Part shown: one piece after another, positions 1 to 64,000 of the stretch | Layout: each line of letters opens with the position of its first letter | Numbering within the stretch: the stretch's first letter is position 1 | Origin: Nitrospirota bacterium | GTDB taxonomy: Bacteria; Nitrospirota; UBA9217 | NCBI GenBank assembly: GCA_963840455.1 | Contig: CAWIYV010000001.1 | Location: forward strand, 192,001-256,000 | Direction of reading: 5' to 3' | DNA length: 64,000 nt | The notes under the pieces: generated by a model | What the model saw: the letters and a program-made list of their open reading frames with translations, nothing else | The model's database searches: none | Told to the model about the DNA's origin: nothing | Made by a program: the position numbers and the translations under genes

Positions 1-116
1 CCAGCCGGCCGCCGATAGTCCTGTTGACGGATGCGGCTGAGCGCTTCTCCCCACGGTCTCCCTGAGGAGATACTGCCGGATCGATCTCCCTCGTGAGCAA
101 TACCTGGATTAATAGA

Positions 117-1226
117 TTAATACGTAAGAACGTCAGTCAGGATGATTGAAAATTCCTGGGAATCAGTACCCCCATCGCCATCGTCCACGGTCACCTTGAC
201 CTTGATTTCGTTCCTTCCGGGAAACATGGTGTCCTTGGGAAGCTCCCAGCGGATCTGACCGCTCGAGGGATCTATGGTCATGCCGTCGGGAAATCGTTCC
301 AGCTGGTACTTGAGAACATCGCCGTCAGGGTCCCGCGCAGCAACCGCGTACGTGTAGACGCGGCCTTGCAGAGCCACCGGAGCGGTTGAGGTGATCTCCG
401 GTTTACGGTTCTGCAGTACAACGCTGTTCGAAATGACCGGCCCCCCGGAAGCATCTCCGTCGGTAAAATCTACCATGACCGACACGTTGTCTTTTTTGTG
501 TAGCGCTGAGGTATCAAAGGTGTTTTCACGGACCGGCTTGCCCACCGGGTTCCCATTCACCCGCCATAGATAGGTATACGTGATTTCATCTCCGTCAGGA
601 TCTGTCCCCAGGGCGGCCGCGGTCATCATCGTGCCGATGTACGCTGTGTCCGGGCTAAGTTTCACCGACGATACCGAGGGCGGTGTGTTCGCAATGACGA
701 CGGGAGCCGTGGTGATCGAATTGCCGGTTGAGTACTGGTCTGCGGGGACCACCTCGGCATAAACGGTTGAGCCCTTGTGGAAGGGACCCGGCTGGAGGGA
801 ACTGTTTGGATCGCTCTGGACAAGGACGGAATCAACGTACCACCGGAATTCCACGGTCAGGGCATCCCCTTCGGGATCACTGGCGGAATAGCTTACGCCC
901 AGTGTCGTATCAGCTGCAGGCAATTCAGGAACAATGACCGCACTGCGCACCACGGGCGGCATGTTGCCCACCGGTCTGGTCGTACCAGCGCCCGCCGGGC
1001 CCGTCACGGGTGTTGTACGGGCCGCAGTCCCTGCCGGTCCCTGTTCCCTTGAAGGCGACAGGACAATTGCCACGGCAACCAGAATAAGCAGCAGCACGAT
1101 GACGACCAGTGCCCAGGTGAGACGGATCCTCGCGACACCGCCTGATATCTGGACGGAACTCCCCGAGTCCTCGTCCTTGTAAATAACGATCTTTTGTTTG
1201 GGAGGTCTTTGACGGGGACCGGCCAT
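117..1226 (-). CDS. Membrane-anchored Ig/cadherin-like repeat protein (putative Ig domain)
   Basis: N-terminal TM helix; repeated N.PP...DP(E/D)GD..Y.W modules; C-terminal Y.Y.V.A.DPDGD...P.GM.ID..SG.I.W Ig-like domain. Confidence 0.7.
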   Translation of the reverse strand: MAGPRQRPPKQKIVIYKDEDSGSSVQISGGVARIRLTWALVVIVLLLILVAVAIVLSPSREQGPAGTAARTTPVTGPAGAGTTRPVGNMPPVVRSAVIVPELPAADTTLGVSYSASDPEGDALTVEFRWYVDSVLVQSDPNSSLQPGPFHKGSTVYAEVVPADQYSTGNSITTAPVVIANTPPSVSSVKLSPDTAYIGTMMTAAALGTDPDGDEITYTYLWRVNGNPVGKPVRENTFDTSALHKKDNVSVMVDFTDGDASGGPVISNSVVLQNRKPEITSTAPVALQGRVYTYAVAARDPDGDVLKYQLERFPDGMTIDPSSGQIRWELPKDTMFPGRNEIKVKVTVDDGDGGTDSQEFSIILTDVLTY

Positions 1227-1261
1227 CGGCGCAGTGCTCCTTTATCTTTTCATCTGGCTCT

Positions 1262-2182
1262 TTACTGCGAAATGGAAATGAAGATCGTATATTGCGCTGT
1301 ACCGCCGTGTCCGTCGTCAGCCATGATCGTCACGCTTTTTTCCCCCTTGAAGTCAGGGGGCACATTCCAGACAAGCTCTCCGGAGGAGCGATCCATGGTC
1401 ATCCCCTCGGCAGGGTCCACCAGGGAATAGGCGACTGCATCTCCATCGGGGTCCACAGTCTGTGCCTGGTACGAATAACGGCTTCCGACGTAACTGAAAT
1501 TTTTGTGCGCTATAAAGTACGGAGGGAGGTTGCTGATCTCGCGGTCCAGCACCACCGCAGTGCCGTAGCTCTGGCCGTCATAGGGCGTGAGGCTCACGGT
1601 CACCGTGTCCCCTCTCTTGACCTGGCCGGTGATCTTTGCAGAATTCCCCGCCGGTGCTCCGTTCCGCGTCCAGGCATACAGGATCGTCACCGGGTCTCCA
1701 TCGACGTCCATCGCTTCCGCCTCGATCATCAGGGTATCACCAGGCTTGAACGTTTCCGGCAGCAGTCTGACCTTGGTGAGCTCCGGCGGGCTGTTCCTGA
1801 TCTCCACGATGTTGGACCGGACCTCTTGTCCCAGGACCGTCGCCCGCGCCTGGACGGTCGAGCCTTTCGCGGTAACGGAACAGTTGAACCGGGCAGGGAC
1901 CTCGGTCGAGACGGGACTGTCGTTCAGGAGCCATTGAACGTTCACCGAGGAAATGTCAAAACCGACCGCGTTGACGCCGAGGGTTGTCTGCCGGTTCGGC
2001 TCCCGGGGCGATATTGCAAGGGAAAAGGGACCGGAGACAGCCGGCCCGGCAGGAACCGGTACCGACGCGGACCCGCTGGCTGCGGGTCTCTGGACAGGAG
2101 GCGTCGACGGCTTGTCCGAGGTACAGGAACCAAGGACGAGCAGCAGGGAAACCATAAGCGGTCCGAGGGGAGCACGATGCAT
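1262..2182 (-). CDS. Lipoprotein with Ig/cadherin-like repeats, paralogous to 117..1226
   Basis: ATG 2182 just after pilX stop; lipobox LGSC; same DVDGD/DPDGD modules. Confidence 0.7.
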   Translation of the reverse strand: MHRAPLGPLMVSLLLVLGSCTSDKPSTPPVQRPAASGSASVPVPAGPAVSGPFSLAISPREPNRQTTLGVNAVGFDISSVNVQWLLNDSPVSTEVPARFNCSVTAKGSTVQARATVLGQEVRSNIVEIRNSPPELTKVRLLPETFKPGDTLMIEAEAMDVDGDPVTILYAWTRNGAPAGNSAKITGQVKRGDTVTVSLTPYDGQSYGTAVVLDREISNLPPYFIAHKNFSYVGSRYSYQAQTVDPDGDAVAYSLVDPAEGMTMDRSSGELVWNVPPDFKGEKSVTIMADDGHGGTAQYTIFISISQ

Positions 2183-2183
2183 A

Positions 2184-2888
2184 TCAGTATTGATAGAGGA
2201 TCGAAAGCTTGGCACGCTCCGAGGGATTCGCGGCGTTTTCCGCGTCCACTTCGATCGTATACAGGTATGGTACGGGCATAACTGCGATTTCACCGGAAGC
2301 GGAGGCCACGACTCCTTTGCCCCTTAGACCGGATCCGCCGCCTGTCGAGTTTCCCGGGAAAGTATCTACGATCTTCCCATAAACGTTATAGGTGGTCCCG
2401 GAGCCGAGTTTCATGGCAAAGTCTGCCGTGGAAGCCGTTGTGGTAAGGCTCGTTCCACACGGGGCCGACCACGTCGTCGATCGCGTCAGCATTTTCGCTG
2501 CAATTCCGGACTTTGACTGACCATCTTCAGTGGTTCCTGTGCACCCTGCGTTATCAGTAACAGAAGGGGTGAGTCCCGCTAAGTTAGCTTTGAACGTACT
2601 CACATCCGTGTTCGAACCCCGGGTAGCCAGCAGCTGGCCAATGACCGCCCAGCCGCCGAAGGCGGCATCATGCGCCGTTCGGTAGCGCTTCTCGATGCCG
2701 CTGATCTGACTTCCCACCATGATCATATAGAGCAGGCTCGTCATGACCGCCAGCACGATCGCCGAAAGGACGATCACCAAGAGAAGAACCGCCCCCCTCT
2801 CGGAACGCTTCCCCATGCGACCGAGTTGGTCGCGGTCTATGGTCATATGCGATGTTCGTTCTTTCATGACATTCACCTTCTCCGTCAC
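2184..2888 (-). CDS. pilX: Type IV minor pilin PilX-like
   Basis: RG|AVLLLV prepilin site without Glu5, hydrophobic helix, position in cluster; start uncertain. Confidence 0.75.
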   Translation of the reverse strand: MTEKVNVMKERTSHMTIDRDQLGRMGKRSERGAVLLLVIVLSAIVLAVMTSLLYMIMVGSQISGIEKRYRTAHDAAFGGWAVIGQLLATRGSNTDVSTFKANLAGLTPSVTDNAGCTGTTEDGQSKSGIAAKMLTRSTTWSAPCGTSLTTTASTADFAMKLGSGTTYNVYGKIVDTFPGNSTGGGSGLRGKGVVASASGEIAVMPVPYLYTIEVDAENAANPSERAKLSILYQY

Positions 2889-2905
2889 ACAGACTCCCGA
2901 AACAA

Positions 2906-4012
2906 TTACTGCAAATTGCTGGGCCTGACGACCAGTGTATAGAGCTTCCAGCGGTAATGACTCCAGTCTGTGACGTTCGCATTCAGGTCAAAGTCCCTGC
3001 CGATCCCCGCCTCTCCCACCCGGGGAGTTGGATTGGGATAGGTATAGTTCCTGTCCCGCTGCCCTTCCTGGGCAAGAATATAAACCCTGACTTCCTTTAC
3101 CTGGTTCCGGATCTTGTCTGCTGGATACAGCGCGCTGTTCGAGATGTCCTGATAATACTGCATCGATGTTCCATCCCCATTCACATCGTAGATGAAAGCG
3201 ACCTGCATGTCCGCCACGCATTCCAGGAGCGGCTGGGGAGTGAGAAAGCCCGTGCTATTGTGCGCTATCACCGCCTTGTAGAGAATGCCCGTGCCCGCGG
3301 CGCAATAACGGGGCAGATCAGACAAGACGACGGGCGGCTGGACATAATAATCCGCCCGGTTGAACGGCATTTTGAGGGGCGTGTTCGGATCCACGCCGTA
3401 GACAATGCTGGGGTCCGAACGGGTGGCGGAAAAGCTGGCGACATTCGAGAAGGTGCTGGAAAAACCTCCGCCCATGCCGGCATAGGGGAGCAGCCTCCGG
3501 CTGTTCGCATCCTGGGAGATGACGATGATACGGTCGGTTGCCAGCAGGTTGTCGGCGGCCGGCGTCCAAACATTGGTCGCCACCGCAGGAGTCGTATAAA
3601 GAAAGTTCCAGTGTTCACTGGTGCTGTTCATCGCCACGTTGATGGCTTTGACCGCCAGTCGATCGGTTTCGTGCCATCCCGTATCGTTTCTGCTCACAAT
3701 GGCACGTGGCGCATTCGGAGGGGCATCATTGAGCGCAATCGCTTCCGCATCGCCGCCAGCGCCGACTTCAGCATAGGCGCCTGCTGACGGCAGGCCTTCC
3801 CAGGGCAGCCCGTATCCGGCGTTCTCGATGTCCCGCCGCATCATCTCGAGGCCAAGTATCCCTTCGATGTTGGTCACGGTAATCTTGCTCTGCTGCTTGA
3901 ATTCGGACAGGAGCGACACGAACATCTGGGACGTCGCCGTGATCACGATCACGAAGATCCCCATCACGATGAGCAGTTCCAGCAAGGTAACTCCGGATTG
4001 ACGGTTCTTCAT
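2906..4012 (-). CDS. pilW: Type IV minor pilin PilW-like
   Basis: SG|VTLLELL motif; RRDIENAGYG segment. Confidence 0.8.
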   Translation of the reverse strand: MKNRQSGVTLLELLIVMGIFVIVITATSQMFVSLLSEFKQQSKITVTNIEGILGLEMMRRDIENAGYGLPWEGLPSAGAYAEVGAGGDAEAIALNDAPPNAPRAIVSRNDTGWHETDRLAVKAINVAMNSTSEHWNFLYTTPAVATNVWTPAADNLLATDRIIVISQDANSRRLLPYAGMGGGFSSTFSNVASFSATRSDPSIVYGVDPNTPLKMPFNRADYYVQPPVVLSDLPRYCAAGTGILYKAVIAHNSTGFLTPQPLLECVADMQVAFIYDVNGDGTSMQYYQDISNSALYPADKIRNQVKEVRVYILAQEGQRDRNYTYPNPTPRVGEAGIGRDFDLNANVTDWSHYRWKLYTLVVRPSNLQ

Positions 4013-4419
4013 TTTTTCCCCAGAATGACGGTGGTGCTGTGGCTAAATGTTGGTCCCTTGTACGTCCACTCGACTTTCACGGTGATCTGCTTGTTGTCTG
4101 TGCTGAGATCGGTGATGGTGGTGGTCATGGAAAAATCTTTCTGGAAGCTTCGGAGATTCCTCGTCACGGTCGTTACGGTAACACCCGGGTTCAGCAGCGG
4201 ATCGGTAAAGGTCTGCGTATACGCCCGAGCACGGAGCTCGCCGATCCTTTGGTCGGCTATACGGACAGCCTCTTCACGCAGTGAATTTCTCAGGTTTTCC
4301 TGGAACCCGAGAAGAGAGGTCTGCACGAGCGCCAGCGATACGATCATCAGAAAGACCGTCGCGATCATGACCTCGAGAAAAGTCATGCCCTTGTTATCGA
4401 GCTTTACACTCTGTGCCAT
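4009..4419 (-). CDS. pilV: Type IV minor pilin PilV-like
   Basis: KG|MTFLEVM motif; stop overlaps pilW start. Confidence 0.75.
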   Translation of the reverse strand: MAQSVKLDNKGMTFLEVMIATVFLMIVSLALVQTSLLGFQENLRNSLREEAVRIADQRIGELRARAYTQTFTDPLLNPGVTVTTVTRNLRSFQKDFSMTTTITDLSTDNKQITVKVEWTYKGPTFSHSTTVILGKK

Positions 4420-4942
4420 CCCATTTCCCCAATGAGCTCCTGATCTCTGAAATTGCGATGCAGTCATATTCACCGTTCGCCTCCACGGTAACACGGACCG
4501 TTCCCGTAGTTGTCACACTCGTATCAAGAAGGCCCTTTGCATTCAATTGCAGCGGCGATGCATTAGACCATTGGCTCGGATCCGGCGACCGAACAATAGG
4601 GAAATTCGGCATCAGGCTCTTCTGCATGACCAGCGAGTCGGTTGCCGCACTGAACAGACCGTCACCATCAGGAGTGGGACTGGTGTCCTCATAGACGGCA
4701 TACTGCGTTGAAGTGAAGGTCACAAAATGGATCCGGTTCCGCTGCATCGCCCTGATCCGGGCGCTCATCAGGTCAACGTACATTTCCTTCATTTGTTTCT
4801 CAACATTGTACCGGTTCATCATGCCCCGGTACGAGAAGAATCCTATGCCGAGCAGGATGCTGAGGATGGCCACGACCATAAGGATATCAACCATGGTGAA
4901 TCCTTTGTCGTTCGCTATATTCACTCTGCACACAGTTCCCAT
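4394..4942 (-). CDS. FimU/FimT/GspH-like minor pilin
   Basis: KG|FTMVDIL motif (Asp at position 5); ARIRAM segment; C-terminal Cys pair. Confidence 0.75.
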   Translation of the reverse strand: MGTVCRVNIANDKGFTMVDILMVVAILSILLGIGFFSYRGMMNRYNVEKQMKEMYVDLMSARIRAMQRNRIHFVTFTSTQYAVYEDTSPTPDGDGLFSAATDSLVMQKSLMPNFPIVRSPDPSQWSNASPLQLNAKGLLDTSVTTTGTVRVTVEANGEYDCIAISEIRSSLGKWDGTECKAR

Positions 4943-4952
4943 GACACCGCGC

Positions 4953-7900
4953 TTATCGTTCCTTGACATGAATGACCTTCTTGGTCGGTGGGGGACCGGC
5001 GATGATCGAAAGACCCTGCGCCTCAGGTGGCTTGCCTTCCATGGCCGCTGACTTTCTTCCTCCTGCGCCGGTAAACGCCGTGGCAAGGTCCTTCTGTTCT
5101 ATAGCGCCCGTGGACACCTGGATCAGGGCCTTGCCGCTCAACAAGGAGGGGATGCCGCCGGTATTATATTGCACCGCCCAGATGAAGCTCTTGCCTCCAA
5201 ACGTGCATATGTCGTTCGAGGGCTTATACGTGGTGAAGTATACAATGCCCTGCCCTATCGATGCAAGGGGGTCGGTTATCATTCGTTCGGCAGAGAAGAC
5301 CGTGGCAGCATCCGGCGCGTAGGTATACGTCCCCGGTGGATCGAGCGCCAGGTACCAGCCTTTAAACGTCGACCCGTTCCCGACAGAGGTGGTCGGCACA
5401 TTGGCAACATCCGAGACATCCGTCAGGCCGGAGAACGGACTGCTGGCCAAGGTAGCCGGGGTCGTGCAGGTAACGTCATACCCTGTCGAGGTGAAACAGG
5501 GGTCCTTGACGCCGAACAGGAACCGCTGCCCACCCGTATCGTCCACGGTGGTCTGCGTGAAATAGTAGCGTCCTGTCCCGAAATAGACCCACAGGTTGCT
5601 ATTGGTCTGGTCAATGATCTTGCCCACTGCCGACGTTACCGGACCGATATTGTCGATAAACGTGCTCCATGTCCAATTCGAAGGGTCCGCGTCCCTCTTG
5701 GTCGAAAGCCTGCCCATGCCCCCGTTCGTCCACGTGTTAATAGCGCAGATATTATTGCTCGAAAACGGCGAGGGGGCCGCGGTAGTGGCAGTGCACTTTT
5801 GTATGTACGGCACGTACACGATCTCATCCTGATAGTCGCTGCCGTCCGTGTCAAGGGTGGAATTGCCAAGGGAGCCGGCGAATGCATTGGAAATCCCCGT
5901 ATCCTTTACCCAATAGTTCGTATTAAGCGTCCATGCGTCCGCAACGGGTTTCGCCAGATTAAGGATAAAGAGTTTCAGGTTCTGGTCCGACTGGCCCATG
6001 AACTGGTGATCGCCCGTGCTGATCGGCCCGGTCGGGCCCGAGCCGAAGATCACGAACCATTTGCCGTTCTTTAATTTGTCGGACACCCCCGCGGTTTTCC
6101 CGTTTATCCTCACTACCGTGGGGCCGCTGGTTGCGAATCCGAGCTCTGGATCCGAGAATTCCCAGAGAAGCTTCGGGTTGTTCTGGTCCGTGATGTCAAG
6201 GGCAAAATAGGAGGAATACCCCAGGCCCGCGACGGGCGTCTTTACGCAGTTCGTGCACGTATCTGTGGAATTCTTGCACGCCCCGCCGAACCGCATGCCG
6301 CCGATCAAAATGGTCTTCCAACTGCTTACGGTCCGCGCATCGTCAGGCGCACCATCGATGCTCGCGTCAAAGATGAACGGCGTAAGGTCCACGGAATAGA
6401 GATGGCAGTATTTGGTGTCCGCCATGTACTGCAGGTACGGCAGGACATTCTTGGGGATGAATGCCCATAGCTCCTTGCCGCAGGGTACGGCGTCACCGGC
6501 TTTGCAGATATCGCCCGTGTCCGGGTTCATCAGCCTTGCCTTCTCCGTGGCGCCCTTGCCGCTCCATTGCAGCTCGAGGGTCCCGAGCTTGAAGGCATGA
6601 AGCATCCCGTCGTTCCCCCCGGTAAAAACCATGCCCCGCCCCTTGTATGCCGCGGTGGTGATGAAATGAGTATTGTCAGCGGGATCTCCCAACTGGTTCG
6701 GGATGCCATACGTCAAATCCCCGTATACCTTGTCGTAGGTGTTCAGCGCCACCCACGATGATATCTTGGGGGTTGAGTTCACGATATCGCCGAGCTTCCA
6801 GACCCGCGGGGTCGAGTCGATCGACTCGACTTTTACGGTCCGGGAACGGTATCCGCTGACATCCACGCCCTGGACCCAGTCGATAAGATTCGGCGCATCG
6901 GCCGCGGTCACGTTCAGATACGGCGCCAGCGTTGCCGAATTATTGGTGTCGCCGTTAAGCGTGTCGCTCGAAAAATTTCCCGCCAGCAAACTGGTCCCGT
7001 TGATGGTCGTGTAGATCTTTCTCTTCCCGGCGGCAGTCTTGACGTTCCTCTTCCACAACAACGTGCCCGCTTCCCAGAGGTTCCCCAACGCTTCAAATTC
7101 TATGTCCGGCAGCAGTTGAGTGCCTATCACGCCATTGCCCAAGGGGTCCTCCCACCTATGCGCTTTTGCTTTCGCAGAAGACTTATCGAAATAGAGAGAA
7201 AGGACATAGTCATGGGTGGATCCGGCGGTTGTGGCCTGAAGATTGAGTATGCCGTCTCCGTCTTCTTCTCGAATATTGCTGGTCTTGAACAGCGGGTCCA
7301 CGTAATACCACAAGTTGGTGATCCTGCCGGTCCAGTCGATTTCATCGAACGACGGTCCATTGTTAAACTTCCTTCTGGGATAGAACACCGCCTGGATGAG
7401 ATTTGCGCCGCTGCCCTCGCCGGAGGCGAGCACCGAGGCCGCTGTTCCTGAGGTCACCCGCCTCAAAATGTCCGCTATCGCGTTGGTGATGCTGGTTTGA
7501 AGCTCATAACCGTCTTCCCCTTCGTAGTAGGTAAGGGGGTTATCAGTGCCATCGGATTTCACGGTGCCGTCGCCATTGGTATCCCGGTAACATTCAGTGG
7601 GGCTTGTCGTGCAGTCAGGCTTATTATTACCGTTCAGGTCATTAAACCCTCCATAGATCGCCGCGTCCTTCAAGAGCGTCGATCCTTTGCCGAACATATA
7701 CACACTATAAAGGTTTATATTTTGCATGCCCGGGATGCACTTATCAAACGCGGTTGGAACAGTGGTACAGGAGCCGGGACGCATGTCATTTGTCCTCATC
7801 CAGTATGCCGCATCGATCAGGTAATCGGTCCCATTTGTAGCATAGGTAGTCCCGATACTAGTCCCAGCAAATCTGGGATCGGGGTTATTGGGAGGACCTC

Positions 7901-9521
7901 CATAACCTGAACAAGCCTTTATATTGGTCAGGGTGCAAGCCGAGTAGGGTGAAGAGGTGGATGTTCCGGGGATATTTTTATCCTCAGTGGATTCTCCATC
8001 GGTCAGCAATAGGATAAACGACTTTGCGCAGGGCACATACCGATCCGTGAGGGTGGCGTCCAAGGTAGAGTACTTATAATAATAGGGATCATAGTTAAGG
8101 CCTGTGTGATAGTCGGCAGGCGCATTGGCGTAGAATGGATTATCCTGCCTAAAATACCTCGTCATTTCATAGAGAGATTCTCCCAGAGGTGTATACGTCT
8201 CGGGAGACATATTTTGAATAGAGGTTATCATAGCCGTTGGAGTGCCAAAATTGATATCTGTATCAACCTTCGCGCCATTATTGGAGCTAGCATAATACGC
8301 CAGTCCAAACCTGACATCACCGGTCAAGGTGTCGATAATACCTGTCGCATCTTTCCCCGGGCCCATGTCCACGATGACTTTATAGGGCCCTCCCGATGGA
8401 TTGCTGACCGTAACGACAAGGTAAACCTGTGTTACGCGGGGATAATTGGAACTGTTCGGGAGCGTATATGCCTTCACGCCAAAACCGTTCAGGCTATTCG
8501 CTCCGCTCGTCGTGAGATCGTTCCATGTCCAGGCAACTCCGGTCTGGGGATTTGTTGGCCAGTTGAACTGATAGGTCGAGTAAGATGAGGAAAGTGCCTG
8601 GTAAGCGGACGCGGTATCCGTAGCAACCGAAGCGTTATCCTTTACACGGAGCACACCCTGTATTCTCATGGTTGAATTAGTGCTCCTTTTCGCCCTGACG
8701 AAGACACTAACATTTGAAATCGTTCCGGCTATGGTCGGCGTATAGGTGCCAAAGCCGAATATGGCCTGATCGTTCGTATTTGAGCTGGTGTTCTGAATAT
8801 AGGTGCTGTCACTATCGCCCGTTCCTGTATCGTCCACATCTGCCCATGCCTGTGATGCTGATGGATACACGGTCCACGCTCCAGGAACGCTGATATTACT
8901 GGTTGGCCGCAACGTATCCGTAGTACCTCCCAGATAGCTGATCGATAGAGTGTCCTGATCCCTGGTATAACGATATTCTCCGGTGAACGGATAAACAAGA
9001 TTCGGCACGATTGTATTGTCAAAGTCCTGATCGTAGCTTTGACAATAAGTAAGACCGCTCTCGCCATCAAGCTTCACGGTGATCGAGCCGTTCCAGGAAC
9101 GGGGATTTGACTTGCCCCCGATTAGTAGTTTTTTCGAAACCTCGACCCTTCGCATCGTGGCCCAATTAAGAAAATCACCGCTCATGATCGGGTTGGTGAC
9201 CGTTCCGGTCGTCATTGCATCTGTTGTCTCTTCCCACCGTGAACCATTATATTTATAATTCTTTGTCGGATCAAAATACCCATAGTAATGCCCACTTGCA
9301 AATTGGGTGGGATCGTAACTGCCTGCGTATGCTTGACAGCCCATGCTTAATGAATTGTCCAGGACGATCAGCACATTCGGCGGAATGCTCTGGGACACGA
9401 AAGGCGGGGTGATGCAATAATCCTTCATTGTGACTGCGCCTTCGGCAGGGGTGAATGGCGTCAATACACTGAAAAAGATGACGGGCAAGAACATCTTAAG
9501 GAGCTTCTTATCGAGTTTCAT
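4953..9521 (-). CDS. pilY1: Type IV pilus tip adhesin PilY1 (vWA + beta-propeller)
   Basis: 1522 aa; signal peptide; MIDAS VLDNSLSM/TPL/LTDG; PilY1 motifs KLGDIVNSTP, GGNDGMLHAF, GKELWAFIP, VYFGTGRY. Confidence 0.9.
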   Translation of the reverse strand: MKLDKKLLKMFLPVIFFSVLTPFTPAEGAVTMKDYCITPPFVSQSIPPNVLIVLDNSLSMGCQAYAGSYDPTQFASGHYYGYFDPTKNYKYNGSRWEETTDAMTTGTVTNPIMSGDFLNWATMRRVEVSKKLLIGGKSNPRSWNGSITVKLDGESGLTYCQSYDQDFDNTIVPNLVYPFTGEYRYTRDQDTLSISYLGGTTDTLRPTSNISVPGAWTVYPSASQAWADVDDTGTGDSDSTYIQNTSSNTNDQAIFGFGTYTPTIAGTISNVSVFVRAKRSTNSTMRIQGVLRVKDNASVATDTASAYQALSSSYSTYQFNWPTNPQTGVAWTWNDLTTSGANSLNGFGVKAYTLPNSSNYPRVTQVYLVVTVSNPSGGPYKVIVDMGPGKDATGIIDTLTGDVRFGLAYYASSNNGAKVDTDINFGTPTAMITSIQNMSPETYTPLGESLYEMTRYFRQDNPFYANAPADYHTGLNYDPYYYKYSTLDATLTDRYVPCAKSFILLLTDGESTEDKNIPGTSTSSPYSACTLTNIKACSGYGGPPNNPDPRFAGTSIGTTYATNGTDYLIDAAYWMRTNDMRPGSCTTVPTAFDKCIPGMQNINLYSVYMFGKGSTLLKDAAIYGGFNDLNGNNKPDCTTSPTECYRDTNGDGTVKSDGTDNPLTYYEGEDGYELQTSITNAIADILRRVTSGTAASVLASGEGSGANLIQAVFYPRRKFNNGPSFDEIDWTGRITNLWYYVDPLFKTSNIREEDGDGILNLQATTAGSTHDYVLSLYFDKSSAKAKAHRWEDPLGNGVIGTQLLPDIEFEALGNLWEAGTLLWKRNVKTAAGKRKIYTTINGTSLLAGNFSSDTLNGDTNNSATLAPYLNVTAADAPNLIDWVQGVDVSGYRSRTVKVESIDSTPRVWKLGDIVNSTPKISSWVALNTYDKVYGDLTYGIPNQLGDPADNTHFITTAAYKGRGMVFTGGNDGMLHAFKLGTLELQWSGKGATEKARLMNPDTGDICKAGDAVPCGKELWAFIPKNVLPYLQYMADTKYCHLYSVDLTPFIFDASIDGAPDDARTVSSWKTILIGGMRFGGACKNSTDTCTNCVKTPVAGLGYSSYFALDITDQNNPKLLWEFSDPELGFATSGPTVVRINGKTAGVSDKLKNGKWFVIFGSGPTGPISTGDHQFMGQSDQNLKLFILNLAKPVADAWTLNTNYWVKDTGISNAFAGSLGNSTLDTDGSDYQDEIVYVPYIQKCTATTAAPSPFSSNNICAINTWTNGGMGRLSTKRDADPSNWTWSTFIDNIGPVTSAVGKIIDQTNSNLWVYFGTGRYYFTQTTVDDTGGQRFLFGVKDPCFTSTGYDVTCTTPATLASSPFSGLTDVSDVANVPTTSVGNGSTFKGWYLALDPPGTYTYAPDAATVFSAERMITDPLASIGQGIVYFTTYKPSNDICTFGGKSFIWAVQYNTGGIPSLLSGKALIQVSTGAIEQKDLATAFTGAGGRKSAAMEGKPPEAQGLSIIAGPPPTKKVIHVKER

Positions 9522-9530
9522 GACTGTCTC

Positions 9531-9881
9531 CTACTGGGGGACTTCTTTTATAAAATTAATGACAAAACCCCGGGCTGTATACTCGTATTCAAAATAAACG
9601 ACGCATGACGGTGGAAAATTGCTCAGCAAAACAATTGCCCCGCGATAGTCCTGAACAGTTACATATGGGGACACCAGGTAGCCTTTGTTATCGATAACGA
9701 CTGATCCATCGCTTTCGATAGAGTTCAGCGTGCCGTATGACTTAACCTTGCCGGCAGCAAGGACATCTGAACTCGCTGCCAGTGTCAATGCGAGTAGGAC
9801 GAGCACCGCAAGGAACAAGGCAATGGTCTTTTTTCTTAAGCAGACATCGGTCTTTCTTAACATCATCTTATTGTTGCGCAT
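9531..9881 (-). CDS. Small secreted protein, possibly PilY2-like
   Basis: Signal peptide plus ~75-aa beta-rich domain; stop 9 bp before pilY1 start. Confidence 0.5.
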   Translation of the reverse strand: MRNNKMMLRKTDVCLRKKTIALFLAVLVLLALTLAASSDVLAAGKVKSYGTLNSIESDGSVVIDNKGYLVSPYVTVQDYRGAIVLLSNFPPSCVVYFEYEYTARGFVINFIKEVPQ

Positions 9882-9954
9882 GGTCATCCCCTTATCAAGA
9901 TCATTCACTGAATACATCCTAGCGGTTCGCATCATGTTCGTGCCCTTTTCCCTG

Positions 9955-10155
9955 TTAATGGTTATACGATCTTACTATGTGCCGAGGTTTGTCATGAGCA
10001 GAGGACCTGTCGATTACCAACTCCGACATCATGAGATCGTCGGCCTCCCAGACGTGATGTCTGCACTGCGGACAACGCTCCCAGATCATTGCTTCAGGAT
10101 TTTTCGTGACGATTGCTGCCGAACATTCCGGGCAGATGATCTTGTATTGCTTCAT
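9955..10155 (-). CDS. Small zinc-ribbon protein
   Basis: CPEC...CPQC; GAAAGG RBS; first ORF after sigma54 promoter. Confidence 0.6.
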   Translation of the reverse strand: MKQYKIICPECSAAIVTKNPEAMIWERCPQCRHHVWEADDLMMSELVIDRSSAHDKPRHIVRSYNH

Positions 10156-10204
10156 GATTTGCCTTTCATTCTCAACTGATTTCTTGCTTTCATTTCCATA
10201 TATG

Positions 10205-10220
10205 TGCAACTGTTGTACCA
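10205..10220 (-). promoter_or_regulatory. Sigma54 (-24/-12) promoter of the pilY1 operon
   Basis: TGGTACAACAGTTGCA on - strand = GG-N10-GC. Confidence 0.7.
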
Positions 10221-10292
10221 TAATAATCGGATTTAATTACAATAAGTTAGCCTGGATTTTTTTTGAAAATGATAATCTGAAATACCCATGTA

Positions 10293-10306
10293 TGTAATGG
10301 ATTACA
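10293..10306. promoter_or_regulatory. Palindromic putative enhancer-binding-protein site
   Basis: TGTAAT-GG-ATTACA upstream of the sigma54 site in AT-rich DNA. Confidence 0.45.
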
Positions 10307-10412
10307 CAACAATGATTTCGTATTGGCGTTTATCGGTAAGCCACCGATGATTAAAAAAAGACGCTTCTAATAGACGGTCAAAAAAATAACCTGTTGACGC
10401 AACTGCTTGAAA

Positions 10413-10937
10413 TCATGATATTACAGTCCACTTTTTCCCGCCACATGAACGCCACAGCTTTGTTCTCCCTGTCAGAGTCACGGTTATCGCCATGGTCTCT
10501 TTTCCATTCGTGAGGTAAAGAGCACCGGTAGGAATGACCGTACCCTTCGGATGGAAATGCGCGAGGTTCTTTATCCCGTCACTCTCAAAAGTAACGCCGT
10601 CGGCAGGAGGCATTTCACCCGGCTCAGTGGGTTTTCCCTTTACGTTGGGATCAGTGCCGAATCGAATCCCTTCGGGAATATTTACGTATCGCGACCCATT
10701 CATGGTGTATGAGTTGGTGATCGGATCAAAGGACAGGTAACAGGACTCTCCGCTGGACCATGCCGTCACACGCGCAAGCCGAATATCGACTGCAATTGTT
10801 TCCATGGCGGCTCTCAGCTTGATCGATCCTGCATACTCCTGCATGGACGCAAACGCCAGCGAGCACAAGACGCCGATAATAGCCAAGACAATAATCACCT
10901 CCATTAGTGTGTAACCCTCCCCGTCAGTTTTGAACAT
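10413..10937 (-). CDS. FimT/GspH-like prepilin
   Basis: EG|YTLMEVII motif; AGGAGG RBS. Confidence 0.75.
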   Translation of the reverse strand: MFKTDGEGYTLMEVIIVLAIIGVLCSLAFASMQEYAGSIKLRAAMETIAVDIRLARVTAWSSGESCYLSFDPITNSYTMNGSRYVNIPEGIRFGTDPNVKGKPTEPGEMPPADGVTFESDGIKNLAHFHPKGTVIPTGALYLTNGKETMAITVTLTGRTKLWRSCGGKKWTVIS

Positions 10938-11159
10938 GACCGCACCTCCTGCATTGAGATCGTTACTTCTGCAGGAGCGTAACAGGGGCGCATTACCGGC
11001 CTATTGCCATAGCCATACGGAATGCAGGCAATTACTTTTTGGTCAATTATTTTTTTTCAGAGGAACGGACAAGAAGAAACGAAGACGGGTGATAAGGAAC
11101 AAGCAAAGAAACTGAATCGTCGGCAGGATTACAATAGTAAGAAGTCAACGGGAGGGTCA

Positions 11160-11271
11160 TTGAAGCTCCCTGCAGCTGGCTGCAGAGAATCTTCGATCCT
11201 CAAGGTAGAATGGTTATCCTCATCGCTCGCGGACCCAGCGGCAAGCTGCGGGGAATGCGCTCGCTCCTGGA
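11160..11271 (-). mobile_element. Double-hairpin repeat element, copy 1 (PATE-like, IS200/IS605-related)
   Basis: Reads TCCAGGAGCGAGCGCATT...GAGCTTCAA on - strand; preceded by ATGAA. Confidence 0.75.
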
Positions 11272-11376
11272 TTCATCCGAATGTATCCTGTTATCGCATC
11301 CTGTCGAAAGGATCTCCGGGTTGTTCGTCTTGTCGGTTGGTGCGTCAGTTATCAGGGAAGATGACCGGGGTAGGTT

Positions 11377-12801
11377 CTATTTTTGGGGAGCATGAACGAG
11401 GTATTCATGCATGGCCTGAGCGGCCCTTCTTCCCGCGCCCATGGCAGAGATGACTGTGGCCGAGCCGGTCACGATATCGCCGCCGGCAAAGACGCCCGGT
11501 TTGCTGGTCTTTCCGGTCCTTTCGTCGGCGATGATGTAGCCCCACTTGTGGAGAGCGAGGTCCTTCGTGCTCTGCGGGACCAGGGGGTTGGCATTGGTGC
11601 CGATGGCCATGATGATGGTGTCGATTTGGATGCGGAACTCCGAGCCCTTGACGGGCCGGGATTTTCTGCGGCCGCTCGCATCGGGCTCGCCAAGCTCCAT
11701 GCGCACGCACTCCACTGCGTTCACCGAACCATCCTTGCCGAGGATGCGCACAGGCTCTGCAAGGACCTCAAAGCGCACGCCTTCTTCTTTTGCGTGATGG
11801 ACCTCTTCGCGACGGGCAGGCATGTCCTCCTCCGTACGCCGGTAGATGATGATGGCCTCCCCTGCTCCGAGGCGCAGGGCCGTCCTCACAGAGTCCATTG
11901 CCACGTTGCCGCCGCCGACTACCGCGACCCGCTCCCCTTTCCGGATGGGCGTGTCGAACTCGGGGGAATAGGCCCGCATGATGTTCATCCGCGTCAGGAA
12001 CTCATTGGCTGAATAGACCCCGTTCAGCTCCTCGCCCTCGATGTCCATGAACTTGGGCGTGCCGGCGCCGGTGGCGACGAAACAGACGTCGTACTGTTCG
12101 AGGATCTCATCGATGCTGATGAGCTTGCCGACGACCACGTTCAGCGCGATCTCGACGCCCATCCGTTTCAGCAGGTCGATCTCCCGAGCCACGATCTTCT
12201 TGGGCAGACGGAACTCCGGGATGCCGTAGAGCAGGACGCCGCCCGGCTCATGGAACGCTTCGAGGACCGTGACCGCATGGCCAAGCTTCGCCAGCTCATA
12301 GGCGCAGGCCAGGCCTGCGGGTCCGCTGCCGACGATGGCGACCTTCTTTCCCGTCGGCGGTGCCACCGGCGGGGGATCCACGAGACCATGCTGCATGACC
12401 CAGTCGGCCGCGAACCGCTCCAGCCTGCCGATGCCCACGGGGTCGAACTTCTTGCCCACGACGCAGCGCTGCTCACACTGTTTCTCCTGCGGGCAAACCC
12501 TGCCGCAGACCGCCGGGAGCAGGTTCGACTCCTTGATCGCGTCAAGGGCCGCCTTGAACTTCCCTTCCTTCACCAACTTGATGAACCGCGGGATGGGGAC
12601 CTGGACCGGGCACCCCTGCACGCAGGCGGGCTTGGGGCAGTTGAGGCAGCGCGCCGCCTCCTGCTGAGCCAAGTCGGCCGTATAGCCGAGAGAGACCTCG
12701 CCATAGTTCGATCTGCGTTGCTGAGGGTCTTGTTCGGGGATGGGTGTCTTGCGGGGGACGATCTTGGAAGCTGGTTTCCGTCCGGCGGCTGTTTCCGTCA
12801 T
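11377..12801 (-). CDS. nfnB: NfnB/SudA (GltD-like) NADPH-dependent oxidoreductase subunit
   Basis: RCLNC..P.C..GCP and CGRVCP..QCE..C Fe-S motifs; GSGPAG and GGGNVA Rossmann motifs; paired with nfnA. Confidence 0.85.
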   Translation of the reverse strand: MTETAAGRKPASKIVPRKTPIPEQDPQQRRSNYGEVSLGYTADLAQQEAARCLNCPKPACVQGCPVQVPIPRFIKLVKEGKFKAALDAIKESNLLPAVCGRVCPQEKQCEQRCVVGKKFDPVGIGRLERFAADWVMQHGLVDPPPVAPPTGKKVAIVGSGPAGLACAYELAKLGHAVTVLEAFHEPGGVLLYGIPEFRLPKKIVAREIDLLKRMGVEIALNVVVGKLISIDEILEQYDVCFVATGAGTPKFMDIEGEELNGVYSANEFLTRMNIMRAYSPEFDTPIRKGERVAVVGGGNVAMDSVRTALRLGAGEAIIIYRRTEEDMPARREEVHHAKEEGVRFEVLAEPVRILGKDGSVNAVECVRMELGEPDASGRRKSRPVKGSEFRIQIDTIIMAIGTNANPLVPQSTKDLALHKWGYIIADERTGKTSKPGVFAGGDIVTGSATVISAMGAGRRAAQAMHEYLVHAPQK

Positions 12802-12819
12802 GGTCTCGGCTGTTCCTTG

Positions 12820-12931
12820 TTGAAGATCCCTGCAGCAAGCTACAGGGAATCTTCGATCCTCAGTGTGGTATGCTGATCCTCATCGCCCGCTGACCCTGCA
12901 GCAAGCGGCGGGGAATGCGCTCGTTCCTGGA
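12820..12931 (-). mobile_element. Double-hairpin repeat element, copy 2
   Basis: Colinear with copy 1; lies between nfnA and nfnB; preceded by ATGAA containing the nfnA stop. Confidence 0.75.
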
Positions 12932-12932
12932 T

Positions 12933-13799
12933 TCATCGTTCGCAGACCGGCGCGGCGCTTCCGAGCATCTGCTCATGGCGCTTCTTCCAGGCCTCGAAGG
13001 ACTCCCGTTCTTCAGCAATGTAGGACTTCTGCCGGTTCATGAGCGCTACCCAGTCCACCTGGTGGCCGTCGAACTCGGGTCCGTCGACGCAGGCGAACAT
13101 CGTTTTTCCGCCAACCGTCACCCGGCACCCGCCGCACATGCCCGTGCCGTCCACCATGATGGGGTTCAGGCTGACCACGGTCCGGACGCCGAAGGGCCGC
13201 GTGGCCTCAGCGACGAACCGCATCATGATGGCCGGTCCTACGGAAACGACGAGCCCTGCCGGCCTGCAGGTCAATTCCCTGACGAGCACGTCCGTGACCA
13301 GGCCTTTCGTGCCCTTGCTGCCGTCATCGGTGGTGACGATCACCTCGTCGGCGACCGTCCGCATCTCGTCCTCGTAAACGAGCAGGTCCGCGCTCCGCGC
13401 TCCCATGATGACCGCGACCTCGTTGCCTGCGGTCTTGTAGGCCCGCGCAATGGGATAAAGCGGCGCCACACCGAACCCGCCTCCCACGATGACGACCCGC
13501 CCGACCTTCTCGATGTGCGTCGGCTGGCCGAGGGGCCCGCAGAGGTCCAGGATGTCGTCGCCCTGGTTCAGCAGCACCATCTCGTTTGTGGTCTTCCCCA
13601 CTGCCATGACGATAAGGCTGATCGTGCCCCCGGCAGGATCGATGTCCGCAAGCGACAGCGGGATACGCTCACCGCGGTCGTGCAGGCGGACGATGACGAA
13701 CTGTCCGGGTCTCGCCTTCTGCGAGATCAGCGGGGCCGCGATCTTGAAATAGAAGACATCGGGCTGCCGGATCAGCCGTTTCTCGAGGATCTTTGCCAT
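12933..13799 (-). CDS. nfnA: NfnA/SudB (PyrK-like) FAD/[2Fe-2S] subunit
   Basis: PGQFVI, ERIPLS, DGTGMCGGCR, FACVDGPEFDG motifs. Confidence 0.85.
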   Translation of the reverse strand: MAKILEKRLIRQPDVFYFKIAAPLISQKARPGQFVIVRLHDRGERIPLSLADIDPAGGTISLIVMAVGKTTNEMVLLNQGDDILDLCGPLGQPTHIEKVGRVVIVGGGFGVAPLYPIARAYKTAGNEVAVIMGARSADLLVYEDEMRTVADEVIVTTDDGSKGTKGLVTDVLVRELTCRPAGLVVSVGPAIMMRFVAEATRPFGVRTVVSLNPIMVDGTGMCGGCRVTVGGKTMFACVDGPEFDGHQVDWVALMNRQKSYIAEERESFEAWKKRHEQMLGSAAPVCER

Positions 13800-14010
13800 G
13801 GCGCGAAATAGTACCACAGTATGAAAATTTTTTATAGGGAAATGTGCAAAACAAATAGAGAGTACCGGGAGGCGAACAAGGACATCATCACGAGAGCGAA
13901 CAGGTGACTCGGGAAGCAGAGCAATGACAACCGCACGGTTCAAGGGCTGTATTTAGCGGCGACCGTCGATTACCGTAACACAACATACTCATCCGCGCAG
14001 ATCACTTGTT

Positions 14011-15333
14011 TTACAGCAGGGTCGCGGCCAGTTCGGCGAGATCCGAGCGTTCGCCTTTCACCAGGGTGATGTGGCCGGCAATGGGCTCTTCCTTGAAGCG
14101 ATCGACCACATAGGTGAGCCCGTTGCTGGACGAGTCGATATAAGGGTTGTCGATCTGGTAGGGGTCGCCGGTCAGAACGACCTTGGTCCCCTCGCCTGCA
14201 CGCGTGATGATGGTCTTGATCTCGTGGGGTGTCAGGTTCTGCGCCTCGTCAACGATGAGATACTGGTTCGGCATGCTCCGGCCGCGGATATAGGTGAGCG
14301 GCTCGACCTCGATCATGCCCAGATCGAACAGGCTCTGGAGGTCCTTCTTGCCCTTCGCCCTGCCCGCCACCGCCGACGCCGAGGCGCCCATGAGGAAGTC
14401 GAGGTTGTCGCGGATGGGCTGCATCCAGGGCCTGAGCTTTTCCTCGATGTCGCCGGGCAGGAACCCGATGTCCTTGCCGAGAGGGAACACGGGGCGGGAG
14501 ACAACGAGGCGCTGGAACGCCCGGTTCTCGATGGTCTTCTCCAGGCCGGCGGCGAGCGCAAGGAGCGTCTTCCCGGTGCCGGCCCGTCCGACGAGGGTCA
14601 CGAGCCGGATATCGTCGTTCAGGAGCAGGTCGAGCGCGTACTGCTGCTGCTTGTTCCGCGCCGAGATGCCCCAGATGCCATGCTTGGTGCTCGCGATCGG
14701 CACGAGGGCATGCTTCTGCTGGCTGTAGCGCGCCAGCGCGGTCTGCGAGGGATTGGCGTTGTTCTTGATCAACACGAACTCGTTCGGCAGTGGCTTGGGC
14801 TCAACGGCAGGGAGCTCCCCCCGGGAATAGAACTCCTCGACCGCTCCGGGGTCGACCGCCATCTCCACCTCCCCTGAATAGAGCTCGTCAAGGGTGATCG
14901 TGTCAGACTCGTAGTCCTCGGCGCGCATCCCGAGCGCGTCGGCCTTGATGCGGAGGTTCGTGTCCTTGGTCACAAGGATGACCGGCAGGTCATCGTGCTT
15001 GAGGTTGAGCGCCGTGGCGAGGATACGGTTGTCAGCCTTGGTCGCGATGAGCTCGCTCGGCAGACGTTCCGGGGACTGGTGGTTCAGCTCCACACGCAGG
15101 CATCCCCCACCCTCGAGCTTCACGCCCTGGGAGAGCTTGCCTTTCTGCCGGTATTCATCAAGGATCCTCGACACCTGCCTCGCGTTCCGGCCGATCTCGT
15201 CGATGCCCTTCTTGAACTTGTCGAGCTCCTCGATCACCACGATCGGTACCACCACGTCGTTGTCCTCGAAGGAAAAGATCGCCCGCGGGTCGTGAAGCAG
15301 CACGTTGGTATCCAATACAAATACCTTTTTCAT
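14011..15333 (-). CDS. PIN-domain PhoH-family ATPase (PhoH2/YlaK-like)
   Basis: VLDTNVLL PIN motif; GRAGTGKT; RGRS; DEAQN. Confidence 0.9.
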   Translation of the reverse strand: MKKVFVLDTNVLLHDPRAIFSFEDNDVVVPIVVIEELDKFKKGIDEIGRNARQVSRILDEYRQKGKLSQGVKLEGGGCLRVELNHQSPERLPSELIATKADNRILATALNLKHDDLPVILVTKDTNLRIKADALGMRAEDYESDTITLDELYSGEVEMAVDPGAVEEFYSRGELPAVEPKPLPNEFVLIKNNANPSQTALARYSQQKHALVPIASTKHGIWGISARNKQQQYALDLLLNDDIRLVTLVGRAGTGKTLLALAAGLEKTIENRAFQRLVVSRPVFPLGKDIGFLPGDIEEKLRPWMQPIRDNLDFLMGASASAVAGRAKGKKDLQSLFDLGMIEVEPLTYIRGRSMPNQYLIVDEAQNLTPHEIKTIITRAGEGTKVVLTGDPYQIDNPYIDSSSNGLTYVVDRFKEEPIAGHITLVKGERSDLAELAATLL

Positions 15334-15400
15334 GGACCGTCCTTGATCAATGGATTCTTCGTTACGGGCGTGATGCCCGCATGATAACGCCACCGGCCGG

Positions 15401-16018
15401 TTATGCCGGTGCAGCAATGTCTAGGATGCCCTGACGGATGATGCGTGGAGGTTCAACGGTAACATCGACGACGGTCGACGGCCTGTCCCCCGTTGTGACC
15501 CCCCCGTCCAGGATCAGGTCGACGCGGTCACCCACTTCGCGCATGACCTCTTTCACAGTGCGGGGATCGCGGCCACCCGACCGGTTCGCGCTCGTTCCAG
15601 TCAGAGCTGTTCCCAGATGCCGGAGCAGTTCCCTCGTCAGCTCGTTGCCCGGCACCCGCAGACCGATCGTGCCGCCCCCACCCGTCAGTCCCGGAAGCAC
15701 ATGCGGAGTTGCAGGGAACACCAGCGTAAGCGGCCCCGGCCAGAAGCGGTCCATCAGCCGTTCGGCCGACGGGGTGACCGCCGAGGCCCATGCGGCGACC
15801 TCGCTCCGGTCGTGCAGGAGCAGGAGGATGGGCTGGCCGGCCTCCCTGCCCTTTATGGTGAAGAGCCTTCTCACTGCTTCGGGGTCCCGGGGGTCCGCAC
15901 CCAGTCCGTAGAACGTGTCCGTCGGATAGGCGATGACGCCCCCGGCCCGGACAACTTCCCTGCATCGCGCGAAGACCGCATCAAGAGGTCCATCCAGTTT
16001 GAGTATCGCTACCGCCAT
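15401..16018 (-). CDS. tsaC: L-threonylcarbamoyladenylate synthase (TsaC/Sua5)
   Basis: YPTDTFYGL, IKGR, WPGPLT, TSANRSG, STVVD. Confidence 0.9.
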   Translation of the reverse strand: MAVAILKLDGPLDAVFARCREVVRAGGVIAYPTDTFYGLGADPRDPEAVRRLFTIKGREAGQPILLLLHDRSEVAAWASAVTPSAERLMDRFWPGPLTLVFPATPHVLPGLTGGGGTIGLRVPGNELTRELLRHLGTALTGTSANRSGGRDPRTVKEVMREVGDRVDLILDGGVTTGDRPSTVVDVTVEPPRIIRQGILDIAAPA

Positions 16019-16027
16019 AGAGCCTTG

Positions 16028-16879
16028 TCAGCGGTTCGCCATCAGGACGATGTCGCCGTTCTTTCTCCGCAGGCCTTTCGCCACGACCGGGCACTTCACC
16101 ATGAAGAGGAAGAAAGTCCGCGCGTCGCGCTCCTGCACCAAGGTCTCGTAGTTCGCCTGGCCCTTGCTGATGATCAGGTCAGCCGTTCGGTATTCCTGCA
16201 GGAACGCTTCCGAGCACAGCTCGAGCAGCGTACCGATGCCATCATTGCCATTGTCGATGACCGCTGATGCTGATCCGTGAAGCCCCGCGGACCGTGCGTC
16301 CTCGAGCGTAGCGTCATTGATGACCGGCACGCCCTTGACAACGGCTGTAACCTCCTTGCCCCTGTCCCGCAGCGTCTCGATCAGGACGCGATCGAACACG
16401 ATCTCGCCGGCGTTGTCGCACAGATAGAGGACCCGGCGCGCTTTGTGAACAGCGGCGGAGAAGTCATCAAAGGCTGTGTCTGCAAGGGGCAGTTCGAAGG
16501 AGTCCCGGAGAGCGCGGTCCAGGTCGACATTGTCGTAGATGCCGAAATCGATCACATTCCCGGCGATCGCGGCCCTGACGCTGCCGGCAAGCCGGTCCGT
16601 GCTGTGGGCCATGCGTCGCACATCGGGAAGCTTCTCGAGAGCGATGCGGTTATATGTTTCCTTGACCTTCCGGTAGGGATCGACCCCGCTCTCCTCGCGT
16701 ATGAGCCGGTGCAGCAGTGTCGAAACGCGGGCCGGCGCCTGATCGAACGAGACGCTCTCGATGATGGACCCTGCCCTGCGGGTGATGACCCTGCCCCGGT
16801 CGCCGTTGACCCCGGCGTATGCCAGCGTCCGGGAGACCTGCCGGAAGAAGCACGGCAGACACTCGAGCTCCGTTCTCAC
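16028..16879 (-). CDS. DUF89/ARMT1-like damage-control phosphatase
   Basis: GTG overlapping purE stop; ECLPC, AGNVIDFG, DNAGEIVFD, KGQANYE, KC motifs. Confidence 0.85.
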   Translation of the reverse strand: MRTELECLPCFFRQVSRTLAYAGVNGDRGRVITRRAGSIIESVSFDQAPARVSTLLHRLIREESGVDPYRKVKETYNRIALEKLPDVRRMAHSTDRLAGSVRAAIAGNVIDFGIYDNVDLDRALRDSFELPLADTAFDDFSAAVHKARRVLYLCDNAGEIVFDRVLIETLRDRGKEVTAVVKGVPVINDATLEDARSAGLHGSASAVIDNGNDGIGTLLELCSEAFLQEYRTADLIISKGQANYETLVQERDARTFFLFMVKCPVVAKGLRRKNGDIVLMANR

Positions 16880-17499
16880 GTGGCCGATCCCTGCGATGGG
16901 GCTGAGCCCGGCTTTTTCTTCCAGCGCCGACGGCGGGGCTTCTTTTTCTTGATCTCCGCGCCTGCGGCAGGTTCCGCCTCGCCGGCCGCGGGTTCGGCAC
17001 AGACCACCGCCGTCAGTTTCTTCGCCTTTTCCTCGATGTCCCGCTCCATCTCCACCTTGTAGACCTTGAGCCGATTGGCCACCTTCACGTCCGCCGATGC
17101 GATGATCTGCGCCGCGAAGATCCCGGCGTTCTTGGCGCCCGCCTTGCCGAGCGACATGGTGGCCACCGGCACGCCGCCGGGCATCTGGACCGTCGAGAGA
17201 AGCGCGTCGATCCCCTTGAGCGCCGAAGAGTCGATCGGCACGCCGATGACCGGCAGGGTCGTCTGGGACGCGATCACGCCGGCAAGGTGGGCCGCCCAGC
17301 CCGCCCCTGCAATGATCACCTTGAGGCCGCGCCGTTCGGCGCTCTGGCTGTACTCCAGCACCTTCTTGGGCGTGCGGTGCGCCGAGGCGATTGTCATCTC
17401 GTACTCGATGCCGAACTCCCGGAGCATTGCCCCTGCCTCCTGCATGATCGACAGATCGGAGTCGCTCCCCATCAATATTCCCACTACGGGCTTTGGCAT
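16876..17499 (-). CDS. purE: N5-CAIR mutase PurE with basic C-terminal extension
   Basis: MGSDSD, SAHRTP, AAHLAG, VQMPGGVPVAT. Confidence 0.95.
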   Translation of the reverse strand: MPKPVVGILMGSDSDLSIMQEAGAMLREFGIEYEMTIASAHRTPKKVLEYSQSAERRGLKVIIAGAGWAAHLAGVIASQTTLPVIGVPIDSSALKGIDALLSTVQMPGGVPVATMSLGKAGAKNAGIFAAQIIASADVKVANRLKVYKVEMERDIEEKAKKLTAVVCAEPAAGEAEPAAGAEIKKKKPRRRRWKKKPGSAPSQGSAT

Positions 17500-17550
17500 A
17501 GGAACTCCCTTCTTGCGATTTCGTTATCGTACCGGCTCGAACCGACCCGG

Positions 17551-18321
17551 TCACAGGTCCTTGGGATCGTCGATAAATACCGTGCTCACGCCGAACGCTT
17601 TGTTCACCGGCCGCATCAGCGCCCGGACACCCACCGTCTCCGTGGCATAGTGGCCCGCGGCAATGACGTTCATCCTCTGGTCCCGTGCTGCGTTATACAC
17701 GGCCAGGTCGATCTCGCCGACGATAAAACAGTCGAGGCCCGCTTCCCGTGCCTCGTTCAGCATGCTGCCGCCGCCTCCCGAGATTACGCCGATTGATCGG
17801 ACATGGTCCTTGCCGAACCCGAGAACGCGGCACGTTGACCTCAGCTGTCCGCTCAGCTTTTTCGCCACTGCATCCAACGCTGCTGCCTTGCCGAGCGTCC
17901 CCGCATATCCGATCCTGATGCCGTGGTACCTCCCGAACCTCCGGGGTTCCCGGACGCCAAGCAGGCGGCACAGCTGGATATTGTTCCCGTACTCGGCATG
18001 CAGGTCAAGCGGCAAATGCGCTGCATAGAGCGCCATATTGCGCTTGGAGAGGTAGGCCGCCCGCCGCCGCTCCAGCTCCCGGTCCTTCTGCGGCCGCCAC
18101 TTGATCCCGTGGTGGACGATCAGGAGGTCGATGGCCAGGCGGTCCGCCTTTTCAAAAGTGGAGAGACAGGCATCGACGGCGAACCCTACGCGTTTGATCT
18201 CCGTGCCCGCCCGCGGCCGCACCTGCAATCCGTTCATTGATGCGTCGCGGATCGTCCTTGTCCGCAGCGTCTTGTTCAGAAAGCCCACAATATCCGCTAT
18301 TGCGGCTTTTTTCATCCTCAT
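17551..18321 (-). CDS. Nif3-like dinuclear metal centre protein
   Basis: NGLQV, VHHG, HLPLD.H, GHYATE. Confidence 0.9.
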   Translation of the reverse strand: MRMKKAAIADIVGFLNKTLRTRTIRDASMNGLQVRPRAGTEIKRVGFAVDACLSTFEKADRLAIDLLIVHHGIKWRPQKDRELERRRAAYLSKRNMALYAAHLPLDLHAEYGNNIQLCRLLGVREPRRFGRYHGIRIGYAGTLGKAAALDAVAKKLSGQLRSTCRVLGFGKDHVRSIGVISGGGGSMLNEAREAGLDCFIVGEIDLAVYNAARDQRMNVIAAGHYATETVGVRALMRPVNKAFGVSTVFIDDPKDL

Positions 18322-19595
18322 GTCCCTGTTTCGAGCGCCCGGGCGCCAATGTCTCTTCGGTAATGCGCGCCTTCGAAGGAAATCTCACGAACGCCGGCAT
18401 AGGCGGTGTCGATGGCAGCCGCCACACTGGGCCCGAAGCCGGTTACCCCCAGGACCCTTCCACCGTCGGTGACCACCTTCCCATCCTTGAACGCGGTCCC
18501 GGAATGAAAGACCATGACATTCCTGAGGCCCGCGGCCTTGTCCAGGCCCCGAATCTCCTTGCCCTTCTCATAGCCGCCCGGGTACCCGCCCGAGGCTATG
18601 ACCACGCAGACAGCGGAGTCGGCCTTCCACTTGACCGGTGTCAAGGCGAGCTTGCCGTCCAGGATGGATTCGATGATTTCGATAAGGTCGCTGTCGAGCC
18701 TGGCCATGACAGGCTGTGTCTCGGGGTCGCCGAACCGGGCGTTGAACTCGAGGACCCTTGCCTCGCCGTTGTGGATCATGAGGCCGGCATAGAGGATGCC
18801 CTTGAACAGCCGGCCCTCCTTCTCCATGGCCCGCACGGTCGGATTCATCACTTTCTCCATGACCTGCTTCTCGATCTGCTTCGTCACGACCGGCGCCGGC
18901 GAATACGCGCCCATGCCGCCGGTGTTCGGCCCCTTGTCTGCGTCGAACACCCGCTTGTGGTCCTGCGACGATGCCATGGGAATAACGGTCTTCCCGTCGG
19001 TGAAGGCCATGAACGATGCCTCCTCGCCCCTGAGACATTCCTCGACAACCACAACATCGCCTGCTTCGCCGAATACCTTTTTGGTCATGATGAGGTCGAG
19101 GGCATTGACCGCCTCCTCGACCGTCTCCGCGACCACCACGCCCTTGCCTGCGGCAAGACCCGCCGCCTTCACGACGATGGGAGCGCCCTTGCTCCTTATA
19201 TAGGCCTCGGCCTCGGCCCGGTCCGTAAAGGCCCCGTACTCGGCCGAGGGAATGTGGTATTTCTTCATCAGGTCCTTGGTGAAGGCCTTGTTCGCCTCGA
19301 TCTCTGCCGCGTTCTTTGCCGGCCCGAAGACACGGAGCCCCTCCTTCTGGAACTCATCCACGATGCCCATCGAGAGCGGCCCCTCGGGCCCGACAATGGT
19401 CAGGTCCACTGCCTTCGAGCTCGCGAACGCAACAAGACCGGCAATGTCCTCGGCCCTGATCGGAACACATTCGGCAAGCTGCGCCATGCCGGCGTTGCCT
19501 GGCGCCGCGTAGATCTTTGTTACCCGAGGGCTCTGGGAGACCTTCCAGACCAGGGCGTGCTCCCTGCCCCCGCCGCCAACGACAAGAACTTTCAT
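18318..19595 (-). CDS. purD: Phosphoribosylamine-glycine ligase
   Basis: GGGGREHA, GPNTGGMG, EFNARFGDPETQ. Confidence 0.97.
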   Translation of the reverse strand: MKVLVVGGGGREHALVWKVSQSPRVTKIYAAPGNAGMAQLAECVPIRAEDIAGLVAFASSKAVDLTIVGPEGPLSMGIVDEFQKEGLRVFGPAKNAAEIEANKAFTKDLMKKYHIPSAEYGAFTDRAEAEAYIRSKGAPIVVKAAGLAAGKGVVVAETVEEAVNALDLIMTKKVFGEAGDVVVVEECLRGEEASFMAFTDGKTVIPMASSQDHKRVFDADKGPNTGGMGAYSPAPVVTKQIEKQVMEKVMNPTVRAMEKEGRLFKGILYAGLMIHNGEARVLEFNARFGDPETQPVMARLDSDLIEIIESILDGKLALTPVKWKADSAVCVVIASGGYPGGYEKGKEIRGLDKAAGLRNVMVFHSGTAFKDGKVVTDGGRVLGVTGFGPSVAAAIDTAYAGVREISFEGAHYRRDIGARALETGT

Positions 19596-19643
19596 GTTCG
19601 CTCCTTCGCGTTCTGTTGCTGTCTCCGCGGGCCGCCCACTGGC

Positions 19644-20474
19644 CTACCGGCCCGTACCTGCCTCTTTCTTTTCGAGCACCGCGTTCAGGCTCCCGGTGCG
19701 ATAGCCTTCGAGGTCGAGGCAAATGTAGACATACCCCAGTTCCTTGAATGCGTCCACGATCCGCTGCCGCACGTCTCCGGCGGCAAGGCGGACGAGGTCA
19801 TCCTGCTCGACCTCGATGCGCGCCGTGTCGCCATGATGGCGAACTCGGACCTGGCGAATGCCGAGGCCGCGGATGGCGTCCTCCGCGGCCTGGATGTTCT
19901 TGAGCAGATCGCGAGTAATGGGGGTACCATACGGTATGCGCGAGGAAAGACAGGCGAGGGAAGGCTTGTCCCACATGGGCATGTCCATGCGCCGGGCAAG
20001 GTCCCGGACCTCCTGCTTGGTGAGGCCCGCTTCCGCAAGGGGGCTGCGCACGGAGAACTCCCCGGCTGCTTTCCTGCCCGGCCGGTGATCGCGGAGATCG
20101 TCGATGTTCGTACCGTCCAGGATGTACGCGATCCCTTCGGCATCGGCGATCTGCCGAAGCTTGCCGAACAGTTCCTGTTTGCAGTGGTAGCAGCGGTCCG
20201 GCGCGTTCCGGGAGAACTCGTCCCGGGTGAGCTCTTCAGTAGCCAGGATGCGGTGCCGGACACCGAGCGACGCCGCGAATCTCTTCGCGGGTTCAAGTTC
20301 GGCCGGCGGGTAGGTCTCGGAGATGGCGGTAACGGCAATAAGGTTAGGGCCAAGGACCTCGGATGCGGCGCGGAGGAGGACAGAACTGTCGACGCCGCCG
20401 GAATAGGCGAGAACGGCCAGCTTCATCTCGCGTAACAGGGACCGCAGCCGGTCCCACTTTTCATCGGTCTGCAT
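19644..20474 (-). CDS. larE: LarE-like ATP-dependent sulfur transferase
   Basis: PP-loop YSGGVDS; CYHCK; ACLSSRIPYG; RVRHHG. Confidence 0.85.
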   Translation of the reverse strand: MQTDEKWDRLRSLLREMKLAVLAYSGGVDSSVLLRAASEVLGPNLIAVTAISETYPPAELEPAKRFAASLGVRHRILATEELTRDEFSRNAPDRCYHCKQELFGKLRQIADAEGIAYILDGTNIDDLRDHRPGRKAAGEFSVRSPLAEAGLTKQEVRDLARRMDMPMWDKPSLACLSSRIPYGTPITRDLLKNIQAAEDAIRGLGIRQVRVRHHGDTARIEVEQDDLVRLAAGDVRQRIVDAFKELGYVYICLDLEGYRTGSLNAVLEKKEAGTGR

Positions 20475-20481
20475 TGCGGCG

Positions 20482-20511
20482 ATAATAACACAGCACGAAC
20501 GTAAGTGTCAA
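20482..20511 (-). promoter_or_regulatory. Sigma70 promoter; leaderless larE
   Basis: TTGACA-18-TATTAT; ATG 7 nt downstream. Confidence 0.55.
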
Positions 20512-20545
20512 TAAAGTCCTTGCGGGCAAGGCGCTTTCCGGCCCG

Positions 20546-21343
20546 TTACTTCTTCGCCATGCCCTGGATGTATCCCAGTTTGAGGGAGAGGGCCGTCGCC
20601 GCCTCCTGGACCTTCAAAGCAACGCCGCCTTTATCAAGACGGTCGTCGCCAAGGCGGTTGGCCGGAGCGATGATGCCCAGTGCAGCGATCACTCTCTTCG
20701 AAAAATCCCTGACCGGCGCGGCAACGCTCTTCACGTCAAGGTCGCACTCCTCGTTCTCGACCGCATATCCCCGCTCCTTGATCCCTTTGAGCTCGATAAG
20801 GAGGGCATCGCGGGTTCGCAGCGTGCGGGGTGTGACTGCGGGAAGCTCGTTCTCGGGATACAGGTGCTCGATCTCTCCCGGCGGGAGGAAAGACAAATTA
20901 GCCTTGCCGACCGCGGTGCAGTGAGCGGGAAGCATGGCCCCGACACGGGACACCGCCCGGACCGTCCGGTCCGTCTCGACGCTGTCCATGTAGATGACCT
21001 TGGTCGCCCGCAGGACCGCCACGACCGCAGTCTCACCGGTGGACACCATCAGGTCCTCCAGGATGGGCCGGGCCTGCCGCCGGCACTCGCGCTGCTCAAT
21101 GAAAATCGAACCGAGCTGCAGGGTCTTGGGCCCGAGACGGTAGTTCTCCGTATCACGGTTCTGCTCGATATAGCCGCGGTGCTCCAGCGTGGCGAGCAGG
21201 CGAAAGACATTGTTCTTGTGCAGTCCGAGGCGCTTGGAAAGTTCCGTCACGCCGAGCTCGTCGTCCGTCTTAGTGAAGGACTCAAGGATATCGAGTGCGT
21301 GGGAAACGGACTGGATCAGGTAGTTTTCTTTATCCCGTTTCAT
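20546..21343 (-). CDS. IclR-family transcriptional regulator
   Basis: N-terminal HTH; PAHCTAVGKA effector-domain motif. Confidence 0.9.
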   Translation of the reverse strand: MKRDKENYLIQSVSHALDILESFTKTDDELGVTELSKRLGLHKNNVFRLLATLEHRGYIEQNRDTENYRLGPKTLQLGSIFIEQRECRRQARPILEDLMVSTGETAVVAVLRATKVIYMDSVETDRTVRAVSRVGAMLPAHCTAVGKANLSFLPPGEIEHLYPENELPAVTPRTLRTRDALLIELKGIKERGYAVENEECDLDVKSVAAPVRDFSKRVIAALGIIAPANRLGDDRLDKGGVALKVQEAATALSLKLGYIQGMAKK

Positions 21344-21369
21344 GGATGTGCGTCGAGCCTCCGCGGCAA

Positions 21370-21795
21370 TCACCGCGCTGCAGGGAAGGTCCCCGGCTGT
21401 TTACCGGTCATGACCGGATATCCCCTCCCATTCCACTCGGGCATACCGCCCTGGAAGACCATGAGGTACGTATAGCCCAGTCCCGCCGCCGAACCCGCGG
21501 CGGCCTTGCTGAGCGTTCAACCGACCCCGCGGCAGTAGAAGATGAGCGGTGCGGTCTTGTCCTTCGGAAGCCTTCTTTTCTCCGCCGCGATCCGTTCGGC
21601 AGGGATATTGACAGCGCCGGGTATATGGCCTGCCAGGTACTCATCAGGAGACCGCACATCGATGAGAGCGGCCTTCTTCTCCCCTGTCATCAAACCCGCG
21701 ATCTGATCTGCACCGATGATGAGATATTGCGCTACTACCGCCGTTGCGGAGAAAAGAACGCTCAAAACTACCATGGCTGGTAAGCTCTTTCTCAT
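21370..21795 (-). CDS. Secreted rhodanese-domain protein, probable selenoprotein (TGA at 21517-21519)
   Basis: IDVR..EY..GHIPGA...FYCRGVG[TGA]TLSKAAA...GY...FQGGMPEW...GYP; domain complete only with read-through. Confidence 0.85.
21475..21514 (-). promoter_or_regulatory. Bacterial SECIS-like hairpin (rhodanese)
   Basis: Lower stem GCUCAG/CUGGGC, upper stem GCCGCCG/CGGCGGC, loop CGGGUU, directly 3' of UGA. Confidence 0.75.
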
Positions 21796-21958
21796 GGCCA
21801 TGTCCCTCCTCATTGTTGTAAAACAAGTGTTTACTTATTAAATCAGCAGCGGGTTTTTGTCAAGATAAATAAACCGAAGGTCAATCTTCGCTATTGCAAT
21901 GGCGCGGTGCGGAAGGGTATTATTCACCACTCTGGTAGCACCTTCAGGGAGGTTTTTT

Positions 21959-22957
21959 TTGAGGAACAAAGCTGTCGCCCTCATTTCGGGCGGACTTGAT
22001 AGTGTACTTGCCGCTCGGGTCGTCATGGAGCAGGGCTACGAGGTTACCGGCCTGTACTTCACGTCACCCTTTTCCAAATCCTACGGGAGCGAAGAGCTCA
22101 CCCCCGCCGCCACGGTTTCCCGGACTATCGGCATCGACCTCCGCGTCATGGACCTGGGACAGCCCTATATCGACCTCATCAGGAACCCGAAACATGGTTA
22201 CGGAAAGAACATCAACCCCTGCATCGACTGCAAGATCCATATGCTGGAACGGGCGAAAGCGGTCATGGACGAGATCGGAGCGCCCTTTGTGGTCACCGGC
22301 GAGGTTCTGGGCCAGCGGCCCATGTCCCAGCGTCGCGACACGCTTCACATCATCGAACGCGATTCCGGCCTCAAGGGGCTTATCTTGCGCCCGCTTTCGG
22401 CGACCCTTCTCCCGCCCACCCGGGCGGAGCAGGACGGGCTCATCGCCCGCGACAAGCTCCTGGGCATCAGCGGCCGCAGCAGGACGGTGCAGCTTCAGTT
22501 GGCGGAGCGTTTCGGCATCCAGGGTTTCTCCACGCCTGCGGGAGGATGCCTGCTGACGGACAAGAACTTCGCCGAGAAGCTCCGCGACCTCTTCCAGGAC
22601 CAGGAGACGATCACCCCCCACGACATCCAGCTCCTGACCGTAGGCCGGCATTTCAGGTTCGACAGCGGCGTCAAGATCGTGGTGGGCCGGAACAACCGGG
22701 AGAACCATGTCCTGATGGCCCTCGCCGCGCACGGCTACCATCTCTTCATGCCCCATGGCTTCCCCGGCCCGGTGGCCCTCTTTTCCGGAACTCCCGATCC
22801 CGAGGTAATGCAGGCCATCGGCAGGCTCATCATCACGTACAGCAAACAGGCCCCGGGCCAAGTCCGCCGCATCCGTTTCGGCAGCGAGATATTCGACCCT
22901 GGAGATCCGCTCCCCATCCAGTCCATGGGACTCAAGAAGATCGGTACCAAGCACTGA
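21959..22957 (+). CDS. PP-loop tRNA thiolase-like protein (ThiI/MnmA-related)
   Basis: TTG start with AGGGAGG RBS; SGGLDS, PCIDCK, GEVLGQRPMSQ, GGCLLT, GRHFR. Confidence 0.8.
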   Translation: MRNKAVALISGGLDSVLAARVVMEQGYEVTGLYFTSPFSKSYGSEELTPAATVSRTIGIDLRVMDLGQPYIDLIRNPKHGYGKNINPCIDCKIHMLERAKAVMDEIGAPFVVTGEVLGQRPMSQRRDTLHIIERDSGLKGLILRPLSATLLPPTRAEQDGLIARDKLLGISGRSRTVQLQLAERFGIQGFSTPAGGCLLTDKNFAEKLRDLFQDQETITPHDIQLLTVGRHFRFDSGVKIVVGRNNRENHVLMALAAHGYHLFMPHGFPGPVALFSGTPDPEVMQAIGRLIITYSKQAPGQVRRIRFGSEIFDPGDPLPIQSMGLKKIGTKH

Positions 22958-23052
22958 CACTCCTCCCGCTTGACGTCCTTTTTTCCCCCGTCATGTTGAA
23001 TTCTGTGCAATAATTCTATTGATGAGCAATTGCTCGCGACTCTGAGGTGAGC

Positions 23053-24138
23053 ATGCCGGAAATTACGATCGAGGCGTTACAGGACTATCTCCAGCGGCTT
23101 TTGGGGGTGCCGGTACGGGTACTTTCCCTGTGCGAGCACGGTAAGCAGGAGCTCACAGGAGATCTTAAGGCCTTCGGCTACGGCACGCCGGTCTTCCTCG
23201 AATACGAGACCGGCGGAACGAGAAAGCAGGCCGTACTCGAGACCATGTCTCCCTCGCCCTTCGGACACGATCACTTTTCGGACCGCGCCCAGGCCATTCT
23301 CTGGGAACACTCTGCATTCAACGATCTTCCCCGCCATGTGCGTTCGCTCGACAGCGGTGCTTTTCTCCGGTCCGGGAAGATCGTCTCGACAGGCCAGGCC
23401 GAGGAGTTCTTCCTGCTCACCGAGTTCATCGAAGGCCAGGGTTATTTCAGGGACCTTGACCGCATTGCCGCTACCGGAGTCGCCGCCGCTGCGGACCATG
23501 AGCGGTCGATGTCCCTGTCGAACTACCTGGTGGAGATACACTCACGAAAACTCGACTCCCCGGCATTGTACACCCGCCGCATCCGGGACCTCCTGGGGCA
23601 TGGCGAGTGCGTTATGGGGCTGATCGACAACTACCCTGACCACTACGAATTCATCGACCAGGACCTTTTGCGCAAGATCGAATCCGCATGCGTGAGCTGG
23701 CGCTGGCGGGTCAAGCACCGCGGCCACCGCCTCTGCCAGGTGCACGGCGATTTCCATCCCTGGAACATCCTGTTCCGTGAAGGCACCGACTTTACCCTCC
23801 TCGATCGTTCACGGGGGGAATGGGGAGAACCGGCCGATGATGTCACCTGCCTGACCATCAATTATCTGTTCTCTTCCTTACTTCGCTCCGGCAGGCTCAC
23901 CGAACCGTTCGAAACGCTGTTCAGAAAGTTCTGGGACACCTACCTCGAAAGGACCAACGATACCGAAATGACCAAGGTCGCTCCACCGTTCTATGCATGG
24001 CGCGGTCTTGTGATCGGCAGCCCGGTATGGTATCCCCGCCTGCCGGACGGGGTACGCAGGACCATTTTCAATTTCATCGTGAACGTGCTCGCTGCGGACC
24101 AGTTCGATTTCACGGACGTGAACAGGTATCTGGCATGA
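23053..24138 (+). CDS. APH/choline-kinase-like phosphotransferase
   Basis: Brenner motif VHGDFHPWNILF followed by LLDRSRGEWGEPADD. Confidence 0.75.
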   Translation: MPEITIEALQDYLQRLLGVPVRVLSLCEHGKQELTGDLKAFGYGTPVFLEYETGGTRKQAVLETMSPSPFGHDHFSDRAQAILWEHSAFNDLPRHVRSLDSGAFLRSGKIVSTGQAEEFFLLTEFIEGQGYFRDLDRIAATGVAAAADHERSMSLSNYLVEIHSRKLDSPALYTRRIRDLLGHGECVMGLIDNYPDHYEFIDQDLLRKIESACVSWRWRVKHRGHRLCQVHGDFHPWNILFREGTDFTLLDRSRGEWGEPADDVTCLTINYLFSSLLRSGRLTEPFETLFRKFWDTYLERTNDTEMTKVAPPFYAWRGLVIGSPVWYPRLPDGVRRTIFNFIVNVLAADQFDFTDVNRYLA

Positions 24139-24662
24139 ACGGAAGGGAAGGCTTCGCAATCTGGATAACGGGCATCCCGGCATCGGGCAAAAGCGCGATA
24201 ACCCGGGAGCTGGTCGCCCGCATGAACAGCCAAGGGCTCTCGGCGGCAGTGCTGGAATCCGATGCCCTGAGGACGATCCTGACCCCGGAGCCTACCTTTG
24301 GCAGCAACGAACGGGATCATTTCTACCTTCAGATGGCGCAGCTCGGAGCAATGCTGACCCGCCAGGGCATCCCGGTCATTTTCGATGCAACTGCCAACCG
24401 GCGCGCTTACCGTGATCATGCCCGTACCTTGATACCCCGTTTTGTCGAGGTCTTCGTCAGCTGTACCTTGGACATCTGCAGGGAACGGGACCCCAAAGGC
24501 ATCTACGCCGCTGCTGCGCGGGGGGCTGCCTCGAACGTGCCTGGCATGCAGGCAGTGTATGAACCTCCGCTGGCCCCTGAAGTGACCGTGGACTGCCGCG
24601 AAACTCCTCCCATCAACGCGGAGACTATCTTCACTCGAATCATGGCCCTCCACTACATATAA
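24135..24662 (+). CDS. Adenylyl-sulfate-kinase-like P-loop kinase
   Basis: WITGIPASGKS; RDPKGIY; YEPP..PE; ATGA overlap with upstream gene. Confidence 0.75.
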   Translation: MNGREGFAIWITGIPASGKSAITRELVARMNSQGLSAAVLESDALRTILTPEPTFGSNERDHFYLQMAQLGAMLTRQGIPVIFDATANRRAYRDHARTLIPRFVEVFVSCTLDICRERDPKGIYAAAARGAASNVPGMQAVYEPPLAPEVTVDCRETPPINAETIFTRIMALHYI

Positions 24663-24694
24663 ACAGATTTTTCCAGCCTATTAACGAAACTCAT

Positions 24695-24723
24695 TTGACC
24701 GGCCTACACCCTTCCGTTACAAT
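24695..24723 (+). promoter_or_regulatory. Sigma70 promoter
   Basis: TTGACC-17-TACAAT; ATG 11 nt downstream. Confidence 0.6.
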
Positions 24724-24734
24724 GTTCTGCAATT

Positions 24735-25181
24735 ATGGGTAAAAAAGTGACCTACGAGCGGTGGATTAACCTGTTTCTTCCTGATGGGTGGAGCGAGCGG
24801 GAGGAAATGGGTTTTGTGCTGTTGGAAAAAGAGAACTGGCCGGGCATGGTCCAACTGACCTTCATCGAGCGTGAGGAGGTCACGACGACGCCGTCCGAGG
24901 CGGCGAAGATCTATCTGGAGGACACCCTGGAGGAGCGGGACGTGCCCTTTCCCCGGGAGGCGGTCCGCATGGAGAACCGGGCAGAAGCTGGCGTTGCGGT
25001 CATCGACTACACCGACACGATCAGCAAGGACCCCGCCCACTGGCGCATCTGGTTCCTGGTTGACAAGACCCGCGCCATCATGGCCGCATATATCTGCGAC
25101 CCGGAGCATGATGGGCAACAGATCGATGAGGCCTCGCGGATCATCGCGGATCTGGAATTCATCCCGAGCACGAACGATTAG
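24735..25181 (+). CDS. Hypothetical acidic protein (possibly DUF3805/PsbP-like)
   Basis: 148-aa ORF with own promoter and terminator; LPDGW motif. Confidence 0.6.
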   Translation: MGKKVTYERWINLFLPDGWSEREEMGFVLLEKENWPGMVQLTFIEREEVTTTPSEAAKIYLEDTLEERDVPFPREAVRMENRAEAGVAVIDYTDTISKDPAHWRIWFLVDKTRAIMAAYICDPEHDGQQIDEASRIIADLEFIPSTND

Positions 25182-25205
25182 CATCACACGAGTACGGAAA
25201 ACAAC

Positions 25206-25237
25206 AATGGGGAAGGAGCCAGTGCTCCTTCCCCATT
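25206..25237. terminator. Intrinsic terminator between convergent genes
   Basis: 14-bp perfect stem AATGGGGAAGGAGC/GCTCCTTCCCCATT. Confidence 0.8.
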
Positions 25238-25261
25238 TCTCTGTTCTGCTCCTGTCGCGTT

Positions 25262-26623
25262 TTACACGTATTCTTTCAATTGCCTGCTCCGTGCCGGATG
25301 ACGGAGTTTTTTCAGTGCCTTGATCTCGATTTGGCGGATCCGTTCCCTCGTCAAATTGAAGTACTTGCCCACCTCTTCCAGCGTGTGCTCGCTGTTCACG
25401 CCAATGCCGAACCGCATACGGATGATCTTCTCTTCCCGTTCAGTGAGCGAGGACAGCACCTGTTCGATGCGGTATGAGGCCTCGCTGTTCTCAAGGGTCT
25501 TGAACGGCGATGTCGCCTTTTCATCGATGATCACATCTTTCAGTTCCTTCTCCTCGGACAGGATCGGCGTCTCCAACGACACCGGCTCCTGGATCGCACG
25601 AAGGATCTCGTTCACCCTCACTACGGACAGCCCCATGAGCTTTGCCACTTCCTCCGAAGACGGCTCACGTCCCTTCTCCCGCATGAACTTTGCATAGATA
25701 CGACTAATGCGGGTGCTTTCCTCGATAAGATGTACCGGGAGGCGGATGGTCCTTGCCTGGTCGAGGATCGCGCGGGTGATGCGTTGTCTGATCCACCACG
25801 TAGAATAGGTGCTGAACTTGGTGCCTTTCCCGGACTCGTACCGGTCGGCGGCCTTCATCAGACCGATGTTGCCCTCCTGGACCAGGTCCAGCAGCGTCAA
25901 TCCCCGGTTCACGTATTTTTTCGCGATCGACACGACCAGTCTCAGGTTCGCCGTAATAAGCTCGTCCTTCGCGACCTTCACCTTTTCCTCTTCTTTCTCG
26001 ATGCGTCCGACCAGGTCCTTCAGGACCTGCTCATCAAAACCGAGCTTCAGGGCTTCTGCGCAGCTGCCACGCTCGCACTGCTTTCCAAGGAACAGGATGC
26101 GCTTGATGATCTTTTCCACTTCCCGGAACGACAAGCTCATCTCGCGCATGGTCGCGTTGACGCGTTCGAGATCATTCCGGGCGAGCTGCCGCTTCAGCCT
26201 GCTGTAGAGACGCATGAACTCCGCCTCGTAGCTGTCGCTCCACTCGCCGGGGAAGCGCAGAACGTCCTGGGCCTTTACCAGGCCCTGCTTGACGTTCTGG
26301 CCCAGTGCCAGGATGCGCGGTATTGCCAGCGGAGAACTGAACGCGATCTCCTTGAGCGCGGCCTTCCCTCCCTCTAGCATCCGCACGAAATGCTGTTCCT
26401 CGTCGATCTTAAGCATGGGATATCTTCCCACCGACTTCAGATAGGTATCGACAAGGTCCGCACCGCCCACCTCTTCAACGGCCTCCTGGATCTCGGCTAT
26501 TGCGGGCTCCTCGACCTCATCTTCCTCGATGAGATCCTCGGCCAAGTCCTCGACCAGCCCTTCAGGGATACCCTCAGGATATGCGTTACTGCTCTTTTCT
26601 TCTGTTATTGTTGTCTTGGTCAT
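25262..26623 (-). CDS. RNA polymerase sigma70-family factor (RpoD/RpoS-like)
   Basis: ANLRLVVSIAKKY, DLVQEGNIGLM, KFSTYSTWWIRQ, TRERIRQIE. Confidence 0.92.
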   Translation of the reverse strand: MTKTTITEEKSSNAYPEGIPEGLVEDLAEDLIEEDEVEEPAIAEIQEAVEEVGGADLVDTYLKSVGRYPMLKIDEEQHFVRMLEGGKAALKEIAFSSPLAIPRILALGQNVKQGLVKAQDVLRFPGEWSDSYEAEFMRLYSRLKRQLARNDLERVNATMREMSLSFREVEKIIKRILFLGKQCERGSCAEALKLGFDEQVLKDLVGRIEKEEEKVKVAKDELITANLRLVVSIAKKYVNRGLTLLDLVQEGNIGLMKAADRYESGKGTKFSTYSTWWIRQRITRAILDQARTIRLPVHLIEESTRISRIYAKFMREKGREPSSEEVAKLMGLSVVRVNEILRAIQEPVSLETPILSEEKELKDVIIDEKATSPFKTLENSEASYRIEQVLSSLTEREEKIIRMRFGIGVNSEHTLEEVGKYFNLTRERIRQIEIKALKKLRHPARSRQLKEYV

Positions 26624-26650
26624 GGCAAATGCCTTTCTCTCTCTTGTTTA

Positions 26651-26678
26651 ATTATAGCAAAAACGTTAACTGGGTCAA
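26651..26678 (-). promoter_or_regulatory. Proximal sigma70 promoter of the sigma gene
   Basis: TTGACC-16-TATAAT with extended TG. Confidence 0.6.
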
Positions 26679-26784
26679 ACAATTAATTCCCGACCATCTC
26701 GCACGGATTATGCAGAGTGTTACATCCTAGGTCTGTCAGTTATTAGACACCCGAAAACATAACTGGTTGGCCTAAATGGGACTT

Positions 26785-26813
26785 ATTCTATCCTTAATAG
26801 AAAGCACTTGCAA
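26785..26813 (-). promoter_or_regulatory. Distal sigma70 promoter of the sigma gene
   Basis: TTGCAA-17-TAGAAT. Confidence 0.5.
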
Positions 26814-27047
26814 CTCCTTTTTTGCTCTGCCAACATTCCTCGTCATGCACAGTTTCCCGTCTTCACCTGACAGGTTGCTCGTCTACCTCTTCGGAGCAAG
26901 CGGGTTGGTGGGAATTGCGCTGGGGCACGGCTTCAAAGGAACGTTCCCAGTCGCTTATCACGGCATGCTTGGCGTAATGATCATATCCCTGATGCTCTAA
27001 CCTAGTTATCGGTTCTTCTTAGATGAGATCGTTCTGAGGCAAGACCG

Positions 27048-27452
27048 ATGAAAATCATCGAAAAAGGCAGGCAAGGGATCAGGAAGGCATTAGAAGAATG
27101 TCTGGCGCTGCTGTTCTTACTGAAGGACCGAAGGGTGCATTGGCATGCAAAGCTCGTTGTCCTGCTTCCGTTGGCGTACATCGCCTCTCCGATCGACCTG
27201 ATCCCTGACGGCCTGATGTTCTTCGGGCAGATCGATGACCTGATCGTTGTCAGGTTCAGCTATGCTCTATTAAAGACCATCATCGACCCCGCGGTGCTGG
27301 AGGACTGCCGCGAACAGTCACGGGCGCTTCTGTCCGAGCGGGGGAAGCATCGCATGAAATTCGCCATAGCTTTCTCGGCGATCTGGATATTCTTGTTGAC
27401 CTTCCCGGCCATCTATCTTTTCAAGAAGATCCAGCGTCTCAGCACCCTGTAA
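27048..27452 (+). CDS. DUF1232 (YkvA) membrane protein
   Basis: YIASPIDLIPD...GQIDD. Confidence 0.85.
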   Translation: MKIIEKGRQGIRKALEECLALLFLLKDRRVHWHAKLVVLLPLAYIASPIDLIPDGLMFFGQIDDLIVVRFSYALLKTIIDPAVLEDCREQSRALLSERGKHRMKFAIAFSAIWIFLLTFPAIYLFKKIQRLSTL

Positions 27453-27530
27453 GCTCTACCTCATGCCTCCCCGATCAGCTGCCACTCAACCTGACCACGT
27501 CCTCGACCTTCCGGGCCTGCCGGCAGCAGT

Positions 27531-28106
27531 CTACCTCAGCCCCCTGCTGCCCGGCTTCACCGGAGCGCTGCCGGCCTTGCACATCGGGCAGAACTCGGCA
27601 GCATAGCTTGGCACGGCAAGGGTGACCAGTGATCGGTAGGGCACGCCGAGGTCCGCTTTTCCGCCTGAGCGGTCCACCAAGGAGGCTGCGGCGATGACTG
27701 TGCCACCTGCCTTCTTGACGACCTCGATGGTCTCCCGCGTCGATTTCCCCGTCGTGATCACGTCCTCCACAACGAGCACCCGCTCGCCCGGTTTGATAGT
27801 GAATCCCCGACGAAGCGTGAGTTCCCCGTTCACCCGCTCGGCAAACAGCGCCCGGACGCCAAGAGCTCTTGCGGTCTCGTGCGAAACGAAGACGCCGCCC
27901 AATGCCGGAGCGATGACTGCCTCGATCCTTTGGTCCTTGAAGTGCGCTGCCAGCTCAGCGCAAAGCTTCGTTGCGATGTCCGGCTGCTGCAATACCAGCG
28001 CTGACTGCAAATACCGGTCGCTATGCAGTCCCGAGGACAGCAGAAAATGCCCGGAAAGCAGCGCCCCGGTCCTCCGATAAATGTCAAGCACCTCTTCCTG
28101 ATTCAC
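27531..28106 (-). CDS. pyrE: Orotate phosphoribosyltransferase
   Basis: GHFLLSSGLHS; VEDVITTGKS; GTG start with GGAGG RBS. Confidence 0.95.
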   Translation of the reverse strand: MNQEEVLDIYRRTGALLSGHFLLSSGLHSDRYLQSALVLQQPDIATKLCAELAAHFKDQRIEAVIAPALGGVFVSHETARALGVRALFAERVNGELTLRRGFTIKPGERVLVVEDVITTGKSTRETIEVVKKAGGTVIAAASLVDRSGGKADLGVPYRSLVTLAVPSYAAEFCPMCKAGSAPVKPGSRGLR

Positions 28107-28151
28107 AATGGGACCCTCCCGCACGTTTTGTCGCGTGCCTATCGCTTCAGC

Positions 28152-28889
28152 TCAGCAAGGATGCTGTCCGATCTCCCCGACGATCTTCTCGACAGCCGCC
28201 TGTCTATCGGCAGCCTTGAGCACCGGTCTCCCAACGACGATGTAATCAGCACCGCATGATATCGCCTCTCCCGGCGTCATGACCCGCTTCTGATCGTCCT
28301 TCCCGGCCCATGCGGGTCGCACCCCGGGCGTAAGGATCACAAAGCTCCCGCGTACGGATTTCCGCAGCATCTTGATCTCCTGGGGAGATGCAACTACGCC
28401 GCTCATGCCTGCCCGCTGTGCCAGTTTCGCCAGGTGCGACACCTCCCTGCGGAGCGATCGGTTGATCTTGAGGTCCCGTCGGAGCGCCAGATCGTCCATG
28501 CTTGTCAAAATAGTGACCGCAAGCACGAGCGGCCGCTGCAGGCCCTGCTTATCAGCTGTTTCCCGGGCTGCCCCAGCCGCAGCCTTCATCATGTCCATCC
28601 CACCCAAGGCATGAACATTAAAGATACTGACGCCGAGCTTGACCGCCTCAGCTGACGCCGTTGCGACCGTATTGGGGATGTCGTGATATTTAAGGTCCAG
28701 GAACACCCGGACGCCCTTCTCAATGATCCGGCGTACGATGTCCGGCCCATAAGCCGTGAAAAGCTGGTGGCCGACCTTAAACATGCCGACAGCGCCACGC
28801 AGCTCGTCCACAAGCGCCAGAGCCTCGCGATTGCTCTCGAGGTCCAAGGCGATGATGAGATGGTCTTTTGGTGCTGTCGTAATAGTCAT
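28152..28889 (-). CDS. pyrF: Orotidine-5'-phosphate decarboxylase
   Basis: FLDLKYHDIPNT; TPGVRP; DQKR; VVGRP. Confidence 0.95.
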   Translation of the reverse strand: MTITTAPKDHLIIALDLESNREALALVDELRGAVGMFKVGHQLFTAYGPDIVRRIIEKGVRVFLDLKYHDIPNTVATASAEAVKLGVSIFNVHALGGMDMMKAAAGAARETADKQGLQRPLVLAVTILTSMDDLALRRDLKINRSLRREVSHLAKLAQRAGMSGVVASPQEIKMLRKSVRGSFVILTPGVRPAWAGKDDQKRVMTPGEAISCGADYIVVGRPVLKAADRQAAVEKIVGEIGQHPC

Positions 28890-28993
28890 GGGTGCGAAAA
28901 AAGCCGCTGAAGAGAAGAGGATGCGGCTATAACAACCGTGCAGAAACAGTGAAGTACGCTCGGCCGGCCGTCTTCTTGGGGCATCCGGTGCGA

Positions 28994-29566
28994 TCAATAG
29001 ATCCTGAGCAGGCTGAGAAGCCGGTCTTTGAACAGTTCGGCCAGGAGTTGAAGGTTCTCCCCGCGAAGAAACTGATCGGCATTGTTCGAAAACAGCACCC
29101 AGACCTCCGGAGGGAACTCCTTATCTTCCTGGGACATTTCAACATGAAGCGTAACCTTTGGGAGGGCCCGCACCGTGATCGCCAGATTGCTCCCGATCAT
29201 GCTCGGCGACAGGAACGCGTCGAAGAGCGGCAGTAGTGTATTGGACCGGCCAATGAACTCCGTGACATGCTGCGTGAGAGGAAGCTCCACCCGCTTGTGA
29301 AAGTCCTTCACGGAAAGATTGGTGAGCTCCTTCAGCGCGCGCCAGGGCAATTCAACAAATGCATTCCCGGTCGATGACAGATAATCGAGGATGACCGCCT
29401 CATGGGTATCAGGCGCCTTTTGACCGCGGAGGGTGATGCCGGTGCGGTTAATGACATATTCCTGTCCGAGCATGGCGAGGAGAAGCGCGTCATCTGCGTC
29501 GTTGTACAGGGCACTGATGCGTTCAGCGAGTGCGGGAAATGGGATATGCTCCAGCGCCTTCTTCAT
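28994..29566 (-). CDS. DUF3786-like protein
   Basis: ILDYL...ALPKV...DKEFPP...LF pattern. Confidence 0.65.
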   Translation of the reverse strand: MKKALEHIPFPALAERISALYNDADDALLLAMLGQEYVINRTGITLRGQKAPDTHEAVILDYLSSTGNAFVELPWRALKELTNLSVKDFHKRVELPLTQHVTEFIGRSNTLLPLFDAFLSPSMIGSNLAITVRALPKVTLHVEMSQEDKEFPPEVWVLFSNNADQFLRGENLQLLAELFKDRLLSLLRIY

Positions 29567-29603
29567 CGTCGTGGGCCCGATGCAGGTGCATCGGCGCGGT
29601 GCT

Positions 29604-30089
29604 TCACTTCCCCTGTTTCATTTGATCGATGACTTCCCGGAGCAACTCTTCCATATTGATCTGGAGCGGAATGACCTCGGCGGGCATGCGCTCTTCGAAG
29701 TGATAGGACCCCTCGGTCATCAGGAACAGATGATGGATGATCCTCCGCACCTGAAGTTTCAGCCCGTTGAAGAGGTCCTTGGGCGTGACAAAGCCGTTCT
29801 CCACAAAGATCGCGCCGATCTTCTTAAGCCCGGCGCTCTTCTGGTGAAGGGAGAGCGCCCGCTCAAGCTGGCTCCTGGTGATCTTCCCGGCAGCGACCAT
29901 GACCTCACCCAGGCGGTCCCTTTCATCCTTCGAGGTGGCGAAGATGATCTGACCATTTTTCACATGGATGGACCGCTCGGCATTGCCGGTCCCACAGGTC
30001 AGCGTTCCCGTCGCCTTCTGCTGGTGCAGGACCGCAAGAACGTCGGAGAATGGTGTTTCGATCAGGTTGCCGGAGAGTGATAGCGCCAT
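29604..30089 (-). CDS. DUF4388 (PATAN-like) domain protein
   Basis: SGNL..TPFSDVL...TGTL...GQIIFA..RLGEVMV..G.IT. Confidence 0.75.
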   Translation of the reverse strand: MALSLSGNLIETPFSDVLAVLHQQKATGTLTCGTGNAERSIHVKNGQIIFATSKDERDRLGEVMVAAGKITRSQLERALSLHQKSAGLKKIGAIFVENGFVTPKDLFNGLKLQVRRIIHHLFLMTEGSYHFEERMPAEVIPLQINMEELLREVIDQMKQGK

Positions 30090-30188
30090 AGGATCCATTG
30101 ACGAGAGCGATGCCCCGTGACGAGCGGTCACTCCCGAGCATGCAGGGGAGGACCAGATACAAGGGATGTCAGAACTAACGGGAGAAGA

Positions 30189-30836
30189 TCAATATTCGAA
30201 CCGTATGCCGATCCCTCCCAGTGTATGGTTGCCGGTCTTCAGCTCGGCGTAGAACATGGTCTTCTGCGCTACTCTCCACTCCACGCCGCCGAACACATAA
30301 TAGTCCGTCTCGTTCTTCGGGAGATAGGACCCATAGAGAGCCGACAGCTGGAGTCCACCATACGGCGTGATCTTATAACCCCGTTCGGTGAGCGGGTACG
30401 ATCTGCTGAAGATCGTAGAGAACGTGACCTCGCTGATGTTCTTGCCGCTGATGACGTTGGTATTGAATCCCAGGTCGACGGCCATGTCCACGGGGACCCC
30501 CTCGGTCTGTTTGACGAGCTGGTACTTGATGTCAGCGCCTCCCATGACCGCTACTTTGTTATCCGATCCAACATCAGCGGTCGTGGCGCCGAACATGACG
30601 CCAACCTCCGCGAGAGCGCCAAGGCCGATGCGGAACGCGGGATAGAAGCTCCGGTAACTCTCTCCGAGCGTGAAATGCACCCCTGCCTGTGTAAGCCCTG
30701 CATCGAGGCTCTCGGCGGTCGTGAACACGTTCTGGGTCAGCGTCTCGATGCTGTCAGCCCGCGCCATGCCGGCTGCCAGCACGAGCAGAACGAACGACCC
30801 CAGCGTAATGATACGCAGCATACGCCCTTCCTTCAT
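30189..30836 (-). CDS. Putative outer-membrane beta-barrel protein
   Basis: Signal peptide (ARA|D); amphipathic strands; aromatic C-terminus GIGIRFEY. Confidence 0.6.
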   Translation of the reverse strand: MKEGRMLRIITLGSFVLLVLAAGMARADSIETLTQNVFTTAESLDAGLTQAGVHFTLGESYRSFYPAFRIGLGALAEVGVMFGATTADVGSDNKVAVMGGADIKYQLVKQTEGVPVDMAVDLGFNTNVISGKNISEVTFSTIFSRSYPLTERGYKITPYGGLQLSALYGSYLPKNETDYYVFGGVEWRVAQKTMFYAELKTGNHTLGGIGIRFEY

Positions 30837-31017
30837 TATCACCTCACAATACTTTTTTGCGACTGGAACTATAGCATGGACCACAATGATTGACAAGAGA
30901 AAAGATGGCGGGCTGCACAGTGTTGGCATACCATTGAAGCAATGCAAGGGGGACAGGTGTTCGCAGTGCAGCATGGGGGGCTGCGGACAGGGAAGACCCT
31001 CCGCGTGAGACGTCCGC

Positions 31018-31554
31018 TCATCCGCCCTTGTCGAGCTCGATGTTCCAGTAGAGATAATCGCGCCAGCTCATGGGCGCGTTCCTGATGCCAAGACGGAGCG
31101 TGACGACGGGCATCCATTTCGGCTTGGCGGGATGCCGGATCAGACGCATCCTGGCCTCCTGCGGGGTCCTCCCCCCCTTTCGGTTGTTGCAGTTAAGACA
31201 GGCGGTAACGATGTTCTCCCACGTTGCCTGTCCTCCCTGTACTTGCGGGACAACGTGATCGAAGGTCAGGTCTTCGGCGGGGTGCCGGCTGCCGCAGTAC
31301 TGGCAGGTATATTTGTCCCGCTGGTAGATGTTGGCGCGGGAGAAACGGACCTCCCGGCTCGCACGCTTGATCTTGACCAGTTTGAGGAGACGGAGGATGG
31401 AGGGAAGCCGAAAGGTCACTGAAACGCCTCTCACTTCGCGGTCGTAAAAGTCAATGACCTCTACTTTGCCCTGCGTGAGGAGGGTGATGGCCCGCTGCCA
31501 GGAGATGATCTTGAGCGGTTCGAACGTTGAGTTCAGGAGAAGTGTCCGTTCCAT
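31018..31554 (-). CDS. HNH endonuclease (McrA/HNH_5-like)
   Basis: CQYCG, TFDHVVP, WENIVTAC..CN.RKG. Confidence 0.9.
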   Translation of the reverse strand: MERTLLLNSTFEPLKIISWQRAITLLTQGKVEVIDFYDREVRGVSVTFRLPSILRLLKLVKIKRASREVRFSRANIYQRDKYTCQYCGSRHPAEDLTFDHVVPQVQGGQATWENIVTACLNCNNRKGGRTPQEARMRLIRHPAKPKWMPVVTLRLGIRNAPMSWRDYLYWNIELDKGG

Positions 31555-31672
31555 GACAACTCTGCCCTCCCTGAACGACCGGGGGTACGTATCGGGCCGG
31601 GGTTGAACCGGTCCGGGAAAACAGACAGGAAAGCCTTCAATTCAGGCATAAAAATACCGAAAAAGACCGAGT

Positions 31673-31701
31673 TTGTCAATAGGGTTCGCTCACGGTATAA
31701 T
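31673..31701 (+). promoter_or_regulatory. Sigma70 promoter; leaderless
   Basis: TTGTCA-17-TATAAT; ATG 6 nt downstream. Confidence 0.6.
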
Positions 31702-31707
31702 AAGTCC

Positions 31708-32637
31708 ATGCTCGAGCCCGAAGGCAAAAGGATCGAATTGGCCGCATCGGCACAGGAGAACGATCTTACGCCCCTGGTCCATGACCCTTCCCCGAAGGTC
31801 ATCATGGCGATGCTCGGCAATCGGAACGTCACCGAAGAGCACGTCCTGGTCCTTGCGAACCGGAAGAACCTTCCTCCGGAGGTCCTAAACGCGATCTTCA
31901 GGGACAAACGGTGGAGCGAGAGCTATCCCGTGCGGCTGGCCCTGGCGAAGAACCCGAAAACACCGCTCTTCACGGCGCTCTCCATCGCCCGGTTCCTCCG
32001 CCTCTTCGACATCGCGGAGCTTGCCCGGAACCACTTCATCCCGGTCATCTTTCGCAGAAAGCTGGAAGCAATCGTTATTGAAAAGATCCCCTCCCTCGCG
32101 CTGGGCGTTAAAAAAACCCTGGCCAGGGTCGCCGGGGGGGAGATCCTGCTCGCATTGATCAAGGACGGATACCCGGACGTGGTGAAGAACTGTCTGGAGA
32201 ACCCCCATCTCGTGGAAGCCCACCTCTACAAGATCATCAGCCACAAGACGACCACCCCCGGGACCATCCGGACCATCGCCGAGGACCGGAACTGGTCCTG
32301 CCGCTACCATGTCAAGTTCGCCCTGATCCGCAACGCACACACACCCCTTGCCCGGACCGTCCTGTTCCTGCCGGACCTCAAGCTCCTCGACCTGAAAGAG
32401 CTTTACCGGGACCCATTGCTGCCGCATGAGGTGCGGCCCTTCATCCACCGCGAGCTGGTGGAACGCGGTGAGGACCCCGAGCACCTCGGTCGGGATGAAG
32501 CTGAGCGCATCTTCGAGATTGAGGAGAGCGACCTCGCGGACATTGAGAGGGAAATGCAGCAGTATGAGAACGGTGAAGCCCGGTCCGAGGGGCCGGTGCG
32601 TCCGGCTGGCGACAAGGAAGGGCCTGAGGGACCTTGA
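31708..32637 (+). CDS. Conserved hypothetical helical-repeat (LRV/HEAT-like) protein
   Basis: Duplicated W...Y.V..AL..N..TP motif. Confidence 0.7.
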   Translation: MLEPEGKRIELAASAQENDLTPLVHDPSPKVIMAMLGNRNVTEEHVLVLANRKNLPPEVLNAIFRDKRWSESYPVRLALAKNPKTPLFTALSIARFLRLFDIAELARNHFIPVIFRRKLEAIVIEKIPSLALGVKKTLARVAGGEILLALIKDGYPDVVKNCLENPHLVEAHLYKIISHKTTTPGTIRTIAEDRNWSCRYHVKFALIRNAHTPLARTVLFLPDLKLLDLKELYRDPLLPHEVRPFIHRELVERGEDPEHLGRDEAERIFEIEESDLADIEREMQQYENGEARSEGPVRPAGDKEGPEGP

Positions 32638-32672
32638 CCACGCCTGCCCGGGACCGATGGCCGCAGGCCAGG

Positions 32673-33794
32673 TCATTGTCGGAGAAGCCTGAGAAGCCAC
32701 CCCTGCCCCACCGTTATGGCGCCCTGGGGGCAGAACTCCTGGCAGCAGAAACAGCGTATACACCTCCGGTAATCAATGCGAAGCTTCCCGCCACCGGCGA
32801 TCGCCTGCTGGGGACAGTCGTTCTGACATATCCCGCATTGAACGCAATTATGATGATCGATGACCGGCCGCGTCGTCAGCGCGTCCTTGAACCCCCTGCG
32901 CGCCCACTCCGGGAGCCGCCACTCGGTGTGCTCCCGCGGAGGAAGCTTGAAGTTCGGGACCACAACGCCTGACAGGTCCTCCCCGAGGACCTGGATATTC
33001 TCCTGGCTCGACGTTCCGATCCCGGCCTTCGAAGCCGCCCTGATCACGGGAAGGTCATCCGGGGAGAGTCCAATGACCAACCCTGATACTACATCGAGGG
33101 CAACGGGGTCCTGACCCGCAAGGACAACGCCAATCCTGCGCGGGTCGCCGCTTCCCGGCCCGTTCCCTTCCATTCCCACAACGGCATCCATGACCGTGAG
33201 CCGGGGTTTGAGCAGGGACGATAGATCGACCAGCATGAGGGTGAACGAATCGTGGTCCACACCGGTGTTGAAGTGCCATTGCACTTTTCTTTTTCCCGGC
33301 ACACATCCGAAGAGGTTCTTGACCGCTCCGGTAAGGACCGTCATACCATGGGTCTTCAGCTTAGGGAGATTGATGATCGCATCTGCTTCGATGGCCGCGC
33401 GGGCGATCTCGAAGCGCTGGAATCTGCCCCGCCCTTTGACGGAAACCGCTTCGTCGAACTCGGCGAGGGCCGCACCCTCCTGTTCGATGACAGCAAGGAT
33501 GCCGGACCTCTCGGCGACCGCGCGAAGATCACCGATGCCGGGGCTGTCTCCCACAAGAGCCAGCGCCCCTGCCTGATGGACAAGCCGTATCACCGCCCGT
33601 ACGATCTCGGGGTGTGTCGTGACCGCGTCTGAGGGAGGCCGGCCCTTCAGAAGATTGGGCTTGATCAGCACCCGTTCGCCAGACCTGATGAACGATCCCA
33701 TCCCGCCCAGCAGATCAACCGAGCGTCTGACCGCGACTTGGACCTTGTCCTGATCATAATCGTCGCACCTGACCAGAGATACCTGTGTCCTCAT
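32673..33794 (-). CDS. DUF362 protein with C-terminal 2[4Fe-4S] ferredoxin
   Basis: IKPNLL, TTHP, PKLKTH, KNLFGC; CxxCxxCxxxCP twice. Confidence 0.88.
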   Translation of the reverse strand: MRTQVSLVRCDDYDQDKVQVAVRRSVDLLGGMGSFIRSGERVLIKPNLLKGRPPSDAVTTHPEIVRAVIRLVHQAGALALVGDSPGIGDLRAVAERSGILAVIEQEGAALAEFDEAVSVKGRGRFQRFEIARAAIEADAIINLPKLKTHGMTVLTGAVKNLFGCVPGKRKVQWHFNTGVDHDSFTLMLVDLSSLLKPRLTVMDAVVGMEGNGPGSGDPRRIGVVLAGQDPVALDVVSGLVIGLSPDDLPVIRAASKAGIGTSSQENIQVLGEDLSGVVVPNFKLPPREHTEWRLPEWARRGFKDALTTRPVIDHHNCVQCGICQNDCPQQAIAGGGKLRIDYRRCIRCFCCQEFCPQGAITVGQGWLLRLLRQ

Positions 33795-33832
33795 CGGAGA
33801 TCCTCTCCTCTGATGGTCCTTTCCGTTTTGCA

Positions 33833-34618
33833 TTACGAACCGCGCTGGACCGCGCGGATCACATCCAGCATCTGATCATGGATCATGCCATTGCTGGCTA
33901 TGATCTCCTTATCATGGATGCTGAAGCGGGTGCCGGAAAAGTCCGAGACCTTCCCTCCAGCCTCCTGTACGATAAGGCTGCCTGCCGCCACATCCCAGGG
34001 ATGGAGCTTCAGTTCCCAGTAGCCATCCAGCCGTCCTGCGGCAAGGTTGCACAGATCGAGCGATGCGGCCCCGCTGCGGCGCACCTCCTGGGACACCATG
34101 ATGAGGGCATTGAAGAAGTTGAGGTTATTCTCTCTGCTCAGGACCCGGTCATAGGGAAAGCCTGTTGCGAGCAGGCTCCTGATAAGGACATCGTTCCGCG
34201 ATACGGCGATTGGCCGGCTGTTGAGAAAAGAACCTGCCCCTTTGACGGCGGAGAACAGCTCGTCCCGCATGGGGTCGTAGACAATGCCCAGCAAGATTTC
34301 TCCATTGCGTTCAAGTCCTATGGAGACCGAAAAGCTCGGATAGCCGTGCGCGTAGTTCGTCGTTCCGTCAAGCGGATCGATAACCCAAAGGAAACCGGAG
34401 TTGCTCTCCACCCTGGACCCTTCTTCTGCGAGGATTCCGTGTCCGGGAAATGCCTTGAGGATCGTCGCGACAACGGTCTTTTCCGAGAGCCGGTCCATCT
34501 CCGTGACCATGTTGATCTCGCCCTTGTAGGAGATGTCACGGGTTCCGTTCACGTTGTCCTTCAATATCCTGCCTGCTCTAAGAGCGGCAGCTTTTGCGAC
34601 CTCAAGGTACGTCCGCAT
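33833..34618 (-). CDS. suhB: Inositol monophosphatase
   Basis: WVIDPLDGTTNY; WDVAAG. Confidence 0.9.
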   Translation of the reverse strand: MRTYLEVAKAAALRAGRILKDNVNGTRDISYKGEINMVTEMDRLSEKTVVATILKAFPGHGILAEEGSRVESNSGFLWVIDPLDGTTNYAHGYPSFSVSIGLERNGEILLGIVYDPMRDELFSAVKGAGSFLNSRPIAVSRNDVLIRSLLATGFPYDRVLSRENNLNFFNALIMVSQEVRRSGAASLDLCNLAAGRLDGYWELKLHPWDVAAGSLIVQEAGGKVSDFSGTRFSIHDKEIIASNGMIHDQMLDVIRAVQRGS

Positions 34619-34725
34619 GCATCCTCCCTACCGTTCGGGCTCATTTTACCACGTTCCGTCCCTTTTCCATGAGCCCTTTCTCCGCTGATACCGCTACGTC
34701 TGCCGGAGAAAATTGCCTTTCAAAC

Positions 34726-34754
34726 AAAAAGAGCAGGGCATAAATGCCCTGCTC
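34726..34754 (-). terminator. Intrinsic terminator
   Basis: GAGCAGGGCA/TGCCCTGCTC stem followed by T-run on - strand. Confidence 0.75.
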
Positions 34755-34815
34755 ACTATCGTTGATAAAGCGTTTAACGATTATGCTGATGAAGCCCTTA
34801 GTTGGACCGTAGAGG

Positions 34816-35004
34816 TTACTGGACGACCCTATTCATCTCAACACCAAGGTAGTCTGCGAGAAGCTTCACGGTCCTCGGCTTCATCGTGATCCCTTTGAGT
34901 GTCCTCGAAACGGTCACCTTGTGGATGCCGAGCTTATCGGCAATCTCCGTGTAGCTCAAACCCTTTTCCAACCGCTTTTTTTCCAAGACTTCGATGTTAT
35001 ACAT
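34816..35004 (-). CDS. Small XRE/Cro-type HTH protein
   Basis: 62 aa; GLSYTEIADKLGIHKVTVSR; GAGGTGG RBS. Confidence 0.8.
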   Translation of the reverse strand: MYNIEVLEKKRLEKGLSYTEIADKLGIHKVTVSRTLKGITMKPRTVKLLADYLGVEMNRVVQ

Positions 35005-35226
35005 TAGGCCACCTCGCTTTCAAGAAGCATTGCGCCATAAAATCCTGAAATGCAATAATCTATAATTACGGTTATTATTATAGCACAGGAACTTGCAAGA
35101 ACAAGCATAAACAAAGATATATTTTGCAACTTTTTGACATCATGTTTTGATAAATAAAACCGATACTATCCTTAATTTAACAATACTGTTACGATACTTC
35201 ACATCTTGAGCATTTATGAATGTCTG

Positions 35227-36063
35227 CTATTTGGCGCTCCATCGATGGGGCCGATGACAGGTTATGCAATTTTTTCCCGTGTGATGCACATTCCTGGCGT
35301 TCAGGACCTCCTGTGTATGGCACCGCAGGCAGTCTCCGTCTACAGGTTTGATGCGGGTATGCGGTTTATGGCATTCGTAACAATTGAGCCGAGCCATGGG
35401 GACCTTAGGCGGGAATGAGGTCCGGGATGAAGAACGGTGGCAACTCAGACATCGCTCGCGGTCAGGAATGAACCCGCCGGGCTTTTTCGGTGAAAAGGGA
35501 TGACACATCATGCAGGACGCATCTTCCATCCCCATTCCGTGGATCTTCCAGTCCTTATGGCATCGCAGACACGCGTCCTTCTCAGGGCGGAATGAATGAA
35601 CCGTTCGCTGGTGGCAGTCTTTGCAGGCAAGTTTCTCGACATTGATGTGACGGGCATGTCCCGTTGACTTGTTCACTGAGATGGCACCTTGTGCGACGTT
35701 GTCCCAATGGCACTTCACGCAGGTCTTCCAGGGGGTAGCTTCGCCGTGAGGCTCGGGAGTCTTCCTGTCGGTGGTGAAGACGAACTTGACCAGCAGCCGG
35801 TTCTGCTCAATGATGCCAAGCTGGTGGCACTCCTGGCAGACGATATTACGGTGCCCGGACAGTTTCCAGGCGGTGTACGCCTCTTCCATCAGGTGGCAGC
35901 TGCTGCAGAATTCAGGATTCTTCTGGATATACGTATAATAACGGATAGCGAGGACAATGCCGAGGATGCAGATAATGAGCAGGATCGAGACCAGAATGGT
36001 CTTTTCGCGGGGACTGAGCCCGCGATCGAGCTTATCGAACAGGTTTTCGAGGAATTTGATCAT
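35227..36063 (-). CDS. Membrane-anchored decaheme cytochrome c, NapC/NirT-like N-terminus
   Basis: One TM helix; PEFCSSCH.M; 10 CxxCH motifs. Confidence 0.85.
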   Translation of the reverse strand: MIKFLENLFDKLDRGLSPREKTILVSILLIICILGIVLAIRYYTYIQKNPEFCSSCHLMEEAYTAWKLSGHRNIVCQECHQLGIIEQNRLLVKFVFTTDRKTPEPHGEATPWKTCVKCHWDNVAQGAISVNKSTGHARHINVEKLACKDCHQRTVHSFRPEKDACLRCHKDWKIHGMGMEDASCMMCHPFSPKKPGGFIPDRERCLSCHRSSSRTSFPPKVPMARLNCYECHKPHTRIKPVDGDCLRCHTQEVLNARNVHHTGKNCITCHRPHRWSAK

Positions 36064-36105
36064 CCTGAATGAACAATATAAACGAAGGCGACTACCTGCC
36101 GGGTA

Positions 36106-37119
36106 CTACTTGATCAGGTGCTCAGCGATCTGCACTGCGTTCAGCGCGGCGCCTTTCCTGAGATTGTCTGATACGATCCAGATGTTCAGACCGTTCGGAA
36201 CGGTCTCATCCTCCCGTATCCTCCCTACATATACTTCATCCTTCCCGGAAACATCCAGCTGGAGAGGATAGAGGTTACGGGACGGGTCATCGTACACGAT
36301 GACCCCGGGGAACTTGGAGAGCACTGCCCTGGCCTCGTTCGCACCAAGCTTTGTGCCGGTCTCGATATTGACGGACTCCGCATGGCATCGGAACACGGGA
36401 ACGCGGACCGTGGTGGCGGTCAGCCGGATGGCGTCGTCCTCCATGATCTTCCGTGTCTCATTCACCATCTTCATCTCTTCCCTGGTGTAACCGTTCTCGA
36501 GGAATCCGTCGATGTGCGGCAGGCAGTTGAATGCTATCTGGTGCGGATAGACCTTCGTCTCGATATCCTTGAAGTTAAGGAGCGCCACGGTCTGGCTCGC
36601 GAGCTCGTCAATGGCCTCTTTCCCCGTTCCCGATACGGACTGGAACGTCGTGACCACGACCCGCTTGACCTTCGCCGCATCGTGGATCGGCTTGAGCGCC
36701 ATGAGGAGGCCGATGGTCGAACAGTTCGGGTTTGCAATGATGCCGGCATGCTTCTCCAGGGAATGGGCATTGATCTCGGGGACCACCAGCGGCACCTGCG
36801 GATCCATCCGGAATGCGCTGGAATTGTCGATCACCACTGCACCTGCTGCAACGGCAACAGGAGCGAACTTGAGACTACGCTCGCTCCCTGCTGAGAACAA
36901 GGCGATATCCACGCCTTTGAAAGAATCTTTCGCGAGCTTCCTGGAGGGAAGGTTCTTGCCGCGGAACTCGATCCGCTCACCTTCCGAACGTTCCGATGCG
37001 AGCAGGACCATTTCGGATATCGGGAAGTTCCGTTCGTCGAGGATGGACACCATCTCCCGACCTACGGCCCCGGTCGCTCCGACAACGGCAACGACATATT
37101 TGCTTTTTTTCTCGAGCAT
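36106..37119 (-). CDS. asd: Aspartate-semialdehyde dehydrogenase (type B/Usg-like)
   Basis: GATGAVG; NPNCST; DNLRKGAALNAVQI. Confidence 0.9.
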   Translation of the reverse strand: MLEKKSKYVVAVVGATGAVGREMVSILDERNFPISEMVLLASERSEGERIEFRGKNLPSRKLAKDSFKGVDIALFSAGSERSLKFAPVAVAAGAVVIDNSSAFRMDPQVPLVVPEINAHSLEKHAGIIANPNCSTIGLLMALKPIHDAAKVKRVVVTTFQSVSGTGKEAIDELASQTVALLNFKDIETKVYPHQIAFNCLPHIDGFLENGYTREEMKMVNETRKIMEDDAIRLTATTVRVPVFRCHAESVNIETGTKLGANEARAVLSKFPGVIVYDDPSRNLYPLQLDVSGKDEVYVGRIREDETVPNGLNIWIVSDNLRKGAALNAVQIAEHLIK

Positions 37120-37125
37120 TGAACG

Positions 37126-38238
37126 CTACGTTTCCACAACGATCCGGAGCATTCTCCGGAGAGGCTCAGCAGCACCCCACAGGAGCTGATCACCGCAGGT
37201 GAAGGCGTTCAGAAACATCGGCCCCATGTTCATCTTGCGCAAGCGTCCGATCGGCACGGTGAGAGTGCCGGTAATCGCAGCAGGGGTAAGCTCCTTAACG
37301 GTGATCTCCCGCACGTTCGGCACGACCTTCACCCACTTGTTGTGCTTCGCGATCATGTCGGTGATCTCGCTCAACGGCACATCCTTCTTCATTTTGATCG
37401 TCAGCGCCTGGCTGTGGCACCGCATGGCGCCGACGCGCACACAGGTGCCGTCGATCGGAACAGGATTGTTCTCCCGGCCCAGGATCTTGTTCGTCTCTGC
37501 CTGGCCCTTCCACTCTTCCTTGCTCTGGCCATTCTCAAGCTGTTTGTCGATCCACGGGATTACAGAACAAGCCAGCGGAACACCGAAGAACTCCTTCGGA
37601 TATGCATCGGACCGAACATGCTCGGACACCTTCCGGTCGATGTCGAGAATGGCGCCTGCGGGGTCGTCAAGCAGCGTCTTGACCGAAGCATGGGCCGACC
37701 CCATCTGCTTGAGCAATTCACGCATATTGTTCGCGCCCGCGCCGGAAGCGGCCTGGTATGTCATGGCGCTCATCCATTCGACGAGGTCCCGCTCGTACAG
37801 ACCGCCCAGCGCCATCAGCATAAGCGATACCGTGCAGTTGCCGCCGATGTAGTTCTTGATGCCTTTTGCCATGCCAGCCTTGATCACCTTCATGTTGACC
37901 GGATCAAGGATGATGATGGAATCGTTCGTCATGCGAAGCGTTGACGCCGCGTCAATCCAGTAGCCCTTCCAGCCTGCCTCACGAAGTTTGGGATACACTT
38001 CCGTCGTATAGTCGCCGCCCTGGCAGGAGATGATAGCGTCCAGCTTCTTCAGCTCGTCGATGCTCTTCGCGTCCTTGAGCGCAGGAACGTCCTTGCCGAT
38101 GCTCGGCCCCTTGCCTCCCACATTCGACGTGGTAAAGAACACCGGATCAATGAGATCGAAGTCCTTCTCTTCCTTCATTCGGCCCATGAGCACCGAGCCC
38201 ACCATACCGCGCCAACCGATAAAGCCAACTCGCATCAT
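37126..38238 (-). CDS. asd: Aspartate-semialdehyde dehydrogenase (E. coli type)
   Basis: GWRGMVGS; GNCTVS; [11 protein letters not shown]. Confidence 0.95.
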
Positions 38239-38300
38239 TATATTGCTCCTGCTTTTTTATTTGTACACTCGGAACTATGAACTTCGACCGTTGAACTGTT

Positions 38301-39377
38301 TTATACCAGCCCCGCCACCATGTCCCCCACTTCCGTCGTGGACATACCCATCTTGCCTGCTGCCTGGCTCTTCATCTTCTTCATGGTCGCGATCATCGCA
38401 TGTTCCACTGACTGGGAGGACTTCGTTTCGCCCAATGAATCGAGCATCATCATGGCTGCGCCTATGGCTGCCATCGGGTTAATGACATTCTGGCCGGCAT
38501 ACTTTGGCGCACTGCCGCCCATGGGCTCGAACATGGACACACCTTCGGGGTTGATGTTCCCGCCGGAAGCAACGCCGAGACCTCCCTGGATCATGGCGCC
38601 CAGGTCCGTGATGATGTCGCCGAAGAGATTCTCTGTCACGGCCACGTCGAACCATTCGGGGTTCTTCACGAACCACATATTCGCGGCATCAACGTGGTTA
38701 TAGTCGCGCTTGAGCTCGGGATACTGCTTCGCGCCCATTTCTTCGAAGGCGCGGAACCAGAGGTCGCCGCAATGGGTCAGCACGTTGCGCTTGTGGATGA
38801 GCGTGATCGGCTTGGCAGCGTATTTTGGATTCTGCGCATTTCTCTTCTTCTTGAGCTCGAAGGCATACTTCAGGCATCGGTCCACGGTGCGTCGGTCATA
38901 GACCATGAGCTGCGTGGCGATCTCATCTGGCGTTCCCACACGCGTCGCACCGCCATGGCCTGTGTAGATGCCGCCGGTGTTCTCCCGGATCACGACGAAG
39001 TCGATATGCTCAGGCCCCTTGTCCTTAAGCGGCGTCTCCACGTTCGGATAGAGCTTCACCGGCCGCAGATTGATGTACTGGTCCAGGCTGAAGCGGATCT
39101 TGAGCAGGATGCCGGTCTCGAGGATGCCGGGCTTGACGTCAGGATGGCCGATGGCCCCGAGGAACAGGGAATCGAACTTCCTGAACTCGCCGATGGCGCT
39201 GTCCGGAAGGGTCTCACCGGTCTTCAAATAGCGCGCACCGCCGAAATCGAATTCCGTGAACTCGAGCTTAAAGCCACCCTTGGCGGCTGCGGCCCTCAGG
39301 ACCTTTAGTGCCTCACGGACCACCTCGGGACCGGTGCCGTCACCGGGGATCGTTGCGATATGAAAGGTTTTCGCCAT
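38301..39377 (-). CDS. leuB: 3-isopropylmalate dehydrogenase
   Basis: GDGTGPEV; NLFGDIITD; position in leu cluster. Confidence 0.9.
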   Translation of the reverse strand: MAKTFHIATIPGDGTGPEVVREALKVLRAAAAKGGFKLEFTEFDFGGARYLKTGETLPDSAIGEFRKFDSLFLGAIGHPDVKPGILETGILLKIRFSLDQYINLRPVKLYPNVETPLKDKGPEHIDFVVIRENTGGIYTGHGGATRVGTPDEIATQLMVYDRRTVDRCLKYAFELKKKRNAQNPKYAAKPITLIHKRNVLTHCGDLWFRAFEEMGAKQYPELKRDYNHVDAANMWFVKNPEWFDVAVTENLFGDIITDLGAMIQGGLGVASGGNINPEGVSMFEPMGGSAPKYAGQNVINPMAAIGAAMMMLDSLGETKSSQSVEHAMIATMKKMKSQAAGKMGMSTTEVGDMVAGLV

Positions 39378-39424
39378 GGTCGATGCTTCCTCTCAAATAG
39401 GGAGATCATAGAGCACGTGCATGC

Positions 39425-39631
39425 TCAATCCTTCTTTTTTCTCATGCCGCAGTTGTTCGTCCGCATCTCGGCGCACTTGTCGTCGCCGGGCAAGAAGCCA
39501 AGCCCGCAGACATGTCGCAACGGTTCGGAAGACGGGGAAAATGACGCGTCGAGGTTCTTGCTGTAGTAAACGCAGGGGACGCAGAGGGAATCGATGTGAT
39601 CCTGGTTATTGCCCGGCTGGAGCGTTTTCAT
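39425..39631 (-). CDS. Small Cys-rich hypothetical protein
   Basis: 68 aa with 5 Cys; fills the leuD-leuB gap. Confidence 0.5.
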   Translation of the reverse strand: MKTLQPGNNQDHIDSLCVPCVYYSKNLDASFSPSSEPLRHVCGLGFLPGDDKCAEMRTNNCGMRKKKD

Positions 39632-39652
39632 CAGCTTGAAGCACGCTGTCAA

Positions 39653-40150
39653 TTACAGGCCTGCCTTCTTCTTTGTATATGCCATGAGTCCGCCGGCCGC
39701 GATCAGCTCCTGCATGAAGGGCGGCACCGGTACGACCGTGAAGGTCTTGTTCGATGTAATATTGCGGATCACGCCGGCGTCTGCGTCTACCTCGACCTGG
39801 TCGCCCTCCTTGATGCCCTCGACGGCTTCGATGCTCTCGAAGATAGGGAGCCCCATGTTGAAACAGTTCCGGTAGAAGATCCGGGCAAAGCTCTTCGCGA
39901 CCACGCAGGATACCCCTGCCGCCTTGATGGCGATGGGCGCGTGCTCGCGGGACGAACCGCAGCCGAAGTTCTTGTCCGCCACCATGATGTCCCCGGGCTG
40001 CATTCTCTTCATGAAGTCGGGGGTGGTCGAATCCTCCATGCAGTGTTTCGCCAGTTCCTTCGGGTCCGAGGTGTTCAGATACCGCGCCGGGATGATGGCA
40101 TCCGTGTCGACGTCAGCGCCGAACTTCCATGCTTTGCCTTTGAATTTCAT
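39653..40150 (-). CDS. leuD: 3-isopropylmalate dehydratase small subunit
   Basis: DTDAIIP; NFGCGSSREHA; FARIFYRN. Confidence 0.95.
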   Translation of the reverse strand: MKFKGKAWKFGADVDTDAIIPARYLNTSDPKELAKHCMEDSTTPDFMKRMQPGDIMVADKNFGCGSSREHAPIAIKAAGVSCVVAKSFARIFYRNCFNMGLPIFESIEAVEGIKEGDQVEVDADAGVIRNITSNKTFTVVPVPPFMQELIAAGGLMAYTKKKAGL

Positions 40151-40167
40151 GAGAGAACCTCATATCA

Positions 40168-40239
40168 GCCACAGAGAGCACGGAGACCACAGAGAACATT
40201 ACAACATGGTTTTCTCGGTATCCTCGAGCCCTCGGCGGC
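40168..40239. repeat. Imperfect palindrome built from 9-bp units (REP-like)
   Basis: Left arm GCCACAGAG-AGCACGGAG-ACCACAGAG; complementary CTCGG-type right arm. Confidence 0.55.
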
Positions 40240-40245
40240 AAAAAG

Positions 40246-41505
40246 TTATTTCAATTCTTCCGGCCGCCCGATCCTTCCGAGCACTGCCGATGCCGCGGCG
40301 ATGGCCGGGCTGGAGAGATACACTTCGCTCTTGGGGCTGCCCATCCTGCCGACGAAGTTCCGGTTCGTTGTCGTGATGGCCGTCTCCCCGGCCGCCAGGA
40401 TCCCCATGTGCCCCCCGAGGCAGGGGCCGCAGGTCGGTGTGCTGAAAGCCGCGCCGGCATCAATGAAGACGTCCACGAGACCTTCCTTGATGGACTGCTT
40501 GTACACATCCTGCGTTGCCGGGATAACGATCATCCTGACGTAGGGATGGACCTTGTGTCCTTTGATGACCTTGGCCGCCTCGCGCATGTCCTCGATCCTG
40601 CCGTTCGTGCAGGACCCCACCACGGACTGGTCGATGTTCACCGAAGCCACTTCGCTCACCGGCTTCACGTTCTCCGGGAGATGCGGGCAGGCGACCTGTG
40701 GTTCCATGCCCGTAAGGTCGTACTCCCGCACGTCGACATAGTTCGCCTTCCTGTCGCTCTTGTAGAACTTGTATTTGCGGCGTGCGCGCTTCGCAACGTA
40801 CTTCTCTGTGATCTCGTCCGGCTCGATAATGCCGTTCTTGCCGCCGGCTTCGATGGCCATGTTGCAGATCGTGAGCCTGCCGGACATCGGCAGCTTCTTG
40901 ATTGCCTCACCGGCGAACTCCATGGCCCGGTAAAGCGCCCCGTCCACGCCGATGTCGCCGATGGTGCGCAGGATGATGTCCTTGCCTCCCACCCACCTGC
41001 CGGGCTTCCCCGTGTAGACGAATTTCATGCTCTCGGGAACCTTGAACCATGCCTCGCCCGTGATCATGGCCGCGGCCACGTCAGTGCTGCCTACGCCGGT
41101 GGAGAATGCGCCGAGACCGCCATAGGTGCACGTATGGCTGTCTGCGCCAATCACCACGTCGCCCGGCACCACGATGCCCTGCTCCGGCAGGAGGGCATGC
41201 TCGATGCCCATCCTGCCCACCTCGAAATAGAGCGAGAGGTGATGCTCACGAGAGAACTGGCGGAGCATATTGCACTGCTCGGCCGATGCAATGTCCTTGT
41301 TCGGCGCGAAATGGTCAGGGATCAGCGCGATCCGGTCGGGATCGAACACCTTTGTTGCCCCGGCTGCGCGGAACTCCTTGATCGAAATGGGCGCGGTGAT
41401 GTCGTTCGCAAGCACGACATCAAGCTTTGCGTTGATCAGTTCGCCCGGTTTTACCTCTTTTTTGCCGCAGTGCGCGGCCAGGATCTTTTCCGTTATGGTC
41501 ATCAT
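40246..41505 (-). CDS. leuC: 3-isopropylmalate dehydratase large subunit
   Basis: GADSHTCT; GSCTNGR; CGPCLG; [10 protein letters not shown]. Confidence 0.95.
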
Positions 41506-41539
41506 AGTTCGAAGAATATACAACATCCCCCAGGTGGTT

Positions 41540-43069
41540 TCAACTGCTTTTTGCCCTGCCCTTTTTCCAGTACTCGAGCTTGTTCAGGGCATTGACGTAG
41601 GCCTTGGCGCTGGCAACGATGATGTCGGTGTCGGCGCCGTGGCCCGCGACCTTCTTGCCTTGCTCCTCCACCTTTACCGTAACCTCGCCCAGGGCATCGG
41701 TGCCACCGGTGATGCCCTTCACGAGATAGGCGTCAAGCTTGCTCTTGGTGCCGGTCATCGCGGCGATCGTCCGGTAGGCGGCATCCACCGGCCCGTCTCC
41801 GGTCCCGGTCTGCTTCACGATCTTGCCATTGACCTCCATCTCGACAGTGGCGGTCGGCGTGATCCCCGTTCCGCCTTCGGCCTTGAGGTCCTTGAGCACA
41901 AAGACCTCGGTGATGTGCTGCACTTCGTCGGAAATGATGGCCTCAAGATCCTCGTCGAAAACCTCTTTCTTCTGGTCGGCGAGCCGCTTGAAGCGGTCAA
42001 AGGCCTTGTTGAGGTCACCTTCCGAAAGATCGTAGCCAATCTGCTTGAGCCGGTCGCGGAAGGCATGCCTTCCGGAATGCTTGCCAAGAACGAGGTTCGT
42101 TTTGACGAGCCCCACGGACTCGGGCCGCATGATCTCGTACGTCGTCCGCTCCTTGAGCAGGCCGTCCTGGTGAATGCCCGATTCATGGGCGAAGGCGTTG
42201 GCCCCCACGATGGCCTTGTTGGGCTGTACCGGAATGCCGGTGATCTTGGTCACGAGCCTGCTCGAGCGGGTGATCTCCTCGGTGTTGATCTTCGTGTCTG
42301 CACCGAAGAAGTCCTTCCGCGTGCGGAGCGCCATCACCACCTCTTCCATGGAGCAGTTCCCGGCGCGCTCGCCGATGCCGTTCACCGTGCACTCCACCTG
42401 GCCGGCGCCATTACGGATGGCGGCGATGGCGTTCGCCACGGCGAGGCCGAGATCATTGTGGCAATGGACCGAAATGACGGCCTTGTCGATGTTCCTGACC
42501 TTTTCCTTGACGCTCCTGATCAGCGCCCCGAATTCCTCGGGCATGGCATAGCCGACCGTGTCCGGGATGTTCACCGTGCTGGCACCTGCTTCGATGACCG
42601 CTTCCACGACCTCGTGGAGATAGGCAACATCGGTCCGCGTCGCGTCCATGGGGGAGAACTCAACGTCGTCAACATAGGAACGGGCATGCCTTACCATCTC
42701 GACGGAGCGCTTGAGCGCCTCGTCGCGCGATATCCGGTACTGGTGCTTGAGATGGATATCGGACGTCGAGTGGAAGGTATGGATGCGCCGTTTCGGAGCT
42801 TCCTTCAGCGCCTCCCAGGCCCGGTCAATGTCCTCCTTCTTGGCCCGAGCCAGGCTGCAGATGATCGGCCCTTCGACCTCGCTGCCGATGCGCTTGATGG
42901 ACTCGAAATCGCCGGGAGAGCTGATGGCGAAGCCGGCTTCGATGATGTCAACGCCGAGCCGTGCAAGCTGCTTTGCCAAGGTGATCTTTTCCTCGACGTT
43001 CATGCTCGCCCCGGGGGATTGTTCGCCGTCGCGGAGCGTGGTATCGAATATCTTAATGGTCCTGCTCAT
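41540..43069 (-). CDS. leuA: 2-isopropylmalate synthase
   Basis: DTTLRDGEQ; HCHNDLG; [10 protein letters not shown]. Confidence 0.95.
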
Positions 43070-43173
43070 ACTATCCTCCGCATCGAAATCGCTTCGATGA
43101 TAGAAATCCGTTTAGAAAAGAGATGCGACGGAGTCGGCGACTCTGTGCCTTGCCGCCCGCCGCTCCCGCCCTT

Positions 43174-43920
43174 TTACGCTGCAGCCTTCTGTCGTTTCAG
43201 AAGCTTGAAGAGCGCCTCGCCGATGCCCGCAAGGACATAGGCAAGCGAGATGAGGAACAGCACGAGGGCTGGATGGTAGGCCACGACCACCAGGAGCGCA
43301 ACGATCGCTACCAGCAGGCCGAAGGGCCTCCGCTCCTTCAGGTTCGCTTCCTTCACGCTGTGATAGGTGATATTGCTCACCATGAGCCCGGCAACGATGA
43401 AGGTCATCGCCAGGACCCAGTAATCGAGGCTGATCATGTCCGCAATTCCCGCGAGATGCATCTCCTTCAGCGTATCGATGACCTCCTGGTACGCCAGGAC
43501 CGTGGTCGCGATCATCAGGGCAGCCGCAGGCGACGGCAGGCCCGTGAAGTGCTTCTTCTCCTCGCTGCCCATCTGCACATTGAACCGGGCCAGCCGGAGT
43601 GCAGCGCAGGCGACCATGAAGAATGCGCCGAGCCAGCCGATCTTGCCGAACGACTGGAGCGACCAGCTGTAGACCAGCACGCCAGGGGCAACGCCGAACG
43701 ATATGGCGTCGGACAGAGAATCGATCTCAATGCCGAAACGCGTGGCCGTATGCGTCATCCGCGCCACCCAGCCGTCAAGCACATCGAACACAGACGCCAC
43801 CAGGATCGCCCACGCTGCCCGCTCATAATCGGAGTTAAAGGAGGCGATGATGGAGTAGAAACCGGCGAACATGCTCGACAGCGTTATCAGGTTGGGGAGC
43901 AGGTATATCCCTTTTCTCAT
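43174..43920 (-). CDS. pssA: Phosphatidylserine synthase (CDP-alcohol type)
   Basis: DGWVAR...G.EIDSLSD; RLARFN; FTGLP. Confidence 0.92.
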   Translation of the reverse strand: MRKGIYLLPNLITLSSMFAGFYSIIASFNSDYERAAWAILVASVFDVLDGWVARMTHTATRFGIEIDSLSDAISFGVAPGVLVYSWSLQSFGKIGWLGAFFMVACAALRLARFNVQMGSEEKKHFTGLPSPAAALMIATTVLAYQEVIDTLKEMHLAGIADMISLDYWVLAMTFIVAGLMVSNITYHSVKEANLKERRPFGLLVAIVALLVVVAYHPALVLFLISLAYVLAGIGEALFKLLKRQKAAA

Positions 43921-44561
43921 TTGATGACTCCGATGACGTCCCGCGCACCCTTGATCCGGTCGCCGACCTTGACCATCAGGTCGGTGTTCTTCGGAAGGAA
44001 CAGATCAACCCGGGAGCCGAACCGGATCAGGCCGTACCGCTCCCCGGCCTTCACCGTGTCGCCCGTTTTCGCGTAGCACACGATGCGGCGGGCAATGAGC
44101 CCGGCGATCTGCTTGACCAGCACCTTGTTCTTCCCATCCGAGATCACCATGCCTGTCTGCTCATTGTCCAGCGAAGCCTTGTCCACCGAAGCCACGAGGA
44201 ACTTGCCGGGGTTGTATTTGACCGTCTCGACGGTCCCGCCGATGGGCGTCCGGTTCACGTGCACGTTGAACACGGACAGGAAGATGCTGATCTGCTTCAC
44301 GTCCTGCTTGAGATAATCCGGCTCGTAGATGTCCTTGATGACGATCACCTTGCCGTCGGCAGGAGAAACAACGATACCCTTGCCTTCGGATATGGTCCTC
44401 TCCGGATCGCGGAAGAAGAACAGCACGAACAGCAAGAGCGCGAACGCCACGTATCCCATATGCTTCCAGCCGAGAAGAACGCAGAGGACCGTCACCGCTG
44501 CCAAAGGAAGGATGAATGGCCATCCCTCGGCGGCCACCGGTATTCCGTAGTTTTTCATCAT
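43917..44561 (-). CDS. psd: Phosphatidylserine decarboxylase
   Basis: FFRDPER; SPADG; NVHVNR; RFGSRVD. Confidence 0.92.
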   Translation of the reverse strand: MMKNYGIPVAAEGWPFILPLAAVTVLCVLLGWKHMGYVAFALLLFVLFFFRDPERTISEGKGIVVSPADGKVIVIKDIYEPDYLKQDVKQISIFLSVFNVHVNRTPIGGTVETVKYNPGKFLVASVDKASLDNEQTGMVISDGKNKVLVKQIAGLIARRIVCYAKTGDTVKAGERYGLIRFGSRVDLFLPKNTDLMVKVGDRIKGARDVIGVIK

Positions 44562-44594
44562 AATAGGTTCGTTATCTCCTGGCTCCTGTAGCCC

Positions 44595-45611
44595 CTAATT
44601 CTTGCTCTTGTCCACGAGCTTGCCCTTCTGGAGCCAGGGCATCATCTTCCGGAGCCTGCCACCCACCTCCTCGATGGGATGGGCCTGTCCCTTCTTCGTC
44701 AAGGCATTGAACGTCGGCTTGTTCGCCATGTTCTCGAGCATCCACTCCTTCGCGAACTGGCCGGACTGGATCTCGGCGAGGATCTTCTTCATCTCCTTCT
44801 TGGTCTCCTCGGTGACGATACGGGGACCGCGGGTCAGGTCGCCATACTGTGCCGTGTTGCTGATGGAATACCGCATGTTCGAGATGCCCCCCTCGTAGAT
44901 CAGGTCCACGATGAGCTTGAGCTCATGGAGACATTCGAAATAGGCCATCTCCGGCGCGTAGCCTGCCTCGACAAGGGTCTCATAGCCGGCCTGGATCAAT
45001 GCCGTCGCACCGCCGCACAGCACCGCCTGCTCGCCGAAGAGGTCCGTCTCGGTCTCCTCGCGGAACGAGGTCTCGATGACGCCTGCCCGGGCGCAGCCGA
45101 TGGCAGACGCATAGGCCAGCGCCATGTCGCGGGTCTTGCCCGACGGGTCCTGATGGACCGCGATCAATCCCGGAACGCCCTCGCCCTTCACGTACTGGGA
45201 ACGGACGAGATGACCAGGGCTCTTCGGCGCCGCCATGAACACGTTGATGTCCTCGCCCGGCACGATCTGTCCGAAGTGGATGTTGAAGCCATGGGCGAAG
45301 GCGAGGAACGCGCCCTTCTTGATGTTCGCCTCGATGTCCTTCTTGTACATGCCGCCCTGCAGTTCATCGGGAACCAGGACCATGATGATGTCGGCGGTCT
45401 TGGCCGCCTCCGCCACCTCGACCACCTTCAGCCCGGCGCCGGCAGCCTTTTCCCAGGACTTGCTCCCCTTCCGGAGCCCGACCATCACATCGATGCCGCT
45501 CTCCTTCAGGTTGTTCGAATGGGCGAAGCCCTGGCTCCCGTACCCGATCACCGCTACCTTCTTGCCCTTGAGCAGGCCCATGTCCGCGTCTTTCTCGTAG
45601 TAGATCTTCAT
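44595..45611 (-). CDS. ilvC: Ketol-acid reductoisomerase
   Basis: GYGSQG; [10 protein letters not shown]. Confidence 0.97.
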
Positions 45612-45643
45612 CGTATCCCCTTTCAAAATATATGCAGCCGTAT

Positions 45644-46276
45644 CTATTGTATCTTCTTTTTGAACTCATCATCTTTCAGCAGCTGGTTCAGCGCCGACGA
45701 CAGCGCCTCTGAAAGAGCGTCTGCCGTTGTATCGAATGAGAATGCAACGTCCTGGCGCTCCATTTTGCTGTTTAGGACCAGTGTACGGAATATTTTTTTC
45801 TCCGCACCATCAGCCGCAAATACCCTGAGTTGGACCGCGGCAGAGGTCTTGACATTCAGCGGCTGGGATACGACGTCTACCCAGAGCGTCTTGATCTCTC
45901 CGCCGATGAGGATGTTCATGCCGTCGGCCTTGATCGTCTCGGCACGCAGGTCCCATACCGGCGCGTCCTTGACGGTGACGCCCCGAGCCTTAAGCGCATC
46001 CTTTAACCCGGCAGTTACGAGATCGGCCACCGTGCCCTGCACGACAAGATCGTTCTCGATAGAATTGCTGATCGTCCGTTTGCCGAGGATCGATGTGGTC
46101 TTGCCGCGCTCATCCTTGAACGGGCTCACCCCGACCACCACGTTCGCAGTTCCGGTCACCGTCCCCTCGGGTACCTGGTATTTGACGCCTTCCAGAAGCA
46201 CGGGTCCCTTCTCCGCGCAGGCCGAAAGAGACAGCAGTGCTCCAGCAAGCACCACGATGCATAGGTTCTTTTTCAT
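45644..46276 (-). CDS. Lipoprotein, YajG-like
   Basis: Lipobox LSAC; GGAGG RBS. Confidence 0.65.
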
Positions 46277-46384
46277 GGGCGTACACCTCCAAAAATAACG
46301 ATGGACATCGGGTTCCCGATGTCCGTAGAGCGTGCGTCGGGCCGGAAACCGAATTCCACGACATTAAAAGATACTGTCGGGAAC

Positions 46385-46858
46385 CTACTCCCGGGTGATG
46401 GCGACCTTGCCGGTGCGGACGATATCCTTGATGCCCATGGGCTTGAGGAGTTCGATGAACGCCGCGATCTTCTTCTCGTCCCCGGTCACCTGGAAGGTGT
46501 AGGACTTCTGGGTGGAGTCCACAACGCGGGCACGGAAGATGTCGGCGATCCGAAGCGCCTCGGACCGGTGCTCCTGCGGCGTGTTGATCTTGATCAAACA
46601 CATCTCGCGCTCGACGAATTCCTTGTCGGCAAAGTCGGTGACCTTGATGACATCAATGAGCTTGTTGAGCTGTTTGATGATCTGCTCCAGGATCCGCTCG
46701 TCCCCGGTGGTCACGATGGTCATCTGGGATATGGAGGGATCGAGGGTCGGGCCGATCGAGATGGTCTCGATGTTGAACCCCCTGCCGCTGAACAGCCCGG
46801 ACACCCGCGACAGCACACCGAATTTATTTTCAACAAGAACCGATATGATGTGTTTCAT
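46385..46858 (-). CDS. ilvN: Acetolactate synthase small subunit
   Basis: ENKFGVLSRVSGLFSGRGFNI ACT domain. Confidence 0.95.
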   Translation of the reverse strand: MKHIISVLVENKFGVLSRVSGLFSGRGFNIETISIGPTLDPSISQMTIVTTGDERILEQIIKQLNKLIDVIKVTDFADKEFVEREMCLIKINTPQEHRSEALRIADIFRARVVDSTQKSYTFQVTGDEKKIAAFIELLKPMGIKDIVRTGKVAITRE

Positions 46859-46913
46859 GGTCGCTATCACCGTTCAAGAGTGGTTTCTTTCTGTTCAGCG
46901 ATCCGTGATCGCC

Positions 46914-48653
46914 TTACTTCACGGCCTTCAATTTCTTTTCTTCCTTCTTCTTCTCATCGCCGAAGATCATCTCGTTGATCGAGGCCCCGGCAGGCACCAT
47001 GGGGAAGACCTTCTCATACCGGGCGGTCACGAAATCCATGAACACCGTCCGCTTGGCCTTCATCGCCTCCTTGAGCACCGGCACCACCTCGGAGGGTTTC
47101 ACCGCCCGCAGCCCGATGGCGCCGTACGCCTCGGCCAGCTTCACGAAGTCCGGCGTGCTGCCCAGGTCCACGGACGAATACCGCTCCTGGTAGAACAGTT
47201 CCTGCCACTGCCTGACCATGCCGAGGAACCGGTTATTCAGGATGACCACCTTCACCGGGATGTTGTTCTCGATGGAGGTCGCGATCTCCTGGATGTTCAT
47301 CTGGATGCTGCCGTCGCCCGAGATGCTGAACACGTTCTTCTCCGGATGGGCGACCTTGGCGCCGATGGCCGCCGGGAACCCGTAGCCCATGGTCCCGAGG
47401 CCGCCGGAGGAGAGCCACATCCGCGGCTTATCGTATTTGTAGAACTGCGCCGCCCACATCTGGTGCTGGCCCACGTCGGTGACGATGATCGCGTCGCCGC
47501 CGGTGAGCTCGTAGAGCTTCTCGATCACGAACTGCGGCTTGATGACCTCATCGGACTGCTCATACGTAAGCGGCCGCTCCTCCCGCCAGGCGTCGATCTG
47601 CTTGAGCCAGCTCTTGCGGATCGCGTCCCAGGGCTCCTTGATGGCGCGCAGTTCCTTGTTGAGCTCCACCATGACGTGCTTCACGTCGCCGACGACCGGG
47701 ATGTCCACTCGTACGTTCTTGCGGATGGACGTGGGGTCCACGTCGATGTGGATGATCTTGGCCTCGGGCGCGAACCCCTCCACCTTGCCCGTTACGCGGT
47801 CGTCGAACCTCGCGCCGATGGCGACGATGAGGTCTGAGTTGTGGATCGCCATGTTCGCATAGTAGGTCCCGTGCATGCCGAGCATGCCGAGCGACAGCGG
47901 GTGCGTCCCCGGGAAACCGCCGATGCCCATGAGCGTGTGGGTCACCGGGACCTTCGTGATCTCGGCGAACTCAAGGATCTCCTTGGCGGCGTTCGAGAGG
48001 ATGACGCCGCCTCCGATATAGGCGACAGGCCGTTTTGCCGCGGCAATGGCCTCGGCTGCCTGCTTGATCTGGCGCTTGTTGCCCTCGACCGTAGGGTTAT
48101 AGCTCCGGATCTTCACCTTCTCGGGATAGTGGAACTCAGTCTTGGCCGTCACCACGTCGCGCGGCAGGTCGATCAGCACTGGCCCGGGCCTCCCCGACGC
48201 CGCGATATAGAAGGCCTCCTTGATGGTCTGGGCCAGTTCGTTCACGTCCTTCACCAGGTAGTTGTACTTGGTGCAGGGCCGCGTGATGCCGACGATATCC
48301 GCCTCCTGGAAAGCGTCGTTCCCGATGAGCGCCGTGGGGACCTGGCCGGTGAACACCACAAGGGGGATGGAGTCCATGGACGCCGTCGCAAGCGCGGTGA
48401 CCACGTTCGTGGCCCCGGGGCCTGACGTGACGAGCGCCACGCCGACCTTGCCCGTGGAGCGGGCATAGCCGTCGGCCATGTGCACGCCGCCCTGCTCGTG
48501 CCGCGGCAGGATGTACCGTATGTCCTTCTGCTCGTAGAGCGCGTCGAAGATCTTGAGCACCACGCCGCCGGGATAGGCAAAGATGGTGTCGACCTTCTCC
48601 TTCTTCAGGCATTCGATGAAGATTTCTGCTCCGGTTATCTGTTTGCTCGACAT
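46914..48653 (-). CDS. ilvB: Acetolactate synthase large subunit
   Basis: RHEQG; TSGPGATN; GDGSIQMN; GMVRQWQ. Confidence 0.97.
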   Translation of the reverse strand: MSSKQITGAEIFIECLKKEKVDTIFAYPGGVVLKIFDALYEQKDIRYILPRHEQGGVHMADGYARSTGKVGVALVTSGPGATNVVTALATASMDSIPLVVFTGQVPTALIGNDAFQEADIVGITRPCTKYNYLVKDVNELAQTIKEAFYIAASGRPGPVLIDLPRDVVTAKTEFHYPEKVKIRSYNPTVEGNKRQIKQAAEAIAAAKRPVAYIGGGVILSNAAKEILEFAEITKVPVTHTLMGIGGFPGTHPLSLGMLGMHGTYYANMAIHNSDLIVAIGARFDDRVTGKVEGFAPEAKIIHIDVDPTSIRKNVRVDIPVVGDVKHVMVELNKELRAIKEPWDAIRKSWLKQIDAWREERPLTYEQSDEVIKPQFVIEKLYELTGGDAIIVTDVGQHQMWAAQFYKYDKPRMWLSSGGLGTMGYGFPAAIGAKVAHPEKNVFSISGDGSIQMNIQEIATSIENNIPVKVVILNNRFLGMVRQWQELFYQERYSSVDLGSTPDFVKLAEAYGAIGLRAVKPSEVVPVLKEAMKAKRTVFMDFVTARYEKVFPMVPAGASINEMIFGDEKKKEEKKLKAVK

Positions 48654-48699
48654 AGGATTTCCTCGTGGTGCTAGCTAGCGTGCAGGCCTGCCGGCCTGA

Positions 48700-50352
48700 T
48701 TATGCCTTCACGATCGCCCCGGTGTTCGCCGAGGTGACGACCTTCGCGTACCGCGCGAGCCATCCCGTCGTGATCTTCGGCTTCCGGGGCTTCCATTTCG
48801 CGAGCCGTTTCTTGATCTCCGCCTGGGACAGCTTGACCTGCAGCCTGCGGCCCGGGATGTCGAGAACGATCTTGTCGCCGTTCTTCACGATCGCAATGGG
48901 CCCGCCTTCCGCCGCCTCGGGGGACACGTGGCCGATGCACGGCCCTTTGGTCCCGCCCGAGAACCTGCCGTCGGTGATGAGCACCACGGACTCGCCGAGG
49001 CCCATGCCCATGATGGCGGATGTGGGCGAGAGCATCTCGCGCATGCCCGGTCCGCCTTTGGGGCCCTCGTAGCGGATGACGATGGCATGGCCTGCCTTGA
49101 TCCTCCCGCCCATGATCGCAGCCATGGCCTCGTCTTCGGAGTCGAAGACCACGGCCGTGCCTTCGAACCGCATCATCTTCTCGCTCACCGCGGTCTGCTT
49201 GATCACCGAGCCCTTCGGCGCAAGGTTCCCCGAGAGCACGGCGATGCCGCCCTCGCGGTGATAGGCCTTGTCGATCGGACGGATGACGTCCGCATTCCTC
49301 ACCCTGCCGGCCTTTGCCAGCGCAACGATGGACCTCCCGCTCACGGTCGGGGAATCCTTCAGGACCGATGCGAACCGTGAGAGCACACCCGGGATGCCGC
49401 CCGCGGCGTCGAGGTCCTCGAGATAGTGCTGGCCTCCCGGGAGCATGTTGCAGATATGGGGCGTCCTCCTGCTGATCGCATCGAAGATCGATATCGGCAG
49501 TTCGATGCCAGCCTCATGGGCGATCGCAGGGATATGGAGCGATGTGTTCGTCGAGCCGCCGAGCGCCATGTCGATCCTGATGGCGTTCTCGAAGGCATTT
49601 CTGGTCATGATCTTTCTGGGGGTCAGCCCCTCCTTCACCATACCGACGATCCGACTGCCGCTCTCGAATGCGATGCGGCGCTTTTCGCCCGATACGGCCA
49701 GGGCCGTCGCACAGCCGGGCAGGCTCATGCCGATGGCTTCGGTCACGCAGGCCATGGTGTTCGCCGTGAACATGCCCTGGCAGGACCCCGGGCCGGGGCA
49801 CGCGCACATCTCGAGTTCGGCGAGGTCCGCGCGGGACATCTCACCCTTCTTCACCTTCCCCACCGCCTCGAAAGCGCTGATAAGGTGCACCCGCTGTCCG
49901 CGGAAATTGCCCGAGTGCATGGGCCCCGCAGTGACGACGATGGTCGGAATGTCGAGCCGCGCGGCCGCCATGATCATGCCCGGCGTGATCTTGTCGCAGT
50001 TCGTGAGCAGCACCAGGCCGTCAAAGGCATGGGCTGTAGCTACAGATTCGACGATATCGGCAATGAGCTCCCGCGAAGGAAGCGAGTAGTGCATGCCCAC
50101 GTGGCCCATGGCGATGCCATCACAGATCCCCGGCAGGCCGAAGAACAGCGGCCAGCCTCCTCCCGCGTGCACGCCCTTTTCGATGAAACGCTCGAGGTCG
50201 CGCATGCCGATATGGCCGGGGATGAGATCGGTGAAGCTCGTCGCCACGCCGATCATGGGCAGGTCGAGCCCCTTGCGGGTGATGCCGGTGGCGAACAGGA
50301 GCGACCGGTGACCTGCTCGCTCGATGCCTTTCTTGATCCTGTCGCTTCTCAA
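48700..50352 (-). CDS. ilvD: Dihydroxy-acid dehydratase
   Basis: CDGIAMGH; CDKITPG; TDGRFSG; TTG start. Confidence 0.95.
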
Positions 50353-50415
50353 AATGGACGCTCCCTGGGCAAAAATAGTCATTATTTTTAACATAGATAG
50401 AGCAGGAGAGTCAAT

Positions 50416-50455
50416 AAAAAAATCCCCCCCTACGATCTCCGTAAGGAGGGATTTT
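50416..50455 (-). terminator. Intrinsic terminator
   Basis: Long GC stem with T-run on - strand after the DUF465 gene. Confidence 0.7.
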
Positions 50456-50514
50456 CGCAAAACCAGGTGTACTGAAAATACAAAAGGCAAGGGATCACCC
50501 TTGCCTTCTTCTCA

Positions 50515-50760
50515 TCAGGCGTTGCCAGCCTTTGCCCGCCTGAGCATTTCCATCATTTTGTCTTTTGCCGCCAGCTTCAGCTTCTGCAGCCGTCTCCGCT
50601 CGATCTCTTCCTCAGGGCTGAGGTACACATGGATCTCGAAGTTCATCAGTTCCTTGTCGATCTTGCGGTGCTCCTGCTCCAGCCGCTGGAACTCCGCGTT
50701 CTCTGTCCTGAGCTTTGCCCTTAGTGCTTCCTCAGATACCTCCATCACATTCATAAGCAT
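50515..50760 (-). CDS. DUF465 (YdcH-like) protein
   Basis: EF..L..EH..D......L.K.KL..KD pattern. Confidence 0.8.
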   Translation of the reverse strand: MLMNVMEVSEEALRAKLRTENAEFQRLEQEHRKIDKELMNFEIHVYLSPEEEIERRRLQKLKLAAKDKMMEMLRRAKAGNA

Positions 50761-50923
50761 GCCCTCCTTTTATAAGTTCGGGACTTTTTGAATGACGAGA
50801 AGACCGGGATCAGACTATTTAATTTATAAAAAAATTTAACACAAATGTCGCGAAAAGGCAAGGCAAAATATCTTGAGAATGACCTGGCTTTTATATTGCA
50901 TTATCAACAACTTAAAAAATATT

Positions 50924-51445
50924 TTATGGTTTTCCAGACTTCCTTCCACCCACGGGTTCGTTCAGCAATAACGCCATGGCATTTCGTTCAAGCGACATGA
51001 CCACTGCATCCTCGACCGGCATGTCATAGTATCCTTCGCGAATGAGCGAACGGGTGAAGCCGAGGCCTTCATAGAGCAAAAGCGCTGCCTGATTCGAGGC
51101 CCGCACCTCGAGAAATACCCGCGATGCGCCGACCGCATCTCCCTCCCTGATCGCGGCAAGCACGAGCATGCGGGCAATACCTTTGCGGCGCCAAGAAGGC
51201 TCGGTTGCCAGGTCCAGGATATGCAGTTCGTCCGCAACGGCCCAGCAGACGATATAACCGATGATCCTCCCACCGCTATCCGAAGACCGCGCGACCAGCA
51301 TGAGCGACACCGTCGGATTCCGGAATTCCGACAGGAACAGGTTCCGCGACCAGGGCATCGTGAACGATGCCTGCTCGATGGCAAGGACCTGGTCAATGTC
51401 CTCCCGGGTCATGCGGTCTATCGTGATCGTTCCCGTTTCTCCCAT
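50924..51445 (-). CDS. rimI: Ribosomal protein N-acetyltransferase
   Basis: GNAT RRKGIA; LEVRASN; R.GYY; adjacent to tsaB. Confidence 0.88.
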   Translation of the reverse strand: MGETGTITIDRMTREDIDQVLAIEQASFTMPWSRNLFLSEFRNPTVSLMLVARSSDSGGRIIGYIVCWAVADELHILDLATEPSWRRKGIARMLVLAAIREGDAVGASRVFLEVRASNQAALLLYEGLGFTRSLIREGYYDMPVEDAVVMSLERNAMALLLNEPVGGRKSGKP

Positions 51446-52116
51446 GCCAGTTCGGCCTCCGGCCTGCGGATATACATCGGCGACAGGCCATCAGGACCCG
51501 TCTGCCTACCGACGCTGATCATATCCAGCGCGATCTCAGCGATGCTCGCCGCAGACGGGACCGTCGCGGAGCGTGGCGCAAAGTGCGCTCTGCCGGCAAA
51601 GAGACGCTCGATGTCCCCGGCAAAGAGCCGTGCCCCCTCGCCGGTGAACAGCACCTCTCCGGCGACCTGTTCCGCCAGTTCGGCAAGCGGCAGTACGGTC
51701 TCCGGGAGGTCCTGAACGAGTTCCCGGCCGTCGTAACGGTAGAGAGCGGCATACACTTCCTTCTTCCTGGCATCAAGCAACGGACATACCGGATATCGAG
51801 CATGGGGCGTGTTCCAGGCAAGCGCCTTGAGCGTCGGCACCGCGGCAACGGGCTTCCCTGTGGTGAACGCGAGCCCCTTCACGGTGGACAGTCCGATACG
51901 GAGCCCGGTGAATGAGCCGGGCCCGATGGAGACGCCGAAACCGTCTATGGATGCCATCCGGAGCCCGGTGTCCTTGAACACCCGGTCCACCGTGGACATG
52001 AGCCGCTCCGAGTGCGTCACCTCGATGTTCAAGGTGTACTCGGCGAGCACGCCGTCCTCCGATACGATGGCAACACCGCCGGTCCTTGTCGCTGTTTCAA
52101 TGCCGAGGATGTACAT
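51418..52116 (-). CDS. tsaB: t6A biosynthesis protein TsaB
   Basis: GPGSFTGLRIG; DARKKEVY; P.YIR. Confidence 0.93.
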   Translation of the reverse strand: MYILGIETATRTGGVAIVSEDGVLAEYTLNIEVTHSERLMSTVDRVFKDTGLRMASIDGFGVSIGPGSFTGLRIGLSTVKGLAFTTGKPVAAVPTLKALAWNTPHARYPVCPLLDARKKEVYAALYRYDGRELVQDLPETVLPLAELAEQVAGEVLFTGEGARLFAGDIERLFAGRAHFAPRSATVPSAASIAEIALDMISVGRQTGPDGLSPMYIRRPEAELAWEKRERSR

Positions 52117-52180
52117 GAAACCACCTTATCCGAATTTTCGAGCGCTGTCAAAACCTCTTTTTCTGTCGGGGAGGACGACG

Positions 52181-53065
52181 TCATCTTCTCAGGTGCCTGT
52201 CGAAGAACTCCCCCAATCTCCTGCCGTATTCGTCCCCGGCCGCGGCGATCGTGCCGCCGTGGCCTGCGACGGGAATGATCCAGAGCTCCTTCGGCTCCTT
52301 CGCCGCCCGGAACAGCCTTCTTCCGTTCTCCGGGGGGATCATCTCATCGCCTTCACCGGCGATGATGAACACGGGTACCGGCGCGATCCCTCCGATGACG
52401 GATTCCGGGGCGATGTCCCTGACCGCCGTCTGGAAATATATTTCATAGCCCAGGACCGCCAGGTTGACGAAGGGAAATGACGGCAGGTGATAGAACCCGG
52501 TGACGGCCTCGCGTGCCTGTTCCCGGAGGCTTGTGAACGCACTGTCAGCGGCCACTGCCGCGAACATCCCGGTCCCGGCAGCGGTAAGGATGGCGGTGGA
52601 GCCGCCCAGAGAAAAGCCGAAGATGCCGATGCGGTTCCGGTCGACCCCAGGCCGTGACGTGAGGTACGCGAGAGCGGCCTCTATGTCCTTTTGTTCATGA
52701 TACCCCAGCGACGACCGGCTCCCGCTGCTCTCGCCGTGCGCCCGGAAATCGAAGGTGAGTACCCAGTATCCCCGTCGGGCGAGCATGACCGCCAGGTCAG
52801 TAAAGTCCGAGCGGTTCGCGCCCAGGCCGTGGCAGATTATGATCCCGGGCATACCGGGCTTCTCCTGCGGGGGTTTGATGAGCCACCCCTTGAGCGTCAC
52901 GCCATCGCTGGTCTCGAACACCGCATTCTCATAGGCGGCACGATAGTCCGACGGCGGGATATGAAGTGCATAGCGCGGAGGATGGGTGTTTGCGTATACG
53001 AGAAAGAGTGAAAGAGCGACAATAAGGAGTGCAAGTCCTATCAGGATGTTCACAGCGGTCTTCAT
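52181..53065 (-). CDS. Alpha/beta-fold hydrolase with N-terminal anchor
   Basis: DFRAHGES; GFSLGG nucleophile elbow. Confidence 0.85.
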   Translation of the reverse strand: MKTAVNILIGLALLIVALSLFLVYANTHPPRYALHIPPSDYRAAYENAVFETSDGVTLKGWLIKPPQEKPGMPGIIICHGLGANRSDFTDLAVMLARRGYWVLTFDFRAHGESSGSRSSLGYHEQKDIEAALAYLTSRPGVDRNRIGIFGFSLGGSTAILTAAGTGMFAAVAADSAFTSLREQAREAVTGFYHLPSFPFVNLAVLGYEIYFQTAVRDIAPESVIGGIAPVPVFIIAGEGDEMIPPENGRRLFRAAKEPKELWIIPVAGHGGTIAAAGDEYGRRLGEFFDRHLRR

Positions 53066-53147
53066 TCGTTACATCGTGGAATATATAAAGCACGATCAGT
53101 GAAAGCGTTTCGCCTGTATTTCTTCTTTGACCCCTGTCCCCGTCCTC

Positions 53148-53873
53148 TTAATCCCACCACAATGAGAACCCGTTGGAACGCCTCATGGTGTCCGCAAGCT
53201 TTTCGATCGTCCCTTTGTTCTCCGCCAGCACTTCGGGAGCGAAGGACCCGACGCTCCGTGCGAAAGCGTTCATGTTCTTCGGCGGTACGATGAAACGGGC
53301 CTCAAGCCAGTCCGCCCCCGCGCCGGTGATGACGAAGGTCCCTGCTCTCTGCTGCCCCTTAAGCCACTTGATGATCGCCTTGGTGTCCAGATCGTGGCGG
53401 GGCGCTTCGGTCTTCTGGACCAGGAGGATGTCGTAGGAGTTCTTCCCGCGAATGACCGTGACCACGTCGGGGACGTTGCCGTAATTCTGCTGGCTTCTGA
53501 AGACCAGGAATCCCTGAGAGAGGAACGCCGGTGAAAGGCTGGAAATGACCTCGTCGGCCCTCAGGGTGTGTACGCTGAATCCGGACAGCCGGGCTGTGGC
53601 GATCATCACATCGCCCTTGAGGTTCGAGGAGCGTATCATGACATCCTCAAAGAACGGCTCTGCAGGCGCTCCTCCCGCAGCCTCGACCTGCGCGATGATA
53701 TCCGGAGGAAAGCCCAGTTCGGCCCTCTGCGCCGCCGTCATGATCTTGGGCTTCGGTTTCAGGAGGACCAGGGGTGCGGCATTCTTCTCCGGCGCATTCG
53801 TTGCTTCCTGCGGTGAACAGGAAAAGGCTGCGACAAGGATGAGGCCGACCAAGAAGAGATATCTATCTGCCAT
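53148..53873 (-). CDS. DUF4253-like lipoprotein
   Basis: Lipobox-like AFSC; C-terminal LWWD. Confidence 0.7.
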   Translation of the reverse strand: MADRYLFLVGLILVAAFSCSPQEATNAPEKNAAPLVLLKPKPKIMTAAQRAELGFPPDIIAQVEAAGGAPAEPFFEDVMIRSSNLKGDVMIATARLSGFSVHTLRADEVISSLSPAFLSQGFLVFRSQQNYGNVPDVVTVIRGKNSYDILLVQKTEAPRHDLDTKAIIKWLKGQQRAGTFVITGAGADWLEARFIVPPKNMNAFARSVGSFAPEVLAENKGTIEKLADTMRRSNGFSLWWD

Positions 53874-54159
53874 AACGGATCTCGAAATGACCAAACTCGC
53901 GAGTAAATGGTTCCCAGGCAATGTCCACGCTGTTCACCTCGGCCCCCGCGGGGCCCCGGTGGCACCATCCGACGATCGCCTCGACCTTTTTCTTCGGTCC
54001 TTCGAACAAGGCCTCCACAGAACCGTCGGGAAGGTTTCTCACCCACCCGGTGACGCCGAGGCGGTCGGCCTCGTCCTTGGTGCTTGCCCTGAACCATACC
54101 CCTTGAACAAGACCGTGAACGATCACCCGCGCGCGAAGTTGGTCCCTGTTGTTTTTCAT
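53863..54159 (-). CDS. acyP: Acylphosphatase
   Basis: VQGVWFR; GWVRNLPDGSVE. Confidence 0.92.
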   Translation of the reverse strand: MKNNRDQLRARVIVHGLVQGVWFRASTKDEADRLGVTGWVRNLPDGSVEALFEGPKKKVEAIVGWCHRGPAGAEVNSVDIAWEPFTREFGHFEIRYGR

Positions 54160-54188
54160 GACAGTAAAAAAGCAGCATTACCTGAGAA

Positions 54189-55658
54189 TTACGGTCTCCG
54201 TCCGCCACGGCCGCGCGTATTCGCCGGCTGCTGCCCCGACGGCTTTGGACGAGATCTTTTCTGGCCTCCGGGCCTCAGGCCCGGGGCGTCGACCGGCCCC
54301 CTCTTCCGTGAACCGTACACCTTGCCCCCGAACGCAGGGCGCGCAAAGCGCTTTTCTCCATATACGGGTCCTCTGCCTTCAGCCCTCGCACCCCGAGCGT
54401 CGGGCCGCGTGCGTCCCTGAGCTGGTGACTGCCGGATGGCCGTTCGCGCACGATCACCGGATGGCCGCGCCGGACCTCCTGTTGGTCCTCGCTGTTCGCT
54501 CATGCGTGGCCTCTCGTCTCCCCTGTGTCCGCGGAACGCTGGTTTCCGACTGCTATCCCTCTGAGGCCCGCGATCTGCTGGAGTTCCGCGAACCATCTTG
54601 TCCATTTGATTTCCCTGCCATCGTTCGCCCGGTCCCCGTGCCGGCCCCCCCTCGCCGATCCTAACGGCCCCAAGAGGCTTCGACATCGGCAGAGCTTCCC
54701 GTCGCACCCGTTCAACAGAGGAAGTGCGCCTGACCGACCCATCCTTCACGGAGGTGACATTGCGCACGAGCTGTCCCCGCGACCTTCGTTTTTCCTCCCC
54801 ACGGCCCCACATTCTCGAGTCATCGCGTCCGCTCACCGGTTTCTTCGCGTCACCGGTCTCGCGCCGAACGGCCCTGCTTCGCGCCTCCGCACTCTTCTTC
54901 GGTGCCATGATCCTCGGCACCGGCTGCTTGGCTTCATCCTGCGTGGCCATTTGCCGGAGCCCCTGCACCTCGTCCAGGGTCAGATGGCGATACATGCCGA
55001 CCGGAAGGTCCCCGAGGCTCAGGCTGCCGACCCTGGTCCTCTTGAGCTTGATCACTGAATGGCCGGTATGGTCGATCATGCGACGCACCTGGCGTTTTCT
55101 GCCTTCATGGATCGTGATCTCGACCCAGGAATTCGACTCCTCCTTGCGGAGCTTTCGTACCCGGGCGGGCGCCGTCTTGCCGTCCTTGAGAAAAACGCCT
55201 TGTTCGAGCATCTCGACGTGCCGGTCCTCCAGGAAGCCCTTGACCTTCACCAAGTAGGTCTTGGGCAGTTCATGCTTCGGATGGGTGACGAGGTGAGCAA
55301 GGTCCCCGTCGTTCGTCAGCAGGAGCAGTCCCTCCGTGTCATAGTCGAGCCTGCCCACGGGATAGACACGGACCCTGACGCCCTTCAGGAGATTTGCGAC
55401 GATCGGGCGGCCCTCGGGGTCCGACATGGTCGTAACGAAACCGGCTGGTTTATTCAGCATGATATAGGCCTTGGGCTGTTTCGGATTGATCAGTTTGCCG
55501 TCGACCTTGATGTGGTCCCGGTCAGGGTCGGCCTTGGCGCCAAGCTCCGATATGACCTTGCCGTTCACCCGCACACGCCCCTCGAGGATGATCTCCTCGG
55601 CGGCGCGGCGCGATGCGATACCAGCCGCTGACAGGATCTTCTGGATTCTCTCTTCCAT
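54189..55658 (-). CDS. rluB: 23S rRNA pseudouridine synthase with long Arg-rich tail
   Basis: S4 domain; GRLDYDTEGLLLLTNDG; EGRKRQVRRM. Confidence 0.85.
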   Translation of the reverse strand: MEERIQKILSAAGIASRRAAEEIILEGRVRVNGKVISELGAKADPDRDHIKVDGKLINPKQPKAYIMLNKPAGFVTTMSDPEGRPIVANLLKGVRVRVYPVGRLDYDTEGLLLLTNDGDLAHLVTHPKHELPKTYLVKVKGFLEDRHVEMLEQGVFLKDGKTAPARVRKLRKEESNSWVEITIHEGRKRQVRRMIDHTGHSVIKLKRTRVGSLSLGDLPVGMYRHLTLDEVQGLRQMATQDEAKQPVPRIMAPKKSAEARSRAVRRETGDAKKPVSGRDDSRMWGRGEEKRRSRGQLVRNVTSVKDGSVRRTSSVERVRREALPMSKPLGAVRIGEGGPARGPGERWQGNQMDKMVRGTPADRGPQRDSSRKPAFRGHRGDERPRMSEQRGPTGGPARPSGDRARTAIRQSPAQGRTRPDARGARAEGRGPVYGEKRFARPAFGGKVYGSRKRGPVDAPGLRPGGQKRSRPKPSGQQPANTRGRGGRRP

Positions 55659-55711
55659 GCATTCACCGCAGGGGCGCGGTGCCCGCTCCCCCGTTATCCT
55701 TCCTTGTTTGA

Positions 55712-55809
55712 CAAGCTCCCGGGAATCTTCGATCCAGGGTCCGTATCGCTATTATTCTCATCTCCCGCATTCTCCGCGGCAAACTGCGGGGAATGCGTTC
55801 GCTCCCGGC
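55712..55809 (-). mobile_element. Degenerate copy 3 of double-hairpin element (right hairpin collapsed)
   Basis: AAGCTCCC|GGGAATCTTCGATCC...CTGCGGGGAATGCGTTCGCTCC on + strand. Confidence 0.65.
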
Positions 55810-55810
55810 T

Positions 55811-55996
55811 TCATGATCTTCGCTGAGCAAGCCACTCTTTAAGCCGGGGGCATTTGTTCTTCGCGCGATTGTCCTGACAGTCGCCGCAGATGGTCATGTC
55901 GGGGCTGCAGGGCTGGAACCCGTTGTGCCGGGATGCCGGTCCTGCCTGCTTCAGTTTCCCCTCGCGCGCCTTTTGGATGCTGGTCACCTTCGTCAT
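55811..55996 (-). CDS. Small Cys-rich hypothetical protein
   Basis: 61 aa; C-x6-CxxC-x8-C. Confidence 0.5.
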   Translation of the reverse strand: MTKVTSIQKAREGKLKQAGPASRHNGFQPCSPDMTICGDCQDNRAKNKCPRLKEWLAQRRS

Positions 55997-56112
55997 GCTA
56001 TCGGCCCCGGAAACGAACCATGGTTATCACTGATGAAGAAAGGCGGCCACAGCGGGCCGCCCCTCGGTTTTTCCTGAATGATGAACCCTGACCTCCGGCT
56101 CCCGCAGTACCT

Positions 56113-57594
<1,482 letters not shown>

Positions 57595-57605
57595 TTAGCC
57601 CTGAA

Positions 57606-57829
57606 TCCAGGAGCGAGCGCATTCCCCGCAGCTTGCTACGGGGTTAGCGAGCGATTAGAATAACAATAGTTCCTTGAGGATCGAAGCTCCATGCCTCTTG
57701 CAGGAGGGAGCTTAAATCCAGGAGCGAGCGCATTCCCCGCAGCTTGCTGCGGGGGTCACCGAGCAATGAGAATAAAAATAGTTCCTTGAGGATCGAAGAT
57801 TCCCTGCGTCTTGCTGCAGGGAGCTTCAA
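57606..57829 (+). mobile_element. Head-to-tail tandem dimer of double-hairpin element (copies 4 and 5)
   Basis: 57606-57716 and 57717-57829; junction GAGCTTAAA|TCCAGG; preceded by CTGAA. Confidence 0.8.
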
Positions 57830-57966
57830 TGACCAGATGACGGCTCTTCCCGGCAGCAGGGATGATGCGGCAACACCGTGGCGACAGGAACTCCCCGTGC
57901 TGCTTCCTGGCTGAAATTGAGGGTGTACTGTACCACAAACGTCCGCAAATCTCAAGCGTTCCGTTA

Positions 57967-58731
57967 TCAGAACCCCGATGCGGCGTTGAGGAAAGGGTTC
58001 TCGCGCCGTTCGTCACCAATGGTGGATTGTGGGCCGTGGCCGGAGAGGATGACTGTTTCGTCCGGAAGGGTCATAAGGTGTTCTTTGATGGACGTGATAA
58101 GCATCATGAGGTCCCCGCCCAGGAGGTCGGTCCTGCCAATGGACCCGGCGAAGAGCGCATCCCCGGTGAACACCACGCCGTCCCCAGCCAGGCAGATGCC
58201 GCCCGCCGAATGCCCCGGGGTATAAAGGACCTTGAGCGAGATATCACCCGCCTTGATGATGTCGCCGTGCTTCACGAACCGGTCGGCCTTCGGCGATGAG
58301 GGTGCGGTCATGCCGAACATCCGTGCCTGGTTCGCTGTTCCTCCCAGCAAGACACTGTCGGCCTCGTGGATGAGCAGCTCGGCGCCCGTGGCGTCCTTGA
58401 TCTGTTTGTTGGCGCCCACGTGGTCGAAATGGGCATGGGTGTTCACGATATATCTCACCTTCAGGCCCTTCCCCCTGACGAGGTGCAGGATGTCCTGGGC
58501 ATCGTCGCCCGGATCGATGACGATGGCCTCGTTGGTCTTTTCATCGTACACGATATAGCAATTCACCTGCAGCGGACCGACGACCAGTCTCGATAGTTGC
58601 ATTGGATTGTTCTTCTTTCTCTCGGAATATCGGAATGCCCCGGCCAGGATCGCCGCAGCGGTTAGCATTACCATGACAATCAGAACGACCGGTCGCCATC
58701 GAAGCCATGTTTCAGCGGCGGCATTTCGCAT
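57967..58731 (-). CDS. MBL-fold metallohydrolase (glyoxalase II-like); alternative start 58602
   Basis: THAHFDH; TPGHS; FTGD; GHG. Confidence 0.88.
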   Translation of the reverse strand: MRNAAAETWLRWRPVVLIVMVMLTAAAILAGAFRYSERKKNNPMQLSRLVVGPLQVNCYIVYDEKTNEAIVIDPGDDAQDILHLVRGKGLKVRYIVNTHAHFDHVGANKQIKDATGAELLIHEADSVLLGGTANQARMFGMTAPSSPKADRFVKHGDIIKAGDISLKVLYTPGHSAGGICLAGDGVVFTGDALFAGSIGRTDLLGGDLMMLITSIKEHLMTLPDETVILSGHGPQSTIGDERRENPFLNAASGF

Positions 58732-59239
58732 TTGCTTCCAGGTCCAACAATATTTTCTTCATCCCCCGTCCTCCGGAAAACCCGCCCAGCGTACCTGCTG
58801 AGCTGATGACCCGGTGTCACGGGATCAGGATTGGGACCGGATTCGCACCCATTGCCTGGCCAACTGCCCGGGCCGCTTTCGGTCTTCCGATCCGCTTCGC
58901 GATCCAGGCATAGCTCCGTGTTTCTCCGTACGGGATTGACGCTGCTGCCTTCCATACCGCCCGTTGGAAGGGCGTATAATAACTCAGGTCGAGCGGCAGA
59001 TCAAATGATACACGTTTGCCCGAAAAGTACTGTTGCATGAGCTTTACCGTTCTCTTGATCTCACGGTCAGTTGATCGCGACGCTGCTGCCTTCGATACTG
59101 CGACTTTCACCTTTGCCAGTGCCAGTTCGTTCTTAACGGTCTTCTGAGAACCCCGGGGAAGAACGATCCTGCATATCCCCTTCTCATAAATGCCTGCTCC
59201 GGCCCAACCGAGCGGAGTGGAAAATATCGTCTTTTTCAT
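58712..59239 (-). CDS. ogt: Methylated-DNA-protein-cysteine methyltransferase, probable selenoprotein (TGA at 58817-58819)
   Basis: IPYGETRSY, AARAVG, NPVPILIP[TGA]HRVI...LGGFSGG..MK..LLDLE. Confidence 0.9.
58773..58814 (-). promoter_or_regulatory. Bacterial SECIS-like hairpin (ogt)
   Basis: Upper stem GCUCAGC/GCUGGGC, loop AGGUAC, lower stem CCGGG/UCCGG. Confidence 0.75.
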
Positions 59240-59262
59240 TTCACGCACCTCCCGCACTCTCA

Positions 59263-59310
59263 CCTTTGTCCCTTTGTCCCCTTGTCACCGTGTCTCCCCG
59301 TCACCGCGTC
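59263..59310. repeat. Six degenerate 8-bp tandem units
   Basis: CCTTTGTC CCTTTGTC CCCTTGTC ACCGTGTC TCCCCGTC ACCGCGTC. Confidence 0.6.
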
Positions 59311-60877
59311 TGCCTTTTCGCCTCGCCATCCCCCACAGGAACCTGAGCTCCTCGCTCCGCAGAAGCCACATGGCGACGAGATAGAAGAGCACGCTCACGG
59401 TCACGCCGAAGCCGAGCCACTTGACCTTGTAGAGCGTATTGCCCGGCGAATCCCACACCGGCTTCAGGCTGACCCACCAGCCGATGGCGCCCATGATGAT
59501 GGATGCTGGCACGATCTTGAGCAGGGATATAAAGATCCTCCTTCCGTCCATGCGCCCGATCTTCTTCCGGAGCCGCTTTGTGAGCAGGCCGAGGTTCAGC
59601 ATTGCCGCGAGCGACGTTGCGAGCGCCAGGCCTCCGTGCTGCAGCGGCGTCTGGATGAAGAAGACGCTGAGCACCATGTTCGTGGCCAGGGCGAGCAGGG
59701 CGATACGGACCGGCGTCCTCGTGTCCTGGAGCGAGTAGAACGCCTGGGACACGACCCGCACCCCGGCAAAGGCCCAGAGACCGAGGGCGTAGTACAGGAG
59801 CGCGGACGCCGTGCCGATGGTGGAGAGATGGTTGAACTCGCCGTGCTGCAGCAGGAGGTTCACGATGGGGACGCGGAGCATGATGAGGCCCGCCATGGCC
59901 GGGAACATGACGAAGAAGACCAGGCGTATGCCGAGCGACAAGGTCTCGCGGAACTGCTCCATCTCCTGCCTGGCCGCCTGGGCAGACAGCGTGGGCAGCA
60001 CGGCCGTCGCGATGGCGACGCCGAAGATCCCGAGCGGAAAGTGGATGAAACGCATGCCGTAGAACAGAAAGGTGATGCTGCCCGTGGCGAGGAACGATGC
60101 CAGAATGGTGCTGACGAAGATATTGAGCTGGGTTACTGAAGAGCTGAGGAACACCGGAAGGGCCAGCGCCCCGATCTTCCGGACGCCCGGATGGCTCGGC
60201 GAGAACCGGGGTGTGAGCATCATCCCCTGCCTGTGCAGACCGGGGAGCTGGATAAGGAACTGGAAGAGCCCGCCGAGCACCACGCCGACGGCTGCGCCCA
60301 TGATGGGCTCGGGCATGTGCGGCGAGAGCAGCACCACGGAACCGATGGTCATCACGTTCAGCATCACCGGCGACAGCGCCGGGAACAGGAAGGAGCGGAG
60401 GGAGTTCAACATGCCCATGGCCAGCGCGGCCAGGCCGATGAACAGGAGGTACGGGAACATCATCCGCGTGAGCGACGCCGCCATCAGGAACTTATCGCGC
60501 TGCGTCTCGAACTTCCAGCCCCAGGCAATGATCTTCACGATGTAGGGCGCAAAGATGATGCCGAGGCCCGTGACGATGACCAGGATGACCAGGAGCCGCG
60601 CGAAGACCGCGTTGGCGAGGCGCCGCGCATCCTCCTTTGATCCCTTCGTCAATGTCTCGGTGAAGACCGGGATGAAAGCCGCGGACATGGACCCCTCGGC
60701 CAGCAGTTCGCGGAGGAGGTTCGGGATCCGGTAGGCTACATAAAAGGCGTCGGCGGCCGCGGTAGTGCCGAAGGCCCAGGACATCACCATGTCGCGGACA
60801 TACCCCATGACCCGGGAGGCGAGCGTCGCAGCGCCTACCACGCCAGCCGCCTTTGCAACTTTTATGTTCTCAGACAT
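59285..60877 (-). CDS. murJ: Lipid II flippase MurJ
   Basis: SRVMGYVRD; RIPNLLRELLAEG; FIPVF; multiple TM helices. Confidence 0.95.
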   Translation of the reverse strand: MSENIKVAKAAGVVGAATLASRVMGYVRDMVMSWAFGTTAAADAFYVAYRIPNLLRELLAEGSMSAAFIPVFTETLTKGSKEDARRLANAVFARLLVILVIVTGLGIIFAPYIVKIIAWGWKFETQRDKFLMAASLTRMMFPYLLFIGLAALAMGMLNSLRSFLFPALSPVMLNVMTIGSVVLLSPHMPEPIMGAAVGVVLGGLFQFLIQLPGLHRQGMMLTPRFSPSHPGVRKIGALALPVFLSSSVTQLNIFVSTILASFLATGSITFLFYGMRFIHFPLGIFGVAIATAVLPTLSAQAARQEMEQFRETLSLGIRLVFFVMFPAMAGLIMLRVPIVNLLLQHGEFNHLSTIGTASALLYYALGLWAFAGVRVVSQAFYSLQDTRTPVRIALLALATNMVLSVFFIQTPLQHGGLALATSLAAMLNLGLLTKRLRKKIGRMDGRRIFISLLKIVPASIIMGAIGWWVSLKPVWDSPGNTLYKVKWLGFGVTVSVLFYLVAMWLLRSEELRFLWGMARRKGRRGDGETR

Positions 60878-60952
60878 AATCGATCACCGTTATCGTCGAA
60901 TGCCGGGGCCCGCTACCGGATTACCCGATGTTCATTCGCCACCTGCGTCCCC

Positions 60953-60998
60953 TTGAAGCTCCCTGCAGCAAGCTGCGGGAATTGCGCTCTCTCCTGGA
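60953..60998 (-). mobile_element. Internally deleted single-hairpin copy 6 of the element
   Basis: TTGAAGCTCCCTGCAGCAAGCTGCGGGAATTGCGCTCTCTCCTGGA on + strand: both termini around one hairpin. Confidence 0.7.
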
Positions 60999-61171
60999 TT
61001 CGTACGATCCGTATCAGGTTTGGGGGGACATCGACAGGACCTGACGCACTCTAACAAAAAAATACTCTCCTGAAAAGGGTTTGTTTCGGCGCCATACCCG
61101 TTTTTTCCCTTGACAGTAAGCTGTTGTTTATGTTAAAAAGACACCCTGTTTAACAATAAAGGAGGAGTACC

Positions 61172-61441
61172 GTGGCATCACACAAGTCCGCGATCAAGAG
61201 GCAAAAGCAGGCCCTGAAGAAACAGGAGAAGAACAAGTCTGTAAAATCCATGCTCAAGACTCTTGCCAAGAAGGTCGAGCAGGCCGTCGAGGCGAAGAGC
61301 GCCGATTCCGCAAAGGACGCCCTGGTCAAGGCCATGAAGGCCTATGACAAGGCTGCCTCGGCCGGCATCATCCACCGGACAACCGCCTCCCGCAAGATCT
61401 CCCGCCTGTCCACCAAGGTCGGCAAGATCGGCGCAGCGTAG
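61172..61441 (+). CDS. rpsT: 30S ribosomal protein S20
   Basis: HKSAIKR...GIIH...ASRKISRL; AAGGAGG RBS. Confidence 0.95.
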   Translation: MASHKSAIKRQKQALKKQEKNKSVKSMLKTLAKKVEQAVEAKSADSAKDALVKAMKAYDKAASAGIIHRTTASRKISRLSTKVGKIGAA

Positions 61442-61473
61442 TTTTTCGGAATCTCCAACGTACTGAAACCAGA

Positions 61474-61511
61474 AACGCCCTCATGACCATGCATGGGGGC
61501 GTTATTTTTTT
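61474..61511 (+). terminator. Intrinsic terminator of rpsT
   Basis: AACGCCCTCATG/CATGGGGGCGTT stem plus T-run. Confidence 0.75.
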
Positions 61512-61527
61512 CCCGCCGTACGCGGCC

Positions 61528-62532
61528 TCATGTTCCGCAAATCCGCAGGATCATCCTCTCCAGCACCAGCCGCCCGCTCAATCCGCTTGACTTGAGCCCT
61601 CTGTCCGTGTTCAGCAGGACCTCGAACACCTTTTCCAACTCCATCAGGGAGTAGCTCCGCACCTGATCCTTGAACGCTGCCGCCTGGTGGAAGATCACCG
61701 GCGGTCTGAGCTTCTTCATGCCTTCGTCAAGCCCCACCCCTGAGGACTCCATAGCCTTTACCTGCATGAGCCTCCTGAAGTTCCAGCCGATGGCACCGAG
61801 GAGACCAATAGGGGATCCACCCTCCTGGATGAGACGGGAAAGGATCAGGAAGGCCAACGCAGGGTCTTTCTTGCCCAGGGCGGCGGCCAGGTCAAAGGAT
61901 GAGTATTCCCGGAAGTTCCCCACTACCGTCTTCACGTCGTTGTAGGTGATTTTCTTCCGTTCCTTGATGGAGATGATCGTCTTCTCGAGCTCGTTCGCGA
62001 TGGTCTGAAGGTCGTTCCCCAGGGTCTGCCACACATAGAGCACGGCGTCGCGCTGGATGGACAGGCCGCGCTCCCGGCACCAGTTCTCAATCCAGCTGGC
62101 CATATCGCGGTCCAGAATCGCGTAGAACCGGACTACGGCCCCTATTGCCTCTACTGCGGCAATGAACGCTTTTTTCTCGAACTTTGACTGGTTCGAAATC
62201 AACACAAGGCAGGTGCTCGGCGAGGGGGACTGGAAGTAGGCGATGAGCTCGTCAAGGTCCGCGGCCTTTAACGCGTCGATCTCTTTTGCGACGATCAGTC
62301 GCCTCTGAGCCAGGAACGGAATGGTCTGGGCAAGGTTCACGATCTCGTTCCCCGACGTCTCCTTGCAGTATACCGTGTCGTAGGTGAAATCCCGGGAGGC
62401 AGGGTCAACGACTTTGCTGACGATCAGGTCGAGCGCCTCCTGGACCAAAAAAGGCTCTTCGCCGAATAACAGGTAAACGGGCTTGATCGTGCCCTGTTTG
62501 AGGCTGCGCATCAGGTCTTCAGATTTGATCAT
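61528..62532 (-). CDS. holA: DNA polymerase III delta subunit
   Basis: VYLLFGEE; ELEK; D..LKS; leuS-lptE-holA synteny. Confidence 0.9.
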   Translation of the reverse strand: MIKSEDLMRSLKQGTIKPVYLLFGEEPFLVQEALDLIVSKVVDPASRDFTYDTVYCKETSGNEIVNLAQTIPFLAQRRLIVAKEIDALKAADLDELIAYFQSPSPSTCLVLISNQSKFEKKAFIAAVEAIGAVVRFYAILDRDMASWIENWCRERGLSIQRDAVLYVWQTLGNDLQTIANELEKTIISIKERKKITYNDVKTVVGNFREYSSFDLAAALGKKDPALAFLILSRLIQEGGSPIGLLGAIGWNFRRLMQVKAMESSGVGLDEGMKKLRPPVIFHQAAAFKDQVRSYSLMELEKVFEVLLNTDRGLKSSGLSGRLVLERMILRICGT

Positions 62533-62640
62533 GGGAGAGTCCTGAGATACTTCGTGGCACGGGCCAAGGTCCGAGAAAAACATCAGGGGAAATCGTTTAA
62601 CAGTGAACCTTAAACCTTGAACGGTGGACCATGAACCACA

Positions 62641-63168
62641 TTAAAATCCTTCCAACACCCTGCTCCGGAGGGTCCAGGCGATATCCTGGCTCGCCTTCTT
62701 GATGGCGGCTTCTTTGGCGATCTTGGTGACGGTGATATCGCCAATGGTCACCTTGTAGTCAGAGATAAACACTGCCTCGATACCGTTCTCTTTCCACAGG
62801 GTCTTCTTCGATCTGAGGTCGTCGAGGCTTGCGTCCACCACCAGACGGACCCGGTACTGCTGGGCAAAGGAGTCCGCCGTAAAGGACAGGGCCGTGACCT
62901 CGTACTTCACGACCTTCCCCCGCAGCACGAGATCAGCCGACTCCACGTCAGCTACCCGCAGCCTGCCATCGGCAATGAACTCGTCAGCGACCGCCTTGGT
63001 CAATTCCACATCGACGTAGGGCTCATTGGTATTGTTGATGAACCCGGGGACCGCGATGGTCTTCGTTCCCTCGGGGATCAGGAGCCCGGTCCCCGATATC
63101 CGGTAGCCGCAGGAGGACACAACGACAAGTGACGCGAACAGCATGACGATGATGGTCTTGTTCCGCAT
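62641..63168 (-). CDS. lptE: LPS assembly lipoprotein LptE-like
   Basis: Lipobox SSCGY; synteny; start 63168 or 63189. Confidence 0.8.
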   Translation of the reverse strand: MRNKTIIVMLFASLVVVSSCGYRISGTGLLIPEGTKTIAVPGFINNTNEPYVDVELTKAVADEFIADGRLRVADVESADLVLRGKVVKYEVTALSFTADSFAQQYRVRLVVDASLDDLRSKKTLWKENGIEAVFISDYKVTIGDITVTKIAKEAAIKKASQDIAWTLRSRVLEGF

Positions 63169-63193
63169 TCCACGCTCCGCACTCCGCATAAAT

Positions 63194-64000
63194 TTACACG
63201 ACTACGCTCACCAGTTTCCCCTGCACCACGATCACCTTCTTCGGCGTCTTCCCGGCAAGATGTTCCTTCACCTTGGGGTCGGCAAGTGCCGCGGTCTCGA
63301 TATCCTTGTCGGACGTGCCCGCAGGCAGCGTAAGCTTGCTCCGCACCTTGCCGTTCACCTGGACCACGATCGTTATCTCTGTTGCCACGATCGCTTCCGG
63401 ATCGTGGACAGGCCACCCTGCGTTCGCAATGCTGGTATCGTTGCCCAGCGCCTCCCAGAGCTCTTCTGCAAAATGCGGGGCAAAAGGCGCTATCAGCAGC
63501 GTCAGCGCATCAACGGCCGACCGGAGCACGGGAGCCTGTTTGTTGGGGCTGAACGATCCCGACGTATAGTCGTACATTTCGTTCACCATCTCCATGAGCG
63601 CGGCTATGGCCGTGTTGAAATGAAACTCCCGCTCGATGTCCTCGGTCACCTTCTTGATGGTCAGGTGGGTCTTGCGGTACAGGGGGTCGCCCTTCGACTC
63701 AGGACCGGCCGGTTTGACATTCCGGATGTCCTGACTGAACTTGTACACGATCGCCCAGATACGGTGGAGAAACCGGTATGCCCCATCCACGCCCTGGTCG
63801 TTCCATTCAAGGTCGCGCTCCGGCGGCGCGGCAAAGAGCGAGAAGAGGCGCGCCGTGTCGGCGCCGTACTTCGTGATGATGAAGTCCGGGTCAACTACGT
63901 TGCCCTTGGACTTGCTCATCTTGGCGCCGTCCTTGATCACCATGCCCTGGGTCAGGAGGTTCTGGAACGGCTCGTCACCGTCGAACAGGCCGAGGTCCCG
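63194..64000 (-). CDS. leuS: Leucyl-tRNA synthetase, C-terminal part (runs beyond window)
   Basis: KMSKSKGN; YGADTAR; FNTAIA; VQVNGKVR. Confidence 0.95.
   Translation of the reverse strand, partial: RDLGLFDGDEPFQNLLTQGMVIKDGAKMSKSKGNVVDPDFIITKYGADTARLFSLFAAPPERDLEWNDQGVDGAYRFLHRIWAIVYKFSQDIRNVKPAGPESKGDPLYRKTHLTIKKVTEDIEREFHFNTAIAALMEMVNEMYDYTSGSFSPNKQAPVLRSAVDALTLLIAPFAPHFAEELWEALGNDTSIANAGWPVHDPEAIVATEITIVVQVNGKVRSKLTLPAGTSDKDIETAALADPKVKEHLAGKTPKKVIVVQGKLVSVVV

Follow-up and report, generated by a model that had tools for sequence, protein, structure and literature searches.

The 64,000-nt window analyzed here (the whole stretch of DNA under study) carries copies of a 112-nt element that is very probably a non-autonomous member of the IS200/IS605 family, a palindrome-associated transposable element (PATE). 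The element lacks both an ORF and terminal inverted repeats, and it contains two subterminal hairpins in direct orientation. The initial annotation had read it as a mobile, PATE-like element, and this reading is borne out by the TGAA flank, the clean empty sites, the geometry of the ends, and the guides.

All six copies that had been reported in the window were recovered at their positions, between long ORFs and with the 5' flanks ATGAA, ATGAA, ATGAA, CTGAA, TTAAA (a tandem junction), and ACGAA; the reported consensus is also that of 187 aligned genome copies. Full-length copies lie on the minus strand at 11160-11271 (target TGAA at 11272-11275, read on the minus strand) and 12820-12931 (target TGAA at 12932-12935, likewise on the minus strand). 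Both are shared with G003, a relative that is ~92% identical to the genome of the window (G000). Genomes G001 and G002 look empty at the 12820 site, where exact boundaries cannot be placed because the intergenic DNA is too diverged. A decayed minus-strand copy occupies about 55708-55809 (boundaries approximate), next to a TGAA at 55810-55813 (minus strand); its second hairpin has collapsed to CCCGGG, its left end now reads GCCGGGAGCG, and the profile match at 55711-55808 covers profile positions 2-97. On the plus strand, a unit at 57606-57716 (target TGAA at 57602-57605), whose second hairpin is a variant and whose last bases are TTAAA, is joined head to tail to a unit of canonical architecture at 57717-57829. 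This dimer lies between two minus-strand genes, on the start side of guaB (56113-57573) and the stop side of one for an MBL-fold hydrolase (57967-58731). In G001, G002, and G004 the dimer site is empty, and close to it G005 carries a single-hairpin form. The sixth copy, at 60953-60998 (minus strand; flank CGAA at 60999-61002, minus strand), is a 46-nt single-hairpin form in which the left arm is fused to the right tail via a shared hairpin.

The element was expected to be present in high copy number, and it is. G000 comprises 4.03 Mb in 14 contigs and is 100% complete by markers; a BLASTN search with one copy as the query returned 334 HSPs, and a profile search gave 357 matches, of which 207 are full-length, at 270 places. 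The abundance of the repeat is thus far beyond chance. Head-to-tail arrays contain up to 4 full units, and TTAAA stands at 29 of 41 tandem junctions, which is how most array-internal units end. The genome also holds 26 single-hairpin forms, 13 of which are preceded by TGAA.

TGAA precedes 156 of the 233 non-tandem left ends in G000, against a background of 0.46%, in agreement with the 5' flank seen in the few copies of the window. At these 233 ends the favored base is T at -4 (193), G at -3 (201), A at -2 (213), and A at -1 (220), and positions further upstream are unbiased. CGAA, TAAA, and GGAA are less frequent targets. A pyrimidine (T or C) occupies +1 in 192 of 209 cases, and an effect of this base is also known for IS608 (PMC5934647); right ends finish in TTCAA at 147 of 209 non-tandem copies. 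Comparison with G003 defined the boundaries. Of 30 G003 loci compared with G000, 11 map to sites whose flanks abut there and 7 to filled sites. Base-by-base examination of 14 sites filled in G003 found 8 that are cleanly empty in G000, each with the tetranucleotide kept, nothing duplicated, and boundaries that are exactly TCCAGG…TTCAA. In the reverse direction, two G000 copies are cleanly absent from G003 and a third is probably absent. Filled and empty alleles therefore differ by exactly the element, and the initial claim that there is no target duplication, with TGAA joined directly to the 3' flank of an empty site, holds in both directions; each polymorphism is unpolarised and may reflect either insertion or precise excision.

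The layout of the ends is seen in the downstream dimer unit, all of whose features are on the plus strand. The 4-nt left guide CATT (57731-57734) abuts, on the 5' side, hairpin 1 (CCCCGCAGC TT GCTGCGGGG, 57735-57754), whose foot is 18 nt in from the left end. The 4-nt right guide GATT (57798-57801) likewise abuts hairpin 2 on its 5' side (CCCTGCGTC TT GCTGCAGGG in this copy, 57802-57821), and the right tail AGCTTCAA (57822-57829) extends 8 nt from the hairpin foot, its last 4 nt being the putative cleavage site TCAA. Hairpin 2 shows compensatory changes: across 26 sequences, both sides differ in 4 of the 8 pairs (13 cells), and pairing is kept in 98.1% of cells. IS608 of Helicobacter pylori, a member of the IS200/IS605 family, has, as the initial annotation stated, the guides AAAG (left) and GAAT (right) and the sites TTAC and TCAA, with A+16 pairing with T-3 and A+17 with T-4 (PMC3201880, PMC5934647). 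CATT with TGAA and GATT with TCAA fit the same rule, in which guide positions 1, 2, and 4 pair with site positions 2, 1, and 4 (PMC5934647, PMC3201880).

The likeness to IS608 goes further: both insert 3' of a tetranucleotide that is left on the left flank, both have right ends finishing in TCAA, both place a 4-nt guide 5' of each hairpin foot, neither gains nor loses DNA, and in both the base after the cleavage site matters (PMC3201880, PMC5934647). The distances are asymmetric in each, 19 and 10 nt in IS608 and 18 and 8 nt in the element (PMC3201880). Unlike IS608, the element lacks tnpA and tnpB, its target is TGAA rather than TTAC, and its hairpins are perfect 9-bp stems, whereas those of IS608 are imperfect palindromes.

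CATT is present at 158 of 274 left ends in G000, and within this genome variation in the guide is not matched by variation in the target. The guide rule on which the first reading relied gains natural covariation. In two copies (L122 and L148) the guide GATA is paired with the end TCAT, and the target TGCA of another (L137) agrees with the predicted TGNA. Contrary to the code, six metagenome copies with the guide GATG retain the end TCAA; these may be dead copies. A further comparison is a tnpA-bearing IS200 that encodes a 141-aa TnpA and is found in five genomes of the same bacterial family as the window (L057-L061). It shares the 18-nt/8-nt geometry of the element and a similar hairpin top (GCAGC-T(C)T-GCTGC), and its guides and sites obey the same rule (AATA/TTAT, and AATG/TTAC versus GATG/TCAC between copies). 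It differs in its target (TTAT) and end (TTAC or TCAC), its arms outside the hairpin top are unrelated, and it is absent among the PF01797 matches listed for the genus of the window.

We found no cognate Y1 transposase in G000, in 60 family relatives, in 80 genome-contig loci, or in five further element-holding genomes. The suggestion that the transposase merely lay outside the window was therefore an understatement, as there is no intact Y1 gene in the whole of G000. Its only two PF01797 matches, each interrupted by a stop, are an IS200 pseudogene whose hairpins differ from those of the element and a long Y1-like gene that is truncated. In the 60 relatives the best Y1 loci lack element ends, and only L057 has weakly similar hairpins; the 80 loci (up to 8 kb each) gave no tblastn match to 18 TnpA queries; and none of 30 Y1 loci in the five further genomes is flanked by element ends. 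TnpB is also absent (0 matches each to PF07282 and PF01385, with positive controls). The PF04986 profile had 0 matches in G000, a result that carries no weight, as its control matched in no genome. Because no intact Y1 gene remains, the element family in G000 is probably now a fossil.

The lack of a Y1 partner would also be expected if another class of enzyme had moved the element. Y2 rolling-circle elements (IS91/ISCR or helitron-like) and the DEDD IS110/IS1111 families also insert beside specific sequences without duplication. We consider such an origin extremely unlikely: the direct hairpins with 4-nt guides at their 5' feet obey the IS608 code, natural covariation included, and the 18- and 8-nt distances equal those of the tnpA-bearing IS200 from the same family. 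The conserved target is only 4 nt, and targets of the IS110 type are longer.

The element also has a strand preference that fits an IS200/IS605 origin. The top strand lies on the G-rich strand, which our GC-skew assignment takes to be the leading one, at 177 of 251 places in G000 (p 6.6e-11). Crude gene calls are co-oriented at 61.5%, and between convergent or divergent genes the top strand is on the G-rich strand at 78 of 108 places. Orientation thus follows replication, not neighboring genes. The same orientation is reported for the IS200/IS605 family (PMC5027513), and IS608 and the element share a bias to the lagging-strand template. There is no preference for a type of gene pair among 250 places in G000 (59 convergent, 49 divergent, and 142 co-directional).

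This insensitivity to adjacent genes bears on whether the element is mainly a host-used sequence kept by selection, such as a small RNA, a TnpB guide-RNA scaffold, or a terminator or promoter cassette. The central part (TTAGCGAGCGATTAGAAT … CCTTGAGGATCGAAG) is the most conserved stretch in G000 copies, and a related form recurs in copies from other phyla; a sigma-70-like TTGCTA-17-TAGAAT, a consensus match only, lies at 57633-57661 inside the upstream dimer unit; and PATEs of some bacteria encode guide RNAs (PMC10055086). Against such a role, Rfam yielded nothing in the window at its gathering score and, when 57500-57900 was scanned permissively, a single match at chance level (E 1.7); the dimer showed no terminator-like site; and the absence of TnpB leaves the RNA function raised in the initial annotation unsupported. 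Within G000, hairpin pairs are retained no better than independent column decay predicts. Selection for host use is highly unlikely to be the main explanation.

REP/REPIN-type repeats are likewise short, abundant, hairpin-forming, and intergenic and are believed to rely on a Y1 HUH enzyme acting in trans, in their case a domesticated transposase (RAYT/TnpA-REP) (PMC3337134, PMC8266576), and REPs carry a conserved tetranucleotide beside the hairpin (PMC3733652, PMC8266576). A RAYT-type candidate exists: long Y1-like proteins of about 300 aa, with a helix-turn-helix region at the C terminus, occur in many relatives. Their genes are present in the genus in 5 of 5 other genomes, as well as in the five further element-holding genomes, and a truncated one is retained in G000. 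Even so, spread by such an enzyme is very unlikely. REPINs consist of two inverted REPs and go with a RAYT gene that is present once and has them on its flanks (PMC3337134, PMC8266576), whereas the hairpins of the element are direct and its target and boundaries precise. What flanks the long Y1-like genes is not the element but unrelated inverted repeats of the GGGGTCAGAC type, and only two partial element matches lie near them, neither flanking. G018 (86% complete) has at least 17 element matches and no PF01797 match. Moreover, a 37-nt left-end core is unchanged in genome records of two or more phyla, with titles naming Nitrospirota and Desulfobacterota, which points to a horizontally moving parasite rather than a host-bound REP system.

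For an IS200/IS605-type element, we infer cleavage, a circular intermediate, and dependence on TnpA. A Y1 HUH transposase (TnpA) supplied in trans would bind both hairpins on the single-stranded top strand, presumably in the lagging-strand template. By the IS608 pairing rule, CATT would select TGAA| at the left flank and GATT would select TCAA| at the right end; the top strand would leave as a circle in which TCAA is joined to TCCAGG and re-enter 3' of another TGAA. The internal 9-mer GGATCGAAG (57790-57798, plus strand) is a near-complement of the right-end/left-end junction CTTCAA|TCC, and across subfamilies changes in its first three bases go together with changes in the three that begin the element. 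A putative helix, supported by this covariation, thus links the first bases of the element to a position 5' of the right guide; it would pair across the circle junction and may hold the two ends together. No such helix is described for IS608 in the available text of PMC3201880 and PMC5934647. A unit whose end has mutated to TAAA would present a tolerated target, so that a new copy could land directly behind it; such insertions, together with unequal recombination, could build the head-to-tail arrays. The 46-nt forms could arise by recombination between the two near-identical hairpins.

Compared by description rather than by sequence, the element resembles the PATEs of Haloquadratum walsbyi and other haloarchaea, for which PMC3119063 gives the definition and describes terminal-only forms. 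Both lack terminal inverted repeats, have similar near-terminal palindromes at the two ends and a 4-5-nt targeting sequence on the 5' side that is not duplicated, and are too short to encode a transposase (PMC3119063). Several Haloquadratum PATEs match known transposons, whereas we found no IS605-type parent with the same ends as the element (PMC3119063). The hosts also differ, being archaeal for the Haloquadratum PATEs and bacterial, by record titles, for the element, and the head-to-tail arrays distinguish it from the haloarchaeal PATEs. Haloarchaeal insertions are strain-specific even where IS200-type genes are pseudogenised (PMC3119063), and likewise copies of the element differ in both directions between genomes that are ~92% identical. 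The single-hairpin forms parallel the 52-bp terminal-only PATEs that result from repeat-mediated deletion (PMC3119063).

All six copies of the double-hairpin element that the initial annotation had placed in the window were found at their positions. Two are full-length (11160-11271 and 12820-12931, both on the minus strand), one is a decayed copy in which hairpin 2 has collapsed (about 55708-55809, minus strand), two form a head-to-tail dimer (57606-57716 and 57717-57829, plus strand), and the last has only one hairpin and is 46 nt long (60953-60998, minus strand). The 5′ flanks listed for them were correct, and the proposed consensus proved to be that of 187 aligned copies from the whole genome. 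All six are intergenic with respect to long ORFs; the dimer is flanked by the start of guaB (56113-57573, minus strand) and the stop of a gene for an MBL-fold hydrolase (57967-58731, minus strand). The window lies within contig C1 of a 4.03 Mb genome (G000; 14 contigs, 100% complete by marker genes), in which a BLASTN search with the 57717 copy gave 334 HSPs. A profile built from 162 full-length matches (threshold E ≤ 1e-3) gave 357 matches at 270 places, and 207 of these matches spanned the whole 112-position profile.

The consensus (n = 187) is TCCAGGAGCGAGCG-CATT-[CCCCGCAGC TT GCTGCGGGG]-46 nt-GATT-[CCCTGCAGC TT GCTGCAGGG]-AGCTTCAA. Its two hairpins (positions 19-38 and 85-104 of 112) lie close to both ends in the same orientation, and terminal inverted repeats are absent: neither of the ends TCCAGGAGCG… and …GGGAGCTTCAA is an inverted copy of the other. 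At 112 nt, the element is too short for a transposase gene. Divergence is moderate (87.5% median identity to the consensus and 81% mean pairwise identity among the 187 copies). About 12 near-consensus copies at unrelated sites differ from one another by one to three bases, and the only identical pairs are segmental duplicates with common flanks. In an alignment of 26 sequences, paired cells make up 98.1% of each hairpin; four pairs of hairpin 2 are changed on both sides, and hairpin 1 was fixed by the search pattern in most rows, so that its invariance is uninformative. Hairpin pairs in G000 survive at roughly the rate that independent decay of their two columns predicts, which speaks against a host function (RNAalifold returned no structure for the 187 copies, and the named pairs were counted instead). 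Extra sequence is present in some copies from G018 (L097, L101, and L111) and from metagenome contigs (L259-L264): either another small hairpin within the hairpin 2 loop (CCCTGTCCCGCCAGAGCGGGACTGCAGGG) or a longer insertion within that of hairpin 1.

G000 contains 274 complete left ends, 41 of which abut another unit. TGAA precedes 156 of the 233 non-tandem left ends, compared with a genome frequency of 0.46%; the next commonest flanks are CGAA (14), TAAA (11), and TGGA (8), and base composition upstream of position -4 is unbiased. A pyrimidine (T or C) immediately follows the element at 192 of 209 non-tandem right ends. Long matches between G000 and G003, another member of its genus, are 92-94% identical. 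Of 30 G003 copies mapped to G000, 11 have flanks that abut there, seven fall at filled sites, three are ambiguous, and the remainder lack usable flanks. A base-by-base check of 14 sites filled in G003 and empty in G000 showed that eight are clean, with the tetranucleotide already present in the empty allele, zero duplication, and extra DNA that is exactly TCCAGG…TTCAA. The tetranucleotide in the filled allele at these eight sites is TGAA (six), GGAA (one), or CGAA (one). Two of the other six sites agree save for an adjacent element fragment or a difference of 3-4 nt, and four are complex or unalignable.

The reverse comparison covered two 20-kb stretches of G000 that hold eight full or composite copies. 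G003 has three of these, one of them as two tandem units, and cleanly lacks two; one more is probably absent, judged by length alone, and two are ambiguous. Both clean sites keep the tetranucleotide with nothing duplicated, and the absence of target duplication claimed in the initial annotation therefore holds at eight of the 14 G003-filled sites and at two in the opposite direction. At the guaB site, the dimer is present in G000 and G003, a single-hairpin form lies close by in G005, and the site is empty in G001, G002, and G004 (all members of the genus). Insertion and precise excision are both expected of such elements as sources of copy-number differences at a site. We conclude that the element moves and that its target is exact and is not duplicated; the differences between genomes would reflect insertion or precise excision.

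According to the available text of two accounts of IS608, its transposition neither gains nor loses DNA; cleavage at the left end falls 3′ of TTAC, at a distance of 19 nt on the 5′ side of the left hairpin foot, and cleavage at the right end follows TCAA, at a distance of 10 nt on the 3′ side of the right hairpin foot; and a 4-nt guide 5′ of each hairpin foot recognizes the corresponding site (PMC3201880). The guides are AAAG (GL) and GAAT (GR), A+16:T-3 and A+17:T-4 pairs are formed, and integration is influenced by the base after the cleavage site (PMC5934647). These accounts bear out the IS608 facts given in the initial annotation. The corresponding distances in the element are 18 and 8 nt, as opposed to 19 and 10 nt in IS608. 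Under the IS608 rule (guide positions 1, 2, and 4 pair with site positions 2, 1, and 4), CATT predicts TGNA and GATT predicts TCNA, which fits the element's TGAA and TCAA, as had been proposed. Natural variants concur: two copies from other genomes (L122 and L148) have the right guide GATA with the end TCAT. Five genomes from this bacterial family contain a tnpA-bearing IS200 with the 18/8 geometry and the hairpin top of the element; this IS200 has the left guide AATA with the flank TTAT, and its copies split between AATG/TTAC and GATG/TCAC. One copy (L137) has the target TGCA. Counter to the code, six metagenome copies have the guide GATG yet end in TCAA. Within G000 we found no covariation of guide and target; guide variants do not track the flank and resemble decay after insertion. 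The variation read from these sequences supports the guide rule, and the covariation of guide and site would be natural evidence for the DNA-guided cleavage code of IS608 in a distant IS200 clade.

Of 251 single-orientation places, 177 have the top strand of the element on the G-rich strand (binomial p 6.6e-11), which was taken as the leading strand by GC skew alone. For crudely called genes, co-orientation is 61.5%. The top strand is on the G-rich strand at 78 of 108 places with convergent or divergent flanking genes, at 68 of 92 with both flanking genes on the leading strand, and at 31 of 50 with both flanking genes on the lagging strand; the orientation bias does not track the direction of transcription. 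The same orientation has been reported for the IS200/IS605 family, in which, as the available text has it, the active strand is on the lagging-strand template (PMC5027513). Target, empty sites, IS608 code, and strand bias all support the earlier interpretation of the repeat as a mobile element. It is a PATE of the IS200 group in a bacterium, and a clear one: its target and boundaries are exact, and a single 4-Mb genome holds hundreds of copies. A REPIN consists of two inverted REPs, whereas both hairpins of the element have their TT loop and ATT foot on the same strand.

G000 contains no intact Y1 gene, and each of its two PF01797 matches has a stop. The first is an IS200 pseudogene (C10:393728-394087; L001:1462-1890, minus strand) whose tnpA has an in-frame TAG and which adjoins the 3′ end of a tRNA gene; its hairpins are CCCCCGGC-TCCT-GCCGGGGG, and its intact counterpart in G004 (L076) has a 142-aa reading frame without a stop. 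The second is a truncated long Y1-like gene (C14:236761-237003; L002) with no element nearby. Y1 matches occur in 51 of 61 genomes of the bacterial family. None of 29 loci taken from relatives (the best Y1 loci of 60 family relatives) has element ends at the Y1 gene, and among these loci only L057, a copy of the tnpA-bearing IS200, has weakly similar hairpins. A tblastn search with 18 TnpA queries found no TnpA beside the element at 80 loci of other genomes (up to 8 kb each), and none of 30 Y1 loci in five further element-bearing genomes (two of them single-record chromosomes) is flanked by element ends. Scanning metagenome contigs for a parent with ATG in place of the ATT of GATT gave six stretches, all gene-less and with the guide GATG. 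These transposase searches sampled loci, and a rare parent could have escaped them. PF04986 (Y2 transposase) had no matches, but the control was likewise without a match in any genome, which makes this result uninformative. The puzzle is that copies vary among close relatives yet no matching transposase was found. An L057-type TnpA would be the best candidate for mobilization in trans, because it recognizes the most similar hairpin found.

Proteins of ~300-340 aa with an N-terminal Y1-like domain (L081, L083, L084, and L085) are multi-copy in many relatives. Their genes are flanked by inverted repeats unrelated to the element, of the GGGGTCAG type in L081, L083, and L084 (GGGGTCAGAC…GTCTGACCCC in L081). 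A RAYT is a single-copy gene flanked by the repeats themselves, whereas these long genes are flanked by other repeats; the family looks like a separate mobile or domesticated system.

The element is present in all five other genomes of the genus. Other genera of the bacterial family have fewer copies, with the architecture, the target TGAA, and the end TCAA unchanged. The exact 37-nt left-arm pattern occurs in at least 110 stretches of a species-representative genome collection. By record title, 64 among the 80 matches listed belong to Desulfobacterota-type taxa (Desulfobacterales, Desulfobulbaceae, Deltaproteobacteria, Syntrophobacterales, Thermodesulfobacteriota, Ca. Desulfatibia, and Ca. 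Desulfaltia), 12 to Nitrospirae, Nitrospirota, Nitrospiraceae, or Nitrospiria, and one each to Chloroflexia, Acidobacteriota, Bacteroidales, and Pirellulales. The last four could be binning errors, since the records are nearly all metagenome bins. All 80 listed loci hold gene-less forms of ~100-155 nt. The left-end core of 37 nt is unchanged in records titled Nitrospirota and Desulfobacterota. One of the other loci (L129) has flanks in common with a locus of the window's genus (L050). A 4.18-Mb contig titled Chloroflexia (L142) carries a copy of the TCCAGGAG type, which is otherwise found under Nitrospirae titles; either a mislabelled record or a transferred copy may explain this. The 37-mer had no matches in viral contigs. 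Summed contig depth over 57593-57836, which adds up the copies of many organisms, is in the thousands in runs X1, X3, and X4, compared with ~10-300 on the flanks; the family is very abundant in the wetland, freshwater, and subsurface communities of these metagenomes. One contig in one run skips 57587-57909, but it has only 31 nt on one side and was therefore set aside. Repeats of this kind are a probable cause of breaks in many metagenome assemblies from these groups. The term "nitrospir" was absent from the available text in our literature search for the element in Nitrospirota, a search too narrow to support a claim that the element is unpublished.

Across subfamilies, the first three to four bases of the element are complementary to three to four bases located two bases upstream of GAAG-ATT in the right guide region. 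The covarying pairs are TCC/GGA, TTC/GAA, CCG/CGG, CGG/CCG, CTG/CAG, AATG/CATT, ACG/CGT, (C)ATG/CAT, and (C)ACG/CGT. With one representative per first-three-base class, complementarity was found in 11 of 12 own-class comparisons and in 22 of 132 cross-class comparisons; because three classes are either single-base variants of TCC or a mis-parse of it, about nine of the 12 types are independent. (The terminal helix was counted by script, since left arms vary in length and alignment columns are unsuitable.) GGATCGAAG, including GAAG/CTTC, is the near-complement of the joined ends (CTTCAA followed by TCC), with one conserved mismatch. A DNA fold of a natural tandem junction gave GGAT/ATCC, GAAG/CTTC, and hairpin 2 (-8.7 kcal/mol, z -2.0). 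Changes in the GAAG/CTTC part are one-sided, and some genera have a shortened version, so that covariation supports the outer part only.

We read this pattern as a helix that would hold the circle junction or bring the two ends together. A more far-reaching reading, which we consider rather improbable, is that the element carries its own DNA splint: GGATCGAAG, just upstream of the right guide, would pair with both CTTC of the right end and TCC of the left end and so align the ends for TnpA, either as cut ends or as a circle junction. Under this reading, occurrence in at least two phyla without a linked transposase would mean that the element borrows any IS200-group TnpA that accepts its hairpin, specificity residing wholly in element DNA. 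The available text of the IS608 accounts PMC3201880 and PMC5934647 does not mention a junction-spanning helix, and our literature search for such a helix was too narrow to support a claim that it is unpublished. The covarying helix, if functional, would add a new cis-acting component to single-strand transposition. It adds to the value of follow-up, as do the support for the guide code and the failure to find a transposase despite lineage-specific copies.

We found little that points to a host or RNA function. The TnpB families PF07282 and PF01385 each had no matches in G000 (the controls were positive in eight of 14 genomes). The comparison with Rfam that had been suggested earlier gave nothing at gathering score in the window and one chance-level match (E 1.7) in 57500-57900. 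We found no terminator-like site at the dimer and no gene-context preference of the copies. A sigma-70-like match within the element (TTGCTA-17-TAGAAT) may be what remains of a tnpA promoter and could initiate transcription outward from the element. In one run on record as RNA, contigs touch 57601-57663 at a depth of ~3, which is uninformative on transcription.

The element accounts for ~270 intergenic repeat places in the annotation of G000, together with their head-to-tail arrays and 46-nt hairpins. One full unit is present at 154 places, two at 18, three at three, and four at two; 93 places hold partial forms only, and 26 single-hairpin forms were counted in the genome. Upstream units at the 41 tandem junctions have the end TTAAA in 29 cases and TTCAA in 11, whereas TTCAA is found at 147 of 209 free right ends. 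TAAA is among the targets that the element tolerates. A unit whose end had mutated to TAAA would attract a new copy right behind it, its own right end being no longer cleavable. Units within some arrays are closely alike, so unequal recombination also contributes. Array size varies among relatives, with two tandem units in G003 (C59:1489-1713) and one in G000 (C11:184875-184988). The 46-nt forms could be produced by recombination between the two near-identical hairpins, and they parallel the 52-bp terminal-only versions described for Haloquadratum PATEs in the available text of PMC3119063.

Pairing left-end-only with right-end-only matches in G000 gave three candidates for cargo-bearing composites. 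The one inspected (C11:706779-707904) was rejected: it consists of a single-hairpin form and a separate right-end fragment, with a host gene (262-aa product) between them. G000 also contains a second family of repeats, ~190-235 nt long and ending in …CCCGTGAA, at C13:46209-46443 and at least 25 other places. In several places the 112-nt element directly follows the TGAA of this repeat, with a second copy ~160 nt further on, and the composite of the second repeat and two element copies is repeated at least five times.

Follow-up and report, generated by a model that had tools for sequence, protein, structure and literature searches.

A predicted selenocysteine form of the DNA-repair alkyltransferase Ogt/MGMT in a family of Nitrospirota

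Alkyl transfer by Ogt/MGMT proteins is a suicide mechanism. A natural member of this family that carries selenocysteine (Sec) was reported by Wu et al. in 2005 from Carboxydothermus hydrogenoformans (CHY0809, ABB14497.1), and the available text of that report describes it as the sole Sec case then known in the ubiquitous MGMT family (PMC1287953). Two Sec-MGMT sequences are given in the selenoproteome of an Olavius symbiont (PMC1976440) and one in the GOS survey (PMC2398784), and Sec-MGMT appears in the accessible portions of reviews from 2022 and 2026 (PMC9312934, PMC13188914). A preliminary description of the locus examined herein had cautioned that Sec forms might already be reported. This caution was correct, as such forms have been in print since 2005, judging by the available text (PMC1287953). 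An engineered counterpart also exists. According to the accessible text of Haruna et al. (2014), the C145U form of human AGT (hAGT) protects E. coli delta-ada delta-ogt cells from MNNG, and the protein with U145 tolerates the N137A change whereas the protein with C145 does not (PMC4150793). In the titles and abstract openings of the literature on Nitrospirota selenoproteins and methyltransferases, we found no description of the Ogt of this lineage.

The gene described here lies in a 64,000-nucleotide stretch of DNA from a Nitrospirota bacterium, which we call the window. On the minus strand, the ORF listing gives a frame at 58817..59263 whose product ends in ...GANPVPILIP (that is, ...AVGQAMGANPVPILIP) at a TGA stop codon (58817-58819). 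When the region 58650-59263 is translated with TGA read as Sec (U), the ogt frame goes on as U-HRVISSAGTLGGFSGGRGMKKILLDLEANAKCRR and ends at a second TGA at 58712-58714. The resulting Sec-Ogt coding sequence (58712..59239, minus strand) has 175 codons plus this stop codon, with Sec as residue 141, and all 34 codons between the recoded TGA and the real stop are conserved. The preliminary description had given exactly this span, and its reading of an ORF that stops at NPVPILIP while the frame continues past the TGA is confirmed by the translation. We consider ATG 59239 (MKKTIFS...) the likely start codon, because a Shine-Dalgarno-like GGGAGG, read from the sequence at 59248..59253 (minus strand), lies 8 nt upstream of it and because the proteins of relatives start at the equivalent MKK.... 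Downstream on the same strand, a gene for a metallo-beta-lactamase-fold (MBL-fold) protein (57967..58731; PF00753, E 1.4e-34) begins within ogt, its start overlapping the last 20 nt.

Profile searches identify the read-through protein as Ogt/MGMT. The MGMT DNA-binding and active-site domain PF01035 is matched by residues 90-169 over profile positions 1-80 of 81 (E 5.2e-34; 116.4 bits, cut-off 27), and this match is complete only if the TGA is read through. The TIGR00589 “ogt” profile gives a similar result (E 5.4e-34; 116.1 bits, cut-off 46.4). The N-terminal domain PF02870 is matched weakly, by residues 50-85 and profile positions 39-71 only (21.5 bits, cut-off 21; E 3.4e-4), and in a search of solved structures the alignments of Sec-Ogt to the human and SNAP-tag chains begin at residue 1-2. 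The top matches among solved structures are the OGT chains 4wxc, 4wxd, and 4bhb (E 2e-31 to 5e-31), of which we take 4wxc and 4bhb to be Mycobacterium tuberculosis OGT. These are followed by E. coli Ada-C (1sfe) and human AGT (1eh6, 1qnt).

Chain 4wxc aligns with residues 65-170 of the query (E 2e-31), bringing its IPYGETRSY, AARAVG, NP, PCHRV, and LLxLE segments into register. The in-frame TGA (58817..58819, minus strand; U141) aligns with the Cys of PCHRV in the solved OGT chains, the alkyl-acceptor position of the PCHR motif. PUHR, its chemically analogous counterpart, replaces PCHR, and a literal alkyl-acceptor Cys is absent (the codon is TGA, not TGY). Together with the full PF01035 match across the TGA, this upholds the original proposal of an Ogt whose catalytic Cys is encoded by TGA. 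The name “protein-cysteine methyltransferase” has no literal fit to PUHR, and the literature still assigns Sec forms to this family. Five supporting residues are identical to those of 4wxc, namely the Asn of G-x-NP, the His after the nucleophile, the Glu of LLxLE, the Arg of ARAVG, and the Tyr of ..SY, and the same five are kept in 26 Sec and 18 Cys sequences of the taxonomic family to which the window belongs.

Sec-Ogt has in common with the Cys-type Ogt/MGMT proteins of solved structure the IPYGETRSY, AARAVG, G-x-NP, P-[C/U]-HRV, and LLxLE motifs, and it may share their two-domain architecture. The spacings N133-U141 (8) and U141-E168 (27) equal those of N137-C145 and C145-E172 in hAGT, in the numbering used in the accessible text of the hAGT study (PMC4150793). 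The two kinds of protein differ in the nucleophile, which is Sec rather than Cys, and production of Sec-Ogt therefore needs SelA, SelB, SelD, tRNA-Sec, and a hairpin within the coding region. The engineered hAGT C145U is by the available account artificial, UAG-encoded, delivered by EF-Tu, and made without a SECIS (PMC4150793). The natural Sec-Ogt retains its Asn, His, and Glu partners. CHY0809, compared here by the accessible part of its published description, belongs to PF01035, has Sec for the active-site Cys and a stem-loop right after the UGA, and was found by Sec/Cys homology. It comes from a Firmicute rather than a member of the Nitrospirota, and it was a lone case in 2005, whereas the Sec form described here persists throughout a taxonomic family, in 28 of 46 orthologues.

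The source genome (14 contigs, 4.03 Mb, rated 100% complete) encodes the machinery for Sec insertion. Genes selA (606.9 bits, cut-off 267.9) and selB (383.5 bits, cut-off 242.25) are adjacent on contig 7. Gene selD scores 359.8 bits, above its curated cut-off, and contains one in-frame TGA within ...SRTCGUAAKIGP..., so SelD is also a selenoprotein. Two Rfam tRNA-Sec matches exceed the gathering score (66.5 and 52.9 bits), and ARAGORN calls both as tRNA-SeC with anticodon UCA. The search of the genome for Sec genes that had been proposed with the original observation therefore returned selA, selB, a Sec-type selD, and two genes for tRNA-Sec. TGA is not a general sense codon in this genome, because selA and selB are free of internal stops and because the terminal TGA of ogt aligns with a TAA or TAG stop in a close relative (L024 versus L025 and L026). 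The Sec-type ogt is the sole PF01035 match in this genome, and also the sole match to the Sec-Ogt protein.

A SECIS-like hairpin is predicted within the coding sequence at 58773..58814 (minus strand) from folding and comparative data. Its upper stem (58780-58807, minus strand) pairs GCUCAGC with GCUGGGC and has a 3-bp extension, its apical loop AGGUAC (58791-58796, minus strand) lies 20 nt after the UGA, and its lower stem, CCGGG/UCCGG, is less conserved than the upper stem. The RNA corresponding to 58750-58822 of the minus strand folds into a two-part stem of -27.3 kcal/mol, in agreement with the two-stem hairpin with loop AGGUAC that had been noticed after the TGA. The fold energy alone is only mildly unusual. 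Shuffled versions of the same segment average -19.4 kcal/mol (sd 3.2; z -2.45), and an equally stable fold is reached by 4 of 200. An Rfam scan of 58650-58900 returned chance-level matches only (E at least 0.28, far below gathering scores).

In the SECIS of E. coli fdhF, a hairpin within the coding region begins soon after the UGA and carries G residues (GGU) in its small apical loop. The Sec-Ogt hairpin resembles it in lying inside the coding sequence shortly after the UGA and in presenting GGU in a small apical loop. Unlike the fdhF element, its sequence is specific to the gene family and the lineage. A general definition of the bacterial SECIS is given in the accessible part of the 2022 review (PMC9312934).

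On the comparative evidence, the predicted hairpin is not a chance structure. We aligned 18 Sec-form sequences from Nitrospirota, 17 of them distinct, and found pairing in 92.2% of cells for the 15 pairs of the model. Sliding the 3′ partner by 1-3 columns lowers this share to 27.8-58.4%. The seven pairs of the upper stem persist in 15-17 of the 17 distinct Sec forms. One stem pair varies among GU (9), AU (7), and GC (1). Compensatory changes on both sides were seen at 0 of the 15 pairs in this Nitrospirota set, where covariation is uninformative because the sequences are too alike, and a column-shuffle control does not separate the hairpin, since pairing as high as that observed occurs in 301 of 500 shuffles. 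Part of the conservation of the stem is owed to the protein, because stem and conserved codons overlap.

We therefore turned to synonymous variation to look for RNA-level constraint. We calculated synonymous diversity as the share of sequence pairs with the same residue that use different codons, with L070, L146, and two fragments from contig ends (L062 and L144) excluded. For 26 Sec sequences, the diversity is 0.256 at codons +1 to +13 after the TGA versus 0.511 at all other codons. For the 18 Cys sequences of the family, the corresponding values are 0.584 and 0.484. The six lowest 13-codon windows of the Sec sequences all overlap codons +1 to +13, and the minimum of the 41 windows that do not overlap these codons is 0.452. 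A smaller sequence set gave the same result. The hairpin is under RNA-level constraint in the Sec forms and not in the Cys forms.

Orthologues of the gene alternate between TGA and TGY at a single codon. In a first set of 41 genomes (the source genome and 40 relatives), an ogt match was present in 39, and 13 genomes of the window's family have one TGA inside the match. A wider draw covered 401 genomes of the phylum Nitrospirota, 382 of them with a match at E <= 1e-15. Among the matches listed, 46 have E <= 1.3e-47 and all of these fall in the window's taxonomic family (G214 and L059 are one contig). Inspection of the active-site codon in each of the 46 gave TGA in 28 and TGC or TGT in 18, which is the Cys/TGA alternation that had been suggested as a check. 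The single internal TGA is at the active-site position in all 28 orthologues that have one, and these cover many genera. The more distant homologues examined all have Cys. Rather than showing the frame decay that would be expected of a dead gene, the relatives conserve the sequence downstream of the TGA as strongly as that upstream, as in HRVISSAGTLGGFSGG.GMKK.LL.LE of the family alignment. Outside the family, the matches listed show just two internal stops, the TGA of G042 and the TAG of G368, both of which are ordinary gene-end stops.

The gene order murJ-ogt-MBL-fold is found at 20 of 20 flanked family loci (13 TGA, 7 TGY), and therefore the Sec and Cys forms are positional orthologues. At 17 of these 20 loci the fetched stretch also includes the start of guaB, giving murJ-ogt-MBL-guaB. 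We considered the MBL-fold neighbour as a Sec-specific partner and rejected this idea, as the gene adjoins Cys forms just as it does Sec forms. Among the first set, selA is present in 11 of the 13 TGA-bearing genomes, and the search did not recover it from the other two, G012 (96% complete) and G024 (86% complete). The gene is also present in all seven Cys-bearing family genomes of that set, and loss of the Sec trait therefore does not explain the Cys forms.

On a tree of 61 sequences (26 Sec, 18 family Cys, and 17 outgroup Cys, leaving out the frameshifted L070 and the N-masked L146), the Sec/Cys state requires nine changes, at least two of which are forced by well-supported branches. A Cys form from the same genus as the window (G001, codon TGT) is nested in a clade of five Sec forms with 95% support, and it keeps the hairpin as GCUCGGC-AGGUUC-GCUGGGC despite its TGT codon. 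This gene looks like the product of a recent Sec-to-Cys change that has left a fossil SECIS. A global protein tree (166 rows by 114 columns) requires 17 Sec/Cys changes, only one of them forced by starred branches. Because that tree is poorly resolved and its Cys sequences were sampled by likeness to the Nitrospirota query, we make no claim on independent origins of Sec.

We also searched for Sec-Ogt beyond the Nitrospirota with a degenerate DNA pattern for G-x-N-P-x5-P-TGA-H-R-[VI], which has one match on the window versus zero expected. In a collection of genomes from 185,579 species, the pattern has at least 120 matches. Among the matches listed, 60 of 80 loci passed a filter for MGMT hallmarks (no stop in the frame to either side, with R-x-V-G before the TGA and a G-G/F/Y motif after it), and two further loci are MGMT fragments. 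As a negative control, the pattern with one extra N gave 31 matches, none of which (0 of 31) is MGMT-like. The 60 Sec loci among the matches listed represent about nine phyla by NCBI ranks, including Planctomycetota (12), Thermodesulfobacteriota (12), Chloroflexota (11, mostly Dehalococcoidia), Nitrospirota (10), Bacillota (5), Myxococcota (3), Fusobacteriota (2), Nitrospinota (1), and Bacteroidota (1), with three loci unplaced. This suggests that Sec-MGMT is far more widespread than is apparent from the published tables considered here, which list one or two sequences.

Hairpins recur at the same place in these genes. Stem sequences vary by lineage while the position is constant, with GGGCGC-GGACG-GCGCCC in Dehalococcoidia and GCCGCCGG-GGR-CUCGGCGG at the equivalent position in Desulfobacterales. 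We required an uninterrupted stem of at least 5 bp and a loop of 3-7 nt beginning 19-29 nt from the first base of the active-site codon. Such a hairpin is present in 66 of 72 distinct Sec forms from many phyla versus 13 of 90 distinct Cys forms. The contrast is large even though the Cys sequences were chosen for their similarity to the Nitrospirota query, and it overstates independence because sequences within each group are related. Nearly all hairpin loops in this cross-phylum set contain GG. Five of the remaining six Sec forms have an interrupted stem in the same place, and no hairpin was found in the sixth, from Gillisia (Bacteroidota). The median local fold energy is -13.7 kcal/mol for the Sec forms versus -9.4 kcal/mol for the Cys forms, at GC contents of 0.66 and 0.64. 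The fold energy of the 55 nt after the UGA, assessed with mononucleotide shuffles for 60 Sec forms, has a mean z of only -0.41. Such 55-nt energies do not discriminate in this GC-rich DNA, and the position-specific hairpin definition was used instead.

Given these data, we predict, with a probability of about 0.92, that the window gene encodes a functional Ogt/MGMT whose nucleophile is selenocysteine. The gene adds an example to a selenoprotein family described since 2005 and is not a new kind of protein. A very improbable rival is that the UGA is not, or not always, decoded as Sec, and that Cys carried on tRNA(Sec) at low selenium, or near-cognate read-through, supplies the residue. In that case, the cell would rely on a conventional Cys-Ogt or on a mixed population. 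Such an outcome is made conceivable by close relatives in which Cys forms work, such as G001 of the same genus, and by the seeming ease of Sec-to-Cys exchange on the 61-sequence tree. However, the full Sec machinery, the Sec-type selD, and the constrained hairpin together are the signature of SelB-dependent insertion, and a lineage for which Cys sufficed should have fixed TGY, the codon found in 18 of the 46 relatives.

We regard it as exceedingly unlikely that the gene is a pseudogene or encodes a truncated 140-aa product, with the TGA as a nonsense mutation and the downstream frame as a remnant. Gene callers do annotate the gene in this manner. The preliminary remark that annotation pipelines would truncate it is borne out by a public protein collection, where the exact 140-aa product ending at the TGA belongs to a cluster of nine entries, all of 140 aa, and where the read-through Sec-Ogt sequence was not found. 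Against truncation, the same TGA occurs in 28 of 46 orthologues from many genera, and strong purifying selection acts on the 34 codons after it, which lead to a proper stop. Moreover, a 140-aa product would lack the active site in a genome that has no other PF01035 gene. It is almost certain that the TGA is not a misread or misassembled TGC or TGT, as 28 independently assembled family genomes have TGA at this codon. Contigs from other runs also cross the site. Two contig pieces from DNA run X3 span 58817-58819 with no change listed there (18 weaker differences are not shown), as does a 151-nt contig from the metatranscriptome library X18, which has one difference and likewise no change listed at the codon. 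These contigs argue against a local assembly error at the TGA, and the X18 contig gives a weak hint that ogt is transcribed. The pieces from X1 stop at 58819 and do not bridge the codon, and the match from X19 (RNA) covers only 59275-59318, a repeat-like stretch upstream of ogt.

If the gene indeed encodes a Sec-containing Ogt, SelB carrying Sec-tRNA(Sec) would bind the hairpin, whose first base lies about 13 nt past the UGA. This UGA, at 58817-58819, would then be decoded as Sec, allowing synthesis of the last 34 residues, which include His142, Arg143, and the Glu of LLxLE. The protein would flip out O6-alkylguanine and pass the alkyl group irreversibly to the selenolate of U141, such that each repair would use up one protein molecule and one Sec. 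We infer selenium incorporation, SelB binding, DNA-repair activity, and single turnover in this scheme from the established mechanisms of Sec insertion and of AGT and from the activity published for hAGT C145U.

An improbable extension of this scheme is that the Se-alkyl adduct is removed or resolved in the cell to give a reusable Ogt, or that the selenolate widens the range of lesions or conditions compared to the thiol form. The conditions named for a selenolate advantage are low pH and oxidative or nitrosative inactivation. If true, a reusable or wider-range Sec-Ogt would explain why the cost of Sec is borne in about nine phyla, among the matches listed, and why the genome has no other alkyltransferase. 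Within the family, however, repeated returns to Cys argue that any advantage of Sec is conditional.

Most selenoproteins are redox enzymes with many turnovers. Ogt is an odd case, in which a costly residue sits in a protein that one reaction destroys. To the description of this selenoprotein family, our analysis adds a Sec form spread family-wide within the Nitrospirota, repeated switching between Sec and Cys at one locus, evidence that the hairpin is constrained at the RNA level, and an apparently wider distribution among phyla. As a result of truncated 140-aa entries, both the repair capacity and the selenoproteome size of such genomes are under-counted. Sec-Ogt is a clean natural test of the benefit of Sec over Cys, and the Sec and Cys relatives that occupy one locus, including the TGT form that retains the hairpin, are matched pairs for biochemistry.

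The selenocysteine (Sec)-form ogt gene lies on the minus strand between murJ (59285-60877, minus strand) upstream and, downstream, a gene for a metallo-beta-lactamase-fold protein with a hydrophobic N-terminal segment (57967-58731, minus strand), followed by guaB (56113-57573, minus strand). The start of the metallo-beta-lactamase-fold gene overlaps the 3′ end of ogt by 20 nt (window 58712-58731), and the gene order murJ, ogt, metallo-beta-lactamase-fold gene is common to all 20 of the 20 family loci examined. A short, repeat-like stretch that is C/T-rich on the plus strand (window 59266-59318) takes in the murJ 3′ end together with the spacer between murJ and ogt. Contigs from several sequencing runs, including X19 from an RNA library, match the window only in this piece and are unlike it beyond, and one contig matching there carries a “goes back 36” joint.

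The genome to which the window belongs (G000) carries two tRNA-Sec genes outside the window, both with a UCA anticodon. Both exceed the gathering score of 47: the first (G000:C1:311722-311816; L014:1501-1599) reaches 66.5 bits and the second (G000:C9:389439-389529; L015:1500-1594) 52.9 bits. Some Nitrospirae have selC embedded in selB, according to a 2026 review (PMC13188914). In contrast, the selB gene of this genome contains neither tRNA-Sec gene. The selD gene, likewise outside the window (G000:C14:252661-253584; L010), has an in-frame TGA (...SRTCGUAAKIGP...), which makes the genome's own selenophosphate synthetase a selenoprotein as well. Among family relatives with a TGA-containing ogt, selA was not found in G012 (96% complete) or G024 (86% complete). 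This gap in selA probably reflects sequence missing from the two assemblies.

Loci L070 and L216 are one and the same contig of a Nitrospirota metagenome-assembled genome, in which the ogt frame is shifted upstream of the active site, such that the protein reads AFSAGGLAGRCEDPLW... and then ...SSRAARAVG. Either an indel was introduced during assembly or the gene copy is broken. The MGMT gene of Gillisia hiemivivida strain IC154 (L270), a cultured member of the Flavobacteriia, has TGA as its active-site codon. No hairpin was found 3′ of this codon by the criterion used (uninterrupted stem of at least 5 bp, loop of 3-7 nt starting 19-29 nt after the first base of the codon), and the local fold reaches just -4.6 kcal/mol. 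The gene could be a pseudogene or an atypical example, or the TGA could stem from a sequencing error.

An ogt orthologue from the same genus as the window (G001, L026:1915-1971) carries the Cys codon TGT at the active site and keeps the hairpin GCUCGGC-AGGUUC-GCUGGGC. In the tree, this orthologue nests within a clade made up of Sec forms. By sequence and placement, it looks like the product of a recent Sec-to-Cys change, with the retained hairpin resembling a fossil SECIS element.
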